The position numbers were made by a program, and so were the translations under genes. From a bacterium (GTDB taxonomy: Bacteria > SAR324 > NAC60-12), in the NCBI GenBank assembly GCA_965205865.1, contig CBDBHR010000030.1:832001-896000 (forward strand): a stretch of 64,000 nt of DNA, in the 5' to 3' direction. Within the stretch, counting starts at the first letter, position 1. The number at the start of each line of letters is the position of its first letter. Shown here in pieces: positions 1-64,000 of this stretch. The notes beneath the pieces are model-generated. The model was not told the origin of the DNA and ran no database searches. It worked only from the letters and a program-made list of their open reading frames with translations.

Positions 1-196
1 GCGATTGCGCAAGGATTGGATCAAGCCGACTTTGAAAAATTTAAACCTGATTTGGAAAGGAGCGGTTTCTTTGGTATCAAAAAATTGGCTCTACAGTTTT
101 TCGGCCAATCTTTTCAAAGAAACCGTCATCACGGAAGTTCTCTTTGAACAAGTGCAGGAACGGATACGCAATTCCGAAAAACCGTTTAGAATTTGA
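1..196 (+). CDS. C-terminal end of an upstream gene (partial; possibly SpoVR-like from prkA context)
   Basis: Open frame from the window edge ending 7 bp before the prkA start; identity inferred from context only. Confidence 0.3.
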   Translation, partial: RLRKDWIKPTLKNLNLIWKGAVSLVSKNWLYSFSANLFKETVITEVLFEQVQERIRNSEKPFRI

Positions 197-203
197 GGTG
201 CTT

Positions 204-2702
204 ATGGGCGCATTCGACTATAAGGCATTGTTGGGTTACCAACGTAAAAAGACACTGAATTTTTCTCAGTTTATCGATGCCTTTCTGACGAATCCTGAAA
301 AATTTCTGCAAACTTCAGCGATCTGTATTTCGGATGCCATCAAGTATTTTGGTTTTGAAATTGTGGTGCGCAGCGGAGAACCGGTGATCAGCTACAATGT
401 CTTCAAAGACCTTTTTTCCAATGGGATTAATGCCGTTTTTGGCCAGGAATTTTGCATCAAGCATGTGATGAACGTGGTGGATTCGGCAGATAAAGAAGCG
501 GGGCCTAATCGAGGCATTGTTTTGGTTGGCCCTCCCGCATCCGGAAAAACAAACATCGTGGACCTCATCTGCCGGGCTTTGGAGGAATACGCGCAGCATG
601 AAACTATCAGACTCTATACCTTTTTCTTTCAGTTTTCCGATGACAAAGGCCGGGTGGTTGAAATTCGCTCTTCCTTTCGACACAGTCCGCTTCTGCTCTT
701 TCCGTTGACGCTGCAAAAAGAAGATGGGACTTTTAGTTGTCCGCGGCGTAACTTGTTTGAACAAATCAACAAAGACCGTCCCGAAAATGAAAAAATCCTC
801 ATTCCCGCCCATTACCAAAATGCGACCCTGGATAAACGCAACCTCGATATCATGGAAGCCCTGGTGCAGAATCCTCGCAATAAAGGCCAATCCCTCTTCG
901 ACATCATTGAAACCTACGTCCAAGTCGAGGAATTTGAATTTTCCAATGCCCAGGCCAAAGGCATTGCCAATATCGACGACCTCAAATCCCTCCCGATTGA
1001 AATCCATCGACTCGAATTGGGAGATGAAGATCTTGCCGTATTGAATGAACATCTTCCTGGTAAGACATTCTATCAATACCAGGGCGCGATGGTGGATTCA
1101 AACCGGGGGATTTTGCATGTTCATGATTCTTTTGGTTACAATGGAGACGTTGTCAGAAATCATGATTACAAACCACTGTTGATGTTGCTTGGAAGCGGCA
1201 AAGCGGCAATAGAATCGACTCAGGCGCCCCTGGATAACAGCGTGATCCTGACCACCAACATTGAAGAAATGGATTTGCTGGAGAGCCAACTCACTTCTTC
1301 CAAACTGCTCGACCGGATTGAAAAGGTCCCCGTCAACTACTTGCTTGACACCAATTCGGAAATGGACATCCTCAAACGGGATATGGCAAACATCCGGGAA
1401 AAATATGATTTTGATCCAAATTTGTTACGCATTGCCGCGCATTATTCGGTGATGACCCGTTTACTTCCACCATTTCAAAAGAAATTGCCACAATCCTGGC
1501 CTGAAGAAAAAAAATCTCTCTATCATCGGATCACTCCCGAACAAAAGCTATTCATATACGCAGTTCAGTCGGAAGACCCGGTAGGTTCCATTCAAAAGTT
1601 GCCGCATTGGCACCCCTTCCGCAATGAGGCCTTGCGCTTGGGTTTGAATTCTTATGACCCGGAGAGCTATACCCGGTTTATTGTCAAGCACTCCAATGCC
1701 GTCAACTTGAGAAAAACGGAATTGTTCACGGAAACTCAATTGAAATTGATTGATGACGAATTCATGCGCGCACTTTGGAATGAACACTACCCCAATGAAG
1801 GCAAACATGGCATTTCCATTCGCCAGTTGCAGAATATTATGCGCAACACCATTGCCAATTCAGACGGACGAAAAATCCATGTGGGAATCTTCTTCAGTCA
1901 ATTAAATCGCGTCATTGCAGAGGGACCCGATTTGCACCATTGGCTTTCCATCGATCCGCAATACAATGACAAAACCCACTATGTGCCGGTACGCGCTATC
2001 GGCACGCTGGCCTTGGCAGAGAAAGAAGGAGACTTTGGCGATTTCAAAGGATTGGTACAAGTGGTGAAGGGACTGTACTATGGGATCATCCGCAATGAAA
2101 TCACGATCTGCACCGTAGACCGGGATCCGGAACGTATCGAAATGGATCTGCGACGCTATCTGCAACATGCTTTGCTGGCGCGAGCAATTCACAATCGAGC
2201 TTTTTCCCACATGATGGTCCCTAAGTTTACCTTCATTGACCCTGCCGCAGGTAAAAAAGTGGACGAGCCTGATCTGAACTACATGGTTTCTATTGAAAAA
2301 ATCCTCTGCTCCGGTTCCAATTATCAATTGTTCCGTCAGGAAATTGCGCAAAAGTTTTTGGACTTGCAGTCCTCCCGAGAATTGGTGCTCGAACCTGGAA
2401 AATCCATCATCACTTCCAAAAAAGACGGGTTGCTCACCGCCTTTGCCAAAGAACATGCCCTGCTGCTTTCGCACCGCAGAGTGGATGGAGACATCAATCC
2501 GGAATTGCTCAAAAACGCGTTTTTCCACAAACGCAATGATCCCGGACAATACGAACACCATTCTCCGGAAATACGAGAATTTGCAGAGGGTATTCTCACC
2601 AAAATGTCCGAACGATTCTTCTATTCCCGGGAAATTGCCTTGGACACCATCGTACTGGCTCTCCGCAAACAGATCCTCAGTTTCGAGCAAATTTTAAGTT
2701 GA
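204..2702 (+). CDS. prkA: PrkA/YeaG-family serine protein kinase (AAA+)
   Basis: Walker A GPPASGKT, NRGILH motif, LLDRIEKVPVNY; GAGGTG RBS before ATG at 204. Confidence 0.8.
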   Translation: MGAFDYKALLGYQRKKTLNFSQFIDAFLTNPEKFLQTSAICISDAIKYFGFEIVVRSGEPVISYNVFKDLFSNGINAVFGQEFCIKHVMNVVDSADKEAGPNRGIVLVGPPASGKTNIVDLICRALEEYAQHETIRLYTFFFQFSDDKGRVVEIRSSFRHSPLLLFPLTLQKEDGTFSCPRRNLFEQINKDRPENEKILIPAHYQNATLDKRNLDIMEALVQNPRNKGQSLFDIIETYVQVEEFEFSNAQAKGIANIDDLKSLPIEIHRLELGDEDLAVLNEHLPGKTFYQYQGAMVDSNRGILHVHDSFGYNGDVVRNHDYKPLLMLLGSGKAAIESTQAPLDNSVILTTNIEEMDLLESQLTSSKLLDRIEKVPVNYLLDTNSEMDILKRDMANIREKYDFDPNLLRIAAHYSVMTRLLPPFQKKLPQSWPEEKKSLYHRITPEQKLFIYAVQSEDPVGSIQKLPHWHPFRNEALRLGLNSYDPESYTRFIVKHSNAVNLRKTELFTETQLKLIDDEFMRALWNEHYPNEGKHGISIRQLQNIMRNTIANSDGRKIHVGIFFSQLNRVIAEGPDLHHWLSIDPQYNDKTHYVPVRAIGTLALAEKEGDFGDFKGLVQVVKGLYYGIIRNEITICTVDRDPERIEMDLRRYLQHALLARAIHNRAFSHMMVPKFTFIDPAAGKKVDEPDLNYMVSIEKILCSGSNYQLFRQEIAQKFLDLQSSRELVLEPGKSIITSKKDGLLTAFAKEHALLLSHRRVDGDINPELLKNAFFHKRNDPGQYEHHSPEIREFAEGILTKMSERFFYSREIALDTIVLALRKQILSFEQILS

Positions 2703-2752
2703 TGTTCCGGAAAAGGTCGGGCTCTTGATTGCAAAAAAGAGACAAAGTGGGA

Positions 2753-3130
2753 TCAATTCAAATCCACTGCGTATTCTTGCAATAATTCAAGAGGAACGAT
2801 ATCCAATGCCTTTTTATGCGTTCGCGTCAGGTAAATCCTGGGGGCCATGCCCTGCTGACAGGCATCCAACCAACGTGCTGCGCACAAGCACCATTGGTCA
2901 CCCGGACGCAATCCTGCAAAGCCTAATTCAGGCCGGGGAGTGGAAAGATCGTTTCCTCGAAAACGAGAGAATTCGAGAAATTCCTGAGTGACTTGCGTAC
3001 AAACCGTGTGCGATCCCAAATCTTGCTCGCTGGTGTTGCAACAACCATCCCGGAAGAATCCCGTCATGGGATTTTCACTGCAAGTTTCCAGCAACTCTCC
3101 AAATACGTTGAGTGATTCTTCTTTATCCAT
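2753..3130 (-). CDS. DUF2237 family protein
   Basis: PMTGFFRDGCC, GNDLSTPRPE, GDQWCLCAARW motifs. Confidence 0.9.
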   Translation of the reverse strand: MDKEESLNVFGELLETCSENPMTGFFRDGCCNTSEQDLGSHTVCTQVTQEFLEFSRFRGNDLSTPRPELGFAGLRPGDQWCLCAARWLDACQQGMAPRIYLTRTHKKALDIVPLELLQEYAVDLN

Positions 3131-3299
3131 TTACGTTTCTCATTTTTCTGCTGTTGTTACTTTATTGATTATTCAAGGAAAGGAAATCCTTTTTCTCATA
3201 GATCATTGTAAGCTTCCATTCAAAACAGGATCTTAGTCCTTAGTAATATTGGTATCGCCATCGCCATTAGTTATGCAGCCCAAAAGATCGTAGGGAATT

Positions 3300-3700
3300 A
3301 ACCATTTTGAAAACAAACAACATCGCTGGCTTCACTCAGCCTCGAGCAAGCAGATGACTTTTTATTTTATCCATGACAAACGCGGCAAAGCGGGAAAAGC
3401 CAACTCGATCGCTTCCGGCAACGCTACCACGACATCAGCCAAAAAGCACTCGAGCTCTATCCTGCAAAACCTCAAAAAAAGAAACGAGGACGCCCCAAAC
3501 AGACGAAAGCAAAAAATTTACTCGATCGTTTGATCCTCTATGAAAAGGAAAGCTTGTTATTCATGCATGACCTTCAAGTTCCTTTTGACAACAACCAAGC
3601 AGAGAGAGATATCCGCATGGTCAAATTGAAACAGAAAATCTCAGGTGGCTTGCGAACTGCTGAAGGAACGCAGGCTTTTTGTATCCGAGCCCATTTCCAC
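3300..3700 (+). pseudogene. Degenerate IS66-family transposase fragment
   Basis: Translates to VPFDNNQAERDIRMVKLKQKISG at ~3578-3646; frames broken. Confidence 0.75.
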
Positions 3701-3864
3701 TAGCAGAAAACAGGGGAAATCCATGCTCGAGTTGCTCACTCAGGCTTTGCATCCCCCGGATCAAGTCCGGGACAGGCTTCACATGCTCCTCTTTGTTACT
3801 GAAACTCTCCTTTTTTTAAACGTTTCGCCCCCTGCGTGGCCAAAAGTATTCATAGCAAACATAG

Positions 3865-4010
3865 CATCGTCAATGCGATTTTGTATGTCCTGAAAACGGG
3901 TTGTCAGTGAAGCATGCTTGCCCATGATTTACCTCCCTGGCAAAGCGTTTACGATCATTATCACCGTTGGAAAAAACGCTGGATTGTGGAGCGAACATCC
4001 GCTTTTTGGC
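3865..4010 (+). pseudogene. IS5-family transposase remnant with internal deletion
   Basis: IVNAILYVLKTGCQ*..LPPWQSVY joined directly to the C-terminal KRWIVERT motif. Confidence 0.7.
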
Positions 4011-4185
4011 TCATGCCGAAGATGGACCGCTAAATATTTTTTTATAGCTGATCTCCTTTTTTGCGTAATTCTCCTGATCCAAACTTGCTATAGGCTTTGC
4101 GCCGCATAGTAGTGCTGAAATCATGCCTTGTTGTTTCAGGGAAGGAGAGGATTTCCGCTCGTTTGATTCAAAATTAGCTGTGGGA

Positions 4186-4508
4186 GGGTTCCCGCTTGAT
4201 CGATTGAACAATACCCTGGGAGGATGTGAAAACGATGGATCCTCCCCGGGAATCTTTTTTAAACGTTATTGAACTGAACGGCTTCTGACTGTCCCCGGAT
4301 TTGAGCAGATTTATTGATTTTTTTTGCGAATCCCGCATTTATTTTATATCAGGGGCTTGACATTGCGTTTTTGTTTGCTAAAATCAGGCCCTCACTAATT
4401 TGTTTTAGTGAAAAAAAGGGTTCCCGATCGATTGAACAATATCGTGAGAGGAATTGAAAACGATCGATCCTCCCCGGGAATCTTTTTTAATGATATTGAA
4501 CTAAACGG
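4186..4508 (+). repeat. Imperfect ~90-bp direct repeat (4186-4281 and 4418-4508) flanking a promoter
   Basis: Both copies contain GATCGATTGAACAATA...GAAAACGAT...GATCCTCCCCGGGAATCTTTTTTAA...TATTGAACT. Confidence 0.85.
4357..4384 (+). promoter_or_regulatory. Sigma70-type promoter upstream of the first SBP
   Basis: TTGACA-N16-TAAAAT with extended -10 TG. Confidence 0.6.
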
Positions 4509-4694
4509 GTTTTTCAGAGACCTGAATAGTTACCCCTCAGTAAAGAAAGGACCCTATGTGTCTTAAGAAATTTCTGGCCCGCTTCGTTGGGCTGACCGTG
4601 GCAAACGTCGTGTCTGCTGCGAAAATTCGATTCGCCCAAGGGTGGGTGAATCGTTCTCAAAACCCTCAATTTAGAGAGGTTCTTATGTTTTATT

Positions 4695-6575
4695 ATGAAA
4701 AAACTTGTTGCCTCCATCGCGAGGCTGAACCCGGCAGGCGCCGTGTCTGCTGCAAAAACGCAACCCTTGTTGCTCACCCTCACCCTGATGGTGGCTGCCT
4801 TCGGGGTCAGTCCGGCCGTGGCGGCTGAGAAAGAGACTGTGTTCGACCCCGCCACCGGCAGGACTTGGACTGCGCCACAGTATGGCGGGACACTCACGTG
4901 GGCCGCCAGACACCATCCTCCGGTTATTGACCCCTGGTTTAGTGCTGGCTGGGCGCCACACTTCATCGGTGGTGTTAATGAGGGGCTTGCCTTCGCCGAC
5001 TGGGCAATATCCAGGGATATATGGATCGGCGGAAACCACCGGGTTTGGACCCCCGAGATGCACAGAGGGGCTCTGGCTGAAAGCTGGTCAATGCCCGACA
5101 ACACAACGTTCATCTGGAACATCCGCCAGGGCGTTCACTGGGACGATAAGGCGCCGGTGAACGGCCGAGAGTTGGATGCCTATGACGTCGAATGGAACTA
5201 TCACCGCTATTTGGGTCTGGGCGATTTCGCCGAAGCCGGACCCAGCCCGCAGGCAGGTAGTTTCATAAGTCTATCGGCTTCGCAAGTCGAGCACCTTGTC
5301 GAGTCGATAACGGCCACCGACAAATGGACGGTTGTTGTTAAGCTGAAGAAGCCTATACTCGATCCGTTTTCGAAATTTCTCGGCAACGATTTTTTCGTGC
5401 TCGCTCGCGAAGTAATCGAGCAATACGGCGACGCTAAGGACTGGAGGAACGTGGTCGGCACCGGGCCCTTGAGAATGACTGGCTGGGTCGAGGGCAGTTC
5501 TGCAAGCTGGGAGAAGAATCCCAACTACTGGGGTGTTGACGAAAAATTCGGGAACCGCATACCCTATATTGACAAGTACATATCCCTGCTGATGCCAGAC
5601 ATATCAACACGTCTGGCGTCACTGCGCACGGGTAAGATTGATATGTTGAGTCATCTCGGCGACGCTTATATACACTCTATCGACAATATAGAGAGCCTCA
5701 AGAAGACCAACCCTGAATTGGAGTTCTGGCCCTTTTTTGGCACGGCAGCGGGCGCTTTCCTTTTTAACCAGTCTATGCCGCTCACGCAGGACGTCAATGT
5801 GCGCAAGGCATTTCAGATGGCAGTGGACCGCGAGACAATGGCCACTGCCTACTTTAAAGGGTATGCGGATCCAGCGCCTTATGGGATGGTTGGGCAATTC
5901 AATGAGGCAGGGTGGTACTGGCCATATGAAGAGTGGCCCGAAGAGCTCAAGCAAGAATATAACTATAACCCGGAAAGGGCCGAGGAGTTGCTTGATGCGG
6001 CTGGCTATCCGCGCGGCGCCGACGGCTATAGATTCAAGATCAAGATAAACGTGTTCGACAGGTTCGAGCCGACCCATGGAGAAGTCCTCATGGGGTACTT
6101 CGACGCCATTGGCATTGAAACCACCGATCTTGATATTCTGACTCCAGCTGAGATGGGTCCTCTTGTCGGTAACCCGGACACGCACGAGTGGGCGTTATCT
6201 GCTGGGTATTATGGGTACTACGCCAGCAGCGGCTTGTTTTTTTGGCTCTGGGGTCTTTATAATCAAGCCCCGCCCGGAGTCGCGAATCATTGGGGGAGCA
6301 CCGCCAATGCGAAGGACTCGCGTATGGACGCCCTGTATGTTGCCGCCCGAGATACTACCGACATGGAGGAGTTTAAGAGTCTTTGGAGACAGGCCGATGA
6401 GATCATGGTAAAGGAGCACTGGGGCCTGGTTAAATCCCGCTCTCCTATGTTTTACGTGAGCCAGCCGTGGGTCCAGGGTTTTTTCGGTGAATCAATGATG
6501 GGAAAGGGTGAACGTAATACCCACCTGTCCCGCATCTGGATTGATAGTGAGATGAAGAAAGAAATGGGGCATTAG
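4695..6575 (+). CDS. ABC transporter substrate-binding protein, family 5 (Opp/Dpp-like)
   Basis: Signal peptide ending AVA; LAESW, VHW, GTGP, NPNYW motifs. Confidence 0.92.
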   Translation: MKKLVASIARLNPAGAVSAAKTQPLLLTLTLMVAAFGVSPAVAAEKETVFDPATGRTWTAPQYGGTLTWAARHHPPVIDPWFSAGWAPHFIGGVNEGLAFADWAISRDIWIGGNHRVWTPEMHRGALAESWSMPDNTTFIWNIRQGVHWDDKAPVNGRELDAYDVEWNYHRYLGLGDFAEAGPSPQAGSFISLSASQVEHLVESITATDKWTVVVKLKKPILDPFSKFLGNDFFVLAREVIEQYGDAKDWRNVVGTGPLRMTGWVEGSSASWEKNPNYWGVDEKFGNRIPYIDKYISLLMPDISTRLASLRTGKIDMLSHLGDAYIHSIDNIESLKKTNPELEFWPFFGTAAGAFLFNQSMPLTQDVNVRKAFQMAVDRETMATAYFKGYADPAPYGMVGQFNEAGWYWPYEEWPEELKQEYNYNPERAEELLDAAGYPRGADGYRFKIKINVFDRFEPTHGEVLMGYFDAIGIETTDLDILTPAEMGPLVGNPDTHEWALSAGYYGYYASSGLFFWLWGLYNQAPPGVANHWGSTANAKDSRMDALYVAARDTTDMEEFKSLWRQADEIMVKEHWGLVKSRSPMFYVSQPWVQGFFGESMMGKGERNTHLSRIWIDSEMKKEMGH

Positions 6576-6608
6576 GGGTTTCAGCCGTTGTGGCTGACCT
6601 TAGGAATA

Positions 6609-6640
6609 GGGAGCTGGGAGGCTCAAGCTTCCCAGCTCCC
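6609..6640 (+). terminator. GC-rich hairpin after the SBP (related copies at 39392-39423 and 59864-59895)
   Basis: GGGAGCTGGGAG...CTTCCCAGCTCCC; no strong U-tract, so it may be an mRNA stability or processing hairpin. Confidence 0.5.
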
Positions 6641-6732
6641 TTACTCATTGAACCACGCCCCGATTAAATCGGGGCTCGCAATGACAAAAGAGGGGTGGCA
6701 ATGACGCGGGAAATCGCAATGAGGAGTATCCC

Positions 6733-7725
6733 ATGAGAGCGTATTTTATCAGACGGTTATTGCTGATAATCCCCACCCTGTTCATATTGACCATCATAGT
6801 CTTTCTCGCGGTGCGCTTCATCCCCGGCGATGCAATAGACGTCATGCTGTCTAGCATGGAAAGCTCTGAACTGGCTCAACGTGAGATTGTTGAGCGTATG
6901 CTGGGATTAGACGTGCCCGTCTACGTGCAGTATGGACGCTGGATAGGAGTGTTGCCGACTCCTGGCTGGCCTACCGGTGAGCCCCAGTTAAAAGGGCTCC
7001 TCCAGGGCACCTTCGGCGACTCACTGCGGGGTTGGTCGATAGAGGAGAGGATAATAGGTAGATTGCCAGTAACCATTGAGCTTGGTGCCATGGCAATCGT
7101 AATCGGGTTCGTCATCGCCCTGCCGGTCGGCATCTACTCGGCGATTCGCCAGAATACGGCCACCGACTATGCAGGGCGCACCGTCGCCGTCATCGGCTTG
7201 GCCACGCCGAACTTCTGGCTGGCAATCATGGTCATGCTCTACCCGGCAATCTGGTGGGGCTGGTCGCCATCGGTGCAGCTGATTCTTTTCAAGGAAGACC
7301 CGCTGGGAAATCTTGGCATGTTCCTCATTCCGGCCGTGATTCTGGGGACAGCCATGTCTGCCGCCACCATGCGGATGACGCGCACCATGATGCTGGAGGT
7401 GCTCCGGCAGGACTACATCAGGACGGCCTGGTCGAAAGGTCTCAAGGAGAGGGTCGTCGTTCTGAGACACACCGTCAAGAATGCGCTCATCCCGGTAGTG
7501 ACGCTCGTCGGTCTACAGTTCCCCCTCCTGATCGGGGGCTCCGTTATCTTGGAGCAGATATTCGTTCTGCCAGGGATAGGTCGTATGTTCGTGGAAGCCC
7601 TCGATCATAGAGACTATCCGGTAGTCTCCGCAATAAACTTGGTTTTTGCTACTGCGGTTTTGGTGATCAATCTCATCATCGACCTGTTATATGCTTTTCT
7701 GGACCCCAGGGTTCGGTATGAATAA
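6733..7725 (+). CDS. ABC transporter permease DppB/OppB-like
   Basis: [31 protein letters not shown]. Confidence 0.93.
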   Translation: MRAYFIRRLLLIIPTLFILTIIVFLAVRFIPGDAIDVMLSSMESSELAQREIVERMLGLDVPVYVQYGRWIGVLPTPGWPTGEPQLKGLLQGTFGDSLRGWSIEERIIGRLPVTIELGAMAIVIGFVIALPVGIYSAIRQNTATDYAGRTVAVIGLATPNFWLAIMVMLYPAIWWGWSPSVQLILFKEDPLGNLGMFLIPAVILGTAMSAATMRMTRTMMLEVLRQDYIRTAWSKGLKERVVVLRHTVKNALIPVVTLVGLQFPLLIGGSVILEQIFVLPGIGRMFVEALDHRDYPVVSAINLVFATAVLVINLIIDLLYAFLDPRVRYE

Positions 7726-7788
7726 AGGGGGTTAGGCTGAAGACTGAAGACTGTTAGGGCATCAGTCTAAACTTCAATCCTCAGCCTA

Positions 7789-7920
7789 CTAGTACAGGTG
7801 TTACGAAGTAATTAACCCTTTTTGTGTCATCCCGGACTTGATCCGGGATCTGGGAAAAGTCGGTAAGCCCCCTGGAACGCCAGCCCGGTGGATTCCTGGG
7901 CAAGCCAGGAATGGCAATAA
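7789..7920. repeat. REP-like palindromic element between dppB and dppC
   Basis: GTCATCCCGGACTTGATCCGGGATC and GGATTCCTGGGCAAGCCAGGAAT hairpins. Confidence 0.65.
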
Positions 7921-8029
7921 CGAGAATTGAGTTCTAAATTTAAGAGAATTGTGTGAGATTCGTCGGTCAACCAGTCTAAATACCTAATCTTCGGTCTTCA
8001 GCCTTCAGCCTAAAATAAATACCTAAATC

Positions 8030-8998
8030 ATGAACAACACCCAAGAAACACCCTCCCCCACCCGTAAGCCAAAGAGAGGTTCCCGGCTGGCGGATTTCCT
8101 GATCAGGCTGCTCAAGGAGCAGCCCCTGGGTACGGCCTGCGGGATGATCGTCTTGCTCTTGATTCTGGTGGCGATCTTTGCCGATGTGCTGGCGCCTTAT
8201 CCCTATAAGGAAATGCACCTGATAGACAGGCTTCAGGGCCCATCATCCCAGTATCTTCTGGGGACCGACCAGGCGGGACGAGACTTGCTCAGCCGCCTGA
8301 TCATCGGGGCGCGTATCTCCGTGCTTGTCGGTCTGGCGGCGACCGTGCTCAATGTGGTCATCGCTGTCCTGATCGGCGGCATTTCAGGATTCATCGGGGG
8401 TAAATTGGACCTGTCGGTGCAGCGCTTTGTCGATGCCTGGATGGCCTTCCCGGGACTGCTGCTCCTGCTGACCATCATGTCCATTGTGGGAAAGGGTCTC
8501 TTCCAGATCATCGTGGTGCTGGGGGTTGCCGGAGGCATCAGCGGCTCGAGAGTCATCAGAAGCGCCGTGATCGCTATCAAAGAGAATGACTATTTTCTGG
8601 CAGCCCAGGCCGTGGGCACCCCCACGAGCCGAATCCTCAACCACCACGTGCTACCCAATATTATGGCACCCGTCATTATTATCTTCTCCATTAACATCGG
8701 GGGGGTGATTATGTCTTTGGCTTCTCTGGGCTTCCTCGGATACGGTCTGCCACCCACCATTCCTGACTGGGGCGGCATGCTCAGCCGGGAAGGGCGCAAG
8801 TTCATGGAGCAGGCCCCCTGGCTGGCTCTCTGGCCCGGTCTTTGCCTGACGCTTGTCGTCTACTCCTTCAACATGTTCGGAGATGCCCTCAGGGACCTGC
8901 TCGACCCGCGGCTGCGGGGCGGTCAGGGCAGTTATGGCGCCGCGATGGTGAAACGGAAACGAGGTCTCCTGGCCAGATTGATGAACCCCTTCTCTTAG
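8030..8998 (+). CDS. ABC transporter permease DppC/OppC-like
   Basis: LLGTDQAGRD, HVLPN, WGGML, GDALRDLLDPR. Confidence 0.93.
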   Translation: MNNTQETPSPTRKPKRGSRLADFLIRLLKEQPLGTACGMIVLLLILVAIFADVLAPYPYKEMHLIDRLQGPSSQYLLGTDQAGRDLLSRLIIGARISVLVGLAATVLNVVIAVLIGGISGFIGGKLDLSVQRFVDAWMAFPGLLLLLTIMSIVGKGLFQIIVVLGVAGGISGSRVIRSAVIAIKENDYFLAAQAVGTPTSRILNHHVLPNIMAPVIIIFSINIGGVIMSLASLGFLGYGLPPTIPDWGGMLSREGRKFMEQAPWLALWPGLCLTLVVYSFNMFGDALRDLLDPRLRGGQGSYGAAMVKRKRGLLARLMNPFS

Positions 8999-9105
8999 CA
9001 GAGACGGTCTCATAGGAGCACAGAATGAATTTTGGTATTGACAATGTAGGGGCAAGTATATTTACACGGATCATCGCACCAATTCCGGAGCGACCGAGTC
9101 AGTTC

Positions 9106-9212
9106 ATGATGACCAATCTCGGCTCCTGCTTCCTCGGCCTCAAGTACGCGGCGCCGATCATGAAGAAACAGGGCAGCGGCAGCAGCATCAACAACGGCAG
9201 CACCGCCGGAAT
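9106..9212 (+). pseudogene. Short internal SDR oxidoreductase fragment
   Basis: NLGSCFLGLKYAAPIMKKQGSGSSINNGSTAG; no intact termini. Confidence 0.65.
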
Positions 9213-9370
9213 TACGCTAGGCAGGAGCGCGAAATTGCAGGCGGAAAGAGGCGCCTTGATGCAAGAGGCGATCTCTGGGAGCTGGCAGTACAGTTGTTGA
9301 GTCCGTTGATATGTTAATTGTGGCGAGGTCATTCGCTTTTTGCTACTAAATCCGGATTGCCGAAAGAACA

Positions 9371-9732
9371 TAAGGGTTTAGGAAAGAATAAGTGTTACAA
9401 ACATCGCACAGGATTTTGTGATGGATTCAAGGCGTCTTAAGGCGGACGGCTAGTACACTGCGGCGAAAATATGTTTACAGTTATTCACATTCGACAATCT
9501 ATGCGGATGTCATTCCTGGCTTGACCAGGAATCCAGGGGGCTTACCCAAGAACTCCTGGATCCCGGATCATCCCGGACTTGATCCGGGACCGGGATGACA
9601 CTGAAGCTGTAAACGAACTTTCGCCGCAAAGTACCAGTCTTTGCATACTTTATGTATGTGAGCTTTAAGACAACGTAGAAGACAGTGCAAAAGACAAGCG
9701 AGGTCTAACAGTTATTTTTTTCTAATCCCTAA
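9371..9732. mobile_element. MITE-like element with nested REP element
   Basis: Outer imperfect inverted ends AGGGTTTAGGAAAGAATAA / TTATTTTTTTCTAATCCCT; inner TGCGGCGAAA..GTTTACAG / CTGTAAAC..TTTCGCCGCA enclosing GTCATTCC-type hairpins. Confidence 0.55.
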
Positions 9733-9748
9733 CCTGAGGAGGTGAGTA

Positions 9749-10186
9749 ATGTTTAAGAAACTTGATCATATAGGCATTGGAACTGCTGATTTCGAGAGAT
9801 TCATCGAATTCTATACAGAAATCCTGGGCTTCAAAGTTCGAGAGAGATGGAAAGTCGAAGCGGGCACGGGCTCGGCGCAGCTGGATGAGCTTGCCAATCT
9901 CGTCCTCGAAGATGGCGCAGTGATAGAACTGTTTGGGTTCAACGCAGAGGGACCCGATCCCGAATACAACGGGCCACCATTCGAAGCGGGCTTTCGATTA
10001 ATGGCCATCGAGGTGGAGGATATGCAAGAGGCTGAGGAATATCTCACCAGCAAGGGAATCGAAGTCCACCAAGCCCACAAGCTTAATCCAGCCAGATGGA
10101 TCAGGGACCCCGACGGCAATATGCTGGTCCTGTTTCCCTCGTCCGTGTATGAGAATTACAAGAAAATTGACCAAGAATCGAAGTAG
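9749..10186 (+). CDS. VOC/glyoxalase family protein
   Basis: LDHIGI..D.E..IEFY.EILG, RDPDGN; GAGGAGG RBS. Confidence 0.88.
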   Translation: MFKKLDHIGIGTADFERFIEFYTEILGFKVRERWKVEAGTGSAQLDELANLVLEDGAVIELFGFNAEGPDPEYNGPPFEAGFRLMAIEVEDMQEAEEYLTSKGIEVHQAHKLNPARWIRDPDGNMLVLFPSSVYENYKKIDQESK

Positions 10187-10219
10187 GGTTCAACCCGGGG
10201 GCAAAGAAAAGGAGGGAGT

Positions 10220-10768
10220 ATGGAACGGCAGGACCGCTTACAGGAAGCCTGTGAATTGATCCGCAAGCTCTTCACTGCCGAGGGCCCTGTCGATTATAAC
10301 GGCCAGTATTACAAGCTGGACCAAGCCCCACTCTCCCCAGGATCTTACCAAAAACCGCACATTCCCATTCTCGTGGGAGGCACGGGAGAACGCCGCACCT
10401 TACGGACTCTAGCGATGCATGGCGATATTTTCAATCTCGATGGTTGGGCCGGTCAGGGCATGACTTTCGAAGTGTATCAACACAAAATCGGGGTGCTGGA
10501 GCGACATTGCGAAAACGTGGGACGTGATCCTAAAGAGATCAAACACACCCTCCTGATCCCTTTGCATGTCACCGAAGACAAGGCCTCTCAGGAAGCCTTC
10601 CACAAAATGCTGGGGGCCGGGTCGATGACAGGGCCTCTCAATGAAATCATTGATCGCATCGGCAAATTCGTAGAGGCGGGAGTCGACGAGATCATGTTCG
10701 GCAATATTCCAACTGGTGATGTCGAAGCCTATCAGCGTGTGGAAGAAGAAATTGTTGCGGCCTTTTGA
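10220..10768 (+). pseudogene. LLM-class flavin-dependent oxidoreductase, N-terminally truncated
   Basis: PHIPILVGGTGERRTLR; only the C-terminal half is present. Confidence 0.7.
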
Positions 10769-10787
10769 AGGAAGAGGAGTACGCACG

Positions 10788-10890
10788 ATGAACATTCGCG
10801 TCTCACCAGAGGAACTTTGCGCCGATCGAATGTCGGCAACCCACGTTGAAAGAGCGGTCGAGGCGATAGATACCGACGGCTATGTGGAGG
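10788..10890 (+). pseudogene. Possible phytanoyl-CoA dioxygenase N-terminal stub
   Basis: RBS plus MNIRVS...AVEAIDTDGYV, then an abrupt switch into the 3' end of the opposite-strand gene. Confidence 0.4.
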
Positions 10891-10924
10891 ATTACGGGTT
10901 GGGAGAAGGGTGGTCTGAAGGAGA

Positions 10925-11953
10925 TCACAAGGTGTTGGTGATGCTCGTATCAAAGGTGGGGTTGAAGGTATCCAAATAGGCATACAGCGCAGGGGCTCCG
11001 CCGGTGTGGAGAAAGAGGACATTTTGTCCTTTTTTGAAGTGGCCTTTTCTAATCAAATCGATCAAGCCTGCCATGGTTTTGCCCGAATACACCGGGTCTA
11101 ACAAGATCCCTTCGGTTTGGGCTAACAGCTTGATGGCTTCCACCATCCCCTCGGTGGGAATTGAATACCCTTCCCCCACATAGGCATCAAAACATTCCAC
11201 GGTTTGGCGCGGTATCGTTTGGGACAGGCCAAGTTTCTCAGCAGTTTGCTCGACTAAAGAAAACACGAGATCTTCCTGTTTGGTTTTTTCCCGGCTGACA
11301 CAAATCCCACTGACAGGGATGTCCGTATTGGTGCCCTGCAGACCGGTGACCATGCCCGCATGAGTGCCGGAGCTACCGCTGGGCACAATGATATGATCCA
11401 GAACAATCTCCTGCTCCAACAGCTGGGCCTGCAATTCCTGAGCACAATTGACATACCCCAGCGCCCCAATAGCATTGGACGCTCCACCGGGGATCAGATA
11501 GGGGGTTCGACCTGCCTGAGCGACCTCATCGGCTTCTTTTTGCATACAGGCGGCCAGATCACTGCCTCCCGCCACGACGGTGATGTGCTCCACCCCCAGC
11601 AATTTATATAAGAAATTATTACCGTTGGCATCCGCTTTATAGGATCCTTTGACCCGTTCTTCCAAAACCAGGCGACAGGACAGCCCTTCTTTGATCGCAG
11701 CCGACAACGTCAGCCGACAATGGTTGGATTGAATGGCCCCACAGGTGATCAGGGTATCCGCGCCTTTTTCGATCGCATCCCCGACTACAAATTCCAGTTT
11801 TCGGGTTTTGTTCCCGCCTTCGGTGCCAGGGAGTAAATCGTCCCGTTTGATGTAAATATTCGGGCCTCCCAAGGCTTTTGAAAAATGCGGGAGGGCGTGG
11901 AGGGGGGTGGGGGCTTCAAGGTACTTTCTTCGTGGAAAACGAGCTAAATCCAT
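10925..11953 (-). CDS. dcyD: D-cysteine desulfhydrase (PLP; ACC deaminase family)
   Basis: IKRDD, GGNKTRKLEF, QSNH, LDPVYSGK, LHTGG. Confidence 0.9.
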   Translation of the reverse strand: MDLARFPRRKYLEAPTPLHALPHFSKALGGPNIYIKRDDLLPGTEGGNKTRKLEFVVGDAIEKGADTLITCGAIQSNHCRLTLSAAIKEGLSCRLVLEERVKGSYKADANGNNFLYKLLGVEHITVVAGGSDLAACMQKEADEVAQAGRTPYLIPGGASNAIGALGYVNCAQELQAQLLEQEIVLDHIIVPSGSSGTHAGMVTGLQGTNTDIPVSGICVSREKTKQEDLVFSLVEQTAEKLGLSQTIPRQTVECFDAYVGEGYSIPTEGMVEAIKLLAQTEGILLDPVYSGKTMAGLIDLIRKGHFKKGQNVLFLHTGGAPALYAYLDTFNPTFDTSITNTL

Positions 11954-12099
11954 AATTTCTTATCTGGGGAGAAATCTCCTGCTCTTGCTGTGAGCGGGTG
12001 GAGGTGATAAGGTTAAGTAGGGTGAGCCATTTCCCACCAAAAGCGAGGGGCGCGCAGCCTGACCCATCCTATCATCCGACTCTCTATCAGGAAAACACG

Positions 12100-12810
12100 A
12101 TGTCAGAAAACACCATCAAGACTATAGGAATTTTAGGGGGAATGGGGCCGGAGGCTACGGTATTTTTTTACCAGAAAATCTTGAGTTTGACGCCGGCCGC
12201 TAAAGACCAGGACCATATCCCCACGCTTATCTATTCCAATCCGCATATTCCGGATAGAACCCAAGCCATTCTCAGTCGTGAGGACGATTCTATCATTCTC
12301 CAACTCCAGCAATCAACTCAAATCTTGAAGCAAGGCGGAGCTGCCTTTGTGGTGATCCCCTGCAACAACGCGCACTACTGGATTCCACAGATCCGCGAAG
12401 CGGTTGATATTCCGATCATGGACATGATAGAGGAAACCTTGAAACATTTAGAAAAAAAAGGGATCTCCCAGGTCGGCTTATTGGCCACCGAAGGCACGCT
12501 CAAATCTCAGATCTACCAAATGAAAAGCAAAGATCGCCTGGAGATCATAGTGCCGCCAGACACCCTCTCTCAGGAAGTGATGTCCACTATTCGACAGATC
12601 AAAGCGGGAAGTCGAGCAAAGTCGTTATATGAGCCTATTGATCAAGCCCGTGCATGGTTTCAGAGGCAAGGGATTGACAAGATCATCTTAGGCTGCACCG
12701 AATTGCCCCTCTTGTATACAGACGCGAGAGATATCGAATGGTTCGTTGATCCAATGGACCTCCTGGCCCAACGCGCCATTGCCGTGGCAACAGGAAAGGA
12801 AACCCCCTGA
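12100..12810 (+). CDS. Aspartate/glutamate racemase family protein
   Basis: IGILGGMGPEAT, IPCNNAH, LGCTELP (two catalytic Cys). Confidence 0.9.
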   Translation: MSENTIKTIGILGGMGPEATVFFYQKILSLTPAAKDQDHIPTLIYSNPHIPDRTQAILSREDDSIILQLQQSTQILKQGGAAFVVIPCNNAHYWIPQIREAVDIPIMDMIEETLKHLEKKGISQVGLLATEGTLKSQIYQMKSKDRLEIIVPPDTLSQEVMSTIRQIKAGSRAKSLYEPIDQARAWFQRQGIDKIILGCTELPLLYTDARDIEWFVDPMDLLAQRAIAVATGKETP

Positions 12811-12849
12811 CAAGTTCCGAACATATTGGAAAATCGCATCCACTTCCCC

Positions 12850-14127
12850 TTATTCAGTCAAATAATTTCTTCTTAACACCCTTCCGCCATGATCTAGTGT
12901 TCGTTTGCCCTGGCTGTAAGTTAAAACGCCGTTGACGAGGACGTGCTCAAATCCTCCCGCATAAATGTTTGGATTGGTGAATGAGGAATTGTCTTCTAAT
13001 TTTTTCAAGTCAAAGATGGTGATATCCGCTGCAGCTCCTGGAATGAGGCGGCCACGGTCGGTTAAACCGATCCGGGAAGCTGGCAAGCTTGTCAACCGAC
13101 GAATTCCCTCTTCCAAATCAAGAATTTTTCCATCTTTTAGATACTGTGTCATATATTTAGCCGTCCAATTATACCCCGAATATCCAAATTGCCTCCCTTC
13201 CAAGACTCCATCATTGGCCAAAGCCATGGTGTCAGAGCCAATTGCGCACAACGAGCTGGTCAACACCAACTGGTTGTCTTCTTCCGCAAATGCCTCGCTC
13301 GTGAGTACGACCGCCTGATGCCGATCGCCTTCTTCCAGCAATAGATCAAAAATGACATCCCAACCGGTGGTGCCTTTTTTCTGAGCAATTTCCTCAATGG
13401 TCCAGCTAATGTATTGCTTATTGGCAAAACTGGACATGAGTTTGATTTTATCCCATTTTTCTTCCACCACTAGCTGCCACATGGGAAGGGGGTTGATTTT
13501 TAACTGTTCCCGACCTTCATCTGATTTCAGCAGTTCAAGAAATTCATCTTTTGATAAAGAATAAGACCATGCCGGGAGCTGAGCCATGGCACTGGTAAAG
13601 TTCCAATTGGTCGGCATCATATCCATGGCCACATCGATGCCTTCCTCGCGGGCCCATTCGATCATCTGAAGGGTGTTCCGCATAGCGTGGTCCGGACGAC
13701 CGTACTTTGGATTGATGTGGGAGATTTGAAGACGAACTCCTGTTTCACGAGCGAGATCCATCGCTTCTCCAAAACCGACGAAATACCGTTTATCTCGGTT
13801 TCGGGAATGGGTCGCATAAAATCCATCCACTTGAGCAACCGCCCGGCATAAAGCTGCTAGTTCATCAAATCCGGCCATTTTACCCGGATGGTATTCCAGA
13901 CCGGTGGACATGCCAAAGGCCCCTTCTTCCAGCGACTTTTCTAGCAGAGACACCATCTCCTCCACTTCTTCATCCGTGGCCACTTGTGGGGCTTGAAGTC
14001 CCATGACCACACTCCGCAACGCGCCATGCCCCACTAAACCGATCACGTTGGTTGCAATATTGGCCTTATCCATCACCTCCAGCAACTCGCCATAACTGTA
14101 CCATTTATCTAATTCAGGAAAGCCCAT
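12850..14127 (-). pseudogene. N-acyl-D-amino-acid deacylase (amidohydrolase), N-terminus missing
   Basis: LVGHGALR, GMSTGLEY, QISH, GAAADITIFD; lacks the N-terminal HxH metal site and abuts an unrelated LLM fragment. Confidence 0.75.
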
Positions 14128-14129
14128 TG

Positions 14130-14628
14130 TGCGAACTACGGATTTTCGACTCTCATCGGTGCGGGGGCGTCGCCAGGCGGAGCAGATCGAACTGATGAAC
14201 AAGCTCTGGACCACCGCACGGTCACGTTTGATGGCGAGTTCGACCGGGTGCACCACGCTGGGATCAAGCCACTACCGATTCAACAGCCGATTCCGATTTG
14301 GTTTGGCGGTGAAGTGGAGCCGGTGTTGAGACGCGCTGCGAAATATGGTCAGGGGTGGATTCCACGGTTTCGGCCGGACGAGCAGATTGAAGGTCCCCTG
14401 GAACGCCTACGTACCTATCTACAGGCCGAGGGGCGGGAGCCAAGCGCATTTGGTCTCGAGGGCTGGGTGCGCAGTGACATCGGTGGACCGGACAAATGGC
14501 AGACGGAGGCCGAGCGCTGGGTGACTGTTGGGGCCACTCATGTAACGTTTTACACCTCGGGGCAAGGCATTGGCGCGGTAGAGCAACAAATTGAGGCAAT
14601 GAACCAATTTTACGATGCCGTGCGATGA
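14130..14628 (+). pseudogene. LLM-class (F420-type) oxidoreductase fragment, frameshifted
   Basis: AGIKPLPIQQPIPIWFGG..VLRRAAKYGQGW; N-terminus absent. Confidence 0.7.
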
Positions 14629-14823
14629 GAACCGATGGCACCGCCAACCCGAAGATTTCCCTTGAGGACCAGCTGCTGGAACCCGGAATGCCCCTGAGCC
14701 GGGGGAAGCGCATGGAAATTGCTGTCCTCCGCACACTATGTTATTCTGTTAAAAAGAAAACGCCTTGGCATTGGACGAGGCCATAAAATATTGGATATTC
14801 ATTTCGAAAAAAGGAGAGAAACG

Positions 14824-16086
14824 ATGAACGCTCGCACCATCAATATCCCGGTCAAGGCCTGGTATGGGGATGAAGAAATGGCGCTCCAATTCCCTGAGAG
14901 TTGGGAGGTTATGGTCTGTAACATGGCTGGTCACGATACCCCGGCCTTGAGTGATGACCAACTTCGTGAGGCCCTCCAGAATCCGCTGGGGACCGAACCG
15001 TTGCGACAACTGGCGCGCGGCCGAAAACAAGCCGTCATTCTGTTCGACGACTTGACCCGTCCCGCGCCAACCTGGAAGATCCTGCCCTTCGTTCTGGAAG
15101 AGCTGGGGGCCGCCGGCTTCGAAGACGACCAGATACGATTTGTGGGCGCCTTTGCCAACCACGCCGCCATGTGTCAGGAAGATTTTGTTAAGAAGCTTGG
15201 CCCGGACATGGTGCGGCGGTTTCGCATTTACAACCACAACCCGTACGAACATCTGGTGGACCTGGGCAAAACCAGCCGGGGCACGCCGATATTGATCAAC
15301 CAAGAGGTGATGAACTGCGACCTGATGATCGGGATTGGGGGGCTGATTCCGCATCTGGGAGCGGGCTTCGGCGGCGGGGCCAAACTGGTGCTGCCGGGCG
15401 TCGCCAGTATCGAGTCGGCGGGCTATAACCATCTGGAGCTGGGCGGCCTGGGTGGTGATCGCTCAGGGCCAAGAGAATTTCGCCTCGGTAAGATCGAAGG
15501 GAATGAGCTGCGCCTGGACATCGAGGAAGCGGTGCAGAAGGTCGGTCTTGATATGAAGATAGACCTGCTGATCAACAACCGACGCGAGGTCGTGGGCGTC
15601 TTCGCCGGAGACTTCATCAGCCAGCATCGCGCCGGCGTGGAACAGGCCAAGCAGCTTTACGCCACCCCAATCCCCAGCGAGTGTGATATAGTGGTCACGA
15701 ACGCCTTTCCCATCGAAAACCAGGTCGGCAAAGGGGTCTGGCCGGCTAATCTATCACTGAAAGAAGGGGGGCTGGCCGTCGTAGTGGTGCAGAGCGTGGA
15801 AGGGCAAGCGGCTCATTATCTGGGCGGCCGTTTCGGTACCGACTACGGCGGCAAGATGTGGGGCGGCCTCCCGGGACGGTTACTGACTCCAAAGGCGAGC
15901 CGGCTGCTGGTCTGCTCAGAGTTTCTGGCTCAGAGCGATTTGGACATGCTGGGCCCAGCAGATCAGGTGGTGCCGTGTGCTAGCTGGGCAGAGGTCCTGA
16001 TCCATTTACAGGCTGCCTATCCCCAAACAGCCAAAGTCGCGGTCTATCCCTACGCGGCCATCCAGTACCCGGGCGAGGTTAGCTAA
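14824..16086 (+). CDS. LarA-family nickel-pincer lactate racemase homolog
   Basis: DDLTRP, HNP, LGKTSRGTP, PHLGAGFGGGAKLVLPG. Confidence 0.85.
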   Translation: MNARTINIPVKAWYGDEEMALQFPESWEVMVCNMAGHDTPALSDDQLREALQNPLGTEPLRQLARGRKQAVILFDDLTRPAPTWKILPFVLEELGAAGFEDDQIRFVGAFANHAAMCQEDFVKKLGPDMVRRFRIYNHNPYEHLVDLGKTSRGTPILINQEVMNCDLMIGIGGLIPHLGAGFGGGAKLVLPGVASIESAGYNHLELGGLGGDRSGPREFRLGKIEGNELRLDIEEAVQKVGLDMKIDLLINNRREVVGVFAGDFISQHRAGVEQAKQLYATPIPSECDIVVTNAFPIENQVGKGVWPANLSLKEGGLAVVVVQSVEGQAAHYLGGRFGTDYGGKMWGGLPGRLLTPKASRLLVCSEFLAQSDLDMLGPADQVVPCASWAEVLIHLQAAYPQTAKVAVYPYAAIQYPGEVS

Positions 16087-16137
16087 TTGCCGGTGCCTAT
16101 CCGGGATCGGCAAAATGGCTGAAGAGGCTGTGGCGTC

Positions 16138-16226
16138 AGAAAATTTTAAAGCATATCGAAGCGGCATTCCGCTTTACACATCCCTCTGCAAATGGTAAGG
16201 TCTTCTGAAAATTTTGATTTTCTTAT
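16138..16226 (+). mobile_element. IS91-like end remnant (oriIS) with outward promoter
   Basis: Matches 52781-52800 and 53058-53112: AAATTTTAAAGCA.ATCGAAG; TTTACA-N17-TAAGGT; AATTTTGATTTTC(T/C)TAT. Confidence 0.55.
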
Positions 16227-16248
16227 GTGACATGATGGGAGGTAAAAA

Positions 16249-17028
16249 ATGGGTAAATCTAATTTTTCGTTAGCAAATCAAGTGGCTATTGTTACCGGAG
16301 GTGGCACGGGAATAGGACGGAGTATTGCTTTGGAGTTTGCCGAGTTTGGTGCCGATGTGGTGGTCAGTAGTCGGAAATTGGAAAATTTGGAAAGGGTGGC
16401 CGATGAAGTCAAAGCGCTAGGCAGACATTGCTTGGCTATCAAGGCTGACATCACCAAAAAGACCGATATCGATGACCTTGTTCAAAAGGTAATGGAGGAA
16501 TTTGGTCGTATTGATATTCTGGTGAATAATGGGGGAGTCGGTTCAAAAGTACTCGGTAAACCAGTGCCCATCATTGAAGTGGATGAAGACGAGTGGGACT
16601 TGATTATGGATACTAATCTCAAAGGCACTTACTTTTGTTGCCAAGCCGTGGGTCAGAGGATGATCGAACAGAAGAAGGGGAACATTATCAACATAACGTC
16701 AGGTGACGGAAAACGAGTGTCTGGTGGGCGAGGGACTTCCTACAATGTTGCGAAAGCAGGTGCCATCATGCTGACCCAGTGCCTGGCTTGGGATTTCGGT
16801 AAACACAATATACGGATTAACTCGATTGCACCGGGATATACTAGAACCAAGATGGCTCAACCGTATTTGAGTGATCCTGAGACCTTGAAGATGCTTGAGA
16901 GCAGAAGGCCGTTGGGGCGAATCGGTGAGCCGGAGGAAATTGCCAGTGCCGCGGTATTTCTAGCTTCTGATGCCTCCAGCTATATGACAGGACAGACAAT
17001 TAACGTTTGTGGTGGCGTGCACAACTAG
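16249..17028 (+). CDS. SDR family oxidoreductase
   Basis: TGGGTGIG, YNVAK (YxxxK), IAPG. Confidence 0.92.
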   Translation: MGKSNFSLANQVAIVTGGGTGIGRSIALEFAEFGADVVVSSRKLENLERVADEVKALGRHCLAIKADITKKTDIDDLVQKVMEEFGRIDILVNNGGVGSKVLGKPVPIIEVDEDEWDLIMDTNLKGTYFCCQAVGQRMIEQKKGNIINITSGDGKRVSGGRGTSYNVAKAGAIMLTQCLAWDFGKHNIRINSIAPGYTRTKMAQPYLSDPETLKMLESRRPLGRIGEPEEIASAAVFLASDASSYMTGQTINVCGGVHN

Positions 17029-17149
17029 ATTTATTCGTAGTCTTGGTTGGAAGAAATCCCCTGGGAGACCCGTATTGAGAATCCTTTGATATAGATCAGG
17101 TTTGAGATGAAAATGAGCCTGTGTTTGGAGGGTATCCAGGATCGGCTTA

Positions 17150-17464
17150 CTCAGCGCCGCCTCGCTGATAATCACCGCCCCGATGTTGATGGTGAAAATG
17201 ATGATGACCGGCGCGGCAATATTGGGCAGCACATAGCGCATCAGGATTCTCCCTTCCAAGCAGCCAATCGCCACGGCCGCCTGAAAATAGACATTCTCTT
17301 TGACCCCAATCACGGCGCTGCGGACGATTCGGGAGGCTGCCGATGCCCTCCGGTGACCCCCCAGGACCACGATGATCTGGGGGAGCCCTCGCCCCACAAG
17401 GGACATGATCGTTAACAACAAGAGCAGTCCCGGGAAGGCCATCCAGGCATCGACAAAGCGCTGT
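17150..17464 (-). pseudogene. Internal dppC fragment (frameshifted)
   Basis: QRFVDAWMAFPGLLLLLT...NIGAVIISEAALS; both ends replaced by unrelated sequence. Confidence 0.8.
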
Positions 17465-17947
17465 AACACGTAACGTGAGTTAAATATTGAGACGCTTGGG
17501 GAATGTTGTAAAAATGTCCTCCAGCGTAATAATGTGGTTGAAATACCCGGAATCGTTGAGGGCCTGATCCGGTCCATAAAGACTGATCAAGGCTTTTTCC
17601 AAGCCAAATCCTCGGGGAACCTTCAAGAGCGCACATTTTCTTTTTGACTTCCTTCTCTAGAGGTGAGATAAGATTGGCCTTAAAGAGTCGCTATCGCGAA
17701 ATAGCTTTTAGCCCTCTGCTGTCAACCAATTTTAGGATTGCGCACATTCTCTGAAAGCTGATAGCTGATAACTGACAACTTTGCATTTCAGACAAGAGCC
17801 AAGAAAAATGAAAAGTCTGGAACGCCAGCCCGGCCTGAATCCATATTGAGCGAATATTTATTTAGCCGAAAGTCATGTAAAATACCTTCCCCTCCAGCAT
17901 CTATCAGGTGTACGAGAGACGGGATGAAACCCATTAGAGGAGTTTCT

Positions 17948-18925
17948 ATGACAGGGACACTGGAACAGCGCCCCTTCGGGCGTACAGGGGAGACGGTCAG
18001 CCTCATCGGACTGGGTGGCGCCGCTTTGTATAAGCACTCCTATGAACAAGGGGTAGAAACCGTCAAACATGCGCTTGATCTGGGTGTTAGCTATTTCGAT
18101 ACCTCTCCCGCTTACGGTAAAGCAGGCGAGGATGGCCGTTGGATAGACAGGGGTAAATCGCAGTTAATCATGGGTGAGGGGCTTGATGGGAGCACGAAAC
18201 CCAATCTCCTTGCGACAAAGCTAATAGACTATACGACGGTAGAAGACTGTCGCGCCCAAATACAAGACAACCTACGTGCTCTGCGTCGCGATAGGGTCGA
18301 CGTACTCCTGGGGCACAACATAGAGAAGGCAAAAGCCTGGATACCCGACGCGCGGGACGATAGCCGGCTTCTCCACCTGGATGAGGAGTTCAACTACCAG
18401 AACGCAGCCCTCATTCAGGCGCTTCGTGAAGCAAAGGCGCAGGGGCTGTGCCGTTACATTGGCCTCAGTTCAAACCAGTCCACGCCCTTGGCTCGCGTCC
18501 TGAACCGGGTAAAACTCGACATGTGTCTATCGGCCCACGAGTATTCGCTGCTGGCCCGCCGTTCCCCGCAGGTGATGCTGCCGGTCATTCGTGAGCAGGG
18601 GATTGCTTATGTCGTGGGAGGGATTTTCTCCAACGTTGGTCGGGGCGTGTCAAATGAAGCTTCGCCGTTTCAGCTCGCCCCCAAAGGTCCTCTGGCTCAG
18701 GTTGGCGGGATATTCGCGGATGCGCGCCTCCTCGAGTTGGCCCGGGCGACTGGTATTTCGGTCGCAGCATTGACGGTTCGCTTTTTGATCGCAAATAAAG
18801 AACTGTCGACCATCCTGGTGGGTGCCTCCACACCCGAGGAACTCGAGGAGAGCGTCGTGGCAGCGCAGGCAGGTCCGCTACCGCTCGACATTCATCAGAC
18901 CCTGGAAGCGCTCACCTCGCCGTGA
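17948..18925 (+). CDS. Aldo/keto reductase
   Basis: RPFGRTG, YFDTSPAYG, LATK, IGLS. Confidence 0.88.
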   Translation: MTGTLEQRPFGRTGETVSLIGLGGAALYKHSYEQGVETVKHALDLGVSYFDTSPAYGKAGEDGRWIDRGKSQLIMGEGLDGSTKPNLLATKLIDYTTVEDCRAQIQDNLRALRRDRVDVLLGHNIEKAKAWIPDARDDSRLLHLDEEFNYQNAALIQALREAKAQGLCRYIGLSSNQSTPLARVLNRVKLDMCLSAHEYSLLARRSPQVMLPVIREQGIAYVVGGIFSNVGRGVSNEASPFQLAPKGPLAQVGGIFADARLLELARATGISVAALTVRFLIANKELSTILVGASTPEELEESVVAAQAGPLPLDIHQTLEALTSP

Positions 18926-19087
18926 CCTCCTCGGCGCTGGCGTATTTCCCAATTTTACCTGATAGGTTTTTATGGGGGAGAGTTTCTGGCTGATCAACAA
19001 AAGCGCGAGGAGCTTTCACGACCAAAATTTCTTCGGCAATCGGAGCAAAATCTGCCCGAAAGTGAACCATGCTCTTCAGTCCTAGAA

Positions 19088-19493
19088 TTTTCTGGCAGCC
19101 AGGGCCGTGGGCACCCCCACCAGCCTAATCCTGAACCGTCATGTGCTGCCCAATATTGTGGCACCCGTCATCATCATCTTCTCCATCAACATCGGGGGGG
19201 TGATTATCAGTGAGGCCTCGCTGAGCTTTTTCGGATTCGGGCTGCCTGCCCAGATTCCCAGCTGGGGCGGGATGCTCAGCCGGGAAGGGCGGGTCTACAT
19301 GGAGATGGCGCCACGGCTGGCTCTCTGGCCGGGTCTTTGCCTGACGATTGTCGTCTACAGTCTAAACATGTTCGGCGACGCGGTGCGGGACCTGCTCGAT
19401 CCCCGGTTGCGAGGCGGGCAGGGAAGTTACGGCGCCGCAGGGAAACGCAAACCAGGCCTCCTCGCCCGACTGATCAACCCTTTCAATTGGTAA
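19088..19493 (+). pseudogene. 3' dppC fragment
   Basis: HVLPN...GDAVRDLLDPR...RLINPF; no 5' half. Confidence 0.85.
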
Positions 19494-19562
19494 ACGCACA
19501 AAAGGAAACCGTCCCTTTTTGTCCCTTCTACCTTCCTGAGAATCGCTGTTTTTTCTTCCGCG

Positions 19563-19766
19563 TCAAGTATCGTTTTTGACTCCAATCCATTCCCTCGCGT
19601 TCATCCCACCGCCAGTGACGAGACAATGAATATGAGGATGAAGCTGAAGGGTTTTGGTCCAGGTGTGAAGGGTGGCGATGATTCCCGGTTTGGCTCCCAG
19701 GTACTTGGCATCTTCCAATAGTTCAAAGAGCGTCTCACGAGCACAGTCAAAGAGAATCTTACCCAT
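19563..19766 (-). pseudogene. IS91-family transposase internal fragment (identical copy at 36087-36290)
   Basis: PGIIATLHTW...HPHIHCLVTGGG HUH motif. Confidence 0.8.
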
Positions 19767-19802
19767 GATTTTTTGGCGCGTCGCGTAATAATAAAAGTAA
19801 AT

Positions 19803-19865
19803 TGGTGGAGGTGGCGGGAACGGTCCGCCGCTGCGACGGTCCGTCGTTACGGTCGAAGCCGCGTC
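19803..19865 (-). other. tmRNA (ssrA) 3'-end fragment, att-like, with 32-bp T-loop insert (copy 1)
   Basis: Minus strand reads GACGCGGCTTCGA-[32 bp]-TTCCCGCCACCTCCACCA. Confidence 0.75.
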
Positions 19866-19959
19866 AATCCCTTGATTAACAAGGTTTTGCAGGGGGTTTT
19901 AATCATTTGCTAATCCTTGGTTATTGGCTTTGGCGGCCTCATAGATGAGGGAGAGCCTC

Positions 19960-20901
19960 CTAAGAGAAAGGATTGATCAGTCTGGCGAGGAATCCTCTTT
20001 TGCGTTTCCTCTTTGCGGCGCCGTAACTGCCCTGACCACCCCGCAGCCGGGGGTCGAGCAGGTCTCTCACTGCGTCGCCGAACATGTTGAGGGAGTAGAC
20101 GACAATTGTCAGGAAAAGCCCCGGCCAGAAGGCCAGCCAGGGCGCTTGCTCCATGAACCGGCGCCCTTCGCGGCTGAGCATCCCTCCCCAGCTGGGCACC
20201 CCGGTGGGCAGACCGAATCCCAGGAAGCTCAGAGAGGCTTCGGCAATGATGACCCCGCCAATGTTAATGGAGAAGATGATGATGAGGGGCGCCATAATAT
20301 TGGGCAGCACATGGCGGCTCAGGATTTGGCTTGTAGAGGTGCCCACGGCCTGGGCTGCCAGAAAATAGTCATTCTCTTTGATAGCGATCACGGCGCTTCT
20401 GATGACTCTTGAGCCCCCGATGCCTCCGGTGATGCCCAGGACCACGATGATCTGGAGGAGCCCCTCTCCCACAAGCAACATGATGGTCAACAACAGCAGC
20501 AGTCCCGGGAAAGCCATCCAGGCATCGACAAAGCGCTGCACCGCCAGGTCCACTTTCCCCCCCAGGAATCCGGAAGTGACGCCGATCAGGACAGCGACGA
20601 GCACATTGAGTGTGGTCGCGGCCAGACCAACCAGCATGGAAACCCGAGCCCCGTAGATCAGGCGGCTCAACAAGTCTCGCCCTATATGGTCGGTCCCCAG
20701 CAGATACTGGACGGATGAGCCCGTCATCCGGTCTCTCAGGTGCATTTCATCAAAGGGATAAGGCGCCAGCGCATCGGCAAAGAGCGCCACCACAATCAAG
20801 AGCAAGACGATCATCCCGCAGGCCGTCCCCAGGGGCTGCTCCTTGAGCAGCCTGAACAGGAAATCCGCCAGCCGTCCCCGTCGCCTGGGCTCATTATTCA
20901 T
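19960..20901 (-). CDS. DppC-like permease
   Basis: Full-length paralog; start overlaps the dppB stop. Confidence 0.92.
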   Translation of the reverse strand: MNNEPRRRGRLADFLFRLLKEQPLGTACGMIVLLLIVVALFADALAPYPFDEMHLRDRMTGSSVQYLLGTDHIGRDLLSRLIYGARVSMLVGLAATTLNVLVAVLIGVTSGFLGGKVDLAVQRFVDAWMAFPGLLLLLTIMLLVGEGLLQIIVVLGITGGIGGSRVIRSAVIAIKENDYFLAAQAVGTSTSQILSRHVLPNIMAPLIIIFSINIGGVIIAEASLSFLGFGLPTGVPSWGGMLSREGRRFMEQAPWLAFWPGLFLTIVVYSLNMFGDAVRDLLDPRLRGGQGSYGAAKRKRKRGFLARLINPFS

Positions 20902-21850
20902 ACCGCACCCTCGGGTCCAAGTAAGCATAAATCAGGTCGATCATGAGATTGATCCCCACCACCGCAGTGGCGAAGAGCAGGTTGATTCCGGAGACCACCG
21001 GGTAGTCTCTGATTTCGAGGGCATCCAGTAAGAGACGACCTGTCCCCGGCAGGTTGAATATGTTCTCCATGATAACGGAGCCGCCTACAAGGATAGGCAA
21101 CTGCAGGCCGATCAGGGTAACTACCGGGATGAGGGCATTTTTGAGGGCGTGCCGGATCACCACGATCCGCTCTTTGAGCCCCTTGGACCAGGCGGTCCGG
21201 ATATAGTCCTGCCTGAGCACCTCCAGCATCATGGTGCGCGTCATCCGCATGGTGGCGGCCGCTGAAGCCGTCCCCAGAATCAGGCTGGGAATGAGGAACA
21301 TCCCCAGATTGCCCAGCGGGTCTTCGGAGAAAGGAATCAGCTGCATCGGAGGCGACCAGCCCCACCAGATTACCGGATAGATCATGACCATAAGTGCCAG
21401 CCAGAAGTTCGGCGTTGCCAGGCCGATGATGGCGAAGGAGCGCCCCAGGTAGTCGGCGGCCGTATTCTGGCGAATCGCCGAGTAGATGCCCACCGGCAGT
21501 GCGATCAGGAATCCAATGACGAGGGCCAGGACGCCAAGCTCAATGGTTACCGGCAATCTGTCGAGTATCTTCTCCTCTACTGTAAAACCGCCAAGCAGTG
21601 ATTCGCCAAGGGTACCGCGCAGAACGATACCTCCCACCCAGCGTCCATACTGCACCCAGACAGGCACGTCTAATCCCAGCTTACGCTCAAGAGCTTCACG
21701 GTCGATGTGCCCACCCATCCACTGCAAATCTCCAACCATGATGTCGATGATATCGCCGGGGATGAAGCGGACCGAGAGAAAGACGAGGATGGTCAATATA
21801 AACAAGGTGGGGATTATCAGCAATAAGCGCCTGATGATGTAGGCTCTCAT
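20894..21850 (-). CDS. DppB-like permease
   Basis: Full-length paralog. Confidence 0.93.
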   Translation of the reverse strand: MRAYIIRRLLLIIPTLFILTILVFLSVRFIPGDIIDIMVGDLQWMGGHIDREALERKLGLDVPVWVQYGRWVGGIVLRGTLGESLLGGFTVEEKILDRLPVTIELGVLALVIGFLIALPVGIYSAIRQNTAADYLGRSFAIIGLATPNFWLALMVMIYPVIWWGWSPPMQLIPFSEDPLGNLGMFLIPSLILGTASAAATMRMTRTMMLEVLRQDYIRTAWSKGLKERIVVIRHALKNALIPVVTLIGLQLPILVGGSVIMENIFNLPGTGRLLLDALEIRDYPVVSGINLLFATAVVGINLMIDLIYAYLDPRVRYE

Positions 21851-21859
21851 CTGAAACCC

Positions 21860-23689
21860 CTAATGACCCATTGCTTCCTTCAGCTCACTATCAATCCAGA
21901 CACGGGCGAAGATGACAAGTCGGTGCTGGGCCCCAAAGTGGACTTCTCCGTTATAACCTTTGACCCACGGCTGGATCGCCATGTACTTTCCAGTTTTGGG
22001 ACCCCATACATAATATTGCTGCTCTATCAGGAGCATGTCTAACTCCTGCGCCAGCCTCTGCTGCTCTGCAATCGAGGTAGTGGTTTCAGCCTCTTCAATC
22101 ATGGCGTCTATCTCAGGGGTGTTCATATTGGCAAGGTCCCAAATTGATGTCGAGTGAGTGCGAAAGCGTAGAACCCCTAAACCACCATTAGGATGATTCC
22201 AGCCCTCAATTGTCATAATAATACCTTCCATAGCGCGCTCCGTTACCAGAGGGATAAACTGAGGTCGGTCCAAGTCCCTAATCTCTACATCAACGCCAAT
22301 TTCCTTCCAGTATTCGGCGACTATTTCAGTATAGCCCAAATCGAACTCACGGAAGTGGTTCAAGACCGTCTCGAAGCCATCGGGATAGCCAGCTTCCGCC
22401 AGAAGCTGCCTCGCCCCTTCCGGGTTATAGGCATAGCCTTTCTTGACCTCGGCGGGCCACTCGTCAAACGGGACGTAAAACCCCTTCAAGCCCTCCCCTA
22501 CGCTCCCCTGAGGTTTCCACATTGCAGTGCCCTTGTAGTGGGTATCGCTAATGGTCTTTAGGTCCAATGCCATCTGCATCGCCTTGCGCACCCTGATGTC
22601 GTCAAACGGCGGCTTGGTCGAGTCAAAGCTGTAAGTGGTTTCCGCACGATCCCACCACGGGAGCAGCTCGATTTCAGGGTTGGTGCTTCTGAGGCTCTCG
22701 ATAATGTCGACCACTAAAATATCAGAGGAATGAGCAGGGAAACCGAGGAAATCGATCCTACCGGCGCGAAGTCCCGCTATGCGTGTGGCTTCCTCTTTAA
22801 TAATCAGGCCCTGTAACTGGTCAAAGTAGGGCAGGCGGTTCTCCGGGTACTTTTCGTCGAAGCCCCAGTAGTCAGGATTCTTGGTATAGGTTATAGAGCT
22901 GCCCTCGACCCAGTCAGTCAGCTCATAGGGCCCGGTGCCGACCAGGTTCCTCCAATCCTTAACGTCGCCGTATTGCTTGATTACCTCGGGGGGCAATATA
23001 GATGCTTGATTATCAACCATGATCGAATGCAGTGCAGCGGGGCTAGGTTGCTTCAGCTTAAAAACAACCGTCCATTTGTCGGTGGCCTCTACCGATTCGA
23101 ATATTGTCATGCTGGCGAGCGGGCCAACATAGCCTCCAGGCGGTTCGGTGAAGCCGCTGCCCAGACCCAACACGCGGTGATAGTTGTATTCTACGTCCTT
23201 GGCAGTTAGCTCCCGACCGTTCATCGGTGGCTTATCATGCCAGTGAACGCCCTGGCGGATGTGGAAGGTATAGGTCAGCCCGTCCGGGGAAATATCCCAG
23301 CTTTCAGCCAGTTGCCCTACCGCGAGCTCTACCGGGATGTACTGGCTCGAGAAGGCATATTCGTCCCTATCCACTGCCCAATTGGGGATGAGTAGCTGCT
23401 CTGCAACGCCAGCGATGACCGTTCCTGCGCCGCCGTGCATAACTGGATCCGTGTGCGGCGGGGCGCCTACAGCGGCATAGGTGAACGTCCCGCCATACTG
23501 TGGCGCGGACACCACCTCGCCAGTGCTGGGATCCGTCACATACTTCTTCTCAGCAGCAGCCGCCGGGCTGACCCAGAGGGTCGCGCCCAGAATGAAAGCC
23601 AGCAGCACCGAGAGGAGTTTCATGGCAGACCTGGGGCCTGCCGGGTTCAGCCCCACGAAGGAGGCGACAAGTTTTTTTATAATACTCAT
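21860..23689 (-). CDS. Family-5 SBP with constant leader MSIIKK...
   Basis: GAGG RBS before ATG at 23689; SBP family-5 motifs. Confidence 0.9.
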   Translation of the reverse strand: MSIIKKLVASFVGLNPAGPRSAMKLLSVLLAFILGATLWVSPAAAAEKKYVTDPSTGEVVSAPQYGGTFTYAAVGAPPHTDPVMHGGAGTVIAGVAEQLLIPNWAVDRDEYAFSSQYIPVELAVGQLAESWDISPDGLTYTFHIRQGVHWHDKPPMNGRELTAKDVEYNYHRVLGLGSGFTEPPGGYVGPLASMTIFESVEATDKWTVVFKLKQPSPAALHSIMVDNQASILPPEVIKQYGDVKDWRNLVGTGPYELTDWVEGSSITYTKNPDYWGFDEKYPENRLPYFDQLQGLIIKEEATRIAGLRAGRIDFLGFPAHSSDILVVDIIESLRSTNPEIELLPWWDRAETTYSFDSTKPPFDDIRVRKAMQMALDLKTISDTHYKGTAMWKPQGSVGEGLKGFYVPFDEWPAEVKKGYAYNPEGARQLLAEAGYPDGFETVLNHFREFDLGYTEIVAEYWKEIGVDVEIRDLDRPQFIPLVTERAMEGIIMTIEGWNHPNGGLGVLRFRTHSTSIWDLANMNTPEIDAMIEEAETTTSIAEQQRLAQELDMLLIEQQYYVWGPKTGKYMAIQPWVKGYNGEVHFGAQHRLVIFARVWIDSELKEAMGH

Positions 23690-23821
23690 AATAACCTCTT
23701 TTATTTGAGGGTTTTGAGAATGATTCACCCGCTGTGGGGCGAATCGGAGTTTCGCGGCGGGCACGGCGCCTGCCACGGGGAACTCTCTGCAGAGGGCGAA
23801 AAGTTTCTTCGCGAGCATCTT

Positions 23822-24125
23822 CATCCGGACTATTTTTTTGACCAGAATGGGTCTTTTTTGAGGAAAATGAGCGTTTGGAAACCGAGCCCTTCTATTTATA
23901 TAACGTACCAAGAGCCAGAATCTGACAAAAAAAATCTGACAAAAAAAATCAAATTTTCTCAAAAATTCCCCGAAATCGCTTTCTTTTTTTGACCAGAATG
24001 GGTCTTTTTTGAGGAAAATGAGCGTTTGGAAACCGAGCCCTTCTATTTATATAACACACCAAGAGCCAGAATATCACCAAAAAAATCAAATTTTCTCAAA
24101 AATTTCCTGAAATTGCTTTCTGGCG
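23822..24125 (-). repeat. Tandem promoter repeats (2 units) between sigma and SBP
   Basis: GACCAGAATGGGTC...CCAAGAGCCAGAAT...TCAAATTTTCTCAAAAAT twice; extra 14-bp duplication at ~23921-23948. Confidence 0.9.
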
Positions 24126-24650
24126 CGGTACAACTGTTGGGCGATCCGGTGCTTTTCCGTTTGGCTCAGTTCCTCTCTAGGAAGCTCCAACTTCTCGGCG
24201 GCAAGGGCTTCAAGGGACAGCCCGTCCCAATAGCTGCGGCGCAGCAGCCGAGCGGTCTGGGGATGCTCGTCTTCCAGTTGTCTCAGGGCCCCTCCTACCC
24301 GGTCAATCTTCTCTTCCTGCAATTCCTCCGACTGGGCCTCCCACCAGGCCTGCATAGAGCGCAGGTCATCCACCTCTTCCGGGGCAGCGACTTCCGGCTG
24401 CCGTTTGGCACGTCTGATTTGGTCCAGCAGATGATTCTGAACGACTCTGTACAGCCAACCCTGGAAGGCTTTATCGGCCTCGCCTTGGAATTTCTCCAGC
24501 TTGCTCTCCCACAAATCCTTCCAGATTTCCTGAACCACCTCATCGGCCTGATGGAGGCTCCGATACTTGCCAATCAGCGATTGGGCAGTGTGGACGATAT
24601 ATGCCCTGTAGTGTTGGTACAACTCCTCAAAAGCGTCTTCCTTCCCTTCT
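24086..24650 (-). pseudogene. ECF-type sigma-70 factor, N-terminus replaced
   Basis: AFEELYQHY, DEVVQEIW, GWLYRVVQN..LD, QLYRAR; first ~15 codons replaced by unrelated sequence. Confidence 0.8.
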
Positions 24651-24816
24651 CGTATAACCACTGTAACGCTTCTTCAAAAGCAATCCCACTCGGATTATTC
24701 CGAATTTTTCGATCTCTTTTTTTCTTTTTACTCATACTTTAAGCCTCCGTGCAACAAATACTATAGGGGATTTAGCCAGTATTAGCAAAAAAGATTTTTT
24801 GAGATTCTATGAAGTA

Positions 24817-24941
24817 TGCGAACGACCGAAATAACCGGGCCGCGTTAATGTTAAATTGAAAGATAAATTATGTGCTTGTAATCCACAACAATCGGAGCAA
24901 AATGCGCTGTGTTCAGGCTCCGGTTCAGTTTTTTGTTAGCT
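24817..24941 (+). other. Orphan attC-like site
   Basis: GCGAAC...AATAACCGG...CCGGTTCAGTT...GTTAGCT imperfect inverted repeat with GTTRRRY end. Confidence 0.6.
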
Positions 24942-25121
24942 TTGTTTCAATTGCAATCACCTGAATTGATATATTTTTATGAAAAAGTTGCAATTCCATT
25001 CACTGATATCATAAATTGTAGTTGCTGAATATGAAAAAAACAAATATTCTAAGAACGAGGAATATCATTCCATCTTGTCTGAATTAGATGAATAGTACGC
25101 TGATTTAAAAGGAGATTATCA

Positions 25122-25340
25122 ATGATTGTTAATGTGGAAGAAATATTAGAAGCATCTCTCAACCTGCCGGCAATAGAAAGAGCAGATCTTATAAATCATC
25201 TGCTATCCAGCTTAGATGTACCCGATAAAAGCATAGATGGGGTCTGGCAGAAGGAAGTCGAAGAAAGAATTGAAGCATATCGCAAAGGGCATCTCACCTC
25301 TATTTCTCTCCAAGACGTTCTTTCAAAATACCAAAAATGA
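25122..25340 (+). CDS. Addiction-module antitoxin (TIGR02574-like)
   Basis: LPAIERADL...W..EVE.R; overlaps the toxin start. Confidence 0.8.
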   Translation: MIVNVEEILEASLNLPAIERADLINHLLSSLDVPDKSIDGVWQKEVEERIEAYRKGHLTSISLQDVLSKYQK

Positions 25341-25639
25341 AAGAGATTCGATTCTTAAAAGTTGCAGAGCAGGAATTTGATGAAACTGTTAAGTATTACA
25401 ACGCAGAATCACCAGGACTTGGCACTAAATTTATAGTTGAGGTCGTTAAATCTCTTGAACGTATTCAACAATTTCCTGAAGCTTGGCACCCCTTCACACA
25501 AAATGCTAGACGATGTCAAATCAGACGATTTCCTTATGGTATAATTTATCAAATACTTGAGAAGGAAATTCTGATTGTTGCAATTGCCAATTTACATAGA
25601 AAACCAGACTACTGGATAAAGAGGCTTAAAGAAAAATAG
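25337..25639 (+). CDS. RelE/ParE-family toxin
   Basis: RRFPYGIIY, IVAIANLHRKPDYW. Confidence 0.88.
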   Translation: MKEIRFLKVAEQEFDETVKYYNAESPGLGTKFIVEVVKSLERIQQFPEAWHPFTQNARRCQIRRFPYGIIYQILEKEILIVAIANLHRKPDYWIKRLKEK

Positions 25640-25803
25640 TTTTATGACACAGGGCGAAATCTTTCTAAATCATGGAACTCCTCCTTATCTCGCTATGAGA
25701 AAAAGAAAATATTTGACTTCTTGATCTCCCTATAAGATAAAGATCTTCATTGAATTTATAAGAATACAGAGTTGATGAATCACCGTATTAAAAAAAAGGA
25801 TTA

Positions 25804-25858
25804 AAATACGGGGACAGTTACCTTATTTCAGGAAAAATAGGTAACTGTCCCCGTATTT
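25804..25858. repeat. Minimal palindromic element with the same ends as the RAYT-derived MITE
   Basis: AAATACGGGGACAGTTACCT...AGGTAACTGTCCCCGTATTT. Confidence 0.85.
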
Positions 25859-26148
25859 CCGCCCAACCCCGGCAGGTTGAAGATGTTCTCTATGATCACA
25901 GAGCCCCCAATCAGGATCGGCAACTGCAGGCCAATCAGGGTGATAACCGGGATGAGGGCATTTTTGATGGTATGTCTGATCACCACGACCCGCTCCCTGA
26001 GCCCCTTGGACCAGGCCGTTCGGATGTAATCCTGCCGCAGCACCTCCAGCATCATGGTGCGCGTCATGCGCATGGTGGTTGCCGAAGCAGCCGTCCCCAG
26101 AATCACGCTGGGGATGAGGAACACCGCGAGATTCCCCAGCGGGTCTTC
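25859..26148 (-). pseudogene. Internal dppB fragment
   Basis: EDPLGNL...NIFNLPGLG; ends at the palindromic element. Confidence 0.85.
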
Positions 26149-26165
26149 TGTTTATAATACTCTAG

Positions 26166-27143
26166 CTATGTGTCTGTTAACGCCAGGCTGTAGTACTCAG
26201 GTTTCGATCTTACTTCTTTAATGAAATCGGCCACTATCTTTTCGAAATCCGCATACAATGGCTTCCACCCCCATTCCTCACGAGCCCGGCTATCATCGAA
26301 GTTATTGAGACTGCGGTAATAATCCATGACCCATGGGTCCGGCTTATAGGTAAATTTAGCTTCCGGAATGAACTTCTTTATAGCCAGTTCTACCTCCCTG
26401 GCCGTTAGTGATGGGAAGACCCCTACTACGTTATAGCAGACGGTCTTTATTTGCTCCTTGGGTGCATCATACAGCATTTGTGTGGCCCGCATAGCATCTT
26501 CATAGTACAAGACAGGAAGTTTGGTGTCTTCGCTGACAGGACAGTCAGCCGGCCTGCCCAGGGCCGCACTTTGAATCATCCAGGCAATATATTGCAGTTT
26601 CTTACTGATCTTAACACTGGGACCAAAGATGTTGGGGTATCGTATGCAGCGAAAGTCAAGGTCAAATTTCTCGCGATAGTATCTGCCCAGAAGCTCACCA
26701 TATAGCTTGGCCACACCGTACACGGTAATAGGCCGTTGTAGTGTCTCATCGGTGATAGTTTCAGTAGGTATTCCCAGCCCATAGGTACCCATACTGCTGG
26801 TAAACACCACCCGCTTTACCCCGAAGAGTCGCGCCGCTTCCAGGACATGCATTATTCCGGCGACATTCGTTTCATAACAGGCCCAGGGGTTCGCCTCAGA
26901 TAGGAAGCTCGGTATCGCTCCAAGGTGAAATACGCCTTCTGCGCTATTTTCCTTGACAACATTCAACACTTCAGGCCAGACCTTTTGGTCTCCCTGGACA
27001 ACCTTTACATTATTCTTGATATCCGCCACACGCTCTATTTGCGGAGCGATGTCAAACAAGATGAGGTCTTCGCCCCTCTCTACCAGTCTATGTGCCAGGC
27101 CAGTACCAACCCAACCTGTTCCGCCGGTAATCAGTATAGACAT
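26166..27143 (-). CDS. NAD-dependent epimerase/dehydratase (threonine dehydrogenase-like extended SDR)
   Basis: ITGGTGWVG, YGVAK, DDSRAREEWGW. Confidence 0.88.
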   Translation of the reverse strand: MSILITGGTGWVGTGLAHRLVERGEDLILFDIAPQIERVADIKNNVKVVQGDQKVWPEVLNVVKENSAEGVFHLGAIPSFLSEANPWACYETNVAGIMHVLEAARLFGVKRVVFTSSMGTYGLGIPTETITDETLQRPITVYGVAKLYGELLGRYYREKFDLDFRCIRYPNIFGPSVKISKKLQYIAWMIQSAALGRPADCPVSEDTKLPVLYYEDAMRATQMLYDAPKEQIKTVCYNVVGVFPSLTAREVELAIKKFIPEAKFTYKPDPWVMDYYRSLNNFDDSRAREEWGWKPLYADFEKIVADFIKEVRSKPEYYSLALTDT

Positions 27144-27202
27144 CCTTCTCTGCCTCCTTAATTAATATTACCGGGATGAGATAACCCTGCTCACTCACCT
27201 CA

Positions 27203-27967
27203 TCAACCGCGCCAAGCTGCGATCTCATCGACCGCATTTCGCGCTTCACGCTCCAGAAACCATAAATCCATTCCGTAGCCTATCCAACGAATGCCACTCT
27301 CCAACAATGATTTGACCGTGCTTGCAGTGGGCGGTATAGCCCACTGACAGAACGCTATCCTTTTCCTCTGGCACATGGCACGGACGTGGTCTCTGGCTTC
27401 AGTTATCTGGGGATGGTCAAACTGGCCGGCTATACCCAGGAGGTGTGAGAGATCGGTATGGCCTACCCAGACCACGTCTATCCCGGGGATGAGAATCTCC
27501 TCCAAGTGCTCGAGTGCCTCTGGAGTCTCAATAATAAGGCCGAGCAACGTGTTGGCGTTAGCGTGAGCGCACGCTGCCGGTATATCAGGTGCCCCGTACA
27601 TGCCAAACGCACGCTTTCCTTCAGGGTGGAATTTGGCAAACTCTATCAACCGCCGGGCCTCCGCTGCGGTCCTGATACTTGGTAGGATCAGACATTGACA
27701 GCCGTTGTCCAGCAATCTCGTGATGAAATGTTGCTCCAAGGCCGGAAGGCGTACCATCGGTGTGACACCAGCCAGGTGAGCATAATGGACGCTCTCCACT
27801 AGCTCTTTCATATCAAAATTAGTATGCTCAGCGTCCATATCTAAGTAGTCCACACCAGCCTTTGCATAAGCCTCCACCACGTATGGTCCGCGGCTCTTCA
27901 TTAATGTTCCGATGATCACTTCACCTCTTTTCAACTTTGCTTTTAACTGATTCTCCCGCAAGGGCAT
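27203..27967 (-). CDS. HpcH/HpaI aldolase family protein
   Basis: DAEH, PMVRLP, LLDNG, IIETPEA, WVGHTDLS; AAGGAGG RBS. Confidence 0.88.
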   Translation of the reverse strand: MPLRENQLKAKLKRGEVIIGTLMKSRGPYVVEAYAKAGVDYLDMDAEHTNFDMKELVESVHYAHLAGVTPMVRLPALEQHFITRLLDNGCQCLILPSIRTAAEARRLIEFAKFHPEGKRAFGMYGAPDIPAACAHANANTLLGLIIETPEALEHLEEILIPGIDVVWVGHTDLSHLLGIAGQFDHPQITEARDHVRAMCQRKRIAFCQWAIPPTASTVKSLLESGIRWIGYGMDLWFLEREARNAVDEIAAWRG

Positions 27968-27999
27968 GGTTTCCTCCTTTTTACTTCGGATAATTAAAG

Positions 28000-28358
28000 T
28001 GACCACCGGCTAAAGCCGGTGGCTTATTATTGTGAACGCCTCAAAGGCTATTTATTGGGTCCCCCCGAGGGGTCCGATTCAGTCTCCCCCAGGTGAAGGT
28101 GAGAAAACCCCGGAGGGGTGACAGGGCATAGCCCAGCCATTGATGGCTGGGATAGGCCACAAAACGTTTTTAGTCCCAGAGGGACGACACTTTTTCTTCA
28201 GTGCGCTTTCAGTGTCGTCCCTCCGGGACTGGATCCCCCATCACAATCGGTCCCCAGCCATCAATGGCTGGGCGATGACCTTTCGTCCCTCCGGGACTAA
28301 AATATGACTGCTGCGCACGGTCAAACCTATATGGGTCCCCCACCAAAGGTGGGGGTTT
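28000..28358. mobile_element. IS200/IS605-like non-autonomous remnant with nested REP pair
   Basis: End hairpins CCACCGGCTAAAGCCGGTGG and CCCCACCAAAGGTGGGG; inner GTCCCTCCGGGAC and CCCAGCCAT..ATGGCTGGG hairpins. Confidence 0.55.
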
Positions 28359-28438
28359 ATTCCAATGAATTAATAATTCCCCCGGAAATATGAACTTAAA
28401 TTCCCAAAGTCACAGGCCTGACCCCGATTCCCCGATTT

Positions 28439-29374
28439 CTAAGCGAAGGGGTTGATCAGTCTGGAGAGGAATCCTCGTTTGCGTTTCCCTGCGGTGCCGT
28501 AACTTCCCTGCCCGCCCCGCAGCCGGGGATCGAGCAGGTCCCTGAGGGCGTCACCAAACATGTTGAGACTGTAAACAGTAATCGTCAGAAAAAGACCCGG
28601 CCAGAGCGCCAGCCACGGCGCCTTTTCCATGTAGAGCCGTCCTTCCCGGCTGAGCAGGCCGCCCCAGCTGGGAATGTCGAGGGGAAGACCGAATCCCAGG
28701 AAGCTCAGAGAGGCCTCGGACAACACCACCCCACCGATGTTGATGGTGAAAATAATGATGACCGGCGCGGCAATATTGGGCAGCACATGGCGGATCAGGA
28801 TTTGGCTCGTGGGGGTGCCTACGGCTTTGGCTGCCAGAAAATAGTCATTCTCTTTGACCCCAATCACGGCACTGCGGACGATTCTGGAACTGCCGATGCC
28901 TCCGGTGACCCCCAGCACCACAATGATCTGGGGGAGACCCCGCCCCACGAGGGACATGATGGTCAACAACAGCAGCAGTCCCGGGAAAGCCATCCAGGCG
29001 TCGACAAATCTCTGCATCACCAGGTCGAATTTACCACCAAGGAATCCTGAAGTGCCGCCGATGAGGACGGCCACCACAACATTGAGAGAAGTTGCGGCCA
29101 GACCGACAACTATCGAAATGCGGGCGCCGTAGATGATCCGGCTCAAAAAATCCCGTCCCAGCTGATCGGTACCCAATAGGTATTGGGGTGATGAGACTCG
29201 TAACCTTTCCCTGATGTGTATCTCATCATACGGATAAGGAGTCAGAGCGTCGGCAAAGATACTGACAAGAACCAATAACAATATGATGATCCCGCAAATC
29301 GTACCCAGCGGCTTCTCCTTGAGAAGCCTGACAAAGAAATGAGCCGGTCGGCTCCGTCGCCTGGATTCACTCAT
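28439..29374 (-). CDS. DppC-like permease
   Basis: Full-length paralog. Confidence 0.92.
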   Translation of the reverse strand: MSESRRRSRPAHFFVRLLKEKPLGTICGIIILLLVLVSIFADALTPYPYDEIHIRERLRVSSPQYLLGTDQLGRDFLSRIIYGARISIVVGLAATSLNVVVAVLIGGTSGFLGGKFDLVMQRFVDAWMAFPGLLLLLTIMSLVGRGLPQIIVVLGVTGGIGSSRIVRSAVIGVKENDYFLAAKAVGTPTSQILIRHVLPNIAAPVIIIFTINIGGVVLSEASLSFLGFGLPLDIPSWGGLLSREGRLYMEKAPWLALWPGLFLTITVYSLNMFGDALRDLLDPRLRGGQGSYGTAGKRKRGFLSRLINPFA

Positions 29375-30326
29375 ACCGCACCCTGGGGTCTAAATAAGGA
29401 TAAATCAGGTCGGTCAGTAGATTGACCCCCACAACCATGGTAGCAAAAACCAGATTTACTCCGGAGACCATCGGGTAGTCTCTATCCTGGAGTGCATTCA
29501 GAAAGAGACGACCTATGCCCGGCAGGTTAAATATGTTCTCCATGATAACCGAACCGCCGACTAAAAGAGGTAACTGCATGCCTACCAGGGTCACTATCGG
29601 GATGAAGGCGTTCTTGACCGCGTGTCTTATAATGATTACCCGCTCCCTCAAGCCCTTGGACCAGGCGGTCCTGACGTAGTCCTGCCGGAGCACCTCCAGC
29701 ATCATGGTGCGCGTCATCCGCATTATGCTTGCAGAAAGGGCCGTCCCAAGAATCAGGCTGGGAATGATAAACACCCCGAGGTTCCCGAGCGGATTCTCGA
29801 AGAAGGGAACCACTTTCATCGGAGGTGACCAGCCCCACCAGAGTGCCGGGTAGATCAAGACCATCATTGCCAGCCAGAAGTTAGGCGTTGCCATGCCGAT
29901 GATGGCGATGGTGCGTCCCGCGTAGTCGGCAATCGTGTCCTGGCGCATCGCCGAGTAGACCCCGACGGGCAGCGCTATCACCAGCCCGATTACGATCGCC
30001 AGAATACCGAGCTCGATGGTTACCGGCAGCCTGAGTAAAATTCTCTCTTCAACGGTCCACATGCCGTCGAATATCGTTTCGCCGAGAGTACCTTCAAGAA
30101 AAATACCTTTCAACCAGCGTCCATACTGCACCCAAACCGGCACGTCCAATCCCAGCGCGCGCATGAGCTGATCGCGATCGATCTCGCTGTGGTAATCCGC
30201 CATGTTGGCCATCATCGCGTCTATCGTATCGCCCGGGATAAAACGAACGGAGAGAAAGACCAGGAGGCTTAAGATAAAGAGAGTGGGGATAATCAGCAGT
30301 ACCCGCCTGATGATATAGGCTCTCAT
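29367..30326 (-). CDS. DppB-like permease
   Basis: Full-length paralog. Confidence 0.93.
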   Translation of the reverse strand: MRAYIIRRVLLIIPTLFILSLLVFLSVRFIPGDTIDAMMANMADYHSEIDRDQLMRALGLDVPVWVQYGRWLKGIFLEGTLGETIFDGMWTVEERILLRLPVTIELGILAIVIGLVIALPVGVYSAMRQDTIADYAGRTIAIIGMATPNFWLAMMVLIYPALWWGWSPPMKVVPFFENPLGNLGVFIIPSLILGTALSASIMRMTRTMMLEVLRQDYVRTAWSKGLRERVIIIRHAVKNAFIPIVTLVGMQLPLLVGGSVIMENIFNLPGIGRLFLNALQDRDYPMVSGVNLVFATMVVGVNLLTDLIYPYLDPRVRYE

Positions 30327-30411
30327 GCGTTATACCTCATCGTTCCGCGGAAGGCTTTTTTACATGAATGTGGGGTGGCGGCACAAGCCTGCCATCCCAC
30401 ATGTAGAAACA

Positions 30412-32205
30412 CTAATAACCCATCTCTTTTTTCAGCGCGCTGTCGATCCAGAGGCGGGCCGTGATCGTATTTCTGTCCATATCTCCCAGGTCGGTTTCAC
30501 CGTTAAAACCGATGACCCACGGCTGGAGCACGTGCATCTGTGGAACTCTAGCACCCCATATATGCCAGTGTTTTTCTGTCAAGTACCTATCTATCTCAGT
30601 AACCAGCCTCATCTGCTCCTCAACGGTGGTAGCGGTTACTGCGGCGTCAACCATGGCGTTATAAGTCGGGTCATTCGCATTGGCGGTGTTAAACATATGG
30701 CCCGTGGTAAACGTTTGTATCTCACCTATAGGCTTATCCTCGTACCCCGATATAGTTGGCCATATTCCTAGATGACTTCCAGTTGAGCGTAGCCTAGACC
30801 ACATAGAAGCCCTCTCATCGGTAAAGAACTCTACATCAATGCCAATCGCCTCCCAGTAAGAGGCAGCTAATTCGTGATAGCTTGTATCCCATACTGTCGC
30901 CACTTCCAGGATGGCCTTGAATCTAATCCCATCCGCGCCGCGCGTAAGCCCAGCCGCATCAAGCAACGCTTCTGCCCCTGCCGGGTTATAGGTATAGTAT
31001 CCCTTGAGCTCTTCGGGCCAGTCTGCAAATGGGGTGACATACCCGATCATACCTACCCCCAGGAACCCCTGAGGTGTCGTATCTGCATAACCCAGCCAGA
31101 AGGACTCGTTAATTTCATCAAGGTCCAGTGCCATCTGCATTGCGTGGCGCACATTGACGTCGTCAAAGGGCGGCAATTGCGAGTTAAGACTCCAAGACGA
31201 TTCCGACCGATATGACATCGTCTCAAACACGAGTTCGGGGTTGCTCCGCTTGAGACTCTCGACGTTGTCGAGAGCGCCGGCACCCCTTAATTGAGAGTAG
31301 CCGCCAAACATAGCCATTGCATCAAGCTTACCTGTGCGCATTGCCGACATACGTGTTGCCGGGTCTGGGATAACAAGCATCGCTACCTCGTCAACATAGG
31401 GCAAGCGGTTCTCCGGGTATTTTTCGTCGTAATCCCAGTAGTTAGGATTCTTGGTCCAGGTGACAGAGGTACCGTCAACGAAGTCGGTCATCATGAAAGG
31501 CCCGGTGCCGACCAGGTCCCGCCAGTCTTTGACATTGCCCTTTTCTTTGATGACCTCAGGGGGGTATATATACATAATGTTTTGGACGAGGATTGTCTTC
31601 AGCGCATCGAGGCGTGGCTCCGTCAGCTTAACGACCATCGTATACTTGTCGGTAGCCTCTATCGAATCGAATGGAAGGCTCACCAGCGGGCCGGATACGT
31701 AGGGAGTAGCTTCGGTGTAGCCGCTGCCTGTTCCCGTTACGCGGTGATAGTTGTAAACGATATCATCAGCGGTTAATTCTCTCCCATTCATCGGTGGCTT
31801 CTTATGCCAGTGAACGCCCTTACGGATGTGGAAGATAAGGGTTTTCGCGTCGGGCTGTTCCCAGCTTTCCGCCAGGTTCCCTGTAAGGAGAGCTGGAGGT
31901 ATGTACGTTGTTCTAAAGTTAAATACATCCCTGGGCGTTGCCCAGTCCGCGATGCCAAGCTTCTCTACAACGGCACTGACGTATGTTCCCGGGACGTGAT
32001 GGTAATAGGTATCAGTATGCTCCGGGGTGTTATCCGCGGGCCAGGTTATTGACCCGCCGTACTCAGGTGCTGTCACGACCTTACCAGTGGTAGGATCCGT
32101 CACATACTTCTGGGCGGCAGCCGGACTGACCCAAAAGGCTGTCACCATCAGGGTGAGGGACAGCAGGATTGCACTGAAGGTTGATTTGCTTTTTTGATTT
32201 TCCAT
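30412..32205 (-). CDS. Family-5 SBP with alternative leader (MENQKSK...)
   Basis: AAGGA RBS before 32205; frame stays open upstream through more AT-rich candidate starts. Confidence 0.85.
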   Translation of the reverse strand: MENQKSKSTFSAILLSLTLMVTAFWVSPAAAQKYVTDPTTGKVVTAPEYGGSITWPADNTPEHTDTYYHHVPGTYVSAVVEKLGIADWATPRDVFNFRTTYIPPALLTGNLAESWEQPDAKTLIFHIRKGVHWHKKPPMNGRELTADDIVYNYHRVTGTGSGYTEATPYVSGPLVSLPFDSIEATDKYTMVVKLTEPRLDALKTILVQNIMYIYPPEVIKEKGNVKDWRDLVGTGPFMMTDFVDGTSVTWTKNPNYWDYDEKYPENRLPYVDEVAMLVIPDPATRMSAMRTGKLDAMAMFGGYSQLRGAGALDNVESLKRSNPELVFETMSYRSESSWSLNSQLPPFDDVNVRHAMQMALDLDEINESFWLGYADTTPQGFLGVGMIGYVTPFADWPEELKGYYTYNPAGAEALLDAAGLTRGADGIRFKAILEVATVWDTSYHELAASYWEAIGIDVEFFTDERASMWSRLRSTGSHLGIWPTISGYEDKPIGEIQTFTTGHMFNTANANDPTYNAMVDAAVTATTVEEQMRLVTEIDRYLTEKHWHIWGARVPQMHVLQPWVIGFNGETDLGDMDRNTITARLWIDSALKKEMGY

Positions 32206-32580
32206 CTTTTTCCTTTCTTTTTTTTGATTAAAAACAAGATTTAGGAATGATTTAAAACCTGCTTTCGTTCCCGAAAGCACGTTCTCGACGATGCTTCTAC
32301 TTTTTTGACGGTTCAGCCCGAACCTTTTTTTCATTTTTATCTTTTTCATGATAATTTCCTTTCCAAATACGATTGAATTAAACAGGGATTTCGAAAGGGA
32401 TTTCGTCCCCCTACCCTGGCTTCTCTTATTTTTGGTCATCTCCATAATTTTTCCTTTCTTGTTATTTAGGTTGTGAGAATGATTCACCCACCAGGGAGCG
32501 AATCGGAGTTTCGCGGCGGGCACGGCGCCTGCCACGGGGAACTCTCTGCAGAGGGCGAAAAGTTTCTTCGCGAGCATCTT

Positions 32581-32830
32581 CATCCGGACTATTTTTTGGA
32601 TCAGAATGGGTCTTTTTTGAGGAAAATGAGCGTTTGGAAACCGAGCCCTCCTATTTATATAACACACCCAGAGCCAAAATATCACCAAAAAAATCAAATT
32701 TTCTCAAAAATCTCCTGAAATCGCTCTCTGGCTTGGAAACCGAGCCCTTCTATTTACATAACGTACCAAGAGCCAGAATCTGACAAAAAAAATCAAATTT
32801 TCTCAAAAATTCCCCGAAATCGCTCTCTGG
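32581..32830 (-). repeat. Tandem promoter repeats (1 full plus 1 partial unit)
   Basis: Same unit as 23822-24125. Confidence 0.9.
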
Positions 32831-33397
32831 CGCGGTGCAACTGTTGGGCGATCATATCCTTTTCGGTCTTGGTCAGTTCCTTTCTAGGAAGCGCCAACTT
32901 CTCGGCGGCAAGGGCTTCAAGGGACAGCCCGTCCCAATAGCAGCGGCGCAGCAGCCGAGCGGTCTGGGGATGCTCGTCTTCCAGTTGTCTCAGGGCCCCT
33001 CTGCCCGCTCAATCTTCTCTTCCTGCAATTCCGCCGACTGGGCCTGCCACCAGGCCTGCATAGAGCGCAGGTCATCCACCTCTTCCGGGGCAGCGAGTTC
33101 CGGCTGCCGTTTGTCACGTCTGATTTGGTCCAGCAGATGATTCTGAACGACTCTGTACAGCCAACCCAGGAAGGCTTTATCGGCCTCGCCTTGGAATTTC
33201 TCCAGCTTGCTCTCCCACAAATCCTTCCAGATTTCCTGAACCACCTCATCCGCCTGATGGAGGCTCCGATACTTGCCAATCAGCGATTGGGCAGTGTGGA
33301 CGATATATGCCCTGTAGTGTTGGTACAACTCCTCAAAAGCGTCTTCCTTCCCTTGAACGGACCCCTCCAGCAGTTCCCGCAATGGTTTCCGGTTCAT
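32793..33397 (-). pseudogene. ECF-type sigma factor with 1-bp frameshift
   Basis: 605 bp versus 606 bp in intact copies; deletion near 33000. Confidence 0.8.
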
Positions 33398-33524
33398 CGT
33401 TGGACTCGGTTTTGATTTTCAGCCAAGAACGCCCAAGAACAGCCTCAATATAGGAAAAGCAAGAGGGAAACGCAAGGTGGAAACGCAAGGTGGGGAAAAC
33501 TGGCCTCGCCATGGAAACCGTTTG

Positions 33525-33745
33525 CAACTGATTTGGAGTCCTTTTTGTTCTAATTGTTCGGCGACTGTCATAAGAACCTCGTGAGCCTCTTCATAGCTGA
33601 GCAGGTTTTTCACTTGCTGAACCACTTCCTCTTCTTTGAGGTGGGAACTGGCTTTGAATAAATAGTAGAGTACCTCCTCAAGATTCCGCAAACCACTGCC
33701 TTCTTCAAATAGTTTTTCAAACAAAGGCCAGATGACCGTGGCTAA
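33525..33745 (-). pseudogene. Rpn/YhgA-like C-terminal fragment (copies at 52070-52140 and 56550-56775)
   Basis: LEEVLYYLF...EVLMTVAEQLEQKG. Confidence 0.65.
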
Positions 33746-33807
33746 TTGAATGAAAGGTGGCTACGCGCCATGGGCCTTCACCAGTCCCGTTCTAGAGAAG
33801 CTGGTCA

Positions 33808-33932
33808 TCACCCAAGGAGGGGTTCGCTCCATAAAAATCTTTTCAAGTGACGAGGATCGCAGAGAGTATCTCTCTCTGCTCAACGCGCATGGAGAAAAAG
33901 AAAGATAAAAATTAGTAACTGTCCCCGGATTT
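33808..33932 (+). mobile_element. Right half of the RAYT-derived MITE
   Basis: Identical to 52300-52424. Confidence 0.85.
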
Positions 33933-33934
33933 TT

Positions 33935-34610
33935 AGTCGTCGGTCTGTCAGCGACTATGCTTATTGTTGTCGTTGCTGTTCTGATAGGCGGCATTTCAGG
34001 GTTCATTGGCGGCAAACCGGACCTGGTGGTGCAGCGCTTTGTCGATGCCTGGATGGCTTTTCCAGGACTGCTGCTCTTGTTAACGATTATGTCCATAGCG
34101 GGGCAAGGTCTGTTACAGATAATACTGGTCCTGGGGATAGCAGGGGGCATCGGCAGCTCAAGAGTAGCCCGAGGCGCCGTGATCGGCATTAAGGAGAATG
34201 ACTATTTTCTGGCAGCTCGGGCCGTGGGTACACCGACCAGCCAAATCCTCAACCACCATGTGCTGCCCAATTTTATGGCACCCGTCATCATTATCTTCTC
34301 CATTAACATCGGGGGGGTGATTATGTCTTTGGCTTCTCTGGGCTTCCTCGGATACGGTCTGCCACCCAGCATTCCTGACTGGGGAGGCATGCTCAGCCGG
34401 GAAGGGCGCCGGTACATGGAGCAGGCTCCCTGGCTGGCGCTCTGGCCGGGGCTTAGCCTGACGATTGTCGTCTACTCCTTCAACATGTTCGGAGATGCCC
34501 TCAGGGACCTGCTCGATCCGCGGCTGCGGGGTGGTGAGGGCAGTTATGGCGCAACGGCGAAACGCAAACGAGGTCTCCTGGCCCGACTGATCAACCCGTT
34601 CAACGAGTAA
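33935..34610 (+). pseudogene. dppC lacking its 5' third
   Basis: Begins immediately after the MITE end. Confidence 0.85.
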
Positions 34611-34674
34611 GCGCACCAAAAGAACCTGTCCCTGTTACAGACGTGGTTGTCGTGAGAAACCAGAGAAAAAGAGC

Positions 34675-35565
34675 TTAAACATCTGGATCAATTCCTGCTT
34701 TTTTCAAGATTTCTCTGAGATGTTTTTCTTTAGCTTCCGCCTCTTCCTTATCTTGCACCGCCTCTTCCTCTCTCCGCAGGGCTTCTTCCTTAACTTGCAC
34801 CGCCTCTTCCTCCCTCCGCAGAGCCTCTTGTTTATCTCGTAGAGCCTCTTCTTTGTCTTGTAGGGCATCTTCTAAAAGTTGTTGCCTTGTTTGTTCTTCA
34901 CGGATGGCATTTTGACGGGCTTGGTATAAATGATAATTCGCTTCTTTTTCTGAAAATCTCTCCAGGACTGCCATGGCTTGCCTCATTTCAGGGGTGTTGA
35001 TGATTTCAGGTAATTCCTCCCAATGCTCAGCTTCTTTAAAAAAATATAACCATTGATCTTCTGTTTTCAAGGTCTCGGAATACCGCCATTTTTCCAATTC
35101 CAAAACATGGACTGAGCAATGCTCCGATAATCGTTTTTGGTTCTCTTGATCCACCAGTTGGAAGTGATGATGAAATGCCGGACTCTCAGGAATCAGGTTT
35201 TCAGTCAACATCCAAATGGAGATAACCGGACGTAATTCTGAGAATGGCTCCCCGCTTTGTAACTGGGACTGATAGATATCACTCCACGTATAGAGAATCC
35301 TCTCCGGCAAATAGGAAAAAACCGCCAATTGAATTTCTATCTGATAGGCCGTCCCTTTTTCATCTTTGGCTTTCACATCGACAATCGTCAACTTGTCCGA
35401 ATAAAACTCGCGTTCATTGTAGGGGTTGAGGATTTCGACATCCGAGATGGGAAACTGGGCTGCCAGGACACCGTTGAGGAAATCAATCAGTAAGTTCTCA
35501 TTTTCCTCTGCCCCCAAAATGGCCTTGTAGACACAATCGACTGTCGGAGAAATGCGATGTTTCAC
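34675..35565 (-). CDS. Rpn-family PD-(D/E)XK nuclease / putative transposase
   Basis: D..YKAILG, DVKAKD...QIEIQ; C-terminal EEALRREEEAVQxK repeats; GAGGAG RBS before GTG at 35565. Confidence 0.88.
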   Translation of the reverse strand: MKHRISPTVDCVYKAILGAEENENLLIDFLNGVLAAQFPISDVEILNPYNEREFYSDKLTIVDVKAKDEKGTAYQIEIQLAVFSYLPERILYTWSDIYQSQLQSGEPFSELRPVISIWMLTENLIPESPAFHHHFQLVDQENQKRLSEHCSVHVLELEKWRYSETLKTEDQWLYFFKEAEHWEELPEIINTPEMRQAMAVLERFSEKEANYHLYQARQNAIREEQTRQQLLEDALQDKEEALRDKQEALRREEEAVQVKEEALRREEEAVQDKEEAEAKEKHLREILKKAGIDPDV

Positions 35566-36086
35566 AATGATACTCCTCAAAGAAGGGAACAAGAGAGCAC
35601 TTGTTTTCAATCAGTATATCAAAGCGTTTGGGCATGACAAGCCTCAATATCCTCTACCTTCAAATTCGGAAAATCATCAATGATTTCATCAGCGTTATCG
35701 CCACTGGCTCTCTGAAGGCAACATCTTGGTAGATTTTCCCGCAATCCCTTGAAAAATCAAGGGAGTCTCCGGTCATAAAGGAACCGAACCGACAAACTCC
35801 TCGAGAAAAAGATATTGGCCTTCTTCCAAAAGAGGAAAGTTTTAAGCAGAGCAGAACTGAAAGAGTTTTCCCGGTTATCTCAGCGGACCCTCGAAACGCG
35901 TGCCGAATGGGCATCAGTCCTTGAAATGATTCGCTCTGCATCCCCTGCTTTTCGTTCCGGGAAGGGCAGGATTGCCCCTTATTTTCAAGGACTGACACAG
36001 AGAGCAGCGAGGATCAAGTCCTGGATGAGACAAGCACTCGTCACTGAGAAGTTAAGAGGAGCAAAAAAGCTGTTTTTTCTTCCGCG

Positions 36087-36290
36087 TCAAGTATCGTTTT
36101 TGACTCCAATCCATTCCCTCGCGTTCATCCCACCGCCAGTGACGAGACAATGAATATGAGGATGAAGCTGAAGGGTTTTGGTCCAGGTGTGAAGGGTGGC
36201 GATGATTCCCGGTTTGGCTCCCAGGTACTTGGCATCTTCCAATAGTTCAAAGAGCGTCTCACGAGCACAGTCAAAGAGAATCTTACCCAT
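36087..36290 (-). pseudogene. IS91-family transposase fragment (copy 2)
   Basis: Identical peptide to 19563-19766. Confidence 0.8.
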
Positions 36291-36326
36291 GATTTTTTGG
36301 CGCGTCGCGTAATAATAAAAGTAAAT

Positions 36327-36389
36327 TGGTGGAGGTGGCGGGAACGGTCCGCCGCTGCGACGGTCCGTCGTTACGGTCGAACCCGCGTC
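36327..36389 (-). other. tmRNA 3'-end att-like fragment with T-loop insert (copy 2)
   Basis: GACGCGGGTTCGA-[32 bp]-TTCCCGCCACCTCCACCA. Confidence 0.78.
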
Positions 36390-36483
36390 AATCCCTTGAT
36401 TAACAAGGTTTTGCAGGGGGTTTTAATCATTTGCTAATCCTTGGTTATTGGCTTTGGCGGCCTCATAGATGAGGGAGAGCCTC

Positions 36484-37452
36484 CTAAGAAAAGGGGTTGA
36501 TCAGTCGGGCGAGGAATCCTCGTTTGCGTTTCATCTTCGCAGTGCCGTAACTGCCCTGACCTCCCCGCAGCCTGGGGTCAAGCAGGTCCCTCACCGCATC
36601 GCCGAACATGTTCAGACTGTAAACGGTAATAGTCAGGGCAAGGCCGGGCCAGAGCGCCAGCCAGGGGGCCATCTCCATGAACTCCCGCCCTTCCCGGCTG
36701 AGCATCCCTCCCCAGCTGGGAACCTTGAGGGGCAGCCCGAATCCGAGGAAGCTCAGCGATGCCTCGGCAATGATGACCCCGCCAATGTTGATCGAGAAGA
36801 CGATGATGATCGGCGGCATAATATTGGGCAGGACATGGCGGGTCAGGATATGGCGCGTGGGGGTGCCCACAGCCCTGGTTGCCAGAAAATAGTCATTCTC
36901 TTTAATACCCACCACGGCGCCACGGATGACTCGGGAGCCGCCAATACCTCCGGCGATCCCCAGGACCACGATGATCTGGAGGAGCCCCTGTCCCACGATG
37001 GACATGATGGTTAACAACAGGAGCAGACCCGGAAAAGCCATCCAGGCATCGACAAATCTCTGCACCGCCAGGTCCAATTTGCCACCAATGAATCCTGAAG
37101 TGCCGCCGATCAGGACCGCCACCACCACATTAACAGCGGTCGCTGACAGACCGACGACTATCGAAAGACGAGCCCCGACGATCAGGCGGCTCAGGAGGTC
37201 TCTCCCCAACTGGTCGGTACCCAGGAGATACCGGGCTGAGGAGCCAGTCAGCCGGTCTGCCAGGTGCATTTCCCAATATGGATAAGGAGCCAGAACATTG
37301 GCAAAGATCGCCACCAAAATGAAGAGCAAGACGATGATTCCGCAGAACGTCCCCAGTGGCTTCTCCCTCCACAGCCTGGTAAAGAAATCAGCCAGCCCGG
37401 CACGTCTCTTTGGCTCACTTTCTGCTGATGATATCCCTGTGGCATCACTCAT
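36484..37452 (-). CDS. DppC-like permease
   Basis: Full-length paralog. Confidence 0.92.
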   Translation of the reverse strand: MSDATGISSAESEPKRRAGLADFFTRLWREKPLGTFCGIIVLLFILVAIFANVLAPYPYWEMHLADRLTGSSARYLLGTDQLGRDLLSRLIVGARLSIVVGLSATAVNVVVAVLIGGTSGFIGGKLDLAVQRFVDAWMAFPGLLLLLTIMSIVGQGLLQIIVVLGIAGGIGGSRVIRGAVVGIKENDYFLATRAVGTPTRHILTRHVLPNIMPPIIIVFSINIGGVIIAEASLSFLGFGLPLKVPSWGGMLSREGREFMEMAPWLALWPGLALTITVYSLNMFGDAVRDLLDPRLRGGQGSYGTAKMKRKRGFLARLINPFS

Positions 37453-37555
37453 AGTTTAGGTATTTAGGATGAAGGCTTTTAGGTATAAGGTATTAGGTGT
37501 CAGCTTTGCGCTAATACCTGAAACCTAACACCTAATACCTTTGTCGCGCCAGCGA

Positions 37556-38521
37556 CTATTTATACCGAACCCTGGGGTCTAAGTACGGATAAATCAGGTC
37601 GATCATAAGATTGATCAGCACCACCCCGGTGGCGAAAAACAGGTTTACTCCGGAGACTACCGGGTAGTCTCTGTCTTTGAGGGCATCCAGCATGAGCTGA
37701 CCGATCCCCGGCAGGTTGAAGATGTTCTCCATGATCACGGCGCCCCCGACCAGCAGAGGCAACTGCAGGCCGATCAGGGACACTACCGGGATGAGGGCGT
37801 TCTTGAGGGTGTGCCGGATCACCACGACCCGCTCCCTGAGCCCCTTGGACCAGGCGGTGCGGATATAGTCCTGCCTGAGCACCTCAAGCATCATGGTACG
37901 CATCATCCGCATGGTGGCGGCAGAGGAGGCTGTTCCCAGGATCAGGCTAGGAATGATGAGAATCCCGAGATTCCCCAGCAGGTCTTCCGTGAAAGGAACC
38001 CACCGCATCGGTGGCGCCCAGCCCCACCAGATGGCCGGATAGATCATGACCATAATTGCCAGCCAGAAGTTGGGCGTTGCCATGCCGATGATGGCAACAG
38101 TGCGCCCCACGTAGTCGGCGGCCGTATCCTGGCGAATCGCCGAGTAGATGCCGACCGGCAGGGCTATCAAGAGCCCGATTACGATTGCCATGACGCCAAG
38201 CTCAATGGTTACTGGCAATCTACCTAATATCTTCTCCTCTACCGTCCAAGCGCCAACCAGCGACTCGCCCAGGGTGCCGTGCAGGAAGATGCCTCCTATC
38301 CAGCGTCCATACTGCACGTAGACAGGCACATCTAATCCCAGCATCCGCTCAAGAGTTTCACGGTCAATCTGACCCGTCGCGGAACCCATACTCGCCATCT
38401 TACCCAGCATGGCGTCGATGACGTCGCCCGGAATGAAGCGGACCGAGAGAAAGACCAGGATGGTTAATATAAACAAGGTGGGGATTATCAGCAATAACCG
38501 CCTGATGATATAGGCTCTCAT
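37556..38521 (-). CDS. DppB-like permease
   Basis: MRAYIIRR start at 38521. Confidence 0.93.
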   Translation of the reverse strand: MRAYIIRRLLLIIPTLFILTILVFLSVRFIPGDVIDAMLGKMASMGSATGQIDRETLERMLGLDVPVYVQYGRWIGGIFLHGTLGESLVGAWTVEEKILGRLPVTIELGVMAIVIGLLIALPVGIYSAIRQDTAADYVGRTVAIIGMATPNFWLAIMVMIYPAIWWGWAPPMRWVPFTEDLLGNLGILIIPSLILGTASSAATMRMMRTMMLEVLRQDYIRTAWSKGLRERVVVIRHTLKNALIPVVSLIGLQLPLLVGGAVIMENIFNLPGIGQLMLDALKDRDYPVVSGVNLFFATGVVLINLMIDLIYPYLDPRVRYK

Positions 38522-38549
38522 GTGACACACCTCATTGCGATTTCACCCG

Positions 38550-39360
38550 TCATTGCCAACCTTCTTTTGTCATTGCGAGCCCTTCCACTGAAGGGCGTGG
38601 CAATCTGGTCGCCCTCTTTCCCCTGTCATTGCGGTGAAAACCGCAATCCACCTTCCACGTCATTGCCACCCCTCTCTCGTCATTCCCATTTCCCCCGTCA
38701 TTGCGGTGAAAAACCTGCCCCGGACTGGATCCGGGGCCGGAATCCACCTTCCACGTCATTCCCACCCCTCTTTCGTCATTCCCATTTCCCCCGTCATTGC
38801 GGTGAAAAACCTGCCCCGGACTGGATCCGGGGCCGCAATCCACTTAGACAATCTCATCATACAAGTCCCGCCATGTCGGATTAACCTTCTCAATCAACTC
38901 AAGCTTCCATTCTCGCTTCCATTCCTTAATCGCCTTCTCGCGTGCGATAGCGCTCTCCATTGATTCATGACCCTCAAACCAGACGAGCGTGTGTACATCG
39001 TAACGCTTTGTGAATCCCTCCACGAAGTCGTTCTTATGCTGCCAGATCCGCTGCACGAGATTCGATGTCACCCCGAGGTACAGCGTGCCATTGCGCTTGC
39101 TCGCAAGAATGTAGACACATGGCAGCTTCATCTCTGGTTCTAATCTGCGCAGTACAATTTTCGGGTCTGCATAACCTTAACCCCAATGCAGAGCAGTCGC
39201 CTCACCGAAGGCTTGGGGAGGAAATCCCTCGTTTGGGTGACTTCGCCAACCTTCTGGATTCCGGCTTCCGCCGGAATGACGGGGAAGAAGGACGAGATTG
39301 CTTCGGCACTTTGTGCCTCGCAATGACAGTTAAGGAGGGACTCCTCACAATGACAGTGAG
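38550..39360. repeat. GTCATT-type REP array enclosing a GIY-YIG gene
   Basis: Many GTCATTGCG/GTCATTCCC units on the left, inverted (GGAATGAC, CAATGAC) on the right; ~95-bp tandem duplication at 38645-38845. Confidence 0.8.
38844..39131 (-). CDS. GIY-YIG nuclease (UPF0213-like)
   Basis: VYILASKRNGTLYLGVT, AIAREKAIKEWKREWK, NPTWRDL. Confidence 0.92.
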   Translation of the reverse strand: MKLPCVYILASKRNGTLYLGVTSNLVQRIWQHKNDFVEGFTKRYDVHTLVWFEGHESMESAIAREKAIKEWKREWKLELIEKVNPTWRDLYDEIV

Positions 39361-39460
39361 AAAGCGCCCCTCTCATTATTTGAGGAGTATCGGGAGCCAG
39401 GAGGTTTGAACCCCCCAGCTCCCTTCTTCCCTGAGCTAAGCCACAAGAGGTGAAAAACCC

Positions 39461-41287
39461 CTAATAACCCATTGCTTCCTTCAGCTCACTATCAATCCAG
39501 AGCCGTGAGAACATCGCGGTTCTGTCCATGCCTCCCATGCTTAGCTCCCCGTTATAGCCTTTGACCCACGACTGGTGGGCCATAAAGTGCGGGACCCTTC
39601 CGCCCCACAGGATCCAGTGGTTTGCCGCGACATACTGATCTGCCTCTCTGACCCACCGCTTGTATTCATCGAGGGTGGTGGCCTCTTGCGTCGCTGCCCA
39701 CAAACGGTCCATCTCGGGGTCCTGCACGCCGGTGGGGTTAAACGCGTTGGTCGAGACAAACTGCAGCAGCGCGAGGGGGCCGTAGTCGAAGGCTGAGACG
39801 TAGCTGGCAATATGTTCGTACTCGTTCTCACGAATAAGATAATCCACCTGGGCCGTACCCGGAGTGAGGACCGTGACCTCCACGCCAATCTCACCGAAAT
39901 GCTGTGCCGCCAGTTCGAAGAAGTTCAGATCCATCCAATCAGTCACCATGAGGTTGGTTGAGAATCGAATGCCGTCCGCCCCGCGTGGATATCCGGCTTC
40001 ATCGAGCAGGCGCTCGGCCCTCTCTGGATCATAGGTGTAGTATTGCTTCACCTCCTCCGGCCACTCTTCGAATGGCGTGACATAGCCGACCAAATTGGCC
40101 CCGACGAATCCCTGCGGTGTGATGTCCACCCAGCCCTGCCAGACGGTTGCGTTGATCGTCTCCAGGTCGAGCGCCAGCTGCAGCGCATGACGCACCCTGA
40201 TGTCGTTCATCGGTGGCTTTGTCTGATTGAGAGCGAACGACGTCTCCGAACGGTGCGAGTATGGCCATAGCACGATTTCGGGGTTGGTTTGCTGGAGCCT
40301 CTCTGCCTGGTCGATGGTGCGGATCTGCGAGTCGCCAAAAGAGCCGAGGAGGTCGACCTGACCCGAGCGCAGCGCCGCCAGTTGTGTTGCCGAATCGGTG
40401 ATGACCAGAGCCACCACCTTGTCGACATACGGCAAGCGGTTCTGCGGGTATTTTTCGTCGTAGCCCCAGTAGTCGGGATTCTTGCTCCACGTAATAGAGC
40501 TGCCCTCGACCCAGTCGGTCAGCATCAGCGGTCCGGTGCCGACCAGGTTGCGCCAGTCCGTCACGTCGCCGTGAGCCTCGATTACCTCGGGCGGATATAC
40601 GTAGACGGAGTGGTCGGTAAGCATAGTCCTGAGGGCATCGAAGTTCACCTTGCTCAGTCGAAAGACAACGGTTGATCCTTCGGCGGTTACCGATTCGATG
40701 CCAATATCGTCGATGAAACTCCAGGCGGCTCCTTCGGGCTTCTCGGTGAAACCGCTGCCCAGACCCAACATACGGTGAAAGTTGTATTCGACATCCTTGG
40801 CAGTTAGCTTGCGACCGTTCATCGGCGCCTTATTGTGCCAGCGAACACCGTCACGGATGTGGAAGGTATAGGTGAGGCCGTCCGGGGAAATATCCCAGCT
40901 TTCAGCTAGGTGCCCTCTTAGGGCAAATTCAGGCTTCCACGATGTTCTCAAGTCAAATACGTCCCTATCTATTGCCCAGTCCAGGATGCCGAGCTTCTCT
41001 ACCACACCGGAGCTGGCGGCCGCATTGAAGTGTTTTAACCCGGTGTCGGGGTTCGCCGGCTCAACTTGCATCGCGTAGGTGATTGTCCCGCCATACTCTG
41101 GCGCGCTCACTACTTTTCCAGTGGTGGGATCCGTCACATACTTCTTCTCAGCAGCAGCCGCCGGGCTGACCCAGAGGGTCGCGCCCAGAATGAAAGCCAG
41201 CAGCACCGAGAGGAGTTTCATGGCAGACCTGGGGCCTGCCGGGTTCAGCCCCACGAAGGAGGCGACAAGTTTTTTTATAATACTCAT
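39461..41287 (-). CDS. Family-5 SBP with constant leader
   Basis: MSIIKK start; SBP family-5 motifs. Confidence 0.9.
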   Translation of the reverse strand: MSIIKKLVASFVGLNPAGPRSAMKLLSVLLAFILGATLWVSPAAAAEKKYVTDPTTGKVVSAPEYGGTITYAMQVEPANPDTGLKHFNAAASSGVVEKLGILDWAIDRDVFDLRTSWKPEFALRGHLAESWDISPDGLTYTFHIRDGVRWHNKAPMNGRKLTAKDVEYNFHRMLGLGSGFTEKPEGAAWSFIDDIGIESVTAEGSTVVFRLSKVNFDALRTMLTDHSVYVYPPEVIEAHGDVTDWRNLVGTGPLMLTDWVEGSSITWSKNPDYWGYDEKYPQNRLPYVDKVVALVITDSATQLAALRSGQVDLLGSFGDSQIRTIDQAERLQQTNPEIVLWPYSHRSETSFALNQTKPPMNDIRVRHALQLALDLETINATVWQGWVDITPQGFVGANLVGYVTPFEEWPEEVKQYYTYDPERAERLLDEAGYPRGADGIRFSTNLMVTDWMDLNFFELAAQHFGEIGVEVTVLTPGTAQVDYLIRENEYEHIASYVSAFDYGPLALLQFVSTNAFNPTGVQDPEMDRLWAATQEATTLDEYKRWVREADQYVAANHWILWGGRVPHFMAHQSWVKGYNGELSMGGMDRTAMFSRLWIDSELKEAMGY

Positions 41288-41419
41288 AATAACCTCTTTT
41301 ATTTGAGGGTTTTGAGAATGATTCACCCGCTGTGGAGCGAATCGGAGTTTCGTGGCGGGCACGGCGTCTGCCACAGGGAACTCTCTGCAGAGGGCGAAAA
41401 GTTTCTTCGCGAGCATCTT

Positions 41420-41720
41420 CATCCGGACTATTTTTTTGACCAGAATGGGTCTTTTTTGAGGAAAATGAGCGTTTGGAAACCGAGCCCTTCTATTTATATA
41501 ACGTACCAAGAGCCAGAATCTGACAAAAAAAATCAAATTTTCTCAAAAATCTCCTGAAATCGCTCTCTGTCATCCGGACTATTTTTTTGACCAGAATGGG
41601 TCTTTTTTGAGGAAAATGAGCGTTTGGAAACCGAGCCCTTCTATTTATATAACGTACCAAGAGCCAGAATCTGACAAAAAAAATCAAATTTTCTCAAAAA
41701 TTCCCCGAAATCGCTCTCTG
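41420..41720 (-). repeat. Tandem promoter repeats (2 units, 151-bp period)
   Basis: CATCCGGACTA at 41420 and 41571. Confidence 0.92.
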
Positions 41721-42601
41721 GCGCGGTGCAACTGTTGGGAGATCATATCCTTTTCGGTCTTGGTCAGTTCCTTTCTAGGAAGCGCCAACTCCTCGGCGGC
41801 AAGGGCTTGCAGGGACAGCCTGTCCCAATAGCAGCGGCGCAGCAGCCGAGCGGTCTGGGGATGCTCGTCTTCCAGTTGTCTCAGGGCCCCTCCTACCCGC
41901 TCAATCTTCTCTTCCTGCAATTCCGCCGACTGGGCCTCCCACCAGGCCTGCATAGAGCGCAGCTCATCCACCTCTTCCGGGGCAGCGACTTCCGGCTGCC
42001 GTTTGTCACGTCTGATTTGGTCCAGCAGATGATTCTGAACGACTCTGTACAGCCAACCCAGGAAGGCTTTATCGGCCTCGCCTTGGAATTTCTCCAGCTT
42101 GCTCTCCCACAAATCCTTCCAGATTTCCTGAACCACCTCATCCGCCTGATGGAGGCTCCGATACTTGCCAATCAGCGATTGGGCAGTGTGGAAGGTAAAG
42201 GTGAGGCCGTCCGGGGAAATATCCCAGCTTTCCACCAGACCCCCTGTTCTGGCAGAGTCAGGTATGTAAAAGGCTGTAAGGTCATATTCGTCCCTATCTA
42301 CTGCCCAGTTAAGATTGCCTAGCATCTCGCCAACTTGCTCGTTCAACTTCATCGTTGGATGCCCGAACCAGGCGTCAGAACCCGCAGGCTCGTTTCCTAA
42401 GCCCACGGTCAGTGTCCCACCATACTCTGGCGCGCTCACCACCTTACCCGTGGTTGGGTCGGTCACGTACTTCTTCTCCGCAGCGGCTGTCGGGCCGACC
42501 CAGAGGGCGGTCACGCCCAGGGTGAGGGCCAACAGCACCGAGAAGAGTTTCATCGAAGGCCTGGGGCCTGCCGGGTTCAGCCCCACTACAGAGGCAAACA
42601 T
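41684..42601 (-). pseudogene. In-frame chimera: SBP N-terminus fused to ECF sigma factor
   Basis: ...SPDGLTFTFH|TAQSLIGKY...; junction at TGTGGA microhomology 42187-42192. Confidence 0.85.
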
Positions 42602-42740
42602 TTACTGGTTTCAGCTTTTAATCTAAGAGTTTGATTAAATTCATGGATTACTCTAAAATTGAAAGGGTAGAGTCGAAAAAATCAGTTCTAGAATCTGTCA
42701 TTCATGCAGAGTCACTCTCCCCCTAATGAAAGGAACCAAG

Positions 42741-42944
42741 ATGCAATATACAGTAGATACTCAAATCAACGAAGGTCATTTAGAATTAAGTAATCTTCCA
42801 TTTGAAGATGGTTCAGCAGTGAAAGTGGTATTAATCCCGAAAGCATCTTTATCGAAGATGTTATTTCAAAAAGCTCAGGAACTCACCAAAAATATTGAAG
42901 GAAATCTTTCAGATGATATCACTGATGAAAGAGCAGAGAAATGA
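42741..42944 (+). CDS. Putative antitoxin upstream of PIN toxin
   Basis: Small ORF overlapping the toxin start (ATGA). Confidence 0.65.
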   Translation: MQYTVDTQINEGHLELSNLPFEDGSAVKVVLIPKASLSKMLFQKAQELTKNIEGNLSDDITDERAEK

Positions 42945-43417
42945 ATCTATTCTTAGACACTAGTGCCGTTATTAAACTTTATCATAAAGAGAATGGGTCT
43001 GAGGAACTTGTTGATATACTTCTTCAATATGAAGAGGATTTGGTTCTTACGATTTCTGATATATGTAAAATCGAATTTCATTCAGCCTTTTTAAGAAGAG
43101 TCAGAACAAAAGAAATAGATCGGGAAATTATTGAGCAGGTTTTCCAATATTTTGAGCAAGATTTGGCATTTTATCATATTGTGGAAGTCAACGACAAAGT
43201 AAAACAATCTGCGCTCAGCTTACTTGACGAAGTAGCTTGGGAAAAAGGTTTAAGAACATTGGATGCAATTCAATTAGCCTCAGCTCTGACTGCCCAAAAT
43301 TGGTTACCAATAGCCTATTTCATCAGCGCAGATCAAAAACTTCTCAAGATTGCTAAAGAACATTTTACAGTATTCGATCCAGAAACAAGAAAAACAGAAC
43401 AAGACGCTGGAGCTTAG
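42941..43417 (+). CDS. vapC: VapC/PIN-domain toxin
   Basis: FLDTSAVIKLY, LRTLDAIQLASA, SADQKL. Confidence 0.88.
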   Translation: MNLFLDTSAVIKLYHKENGSEELVDILLQYEEDLVLTISDICKIEFHSAFLRRVRTKEIDREIIEQVFQYFEQDLAFYHIVEVNDKVKQSALSLLDEVAWEKGLRTLDAIQLASALTAQNWLPIAYFISADQKLLKIAKEHFTVFDPETRKTEQDAGA

Positions 43418-43945
43418 TGGGGGGACTGCCCAGGGCTTTTGCCGCCAGAAAGTAATCATTCTCTTTAATGACGATCACGGCGCCCCGGACGACGCGGGAG
43501 CCTTCCACCCCACCAGCGATCCCCAGCACCAGGATGATCTGGAGCAACCCCTGTCCCACAATGGACATGATGGTCAACAACAACAGCAGCCCCGGGAAGG
43601 CCATCCAGGCATCGACAAAGCGTTGCGCAGCCAGGTCCAATTTCTCGCCAAAGTAGCCTGCAGTGCCGCCGATCAGCACAGCGACCAAGACATGGAGCGT
43701 GGTCGCTGCCAGGCCGACAAATATCGAAATTCGAGCCCCATGGATCAGGCGGCTCATGAGGTCCCGCCCCAGATGATCGGTGCCCAGGAGATATCGGCCC
43801 GATGGGCTGGTCAGCCTGTCTGCCAAGTGGATTTCACCCGGCTTATATGGAGCCACCACACCGGCAAAAATGCTGACTAAAACCAGTAACAGGACGACCA
43901 CTCCCCCGAGAGTACCCAGCGGCTGCTCCTTGAGCAGCCTTCGCA
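43410..43945 (-). pseudogene. dppC fragment
   Basis: LLKEQPLGT...KENDYFLAAKALG; both ends truncated. Confidence 0.85.
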
Positions 43946-44129
43946 GCAACACGCCCGGGAAGTGGCAACAACAGAAAGCAGATCTGCAGGAACAGATCGA
44001 GCAGTGGGAGAAGGAAGGGTGAAGCCTTCAAAGTGGATATATGATATTGGCCAATTTAAACCTATTTTAGTGCGTCGCTCATCTCTTTGACAGCCTCGTC
44101 GTCAAGTTTGATGTACTCTAAACCCGCTA

Positions 44130-44539
44130 TTACCGGGGTGAGATAACCCTGCTCACTCACCTCATCAACCGCGCCAAGCTGCGATCTCATCGACCGCCTT
44201 TCGCGCTTCACGCTCCAGAAACCATAAATCCATTCCGTAGCCTATCCAACGAATGCCACTCTCCAACAATGATTTGACCGTGCTTGCCGTGGGCGGTATC
44301 GCCCACTGACAGAACGCGATCCCTTTCCTCTGGCACATGGCACGGACGTGGTCTCTGGCTTCAGTTATCTGGGGATGGTCAAACTGGCCGGCGATACCCA
44401 GCAGTTGTGAGAGATCGGCATGGCCTACCCAGACCACGTCTATCCCGGGGATGAGAATCTCCTCCAAGTTCTCGAGTGCCTCCGGAGTCTCAAGAATAAG
44501 GCCGAGCAACGTGTTGGCGTTAGCGTGAGCGCACGCTGC
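44130..44539 (-). pseudogene. Near-identical duplicate of the aldolase 3' half (cf. 27168-27577)
   Basis: Direct sequence match including the downstream flank. Confidence 0.85.
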
Positions 44540-44601
44540 GGATAATTAATAATTCCCCGACTCTAACTCCCTTGCGACCCGATTGGAGAGAGTGTTTGCT
44601 G

Positions 44602-45571
44602 CTAAGCGAAGGGGTTGAGCAGTCTGGCGAGGAATCCTCGTTTGCGTTTCACCATCGCAGATGCCGTAACTGCCCTCACCTCCCCGCAGCCGGGGATCCA
44701 GCAGGTCCCTCACCGCGTCGCCGAACATGTTGAGGGAGTAGACGACAATCGTCAGGCAAAGCCCCGGCCAGAGAGCCAGCCATGGCGCCTGCTCCATGTA
44801 TCTGCGCCCTTCCCAGCTGAGCATACCTCCCCACTCAGGAATCGAGGCTGGCAGACCGTATCCGAGGAAGCTCAGAGCGGCCACACTCAGGATCACCCCC
44901 CCGATGTTGATGCTAAATATGATGATTACGACAGGCATAATATTGGGCAGGACGTGCCGGATAAGCGATCTCATTTTGGTACTGCCAATTGCCCGCGCCG
45001 CCAGAAAGTAGTCATTCTCTTTAATGCCGATAACGGCGCCTCTGACTACTCTTGAGCCGCCGATGCCTCCGGCTATCCCCAGGACCAGTATTATCTGTGG
45101 CACACCCCTCCCCGCTATGGACATTATGGTTAACAAAATTAGCAGTCCCGGGAAAGCCATCCAGGCATCGACAAAGCGCTGCACCACCAGGTCCAATTTA
45201 CCACCAAGGAATCCTGAAATGCCGCCTATCAGGACAGCGACGACAACATTGAGAGCGGTCGCGGCTAGACCGACAATTAACGAAATACGAGCCCCGTAGA
45301 TAATGCGGCTCAAGAAGTCTCGCCCAAACTGGTCGGTACCCAGCAGATACTGGGCTGATGCGCCCTGAAACCTGTCTGCCAGGTGCATTTCACGATATCC
45401 ATAAGGGGCCAGAACATCGGCGAAGATAGCGACAAAAATCAATATCAATATAATAATCCCGCTGATAGTACCTAGTGGCTTCTCCCCCCACAGCCTGATA
45501 AAGAAATCAGCCAAGGCGTTGCGTCTCTTCGTTTCCGCTTCTTGTACCGGGATATCTCTAACCTGACTCAT
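44602..45571 (-). CDS. DppC-like permease with a frameshift in the C-terminal tail
   Basis: Intact to GEGSYG; the conserved KRKRG..NPFA* tail is in another frame. Confidence 0.8.
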
Positions 45572-45575
45572 CCAA

Positions 45576-45858
45576 CTACCTGTACCGGACCCTGGGGTCA
45601 AAATAGGGATAAATCAGGTCGATAAACAGATTGACCCCCACAACCGCGGTGGCGAAAACCAGGTTTACTCCGGAGACCATCGGGTAGTCTCGTTCCTCGA
45701 GTGCATTCACCATCAAACGACCGAGCCCCGGCAGGTTGAAGACGTTCTCCATGATCACGGAGCCGCCGATCAGGATAGGCAACTGCATGCCGATCAGGGT
45801 AACTACCGGGATGAGGGCATTTTTGATGGCGTGCCGCACGACAACCACCCGCTCCTTC
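45576..45858 (-). pseudogene. 3' dppB fragment
   Basis: KERVVVVRH...DPRVRYR. Confidence 0.85.
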
Positions 45859-45953
45859 ATTTCAATCGAGAAAATAAAAGACAAATTAATATTTGATCGC
45901 GCCAAGGTAAATCCGAAGCGTTGGGATCGGGAGAAATCCCGTGAAATTTGTTA

Positions 45954-48040
45954 GTGTTACCCAGTGGGTGCTCACAGGAACATATGTGAAATTCCCATCA
46001 GACCAAAGTTTAGCCAACAGGTCAGTAGCGAAATCCGCGTGCGTCACAGTAATGTGGGGTATGAAGCCGGATAGAGCAAGAGTGTAGGCCGCGTGATTGA
46101 GCCTCGAAATAGAAATTGTTGTGGTTTGTATAACTCCCTCAGAGGACTATGATGGAGGAAAGCCGACGGCGTTCAAGTGTCGGAAGGCAGCAGTCCGAGT
46201 GTGCATTAGGGCTAGCACGAGGACACCACCGGGGTCGAAGAGCGGGGCATGCGCTTACAGGGGTAGCTCGGGAACTTGGGAGAACCTGTTGTCTCCATGC
46301 CTAAAATCGCCGGAAGCAAGGTGTACCGGCTTACCAAGAGACCTGGCGTTAGGGGGCGGCTTCCAGCCTCCTGACGAGTCCCAGTGGGAAACACAAAGAA
46401 GAGAAAGCGGGCAGGGTATCGGAAAGCAAGTCTAAACAACGAGCGATTTGAGAGGGGCAATGAGGTAGTCTTAGCGGAACATAGTACCGATGATTAGAGC
46501 CTTAAGGCTGTGATTGAGAAAGTGGGGAACGGAGACCCAAGGGACCCATCGTAGGGAAGGTGAAGCCGGGCATAACGTTCAGTCGAACAGAACTATAGGA
46601 GAAACTTTGAGTTCACTAACTATCTCAACAAAACTTCGACAGATTGCAGAGCAAGCCAAAGGCAATCCTGGAATGATTTTTACCAACTTAGCCCACCACA
46701 TGGACGTTGACTTTCTGCGAGAGGCGTATCGCCGGACCCGTAAATCGGGAGCACCGGGGGTGGACAAGGTGACTGCGAAAGACTATGAGCAGAACCTTGA
46801 AGCAAACCTTCTCGACTTGCATGAACGCTTGCGTAGTGGACGGTACGTAGCGCCGCCGGTTAAACGTGAGTGGATTGACAAGGAAGATGGTTCAAAAAGG
46901 CCGTTGGGGTTGCTAACGTTTGAAGACAAAATCGTTCAAAGGGCCGTTCTGATGCTGTTGGAAGCGATCTATGAGCAAGATTTCCATGACGTTTCCTATG
47001 GTTTTCGGATCAAACGTGGACCCCAGAAAGCACTCAAGGAGCTACGGGAAGAGTGCATGAGGGGGAACGTGGGATGGATACTGGATGCCGATATCAGTGG
47101 ATTTTTCGACAATTTGGACAAAGGCCAGTTGCGAGAATTTATCAAGCAACGGGTCAACGACGGCGCGATATTGCGGTTGATAGGAAAATGGTTGAATGCG
47201 GGGGTCCTGGACGGAATCACCCTGACTCATCCCGAGACGGGGACTCCACAAGGGGCGGTCATTTCACCAATCCTGGCCAATATCTACCTGCATTATGTCC
47301 TGGATGAATGGTACCTAAAAGAGGTCAGACCTCGTCTAAGAGGCAGAAGCAACCTGGTTCGTTTTGCTGATGACTTTGTCATCAGTTTTGAACAGGAAGC
47401 CGACGCCCAAAGAGTGATGGCCGTCTTGCCTAAACGATTTGCTCGCTTTGGCTTGATGATACATCCTGAGAAAACGAAGCTGATTGCATTCAGAAAACCG
47501 GTAGCCAATACGATTGCCGGCAAAGGAAAGGGGACCTTCGACTTCTTAGGATTCACCCATTACTGGGCCAGATCACGCTTTAGTTATTGGGTGATCAAGA
47601 GGAAGACAGCTTCCAAACGAATGAGACGAGCAATGAAGCGACACTGGCAATGGTGCCGGGGCAACCGGCATTTGCCACTGGAGGAACAGTACAAAGCTCT
47701 CTGCCAGAAACTACGCGGATACTACCAATATTTTGGGGTTCGTTGCAATATGCAACAGCTCAAGGTGGTGTACAAACATGTGGAAGAGGCATGGAAGTAT
47801 TGGCTGAGCCGACGCAGTCGCAAAGGAACGGTCTCTTATGAAAAGTTGGAAAAGCTGAGACTCATTTTTCCGCTCCCGAAACCCAGGATCGTCCACGACA
47901 TCTAAACAGGCTTGCAGGGTAGTAAAGTTATGCGTTAGAGGGGTACCAATCCCTCTAATTACCGAGGAACCGTATGAGCGAATTGTTCACGTACGGATCT
48001 GCGGGGGGGCTGGTTGGGTAACCACTGGCTCTACCCGGAC
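45954..48040 (+). mobile_element. Group II intron (5' boundary approximate)
   Basis: Domain V GAACCGTATGAGCGAATTGTTCACGTACGGATCTG and domain VI ending CTCTACCCGGAC just after the RT ORF. Confidence 0.85.
46514..47905 (+). CDS. ltrA: Group II intron reverse transcriptase/maturase, no endonuclease domain (start uncertain)
   Basis: APGVD, KRPLG, DADISGFFD, GTPQG..ISP, RFADD, FDFLGF, LRGYYQYF. Confidence 0.92.
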   Translation: MRKWGTETQGTHRREGEAGHNVQSNRTIGETLSSLTISTKLRQIAEQAKGNPGMIFTNLAHHMDVDFLREAYRRTRKSGAPGVDKVTAKDYEQNLEANLLDLHERLRSGRYVAPPVKREWIDKEDGSKRPLGLLTFEDKIVQRAVLMLLEAIYEQDFHDVSYGFRIKRGPQKALKELREECMRGNVGWILDADISGFFDNLDKGQLREFIKQRVNDGAILRLIGKWLNAGVLDGITLTHPETGTPQGAVISPILANIYLHYVLDEWYLKEVRPRLRGRSNLVRFADDFVISFEQEADAQRVMAVLPKRFARFGLMIHPEKTKLIAFRKPVANTIAGKGKGTFDFLGFTHYWARSRFSYWVIKRKTASKRMRRAMKRHWQWCRGNRHLPLEEQYKALCQKLRGYYQYFGVRCNMQQLKVVYKHVEEAWKYWLSRRSRKGTVSYEKLEKLRLIFPLPKPRIVHDI

Positions 48041-48065
48041 CCCTTTCTTAATATTTGATCCCTTT

Positions 48066-48152
48066 CCATTTCTTTCTTCAGCTCCTGGTCAAACCATAGG
48101 CGGGCGAAGATGAGCAAGCGGTCCTGCATTGAAAGCCAGACTTCCCCGTTAT
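48066..48152 (-). pseudogene. SBP 3'-end stub
   Basis: NGEVWLSMQDRLLIFARLWFDQELKKEM. Confidence 0.8.
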
Positions 48153-48158
48153 TCGAAA

Positions 48159-48404
48159 TTATTTCTTTTTAAGAGCCTCTTCAATCTCGTGATCCGTGAA
48201 CCCGAATTGTCGAAAGATACGTAAGACATAGACCGATGAGAACTCATGTAATCCCGTATCAATGGGAACCACTTTTTTATTTTTGTTCCATTTTCTCACG
48301 TATAAAGTATGATCTCCTTTGCCTTGTCTATAAAACTCAATCCCAGCAGTCTGCAGTAGTTTGATCAGTTGTCGTGGCTTCAGGGAGGGGATATTGCTAG
48401 GCAT
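48159..48404 (-). CDS. hicA: HicA-family toxin
   Basis: LIKLL...RQGKGDH. Confidence 0.8.
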   Translation of the reverse strand: MPSNIPSLKPRQLIKLLQTAGIEFYRQGKGDHTLYVRKWNKNKKVVPIDTGLHEFSSVYVLRIFRQFGFTDHEIEEALKKK

Positions 48405-48660
48405 GAACAGCGTGTAATTCTAAAACCTCTGTCAGGGATTCGTTGCCAGCGGTTATAAACTCATGGAGTTCATCGATAGAAATGGGAGATGTGCCAATTT
48501 CGGGATCGTCAGCGATGGCTTCCTTTAAGCTTGTCAGGGCATCATTCAATTTTTCAAGCGCTTCTTCTTTGGTGATCCCTTGGGCGGTCACACCATTTTC
48601 AAGGCAAAGCGCCAGGACATATTTACCAATTCTCCGTGTGGTGTATGTGTAAAAATCCAT
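48397..48660 (-). CDS. hicB: HicB-family antitoxin
   Basis: ALCLENGVTAQGITKEEALEKL. Confidence 0.8.
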   Translation of the reverse strand: MDFYTYTTRRIGKYVLALCLENGVTAQGITKEEALEKLNDALTSLKEAIADDPEIGTSPISIDELHEFITAGNESLTEVLELHAVHA

Positions 48661-48875
48661 ACCATTTCCTGAAAGAGATACACCTGCTATTTTAAGAATT
48701 TATTCAATTGATTAAGACTATCTTACAAAAGAAGGAGTGAGTCAATCTCTTTTTTAATAGTCTCCTGGGCAACCTTCTACTTATTTGGCGAATCTTCATC
48801 AAGGGAGTAGAGGAAAATATTCGAATCGACTCAGAATACTAAAGGGTTGAGCTGCAATTTTTCTTTTCGAGTTGG

Positions 48876-48908
48876 AAGAAACCCTCCTCTCCGACGGAGG
48901 GGAGGGTT
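48876..48908 (-). terminator. Intrinsic terminator after an orphan SBP (related copy at 53552-53588)
   Basis: ACCCTCC...GGAGGGT hairpin followed by U-rich sequence on the minus strand. Confidence 0.6.
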
Positions 48909-48933
48909 CGAATGCGGATAGTTGGATTCTTAC

Positions 48934-50751
48934 CTAAAACCCCATTTCTTTCTTCAGCTCCTGGTCAATCCAGAGGCGGGAGAAGATGACCAGACGATCC
49001 ATACTGCCCAGCTGGACTTCCCCGTTATACCCTTTGACCCACGGCTGGTTCGAGTTGAACTTGGCAGGGTGAGGCCCCCAGACATACCCCTGCTGCTCGA
49101 TCAGGACCATATCTGCCTGCCTGGCGTGCCTGATCTGCTCCTCAATGGTGGTCGCGGCTTCGACCGCTTCAATGATGGCGTCCAACTCAGGGTCCTTGAT
49201 TCCGGAGACGTTCCACACGGAGGTCGAGTGACCCCGCCAGCGTACCAAAAAAGCAGCATCCATATTCCAGCCACCAATCGTACCGAACAGACCTTCCCAA
49301 GTCCGTTCGTTTACCAGAGGCATCATAGTAGCTCGGTCGAAGGGTTTAATCTCTGCATCAACGCCAATGGCCTTCCAGTATTCGACCGCTAATTCGGTAT
49401 AGTTTAAATCAAACTCAGCGAAGTGGTTCACCACAGTCTTGAAACCATTGGGATAGCCCGCTTCCTTCAAAAGCTTTTTGGCCTCTTCCGGGTCATACCG
49501 ATAGCCTTTCTTGACCGCTTCAGGCCACTGCTCAAATGGGATGTAATACCCGCTGATTTGATCCCCGACCATCCCCTGAGGTGTCGCATTGGCAGTCCCC
49601 TTAAAGTAGGTATTGTTGATGGTCTCCAGGTCCAGTGCCATCTGCATTGCCTGGCGCACCCGGATGTCGTCAAAGGGCGGCTTGGTCGCGTCCAGGGCAA
49701 AAACCGTCTCCGCACGATCCCACCATGGGTTCAACACGATTTCGGGGTTGGTCCGCCGGAAGCTCTCTATCTGGTCAAGAGACGTTATATGAGAGTCGCC
49801 GGCAGGGAAACCCAGGTAATCAATCTTACCCGAGCGCATTCCCGCCAGGCGTGTCGCTTCCTCTTTAATAATCTGGCCCTTCAACTCGTCCACATAGGGC
49901 AAGCGGTTCTGGGGGTATTTTTCGTCGGTGTCCCAGTAGTCCGGATTCTTCGTCCAGGTCATCGAGCTGCCGTCGACCCAGTCGGTCAGCCTATAGGGCC
50001 CGGTGCCGACGAATCTCCGCCAGTCCTTCGCGTCGCCGTATTGCTGGATCACCTCGGGGGGTAACATAAAAGTAGCGGCGTCCAGGATTAACTTCAGCGC
50101 CTTGAGGTTTGGCTCCTTCAGCCTCATCACAACCGTCGCATCGTCAGTGGCCGTTATCGATTCCCATGGCAAAGGCTTGATAAATGATGCGGAACCACCG
50201 GGGCTCACTTCGGTGAAGCCGCTGCCCAGAGCCAAATACCGGTGATAGTTATATTCGATATCCTTGGCCGTCAATGCTCTCCCATTCATCGGCGCCTTGT
50301 CGTGCCAGTGAACGCCCTGGCGGATTTTGAAGACATAAGTCAGCGGGTCAGGTTGCTCCCAGCTTTCCGCCAGTGCCCCTGTAAAGGCAGAGAGAGCAAT
50401 GTACTGACTTGAGAAGCTAAATTCGTCCCGATCGATTCCCCAGTTTCCGATGCCCAGCTTCTCTGCAACGCCACTGATGGCTGCTCCCGGCGAGTGCGTG
50501 AACCAGGGGTCCGTGTGCGGAGGTTCGAGTTTCATGGCAAAGGTCAATCTCCCGCCGTACGATGGTGCAGTCACGACCTTACCTGTGCTGGGATCCGTCA
50601 CATACTTCTTCTCCGCAGCGGCTGTCGGGCCGACCCAGAGGGTTGCGCCCAGAATGAAAGCCAGCAGCACCGAGAGGAGTTTCATGGCAGACCTGGGGCC
50701 TGCCGGGTTCAGCCCCACGAAGGAGGCGACAAGTTTTTTTATAATACTCAT
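48934..50751 (-). CDS. Family-5 SBP with constant leader (no adjacent permease)
   Basis: MSIIKK start; SBP family-5 motifs. Confidence 0.9.
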   Translation of the reverse strand: MSIIKKLVASFVGLNPAGPRSAMKLLSVLLAFILGATLWVGPTAAAEKKYVTDPSTGKVVTAPSYGGRLTFAMKLEPPHTDPWFTHSPGAAISGVAEKLGIGNWGIDRDEFSFSSQYIALSAFTGALAESWEQPDPLTYVFKIRQGVHWHDKAPMNGRALTAKDIEYNYHRYLALGSGFTEVSPGGSASFIKPLPWESITATDDATVVMRLKEPNLKALKLILDAATFMLPPEVIQQYGDAKDWRRFVGTGPYRLTDWVDGSSMTWTKNPDYWDTDEKYPQNRLPYVDELKGQIIKEEATRLAGMRSGKIDYLGFPAGDSHITSLDQIESFRRTNPEIVLNPWWDRAETVFALDATKPPFDDIRVRQAMQMALDLETINNTYFKGTANATPQGMVGDQISGYYIPFEQWPEAVKKGYRYDPEEAKKLLKEAGYPNGFKTVVNHFAEFDLNYTELAVEYWKAIGVDAEIKPFDRATMMPLVNERTWEGLFGTIGGWNMDAAFLVRWRGHSTSVWNVSGIKDPELDAIIEAVEAATTIEEQIRHARQADMVLIEQQGYVWGPHPAKFNSNQPWVKGYNGEVQLGSMDRLVIFSRLWIDQELKKEMGF

Positions 50752-50884
50752 AATAACCTCTTTTATTTGAGGGTTTTGAGAATGATTCACCCGCTGTGGG
50801 GCGAATCGGAGTTTCGCGGCGGACACGACGTCTGCCACAGGGAACTCTCTGCAGAGGGCGAAAAGTTTCTTCGCGAGCATCTTC

Positions 50885-51390
50885 ATCCGGACTATTTTTT
50901 TGACCAGAATGGGTCTTTTTTGAGGAAAATGAGCGTTTGGAAACCGAGCCCTTCTATTTATATAACAGAAAAATACTCAAATTGCTGATATTAAATGACA
51001 TTTCTTCAATTTCACAGGATGAAATTTGTTTGATACAGTGTTCAGATGGCCAAAATCAGCAAAAAATATTTTTGATGAGTTTTCCCAAAATATTCGTTTC
51101 TTGAAAATAGGTGAATACCATTAAATATCATGTGGTTATCTAATTTTCGGCCAAGCACTATTTATATAACGTACCAAGAGCCAGAATCTGACAAAAAAAA
51201 TCAAATTTTCTCAAAAATCTCCTGAAATCGCTCTCTGTCATCCGGACTATTTTTTTGACCAGAATGGGTCTTTTTTGAGGAAAATGAGCGTTTGGAAACC
51301 GAGCCCTTCTATTTATATAACGTACCAAGAGCCAGAATCTGACAAAAAAAATCAAATTTTCTCAAAAATTCCCCGAAATCGCTCTCTGGC
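50885..51390 (-). repeat. Promoter repeats (2 units), proximal unit interrupted by a 191-bp AT-rich insert
   Basis: CTATTTATATAAC duplicated at 50954-50966 and 51158-51170. Confidence 0.85.
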
Positions 51391-51957
51391 GCGGTGCAAC
51401 TGTTGGGCGATCCGGTGCTTTTCCGTTTGGCTCAGTTCCTCTCTAGGAAGCTCCAACTCCTCGGCGGCAAGGGCTTCAAGGGACAGCCCGTCCCAATAGC
51501 AGCGGCGCAGCAGCCGAGCGGTCTGGGGATGCTCGTCTTCCAGTTGTGTCAGGGCCCCTCCTACCCGGTCAATCTTCTCTTCCTGCAATTCCGCCGACTG
51601 GGCCTCCCACCAGGCCTGCATAGAGCGCAGCTCATCCACCTCTTCCGGGGCAGCGACTTCCGGCTGCCGTTTGTCACGTCTGATTTGGTCCAGCAGATGA
51701 TTCTGAACGACTCTGTACAGCCAACCCAGGAAGGCTTTATCGGCCTCGCCTTGGAATTTCTCCAGCTTGCTCTCCCACAAATCCTTCCAGATTTCCTGAA
51801 CCACCTCATCCGCCTGATGGAGGCTCCGATACTTGCCAATCAGCGATTGGGCAGTGTGGACGATATATGCCCTGTAGTGTTGGTACAACTCCTCAAAAGC
51901 GTCTTCCTTCCCTTGAACGGACCCCTCCAGCAGTTCCCGCAATGTTTTCCGGTTCAT
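51352..51957 (-). CDS. ECF-type RNA polymerase sigma factor (intact)
   Basis: Region 2 (DEVVQEIW, WLYRVVQN.LLD) and region 4 (QLHRAR); 201 aa. Confidence 0.85.
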   Translation of the reverse strand: MNRKTLRELLEGSVQGKEDAFEELYQHYRAYIVHTAQSLIGKYRSLHQADEVVQEIWKDLWESKLEKFQGEADKAFLGWLYRVVQNHLLDQIRRDKRQPEVAAPEEVDELRSMQAWWEAQSAELQEEKIDRVGGALTQLEDEHPQTARLLRRCYWDGLSLEALAAEELELPREELSQTEKHRIAQQLHRARERFRGIFEKI

Positions 51958-52148
51958 CGTTGGACTCGGTTTTGATTTTCAGCCAAGAACGCCCAAGAAC
52001 AGCCTCAATATAGGAAAAGCAAGAGGGAAACGCAAGGTGGGGAAAACCGGCCTTGCCATGGAAACCGTTTGCAACTGATTTGGAGTCCTTTTTGTTCTAA
52101 TTGTTCGGCGACTGTCATAAGAACCTCGTGAGCCTCTTCTATCATCGT

Positions 52149-52424
52149 AAATCCGGGGACAGTTACTAATTAATTGCAATGGATTCCTTCATTTGATAAT
52201 GGTTGTAAATAATTATCGAGCATTGAATTTTCACTTCAGCAATGGGAGGTAAGCTAGCCAGGTTAGCGAGAGTGGTACTTCCAGGGGTCCCCCATCATGT
52301 CACCCAAGGAGGGGTTCGCTCCATAAAAATCTTTTCAAGTGACGAGGATCGCAGAGAGTATCTCTCTCTGCTCAACGCGCATGGAGAAAAAGAAAGATAA
52401 AAATTAGTAACTGTCCCCGGATTT
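52149..52424 (+). mobile_element. 276-bp MITE with 23-bp terminal inverted repeats carrying a RAYT N-terminal remnant
   Basis: AAATCCGGGGACAGTTACTAATT / AATTAGTAACTGTCCCCGGATTT; internal ARLARVVLPGVPHHVTQGG..IF..DEDR.EYL. Confidence 0.85.
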
Positions 52425-52479
52425 TTCTAAACAAAATAGAACCTCTGGGCGGCACTCCCCCTCCTCCAAAAAGACCCAT

Positions 52480-53112
52480 TACGAGGTCTTTGAGTTCATG
52501 GCTCTTTTGGCAGGGCATATTCCTTCCCCATACGAAACCATCACTTATTATTATGGAATCTACAGTAGTTCGTACCGAGGGAAGGAAAGAAAAGAAAAAG
52601 AGGGGGCGGCGTGCAACGAGAGCCCGATGGAAATGGAAAAGATTAAAGGGAAGGCTAAAACCAGCGTAAGTTGGGCACGCCTGATCCATAAAATCTTCGA
52701 AGTGGATCCTCTCTTGTGTCCCAATTGTGGCAAAGCAATGAAAATCATCGCTTTTATTACCAATCATCAAGAAGTCAAAAAAATTTTAAAGCACATCGAA
52801 GAAGAAACCGAAAGAGCCCCTCCCCTCCTTCCCTCTATCACGAGCTATCAGTCGGAAGATTCCTATGACTGGGGAGACTTCCCACCGGATGAAGCTTATT
52901 TTTGTGATGCGAAATGGGGCCTTTAAACCTCAGGGATCACCTTGTCTCAAATCCGGCATTTTCCGACCAGCACAGAAGAAAAACGCTAAAAAAAATTCAA
53001 TAGCTCCCTCCCCTCAAGAAACCTGCCAAAAAATCAACAAAATCCTTCCTAAATTTCCCTTTACACACCTATTTACAGATGCTATCGTTTTGTGAAATTT
53101 TGATTTTCCTAT
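52480..53112 (+). mobile_element. IS91-family 3' part: transposase C-terminus (52498-52926) plus oriIS-like end
   Basis: HIP...YYGIYS, SWARLIHKIFEVDPLLCPNCG..MKIIAFI; end TTTGATTTTCCTAT. Confidence 0.75.
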
Positions 53113-53354
53113 TTGGCATTGCACTCGCCCTCGAACATCACCCTCAATTGGTTTTAATGGAGGAACTGAAAGGCCGAAATGTTGCCCGCTCTTTAAATAT
53201 TAATATCTCAGGATCAGTGGGAATTCTGATTCAAGCGAAACAACAAAATAAGATTGCTGCTGTTCGTCCGTTTTTAGAACAAATGCTTCCACAGGGAGTC
53301 TATTATAGTTCTACGTTTGTACGAGCAGTACTGGAACAAATGGGGGAAGAGTGA
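53113..53354 (+). pseudogene. DUF3368/PIN C-terminal fragment
   Basis: IALALE..LVLMEELKGR.VA...GSVGILIQAK. Confidence 0.7.
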
Positions 53355-53616
53355 TTTGAAGGCTTGAACACTAGCCTGGGGAGTTTCTGAGTTCCCACTC
53401 AATCTGTGTGCCTTGGCAGGTCGCACTAATTTGCCTGTCCCCTTTTGTCCCCTTTTCTGAGCATCCCTCCCCAGCTGGGAACCTTGGGGGGCAGACCGAA
53501 GCCGAGAAAGCTCAGCGAAGCACTCCGCCGCCGTACGTCGTTCGGCTGCCAAGAAAAACCCTCCCGTCCGCGATGCGGATGGGAGGGTCCGAAAACGGTT
53601 AGCTGCTTCTTGGCTA

Positions 53617-55458
53617 CTAAAACCCCATTTCCTTCTTCAGCTCCTGGTCAATCCAGAGGCGGGCGAAAACGATCATGCGGTTAGCACCATCCAGAGTGGT
53701 TTCACCGTTATAACCTTTGACCCACGGCCAAGACGCATTGAACTCCGGTACTTTCGTACCCCACAGCAGCAAGTGGTTCTCTACAATGTACATATTTGCC
53801 TCTTTAACCGCCCGCTGCTGCTCCTCAATAGTCTGCGCCGCTACGACGGCTTCATACAAGGCCTCATACGCCGGGTTCATGCCTCCGGGCAAGTTCATCC
53901 CTTGTACCGAAAAGGGCCGTATTGACCCGAGCACATTAGGATAATCTAAGCCCGAAACCGTCCAGGCCAGACCTTTAAAATCATGTCCTGAGGAAACACG
54001 AGCGGCATAAGTAGGGGCGTCCACGACATCAATCGCTACCTCAACGCCAATCTTCGCCCAGTAGGCGACCACTAATTCGGTATAGTCCACGTTCTGGTGG
54101 ACAACGCTGTGGACGACATCGGTCTTGAACCTCACGCCGTCCGGGCCACGTGGATATCCAGCCTCATCCAGGAGCTCCTCGGCCCTTTTCGGGTTATAGG
54201 TATATTCTTGCTGAAGCGCTTCGGGCCACTCTTCAAAGGGGGTGTTGTACCCAACGACGCCATCCCCAATGCGGCCCTGAGGTTTCCACAATCCGTAGCC
54301 GTTATAGAAGGTGTTGTTAATGGTCTCGTGGTCCAGCGCCATCTGCATGGCCTTGCGAACCCTGATGTCGCTAAATGGTGACTTGGTCGTTTCCACAGCA
54401 TAAGCCGTATTAGACCGGTAGGCAAACGGCCAAAGCTCGATTTCGGGGTTGGTCCGGTGGAGGCTCTCTACCTGGTCGGTAGACTGGATAACAGTACCGC
54501 CGGGGTAACCTATGATATCAACCCTACCCGAGCGGAGTGCCGCAATATATGTTGCCTCTTCTTTCATAATCAGCGTACTTATCTCGTCAATATAGGGCAA
54601 GCGGTTCTGGGGGTATTTTTCGTCGGTGCCCCAGTAGTCAGGATTCTTGGTCCAGGTCATCGAGCTGCCCTCGAGATAGTCCGTCAGCTCATAGGGACCG
54701 GTGCCGACTACGTTCCGCCAATCCTTCATGTCACCGTATTGCTCGATGACCTCGGGGGGCAGTACATATTGAGTAAAGTGGTCTAGGAACTGCAACAGCA
54801 GACCGAGTCTTGGTTCTTTCAGTTTGATCACAACCGTCCATTTGTCGGTGGCCGTTATCGATTCGACCGGTTCGCCAGCCCACGGCCAATAGAGTACCGG
54901 TGGCTTGTTTTCCGCTGTGAAACCGCTGCCCAGACCGAATGCTCGGTGCAAGTTGTATTCGACATCCTTGGCAGTCAGCTCCCGACCGTTCATCGGTGCC
55001 TTGTTATGCCAGTGAACGCCCTGGCGGATGTTGAGGATGATAGTTAGTGGGTCGGGTTGCGACCAGCTTTCCGCCAACTGCCCTTTCATGGCAAACAGAG
55101 GACGAAACACGGGTGATCTAATGTCAAGTTCGTTCCGATCAATTCCCCAGTTCACGATGGCGAGCGTCTCTACCACACCACCGATGCCAAACATCGCCCA
55201 AGGATGGAACAAGGAGTCAAAATTCGGAGGCGGGATCTTCGAAGCATAGGTCAATCTCCCGCCATACTCTGGCGCGGTCACCACCTTGCCGGTGGAGGGG
55301 TCGGTCACGTACTTCTTCTCCGCAGCGGCTGTCGGGCCGACCCAGAGGGTTGCGCCCAGAATGAAAGCCAGCAGCACCGAGAGGAGTTTCATGGCAGACC
55401 TGGGGCCTGCCGGGTTCAGCCCCACGAAGGAGGCGACAAGTTTTTTTATAATACTCAT
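53617..55458 (-). CDS. Family-5 SBP with constant leader (no adjacent permease)
   Basis: MSIIKK start; SBP family-5 motifs. Confidence 0.9.
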   Translation of the reverse strand: MSIIKKLVASFVGLNPAGPRSAMKLLSVLLAFILGATLWVGPTAAAEKKYVTDPSTGKVVTAPEYGGRLTYASKIPPPNFDSLFHPWAMFGIGGVVETLAIVNWGIDRNELDIRSPVFRPLFAMKGQLAESWSQPDPLTIILNIRQGVHWHNKAPMNGRELTAKDVEYNLHRAFGLGSGFTAENKPPVLYWPWAGEPVESITATDKWTVVIKLKEPRLGLLLQFLDHFTQYVLPPEVIEQYGDMKDWRNVVGTGPYELTDYLEGSSMTWTKNPDYWGTDEKYPQNRLPYIDEISTLIMKEEATYIAALRSGRVDIIGYPGGTVIQSTDQVESLHRTNPEIELWPFAYRSNTAYAVETTKSPFSDIRVRKAMQMALDHETINNTFYNGYGLWKPQGRIGDGVVGYNTPFEEWPEALQQEYTYNPKRAEELLDEAGYPRGPDGVRFKTDVVHSVVHQNVDYTELVVAYWAKIGVEVAIDVVDAPTYAARVSSGHDFKGLAWTVSGLDYPNVLGSIRPFSVQGMNLPGGMNPAYEALYEAVVAAQTIEEQQRAVKEANMYIVENHLLLWGTKVPEFNASWPWVKGYNGETTLDGANRMIVFARLWIDQELKKEMGF

Positions 55459-55589
55459 AATAACCTCTTTTATTTGAGGGTTTTGAGAATGATTCACCCG
55501 CTGTGGGGCGAATCGGAGTTTCGCGGCGGACACGACGTCTGCCACAGGAAGCTCTCCAAGAGGGCGAAAAGTTTCTTCGCGAGCATCTT

Positions 55590-55872
55590 CATCCGGACTA
55601 TTTTTTTGACCAGAATGGGTCTTTTTTGAGGAAAATGAGCGTTTGGAAACCGAGCCCTTCTATTTAACGTACCAAGAGCCAGAATCTGACAAAAAAAATC
55701 AAATTTTCTCAAAAATTTCCTGAAATTGCTTTCTTTTTTTGATCAGAATGGGTCTTTTTTGAGGAAAATGAGCGTTTGAAAACCGAGCCCTCCTATTTAT
55801 ATAACGTACCAAGAGCCAGAATATCACCAAAAAAATCAAATTTTCTCAAAAATTCCCCGAAATCGCTCTCTG
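55590..55872 (-). repeat. Tandem promoter repeats (2 units)
   Basis: Same unit; proximal copy has a small deletion beside the -10 box. Confidence 0.9.
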
Positions 55873-56441
55873 GCGCGGTACAACTGTTGGGCGATCCGGT
55901 GCTTTTCCGTTTGGCTCAGTTCCTCTATGGGAAGCGCCAACTCCTCGGCGGCAAGGGCTTGCAGGGACAGCCTGTCCCAATAGCAGCGGCGCAGCAGCCG
56001 AGCGGTCTGGGGATGCTCGTCTTCCAGTTGTCTCAGGGCCCCTCCTACCCGGTCAATCTTCTCTTCCTGCAATTCCGCCGACTGGGCCTCCCACCAGGCC
56101 TGCATAGAGCGCAGCTCATCCACCTCTTCCGGGGCAGCGACTTCCGGCTGCCGTTTGGCACGTCTGATTTGGTCCAGCAGATGATTCTGAACGACTCTGT
56201 ACAGCCAACCCTGGAAGGCTTTATCGGCCTCGCCTTGGAATTTCTCCAGCTTGCTCTCCCACAAATTCTTCCAGATTTCCTGAACCACCTCATCCGTCTG
56301 ATGGAGGCTCCGATACTTGCCAATCAGCGATTGGGCAGTGTGGACGATATATGCCCTGTAGTGTTGGTACAACTCCTCAAAAGCGTCTTCCTTCCCTTGA
56401 ACGGACCCCTCCAGCAGTTCCCGCAATGTTTTCCGGTTCAT
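55836..56441 (-). CDS. ECF-type sigma factor (intact)
   Basis: 201 aa, near-identical to 51352-51957. Confidence 0.85.
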   Translation of the reverse strand: MNRKTLRELLEGSVQGKEDAFEELYQHYRAYIVHTAQSLIGKYRSLHQTDEVVQEIWKNLWESKLEKFQGEADKAFQGWLYRVVQNHLLDQIRRAKRQPEVAAPEEVDELRSMQAWWEAQSAELQEEKIDRVGGALRQLEDEHPQTARLLRRCYWDRLSLQALAAEELALPIEELSQTEKHRIAQQLYRARERFRGIFEKI

Positions 56442-56780
56442 CGTTGGACTCGGTTTTGAGTTTCAGCCAAGAACGCACAAGAACAGCCTCAATATAGGAA
56501 AAGCAAGAGGGAAACGCAAGGTGGGGAAAACCGGCCTTGCCGTGGAAACCGTTTGCAACTGATTTGGAGTCCTTTTTGTTCTAATTGTTCGGCGACTGTC
56601 ATAAGAACCTCGTGAGCCTCTTCATAGCTGAGCAGGTTTTTCACTTGCTGAACCACTTCCTCTTCTTTGAGGTGGGAACTGGCTTTGAATAAATAGTAGA
56701 GTACCTCCTCAAGATACCGCAAACCACTGCCTTCTTCAAATAGTTTTTCAAACAAAGGCCAGATGACCGTGGCTAATTGA

Positions 56781-57062
56781 ATGAAAGGTGGCTACGCGCC
56801 ATGGGCCTTCACCAGTCCCGTTCTTGAGAAGCTGGTCATCGGGAACTGGGCAATAGATAGAGAAGAACATGGCTGGAATACAACGTACGTACCTCTCTCC
56901 ACCCTAAAAGGGGCACTGGCTGAAAGCTGGGAAATGCCCGACGCCACAACGATAGTCTACCACATCCGCCAGGGCGTTCACTGGCACAATAAGCCCCCAA
57001 TGTCCAGTCGGGAGCTAACTGCCGATGATATCGTATTTAACTATCATCGTTATTTTGGTCTG
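56781..57062 (+). pseudogene. Inverted internal SBP fragment ending at the MITE (shorter copy at 33750-33808)
   Basis: VLEKLVIGNW...LAESW..VHWH..NYHRYFGL. Confidence 0.85.
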
Positions 57063-57338
57063 AAATCCGGGGACAGTTACTAATTAATTGCAATGGATTC
57101 CTTCATTTGATAATGGTTGTAAATAATTATCGAGCATTGAATTTTCACTTCAGCAATGGGAGGTAAGCTAGCCAGGTTAGCGAGAGTGGTACTTCCAGGG
57201 GTCCCCCATCATGTCACCCAAGGAGGGGTTCGCTCCATAAAAATCTTTTCAAGTGACGAGGATCGCAGAGAGTATCTCTCTCTGCTCAACGCGCATGGAG
57301 AAAAAGAAAGATAAAAATTAGTAACTGTCCCCGGATTT
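57063..57338 (+). mobile_element. 276-bp RAYT-derived MITE (copy 2)
   Basis: Identical to 52149-52424. Confidence 0.88.
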
Positions 57339-57377
57339 TTTGATTTTTTGGCGCGTCGCGTAATAATAAAAGTAAAT

Positions 57378-57440
57378 TGGTGGAGGTGGCGGGAACGGTC
57401 CGCCGCTGCGACGGTCCGTCGTTACGGTCGAACCCGCGTC
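57378..57440 (-). other. tmRNA 3'-end att-like fragment with T-loop insert (copy 3)
   Basis: Same 63 bp; TTTGCTAAT direct repeat at 57472-57491. Confidence 0.78.
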
Positions 57441-57536
57441 AATCCCTTGATTAACAAGGTTTTGCAGGGGGTTTGCTAATCATTTGCTAATCCTTGGTTA
57501 TTGGCTTTGTCGGCCTCATAGATGAGGGGGAGCCTC

Positions 57537-58505
57537 CTAAGAGAAAGGGTTGATCAGTCTGGAGAGGAATCCTCGTTTGCGTTTCATCTTCACAGTGCCG
57601 TAACTGCCCTCACCTCCCCGCAGCCTGGGGTCGAGGAGGTCCCTGAGGGCGTCGCCGAACATATTGAGACTGAAAACGACCAGCGTCAGGCACAGCCCCG
57701 GCCAGAGCGCCAGCCGGGGCGCCTGCTCCATGTAGCGACGCCCTTCACTGCTGAGCATAGCCCCCCAGCTGGGAACCTTGGGCGGCAGACCGAATCCGAG
57801 AAAGCTCAGTGACGCTTCGGCAATGATGACCCCGCCGATGTTGATGCTGAAGATGATGATGAGGGGCGCAATGATATTGGGCAGGACATGGCGGATCAGG
57901 ATTTGGCGCGTGGGGATGCCCACGGCCCTGGCTGCCAGAAAGTAATCATTCTCTTTAATACCGATCACGGCACCTCTTACTGTTCTTGAGCCGACGATGC
58001 CTCCGGTGATCCCCAGGACCACGATGATCTGGGGCAAACCCCGCCCCACGAGGGACATGATGGTCAACAAAAGCAGCAGCCCCGGGAAGGCCATCCAGGC
58101 ATCAACAAATCTTTGCACCACCAGGTCCACTTTCCCTCCCAGGAATCCGGAGAGACTGCCGATCAGGACCGCGATGATCACATTGAGCGCCGTCGCGGAC
58201 AGTCCAACGGTTAAGGAGATTTGAGCCCCAAAGAGCAGGCGGCTCAGCAAATCCCGCCCCAACTGGTCGGTTCCCAGCAGGTACTGCTCGGAGGGCTGCT
58301 GCATTCTGTCAAGAATGTTGACTTCATCATGGGGAAAAGGCGCCAGCACCTCGGCAAAGACCGCCACCAAAATGAAGAGCAGGACGATGATTCCGCAGAA
58401 CGTCCCCAGCGGTTTCTCCTTGAGAAGCCTGACGAAGAAATCCACCAGCCCGGCACGCCGATTGGGCGCACTGACGGCGGAGGGTGCCTCTGTGGCATTG
58501 CTCAT
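57537..58505 (-). CDS. DppC-like permease
   Basis: Full-length paralog. Confidence 0.92.
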   Translation of the reverse strand: MSNATEAPSAVSAPNRRAGLVDFFVRLLKEKPLGTFCGIIVLLFILVAVFAEVLAPFPHDEVNILDRMQQPSEQYLLGTDQLGRDLLSRLLFGAQISLTVGLSATALNVIIAVLIGSLSGFLGGKVDLVVQRFVDAWMAFPGLLLLLTIMSLVGRGLPQIIVVLGITGGIVGSRTVRGAVIGIKENDYFLAARAVGIPTRQILIRHVLPNIIAPLIIIFSINIGGVIIAEASLSFLGFGLPPKVPSWGAMLSSEGRRYMEQAPRLALWPGLCLTLVVFSLNMFGDALRDLLDPRLRGGEGSYGTVKMKRKRGFLSRLINPFS

Positions 58506-58528
58506 ATTAAGGCTTTTCGCGCCAGCGA

Positions 58529-59488
58529 CTATTCATAGCGCACCCGCGGGTCCAAGAAGGCATAGAACAGGTCGATAAATAGATTGATCCCCACCACGCC
58601 CGTGGCGAAGAACAGGTTGATTCCGGAAACCATCGGGTAGTCTCGGTCATTGAGGGCATTCAGCAAGAGACGCCCGAGCCCCGGCAGGTTGAAGATGTTC
58701 TCCATGATCACGGAGCCCCCCACCAGAATCGGCAACTGCAAGCCGATCAGGGTGATAACCGGGATGAGGGCATTCTTGAGGGCGTGTCTGATCACCACAA
58801 CCCGCTCCCTAAGCCCCTTGGACCAGGCGGTGCGGATATAGTCCTGCCTCAGCACCTCCAGCATCATCGTGCGCATCATCCGCATGGTCGCAGCCGCCGA
58901 GGCCGTTCCCAGAATCAGGCTGGGGATGAAGAACCCCCAGAGATTCCCCAGCGGGTCCTCTGTGAAAGGAATCAGCTCCAGCGGCGGCGACCAGCCCCAC
59001 CAGATGGCCGGGTAGATCATCACCATAATGCCCAGCCAGAAGTTCGGCGTAGCCAAGCCGATGATGGCGGCAGAGCGCCCCAGGTAGTCGGCGGCCGTAT
59101 CCTGGCGCATCGCCGAGTAGATGCCCACCGGCAGCGCGATCACGAGCCCGATGAGGATGGCCAGGACACCCAGCTCAAGGGTGACCGGCAGTCTCTCTAA
59201 GATTGCCTCCTCTACCGCATAACTGGTCAGCAGGGACTCGCCTAGAGAGCCGTTCAGGAGAATATCGCCGATCCAGCGTCCATACTGCACCCAGGCAGGC
59301 ACATCCAATCCCAGCCGACGCTCCAACGCTTCCCGGTCAATCCCCCCCGATTCTGCGTATTGCATTCTCCCTTCCAAGACGTCGATGACATCGCCGGGGA
59401 TGAAGCGGACCGAGAGAAAGACCAGGATGGTCAATATAAACAGGGTGGGGATTATGAGCAATAACCGCCTGATGATATAAGCTCTCAT
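58529..59488 (-). CDS. DppB-like permease
   Basis: Full-length paralog. Confidence 0.93.
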   Translation of the reverse strand: MRAYIIRRLLLIIPTLFILTILVFLSVRFIPGDVIDVLEGRMQYAESGGIDREALERRLGLDVPAWVQYGRWIGDILLNGSLGESLLTSYAVEEAILERLPVTLELGVLAILIGLVIALPVGIYSAMRQDTAADYLGRSAAIIGLATPNFWLGIMVMIYPAIWWGWSPPLELIPFTEDPLGNLWGFFIPSLILGTASAAATMRMMRTMMLEVLRQDYIRTAWSKGLRERVVVIRHALKNALIPVITLIGLQLPILVGGSVIMENIFNLPGLGRLLLNALNDRDYPMVSGINLFFATGVVGINLFIDLFYAFLDPRVRYE

Positions 59489-59514
59489 GTGACACTCCTC
59501 ATCGCGATTTCCCT

Positions 59515-59830
59515 GTCATTGCCAACCCTCTTTTGTCATTGCGAGCCCCGATTCTATTGTCCCGACTCGGAAGTTCGTTGCATAAATCGCATCGTGTTCT
59601 GGAGGGGGCCTGTGGTTCGACAGGCTCACCACGAACGGGAAAATCCAACACCCCGTGAACGGGAAAATCCAACACTCCGTTCGCCCTGAGCCCGTCGAAG
59701 GGCAGCCGAAGGCTTTCTCTTTGTTAAGCGCACTTCTGAGACAGTAGACTATCGGGGCTTCGTCAAGTTCCTTCACTGCCTCTTCGCTGCACTCAGAGCT
59801 TCGGTTCAGGACAAGCCTCGCAATGACAGT
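59515..59830. repeat. Nested REP cluster in the SBP-dppB spacer
   Basis: GTCATTGCGAG...CTCGCAATGAC outer pair; inner TTCGACAGGCTCA..CGAACGG / CCGTTCG.CCTGAGCCCGTCGAA pair. Confidence 0.7.
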
Positions 59831-59933
59831 AAGAAAGGCCCCCTCTCATTATTCAATGAGTAAGGGAGCTGGGAAGCCTGAGCCTCCCAGCTCCCTTTTG
59901 CCCTATGGTCAGCAGCCACAAGGGGTGAAACCC

Positions 59934-61754
59934 CTAATGACCCATTGCTTCCTTTAGCTCACTATCAATCCAGAGGCGGGAGAAGATGGTGGTATATTGA
60001 CCGGCTGCCAACCTCTTTTCACCGTTATAACCTATGACCCACGGCTGCACCGCAGCATACTGTGGGGCCATAGGACCCCATATCGTCCAGAACTTCTCTA
60101 TCCCATACTGATCCAGCTCTTTAACTATCCTGTTCTGCTCCTCGAGGGTGGTAGCGGCTGCGGCGGCCTTATGCATGGCGTCATAATCCGGGTCTTGTGG
60201 GTTGGAGGTGTTCCATGATAGGCCCATCGTATATTTCATCTGCACTACCAATGGGAACCACGTATTGGCCGCTTCCGCACTAATCATTTCGAAATCCCTC
60301 TCAGTTCTTCTAGAGGCAAAGACAGCTGATGGCACTACATCAATCTCCACATCAACGCCAATCTTATTCCAGTATGAAGCGACTAATTCTACATAGTTCA
60401 AATCGTACCGCTCGAGGTGCATCAACCCGGTCTTAAATCTAATGCCGTCGGCGCCGCGAGGATACCCGGCCTCATCAAGCAACGCTTCGGCACCTTCCGG
60501 GTCGTAGTCAAAGACCTTCTTGACATCTTCGGGCCAATCTTCAAATTGGGTGACAACCGCTGAAAAAGAACGGTTTTGCTGCCCCTGAGGTATTATATCT
60601 GCATAACCCTTATAGTAGGCGTTGTTGATTGTCTCGAGGTCAATTGCCATCTGCATTGCCTTGCGCACCCTGATGTCGTCAAAGGGCGGCAACTGAACGT
60701 TCATGCCAAAAGAATTTTCCGACCGTTCTGACGACGTGTGGATTACGAGTTCGGGGTTGGTCCGCTGGAGGCTCTCTAGCTGGTCGAGACTCCTCATTTG
60801 AGCCGCCCCGATCACACCTATGTAATCAACCTTACCCGTGCGCAGTGCCGCCATATATGTTGCCACTTCGGGCATAATCAGGGCCCTTAACCGGTCAATA
60901 TAGGGCAAGCGGTTCTCCGGGTACTTTTCGTCGTAGCCCCAGTAGTCAGGATTCTTGTCCCAGGTGACAGAGCTGCCCTTGACCCAGTCAGTCAGCATAA
61001 AGGGACCGGTGCCGACCAGGTTCCTCCAATCCGTAACGTCCCCGTGTTCCTTGATTACCTCGGGGGGATATATCCAGGCAAGCCTGCCGTCGAGGATATG
61101 AGTCAGCGCACCGAGGTTTAGCTCCTTCAGCTTAAAAACAACCGTCCATTTGTCGGTGGCCGTTATCGATTCCACTTGCACACCCTTCCACTCAGCATGT
61201 TCGCTACCTTCGGTGAAACCGCTGCCGAGTCCCAAGATACGGTGATAGTTGTACTCGATATCGTCGGCAGTCAGCTCCCTACCGTTCATCGGTGGCTTAT
61301 CGTGCCAGTGAACGCCCTGGCGGATGTGGATGGTATAGGTGAGGCCGTCCTCGGAAATATCCCAGCTTTCCGCCAGAGACCCTATCGTGTTAGTTGGAAC
61401 GTTGAGAAACATGAAATCATATTTGTCCCTGGGCGTTGCCCAGTCCCCAATGGCCAGCTTCTCTAAAACGCCAGAGACGTAGGCCATCGCCCACATACCA
61501 CTGACCACGGTGTCAGGACCTGCCGCCTCTTCTTTTCGGGCGAAGGTCAATGTCCCGCCATACTCAGGTGCGGTCACGACCTTACCTGTGCTGGGGTCCG
61601 TCACATACTTCTTCTCCGCAGCGGCTGTCGGGTCGACCCAGAGGGTTGCGCCCAGAATGAAAGCCAGCAGCACCGAGAGGAGTTTCATGGCAGACCTGGG
61701 GCCTGCCGGGTTCAGCCCCGCGGTGGAGGCGACAAGTTTTTTTATAATACTCAT
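59934..61754 (-). CDS. Family-5 SBP with constant leader
   Basis: MSIIKK start; SBP family-5 motifs. Confidence 0.9.
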   Translation of the reverse strand: MSIIKKLVASTAGLNPAGPRSAMKLLSVLLAFILGATLWVDPTAAAEKKYVTDPSTGKVVTAPEYGGTLTFARKEEAAGPDTVVSGMWAMAYVSGVLEKLAIGDWATPRDKYDFMFLNVPTNTIGSLAESWDISEDGLTYTIHIRQGVHWHDKPPMNGRELTADDIEYNYHRILGLGSGFTEGSEHAEWKGVQVESITATDKWTVVFKLKELNLGALTHILDGRLAWIYPPEVIKEHGDVTDWRNLVGTGPFMLTDWVKGSSVTWDKNPDYWGYDEKYPENRLPYIDRLRALIMPEVATYMAALRTGKVDYIGVIGAAQMRSLDQLESLQRTNPELVIHTSSERSENSFGMNVQLPPFDDIRVRKAMQMAIDLETINNAYYKGYADIIPQGQQNRSFSAVVTQFEDWPEDVKKVFDYDPEGAEALLDEAGYPRGADGIRFKTGLMHLERYDLNYVELVASYWNKIGVDVEIDVVPSAVFASRRTERDFEMISAEAANTWFPLVVQMKYTMGLSWNTSNPQDPDYDAMHKAAAAATTLEEQNRIVKELDQYGIEKFWTIWGPMAPQYAAVQPWVIGYNGEKRLAAGQYTTIFSRLWIDSELKEAMGH

Positions 61755-61886
61755 AATAACCTCTTTTATTTGAGGGTTTTGAGAATGATTCACCCGCTGT
61801 GGGGCGAATCGGAGTTTCGCGGCGGGCACGGCGCCTGCCACGGGGAACTCTCTGCAGAGGGCGAAAAGTTTCTTCGCGAGCATCTT

Positions 61887-62322
61887 CATCCGGACTATTT
61901 TTTTGACCAGAATGGGTCTTTTTTGAGGAAAATGAGCGTTTGGAAACCGAGCCCTTCTTTATATAACGTACCAAGAGCCAGAATATCACCAAAAAAATCA
62001 AATTTTCTCAAAAATTTCCTGAAATTGCTCTCTGTCATCCGGACTATTTTTTTGACCAGAATGGGTCTTTTTTGAGGAAAATGAGCGTTTGGAAACCGAG
62101 CCCTTCTATTTATATAACGTACCAAGAGCCAGAATATCACCAAAAAAATCAAATTTTCTCAAAAATTTCCTGAAATTGCTTTCTTTTTTTGACCAGAATG
62201 GGTCTTTTTTGAGGAAAATGAGCGTTTGGAAACCGAGCCCTCCTATTTACATAACGTACCAAGAGCCAGAATATGACAAAAAAATCAAATTTTCTCAAAA
62301 ATTCCCCGAAATCGCTCTCTGG
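61887..62322 (-). repeat. Tandem promoter repeats (3 units; periods 149 and 137 bp)
   Basis: GACCAGAATGGGTC three times. Confidence 0.92.
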
Positions 62323-62890
62323 CGCGGTGCAACTGTTGGGCGATCCGGTGCTTTTCCGTTTGGCTCAGTTCCTCTATGGGAAGCGCCAACTTCTCGGCGG
62401 CAAGGGCTTCAAGGGACAGCCCGTCCCAATAGCAGCGGCGCAGCAGCCGAGCGGTCTGGGGATGCTCGTCTTCCAGTTGTGTCATAGCCTCTCCTGCCCG
62501 CTCAATCTTCTCTTCCTGCAATTCCGCCGACTGGGCCTGCCACCAGGCCTGCATAGAGCGCAGGTCATCCACCTCTTCCGGGGCAGCGAGTTCCGGCTGC
62601 CGTTTGTCACGTCTGATTTGGTCCAGCAGATGATTCTGAACGACTCTGTACAGCCAACCCAGGAAGGCTTTATCGGCCTCGCCTTGGAATTTCTCCAGCT
62701 TGCTCTCCCACAAATCCTTCCAGATTTCCTGAACCACCTCATCCGCCTGATGGAGGCTCCGATAATTGCCAATCAGCGATTGGGCAGTGTAGACGATATA
62801 TTCCCTGTAGTGTTGGTACAACTCCTCAAAAGCGTCTTCCTTCCCTTGAACGGACGCCTCCAGCAGTACCCGCAATGGTTTCCGGTTCAT
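62285..62890 (-). CDS. ECF-type sigma factor (intact, most diverged copy)
   Basis: 201 aa. Confidence 0.85.
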   Translation of the reverse strand: MNRKPLRVLLEASVQGKEDAFEELYQHYREYIVYTAQSLIGNYRSLHQADEVVQEIWKDLWESKLEKFQGEADKAFLGWLYRVVQNHLLDQIRRDKRQPELAAPEEVDDLRSMQAWWQAQSAELQEEKIERAGEAMTQLEDEHPQTARLLRRCYWDGLSLEALAAEKLALPIEELSQTEKHRIAQQLHRARERFRGIFEKI

Positions 62891-62996
62891 CGTTGGACTC
62901 GGTTTTGATTTTCAGCCAAGAACGCACAAGAACAGCGCTTGCTAGCTCTAAAACCGACTCTGCGATTATGAGAAAAATGCGAAATAGACTGAGACT

Positions 62997-63059
62997 GGAT
63001 AACTGGGGAAAAAACCAACTGACTCGCTACGCTCGCAGGTGAACTTTATCTCGTTAGCT
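62997..63059 (+). other. Orphan attC-like site
   Basis: GGATAAC...CTGACTCGCTACGCTCGCAGGT...GTTAGCT. Confidence 0.5.
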
Positions 63060-63191
63060 TTCTAAAATCCGCAAAATAAAGATGGTTCATCTTCATCAAA
63101 AGTAAAAGTAAGAGAGAATCATTGACAAATGTCCATATTTTGTACATACTTTTTATGTAATATTGATGAACTATTGAGACAAAGAGGAGAT

Positions 63192-63413
63192 ATGACAGTT
63201 AAAGTAACGATGAACTTGACAGAACGCGATGTTGAAAATACGGAAAAATTGACAACTCTCCTTCATTCTCGCAGTAAAGCCGCCACCGTCAGTACGGCCT
63301 TATCGGTTACAGCAACCATTGCCGATATTATCGAGAAGGGGGGATCTGTGATGATACGCAATAAAGATGGAAGTATGGATCGTCTCATCATCACAGGACT
63401 CGCCCATGAATAA
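63192..63413 (+). CDS. Small hypothetical protein, possibly ribbon-helix-helix
   Basis: GAGGAG RBS, TTGACA at 63122; beta-strand-like VKVTMNL then helices. Confidence 0.55.
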   Translation: MTVKVTMNLTERDVENTEKLTTLLHSRSKAATVSTALSVTATIADIIEKGGSVMIRNKDGSMDRLIITGLAHE

Positions 63414-63457
63414 TCAGAAAAAATGGCACCGTTCATTTTCCAGTTTACAGTTCCTCT

Positions 63458-63526
63458 GTCATCCTCGCGAAGGCGGGGATCCATCTTCGCGACTACCACT
63501 GGATTCCTGCCTGCGCAGGAATGACA
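63458..63526. repeat. REP pair
   Basis: GTCATCCTCGCGAAGGCGGGGATCC / GGATTCCTGCCTGCGCAGGAATGAC. Confidence 0.75.
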
Positions 63527-63699
63527 ACAAAGGCGGCAAACTGTAAACTACTTTTTACTATTTTTGTAGGGTCCCGAAAAAATCCGTGGATGTTCAAGAT
63601 TGAGCAGATGATTCCCAAAAAGTCGAAACAAGACCGGCTTATGAATCCGATGTTCATTTTTATCGGGTCGTTGTCTGGGCATTGAGTATCGTTGTCATT

Positions 63700-63925
63700 T
63701 TATCCATAAATCGCTGCACCGCCAGGTCCACTTTCTCTCCCATGAATCCGCACGTGCCGCCGACCAGAATCGGCAACTGCAGGCCGATCAGGGAGACGAC
63801 CGGGATGAGGGCATTTTTGATGGTGTGTCTCAAGACAACCACCCGCTCCTTGAGTCCCTTGGACCAGGCGGTGCGGATATAGTCCTGCCTTAAGACCTCC
63901 AGCATCATGGTGCGTGTCATCCGCT
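63700..63925 (-). pseudogene. dppB::dppC deletion-fusion fragment
   Basis: ..[25 protein letters not shown].. Confidence 0.8.
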
Positions 63926-64000
63926 GCGGCACGGATGCACTCCTTGAGATTAACCGTCGTGCGCCGCTCTTCGTCCATGATGCCGATTTTATGGGAAGGA

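Follow-up and report, generated by a model that had tools for sequence, protein, structure and literature searches.

A displaced, interrupted tmRNA gene tail at the ends of dppC transporter modules in a SAR324 genome

A tmRNA-like unit behind four dppC genes

The window, a 64,000-nt stretch of contig C30 in the 4.74-Mb host genome (G000), carries three transporter modules, each with a gene for a dppC-type permease: module 1 at 19960-20928 on the minus strand (Pfam BPD_transp_1 and OppC_N), with homologues in the other two modules at 36484-37452 and 57537-58505. Behind each stop codon lies a constant minus-strand spacer of 50 nt (19911-19960, 36435-36484 and, with 2 mismatches, 57488-57537), followed by a unit of 124 nt (19787-19910 and 36311-36434) or, in copy 3, of 126 nt (57362-57487). 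Within the spacer of copy 1 lie the ribosome-binding site and opening 10 codons (MRPPKPITKD) of a small ORF, the intact form of which is found at locus L017 of the sister species (genome G001). The 124 nt common to all copies consist of a 45-nt left part, a 63-nt part resembling the 3' end of a tmRNA gene (T-arm, acceptor 3' strand and CCA), and a 16-nt AT-rich tail. The tmRNA-like part (19803-19865, 36327-36389 and 57378-57440) is identical in copies 2 and 3, and copy 1 has a single T-stem substitution (G>C); within the tmRNA-like part sits a GC-rich insert of 32 nt (19821-19852, 36345-36376 and 57396-57427).

The preliminary description of the window had placed this element, nearly identical, at three module ends, and exact matching confirms it: the 18-mer TTCCCGCCACCTCCACCA has exactly three minus-strand occurrences in the window (19803-19820, 36327-36344 and 57378-57395) and none in 100 shuffled sequences. 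A fourth copy of the 63-nt element lies outside the window at G000:C15:15265-15327. The genome-wide count is thus four copies besides the tmRNA gene (ssrA) itself, which is on contig C25, and even with up to 2 mismatches the 18-mer finds only ssrA and these four in the whole genome. The copies of the 124-nt unit are 98.4-100% identical to the one on C15. Those in the window lie about 850-890 kb into the 1.38-Mb contig C30, at spacings of 16.5 and 21 kb. Beyond the unit, copies 1 and 2 continue into a truncated IS91-family transposase gene in the same orientation, 36 nt after the CCA (19563-19766 and 36087-36290, both minus strand, 100% identical to each other); in copy 3 about 8 nt of this fragment remain, the shared stretch ending at 57341, where the upstream region of the next module begins. 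Since the window copies share the junction between unit and transposase fragment, they derive from one rearranged ancestor.

Repeats in the spacer region had also been described as possible integrase arm sites. The repeat TTTGCTAAT (GATTAGCAAA on the minus strand) is indeed present, but it is single in copies 1, 2 and C15 and double only in copy 3, where 2 extra bases create the second; with 14 occurrences of the 10-mer genome-wide, no convincing arm-site array emerges.

The distribution of the unit among dppC genes bears on how it spread. It stands behind only 4 of about 91 dppC paralogues, and these four do not form a clade: their common ancestor covers 94 of 131 leaves of the tree, and each has closer relatives that lack the element. 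Between the element-bearing modules, sequence identity jumps at the stop codon, from 64-94% to 96-100%. The identity step and the scattered position of the genes in the tree together indicate that the flank moved independently of the modules, contrary to the earlier suggestion that modules and element had been amplified in tandem as one. Neither the sister species nor any of the remaining approximately 87 dppC paralogues has the unit, and no tmRNA-like piece was found behind dppC homologues of other genomes (0 of 80 loci).

The host ssrA gene and the att-site reading

The host ssrA gene was located with Rfam (178.7 bits) and ARAGORN (tag ANNADYLPADLALAA) at G000:C25:246474-246851, and its 3' end, GACGCGGGTTCGA followed by TTCCCGCCACCTCCACCAATTT, was compared with the element. 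The match is exact over 13 + 22 nt, including 4 nt past the CCA, so that the proposed origin from a tmRNA gene 3' end is borne out and can be assigned to the host's own gene. The ssrA-derived part represents the last 35 nt of the gene (T-arm, acceptor 3' strand and CCA); the ATTT that follows the CCA is found in 1 of 31 ssrA loci of the family, namely that of G000. Identity is interrupted between A58 and T59 of the T-loop, in all four copies, by the 32-nt insert (CCGTAACGACGGACCGTCGCAGCGGCGGACCG), which begins 2 nt past a GTTC tetranucleotide and expands the T-loop to 39 nt, compared with 7 nt in standard tmRNA. The 45 nt to the left of the block are dissimilar to ssrA.

The last bases of a tRNA or tmRNA gene, copied away from the gene, are a familiar product of tyrosine integrases, and the preliminary description had read the three copies as ends of an ssrA-targeted island, while correctly recording that neither an integrase nor a complete ssrA lies in the window. 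Neither of the partners that such an island should leave beside ssrA, a tyrosine integrase and matching arms, was found. The genome has four PF00589 matches (C4, C28, C26 and C29), none of them near ssrA or any copy and none on C15; the neighbours of ssrA are pnp and an alcohol dehydrogenase gene. Neither arm of the block, the flanking 45 nt included, occurs anywhere in the genome outside the four copies; 12-mers of the block occur nowhere else on C25, including downstream of ssrA; and the fragments are on other contigs, not 3' of the intact gene, so the arrangement with an island between them is absent. The identity block, expected to run uninterrupted, is broken by the 32-nt insert in all four copies, and none of the 87 other genomes searched in the phylum shows a split ssrA pattern of this kind. 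Excision junctions were sought in Logan contigs of 4 runs, which keep the unit intact and contain no joint that skips unit or insert; such contigs drop rare variants, so this result carries little weight.

Three further candidates were set aside. The ssrA-downstream flank of G001, considered as an attR partner, has only distant paralogues in G000 (69-76% identity) and was not found next to any copy there. The 12-mers of the block that occur near the C29 integrase lie in coding DNA and match by chance. Weak RF00023 matches elsewhere in the genome proved, where inspected, to be ordinary tRNA genes, except for one locus without a tRNA call.

These results lend no support to the att-site and tandem-island reading, and the tmRNA-like site is a relic without mobility function today rather than a working integration site. 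A historical version of the same idea deserves separate weight: the fragment may be an att relic, either attP or a displaced part of attR, from an ssrA-targeting tyrosine-integrase island, stranded later, with the IS91 adjacency incidental or secondary and IS91 or recombination having only moved the fragment. The att blocks of tDNAs are grouped by sublocation class. Blocks reaching from the foot of the T-arm to beyond the gene end are usual among them according to the abstract of the Islander paper (PMC4383910), and the block here has that extent. The two genomes, G000 and G001, stay collinear up to and including the CCA of ssrA and part directly behind it; the G000 T-loop reads ATT, compared with ACT in the closest relatives; 7 of 31 family ssrA loci end at a contig break within 13 nt of the CCA, a hint of a variable hotspot at ssrA; and the unrelated 45 nt upstream of the block could be taken for a P arm. 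Set against the missing integrase, block fragment and arm copies, the interrupted block with no counterpart in the phylum, and an "arm repeat" that is single in three of four copies, these points leave the relic a possible but rather doubtful origin.

An interrupted small gene and remains of an IS91-family element

The C15 copy reveals the junctions of the insertion. In G001, loci L017 and L019 read GGATTA followed by CTGGGGGC inside an intact 80-aa ORF, for which Pfam gives sub-threshold zinc-ribbon hints only. In G000, the C15 copy carries a 196-nt insertion at the GGATTA junction that contains the element, after which the rest of the ORF continues with 88% amino acid identity; the dppC gene on C15 is the nearest relative of that at L017 (distance 0.093). 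The unit begins at the junction just after ...AAGGATTA. TTA is present on both sides of the insertion, and the bases after its right end are CTGG, not the canonical CTTG or GTTC; flanks of IS91 relatives themselves show no consistent tetranucleotide either.

Two other readings of the unit were weighed. The 196-nt form could be an autonomous-looking, MITE-like element targeting TA or TTA, its tmRNA similarity captured or mimicked; the TTA at both junctions would suit this, as would a subterminal inverted repeat read by eye, with GATTAAAACC set 6 nt in from the left end and GGTTTTATC 9 nt in from the right. Only one full copy exists, however, the window copies having the left 124 nt alone, and no more copies occur in the genome, phylum or metagenome collections, which makes such an element highly improbable. 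The unit might instead be a functional 3'-UTR RNA of the transporter operon, mimicking a tRNA-like acceptor/T-arm and bearing an additional hairpin, selected for processing, stability or termination. It does have the orientation of the operon, about 95 nt past the stop codon, its copies are 98-100% identical where the coding DNA is 64-94% identical, and it is unchanged in the Logan contigs of the 4 runs, which come from 4 studies; an insert between T-loop positions 58 and 59 might spare the T54-A58 pair. Yet Rfam returns 0 matches even at E <= 10 and ARAGORN 0 genes, the 5' acceptor strand GGGGGTG is missing, the sole predicted pairing being 5 bp of GGAGG/CCTCC at the flank start, and the T-stem pair broken in copy 1 is uncompensated. 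The 63-nt fold is no better than shuffles (z -0.55), the whole 173-nt flank reaches only z -2.5, and a terminator-like site was not found. With a unit that interrupts a gene and is missing from the sister species and from almost all dppC paralogues, a selected RNA is likewise highly improbable.

The sequence next to the unit points to an insertion sequence. The fragment in copies 1 and 2 is truncated at both the 5' and 3' ends and retains 67 of about 390 residues (Pfam Y2_Tnp PF04986, E 2.7e-12); it aligns with residues ~111-177 of a 391-aa IS91-family transposase of Desulfoluna (BLASTP 54% identity, E 4e-24). The right end of the family is recognizable as well. Other paralogues in both species have the junction GGATTA/GCA followed by an IS91-type right (oriIS) end, and in one such type of flank (G000 C30:897385-897745 and G001 L014) spacer and GCA lead into the boxes TCCATAG, TGTCCAACAA..GATGAAGCGGA and TCCGCTTATCTAAATGGTT. 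The right ends of IS91 relatives, delimited by comparing multiple copies, share these boxes; the boxes also lie at the end of C15 and are absent from the three window copies themselves. As a general bracket of the modules the right-end relic was rejected, being present at only 3-4 places in the genome.

The left end is less well defined. As described in PMC13181058, terIS of the IS91 family lies upstream of tnpA and combines a subterminal palindrome with a neighbouring tetranucleotide, which is GTTC in IS801 and IS1294; adjacent DNA is mobilised by one-ended transposition, and transposition occurs without target duplication. In the unit, 2 nt separate GTTC from the 32-nt insert, which can pair but has a fold no better than shuffles (z -0.9), and the insert motifs TAACGACG and GGACCG loosely resemble ends of related IS91 elements, a likeness noticed post hoc. 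Compared with the ends of 46 IS91 relatives in other genomes, the 145 nt before the transposase fragment show no resemblance, and no tRNA- or tmRNA-like pieces were found near these relatives. An intact copy of the element, which would show its true left end, was found neither in G001 nor in G000, where the only other Y2_Tnp locus (C28) is broken; the present ssrA locus bears no IS91 trace. Two ideas about the insert as a repeat were discarded. Insert and unit are not a dispersed repeat, having four copies in the genome and none in contig collections (25- and 31-mers of the unit gave 0 matches in genome_contigs and metagenome_contigs, the latter with two 25-mers), and a BoxC-like GC-rich repeat does not fit, the genomic repeats (GGGGAGGGG-type) being unlike the insert.

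We tentatively favour, with somewhat less than even confidence, the hypothesis that the element corresponds to the left-end region of an IS91-family insertion sequence, now decayed, that carried a captured piece of the ssrA locus and was spread by ectopic recombination. An IS91-family element (HUH/Y2, rolling-circle) would once have resided just downstream of ssrA, only a few bases away, with its left (terIS) end towards the gene, and replication reading through terIS, that is, one-ended transposition, would have taken along the last 35 nt of ssrA and the ATTT. Capture perhaps halted at the T-arm, a hairpin holding GTTC, the tetranucleotide cleaved by the IS91 family. The element would then have inserted right after ...AAGGATTA, in the small gene behind one dppC paralogue, where internal deletions may have produced three decayed forms; ectopic recombination or gene conversion then probably copied the relic from there to three or more further module ends, with the left endpoint of exchange presumably inside the conserved stretch that encodes the C-terminus of dppC. 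Because the 45 nt left of the block are unlike ssrA, a single simple capture cannot account for the whole unit. A more specific version, which we regard as unlikely, is that the ssrA T-arm, a hairpin with GTTC in its loop, served as a surrogate terIS-like stop for an IS91 element 3' of the gene, so that the gene tail became the new left end, of which the 32-nt insert would be a remnant. If so, one-ended transposition would have natural stop signals in the T-arms of tRNA and tmRNA genes, and scattered 3' fragments of tDNAs, usually read as integrase scars, could also come from HUH transposases.

Comparison with known systems

Copies of tRNA and tmRNA gene tails routinely serve to map genomic islands and to infer integrase activity. 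Those at the module ends described here are better explained by a decayed rolling-circle insertion sequence and recombination among about 91 paralogous transporter modules, which calls for caution when islands are called in repeat-rich symbiont genomes. No new mobility system for transporter modules is revealed; what the locus offers is a hint, concrete enough to test, of tDNA tail capture by IS91-type elements.

Measured against a standard one-piece tmRNA (Rfam RF00023), the element retains the last 35 nt and has no 5' acceptor strand, tag reading frame or pseudoknots, and Infernal and ARAGORN are both blind to it. Displaced tmRNA and tRNA 3' fragments at island ends (Islander-type, and the tandem ssrA islands of Dehalococcoides, as portrayed in part of PMC3146451) resemble it in that a copy of the host ssrA 3' end lies away from the gene, oriented with the adjacent cargo, and the recurrence at 16.5 and 21 kb recalls a tandem island array. 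In contrast to those islands, there is no integrase here, the copies are on contigs other than that of ssrA, the block is split by 32 nt, and the flanks have been exchanged among non-sister modules rather than laid down by successive integration. With IS91, IS801, IS1294 and ISCR, as described in PMC13181058, the locus shares a Y2 (HUH) transposase fragment, family-typical right-end boxes, and foreign DNA on the terIS side of tnpA, the upstream side, from which one-ended transposition picks up flanking sequence; GTTC beside a GC-rich self-pairing stretch may be a further likeness. It differs from the same elements in being fragmentary, with no active copy or defined terIS, and in having TTA on both sides of the insertion in place of the canonical CTTG/GTTC; and where the typical cargo of ISCR elements is a resistance gene, the captured DNA here would be the tail of a tmRNA gene.

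Transporter modules and their conserved flank

Six minus-strand modules lie in the window, each made up of genes for an ECF sigma factor and a 640-760-aa family-5 binding protein together with dppB and dppC, and all without an ATPase. Three of the six terminate, as the preliminary description had it, in a minus-strand element located about 95 nt 3' of the stops of dppC-type permease genes (at 19960, 36484 and 57537) that reads GACGCGG(G/C)TTCGA-32 nt-TTCCCGCCACCTCCACCA (copies 1, 2 and 3, at 19803-19865, 36327-36389 and 57378-57440); its 18-mer matches three times in the window versus 0 in 100 shuffles. Genome search places a fourth copy at G000:C15:15265-15327, on another contig of the host genome, so that the genome-wide count proposed earlier comes to four copies besides ssrA. 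A tblastn search of the whole 4.74-Mb genome with dppC returned 146 HSPs, 91 of them spanning at least 285 of 322 residues; the element stands behind four of about 91 near-full-length dppC paralogues. Outside G000, the dppC genes have their closest relatives in, among others, MAGs of Spirochaetia, Dehalococcoidia and Tectimicrobiota (65-78% aa identity).

The element is contained in a 124-nt unit that occurs at four places in G000 with 98-100% identity; on its left are 45 nt, then come the 63 tmRNA-like nt and finally ATTTACTTTTATTATT. A 50-nt spacer next to the dppC stop occurs at five places. Past the unit the flanks part company: counted from the stop, copies 1 and 2 are alike over 416 nt (99.76% identity), and the stretch common to the flanks is 197 nt in copy 3 and 174 nt in C15. 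The spacer consists of an RBS and 10 codons (MRPPKPITKD) and is 100% identical in four of the five G000 copies (three of the five are in the window, at 19911-19960, 36435-36484 and 57488-57537, the last with 2 mismatches) and in all three copies of the sister species G001 (loci L014, L017 and L019), whereas the ssrA region is only 86% identical between the two genomes and the adjacent dppC coding ends about 88-90%; such identity across species implies either strong nucleotide-level constraint, or repeated conversion or transfer.

Other features are interspersed with the modules. Just 3' of the dppC of module 2, whose end is without the tmRNA-like unit, are two inverted matches to the Acido-Lenti-1 RNA motif (28106-28151, minus, and 28253-28298, plus), which at 46.5 and 42.5 bits both exceed the gathering score. 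A group II intron (45989-48040, plus; Rfam D1-D4 and D5/6 matches, RT ORF 46514-47905) is antisense within module 4, between dppC (44546-45601) and the binding-protein gene, and between modules are found a PD-(D/E)XK transposase (PDDEXK_2; 34675-35610, minus), a ParE-type toxin (25337-25639, plus) and a PIN-domain gene (42941-43417, plus).

An assembly artefact is excluded, because Logan contigs of four runs from four studies hold 57341-57514 intact. Three of the runs contain the variant of copies 1, 2 and C15, which is shorter by 2 nt. Joints skipping unit or insert were absent from the contigs of the four runs, contigs being blind to rare forms.

The match to ssrA and the integrase reading

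Neither ARAGORN nor Rfam finds a tmRNA or tRNA in the window, in agreement with the earlier remark that no complete ssrA lies there. The window corresponds to G000:C30:832001-896000; the host ssrA, sought as proposed with these tools, is on a different contig (C25:246474-246851; RF00023, 178.7 bits; tag ANNADYLPADLALAA) and terminates ...GTAGGACGCGGGTTCGATTCCCGCCACCTCCACCAattttacg. The element matches this 3' end without mismatch in two blocks, GACGCGGGTTCGA (13 nt) and TTCCCGCCACCTCCACCAATTT (22 nt, of which 4 lie past the CCA), which bears out its proposed tmRNA identity; the blocks are parted by CCGTAACGACGGACCGTCGCAGCGGCGGACCG, inserted in the T-loop, and similarity to ssrA stops upstream of GACGCGG. 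Because of this 32-nt insert, Infernal gives no report on the element at E <= 10. Even with up to 2 mismatches allowed, the 3' 18-mer is confined in the whole of G000 to ssrA and the four copies. Across 31 family ssrA 3' ends, conservation of T-arm and acceptor is widespread, while ATTT after the CCA is found in G000 only. The exact blocks, the private ATTT and the genome-wide uniqueness together indicate, at the level of sequence, that the fragment derives from the ssrA locus of this lineage or from DNA that recombined with ssrA.

The preliminary description took the sites for the end of an ssrA-targeted integrase island, a view that the genome does not support. PF00589 is found in G000 at four loci only (on C4, C28, C26 and C29), all of them away from ssrA, from the window copies and from C15, and neither arm has a second copy in the whole genome. 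The neighbours of ssrA are pnp on one side and, on the other, an alcohol dehydrogenase gene, beyond which come fragments of binding-protein genes and a DDE transposase; C25 holds no further block fragment, and the T-loop-split pattern is found in 0 of 87 other genomes of the phylum searched. That an older integrase made the fragment nevertheless seems to us doubtful rather than far-fetched. Three observations favour some ssrA-linked recombination: the collinearity of G000 and G001 extends through ssrA (86% identity), and right after the CCA the two sequences cease to be related (G000:C25:246851 and G001:C1:700561; loci L001 and L108, with family loci L112-L140), the T-loop reads ATT in G000 ssrA versus ACT in its closest relatives, and 7 of the 31 family ssrA loci meet a contig break within 13 nt of the CCA. 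The end of synteny at the CCA and the contig breaks suggest that ssrA may be a variable hotspot in the family.

An interrupted small ORF and IS91-family remains

G001, a single 4.26-Mb contig from the same genus, carries the spacer at three places with 100% identity, and the unit was not found in this genome, these three sites included. At L017 and L019 an intact 80-aa ORF, MRPPKPITKDYWGLY...CPVCGK..., has its RBS and first ten codons in the spacer. In the C15 copy, 196 nt stand between ...AAGGATTA and CTGGGGGC..., after which the remainder of the ORF follows (88% aa identity to the G001 ORF over 69 residues). When 131 dppC paralogues of G000 and G001 are placed in one protein tree, the C15 dppC is the nearest relative of the L017 dppC (distance 0.093), so that the two loci look orthologous, with the insertion apparently on the G000 side. 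The window copies hold just the first 124 nt of the 196. A functional 3'-UTR RNA is unlikely here: the unit interrupts a gene and is missing from the sister species, no model matches it, a T-stem change in copy 1 is uncompensated and no terminator is predicted.

Contig C15 itself (15,808 nt) contains two transporter modules, a group II intron RT/maturase gene and the fourth unit. Both its ends lie inside the same IS91-type right-end relic and would overlap by about 12 nt save for one extra A in a homopolymer; it may form a circle, or represent a tandem repeat that has collapsed.

In copies 1 and 2 a 67-aa ORF (19563-19766 and 36087-36290; Pfam Y2_Tnp, E 2.7e-12) begins 36 nt after the CCA in the same orientation as the element. 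Its counterpart in an IS91-family transposase of 391 aa is the stretch of residues 111-177 (54% identity, E 4e-24), the gene being truncated both 5' and 3'. About 8 nt of this fragment are left in copy 3, which indicates that the three window copies share one already rearranged ancestor. A third type of flank, type C, lies just outside the window (G000 C30:897385-897745) and at L014 of G001: the spacer is followed by GCA, also the opening three bases of the unit, and by about 270 nt ending ...TCCGCTTATCTAAATGGTT, beyond which the two genomes diverge. Its three boxes (TCCATAG; TGTCCAACAA..GATGAAGCGGA; and a terminal TCCGCTTA.CTAAA.G.T.) turn up again at IS91 right ends mapped from multi-copy relatives in other genomes, and also in the family member G010. 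The simplest reading would be a single IS91-family insertion after GGATTA, now represented by three deletion derivatives: left end plus transposase fragment (window copies), left end plus short right end (C15), and three bases plus right end (type C). An intact IS copy did not come to light: G000 has one other Y2_Tnp locus, on C28, which is broken; G001 has no Y2_Tnp-type transposase homologue at E <= 1e-5, and 3 of 44 other family genomes have distant ones only (40-61% identity).

Spread among paralogues and a possible origin

The preliminary description had whole modules amplified in tandem with their ends, which the dppC genes contradict. The four unit-bearing genes are not sisters, their common ancestor covering 94 of the 131 leaves, and both G001 (L026 and L052) and G000 contain genes that lack even the spacer yet are nearer to those of copies 1 and 2. 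Pairwise identity is 64-94% (50-nt windows) over the last 118 coding nt and steps to 96-100% from the stop codon onward; further upstream it is patchy, copy 3 and C15 having some tracts of 100% in common. Non-sister carriers and the step at the stop indicate that the flank was probably transferred between existing paralogues, its left endpoint falling in the conserved C-terminal coding end of dppC. Between the dppC of copy 3 (57537-58505) and that of C15 (G000:C15:14217-15170), 50-nt tracts of 100% identity stand within coding sequence 64-96% identical, a mosaic that appears typical of gene conversion between paralogues.

We tentatively hypothesize, with slightly less than even confidence, that the site is a relic: a now decayed IS91-family element would have carried an ssrA tail in its left-end region, and recombination would have spread this among paralogous transporter modules. 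The element would formerly have sat directly after CCAATTT, read-through would have taken up the ssrA tail, and the whole would later have landed behind a dppC gene, where the element decayed and its relic was copied by ectopic recombination. Two features fit poorly: the block is preceded on its left by 45 nt of non-ssrA sequence, so that a second capture or another origin is needed, and the 32-nt insert, which begins 2 nt past GTTC, is unaccounted for by capture. In folding, this insert does not surpass shuffles. Within it are TAACGACG and GGACCG; similar motifs, seen post hoc, lie at the right end of C15 and, in the G010 relative, near the left end.

In the IS91 family, terIS lies upstream of tnpA and oriIS downstream, terIS being a tetranucleotide (GTTC in IS801 and IS1294) beside a subterminal palindrome; failed termination, which affects 1-14% of events or more, mobilises DNA beside terIS, and transposition occurs without target duplication (PMC13181058). 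The ssrA piece starts at the base of the T-arm, a hairpin with GTTC in its loop, and ends 4 nt into the ssrA 3' flank. As in IS91 one-ended transposition, it lies upstream of and co-oriented with tnpA, exactly the position that captured DNA would take.
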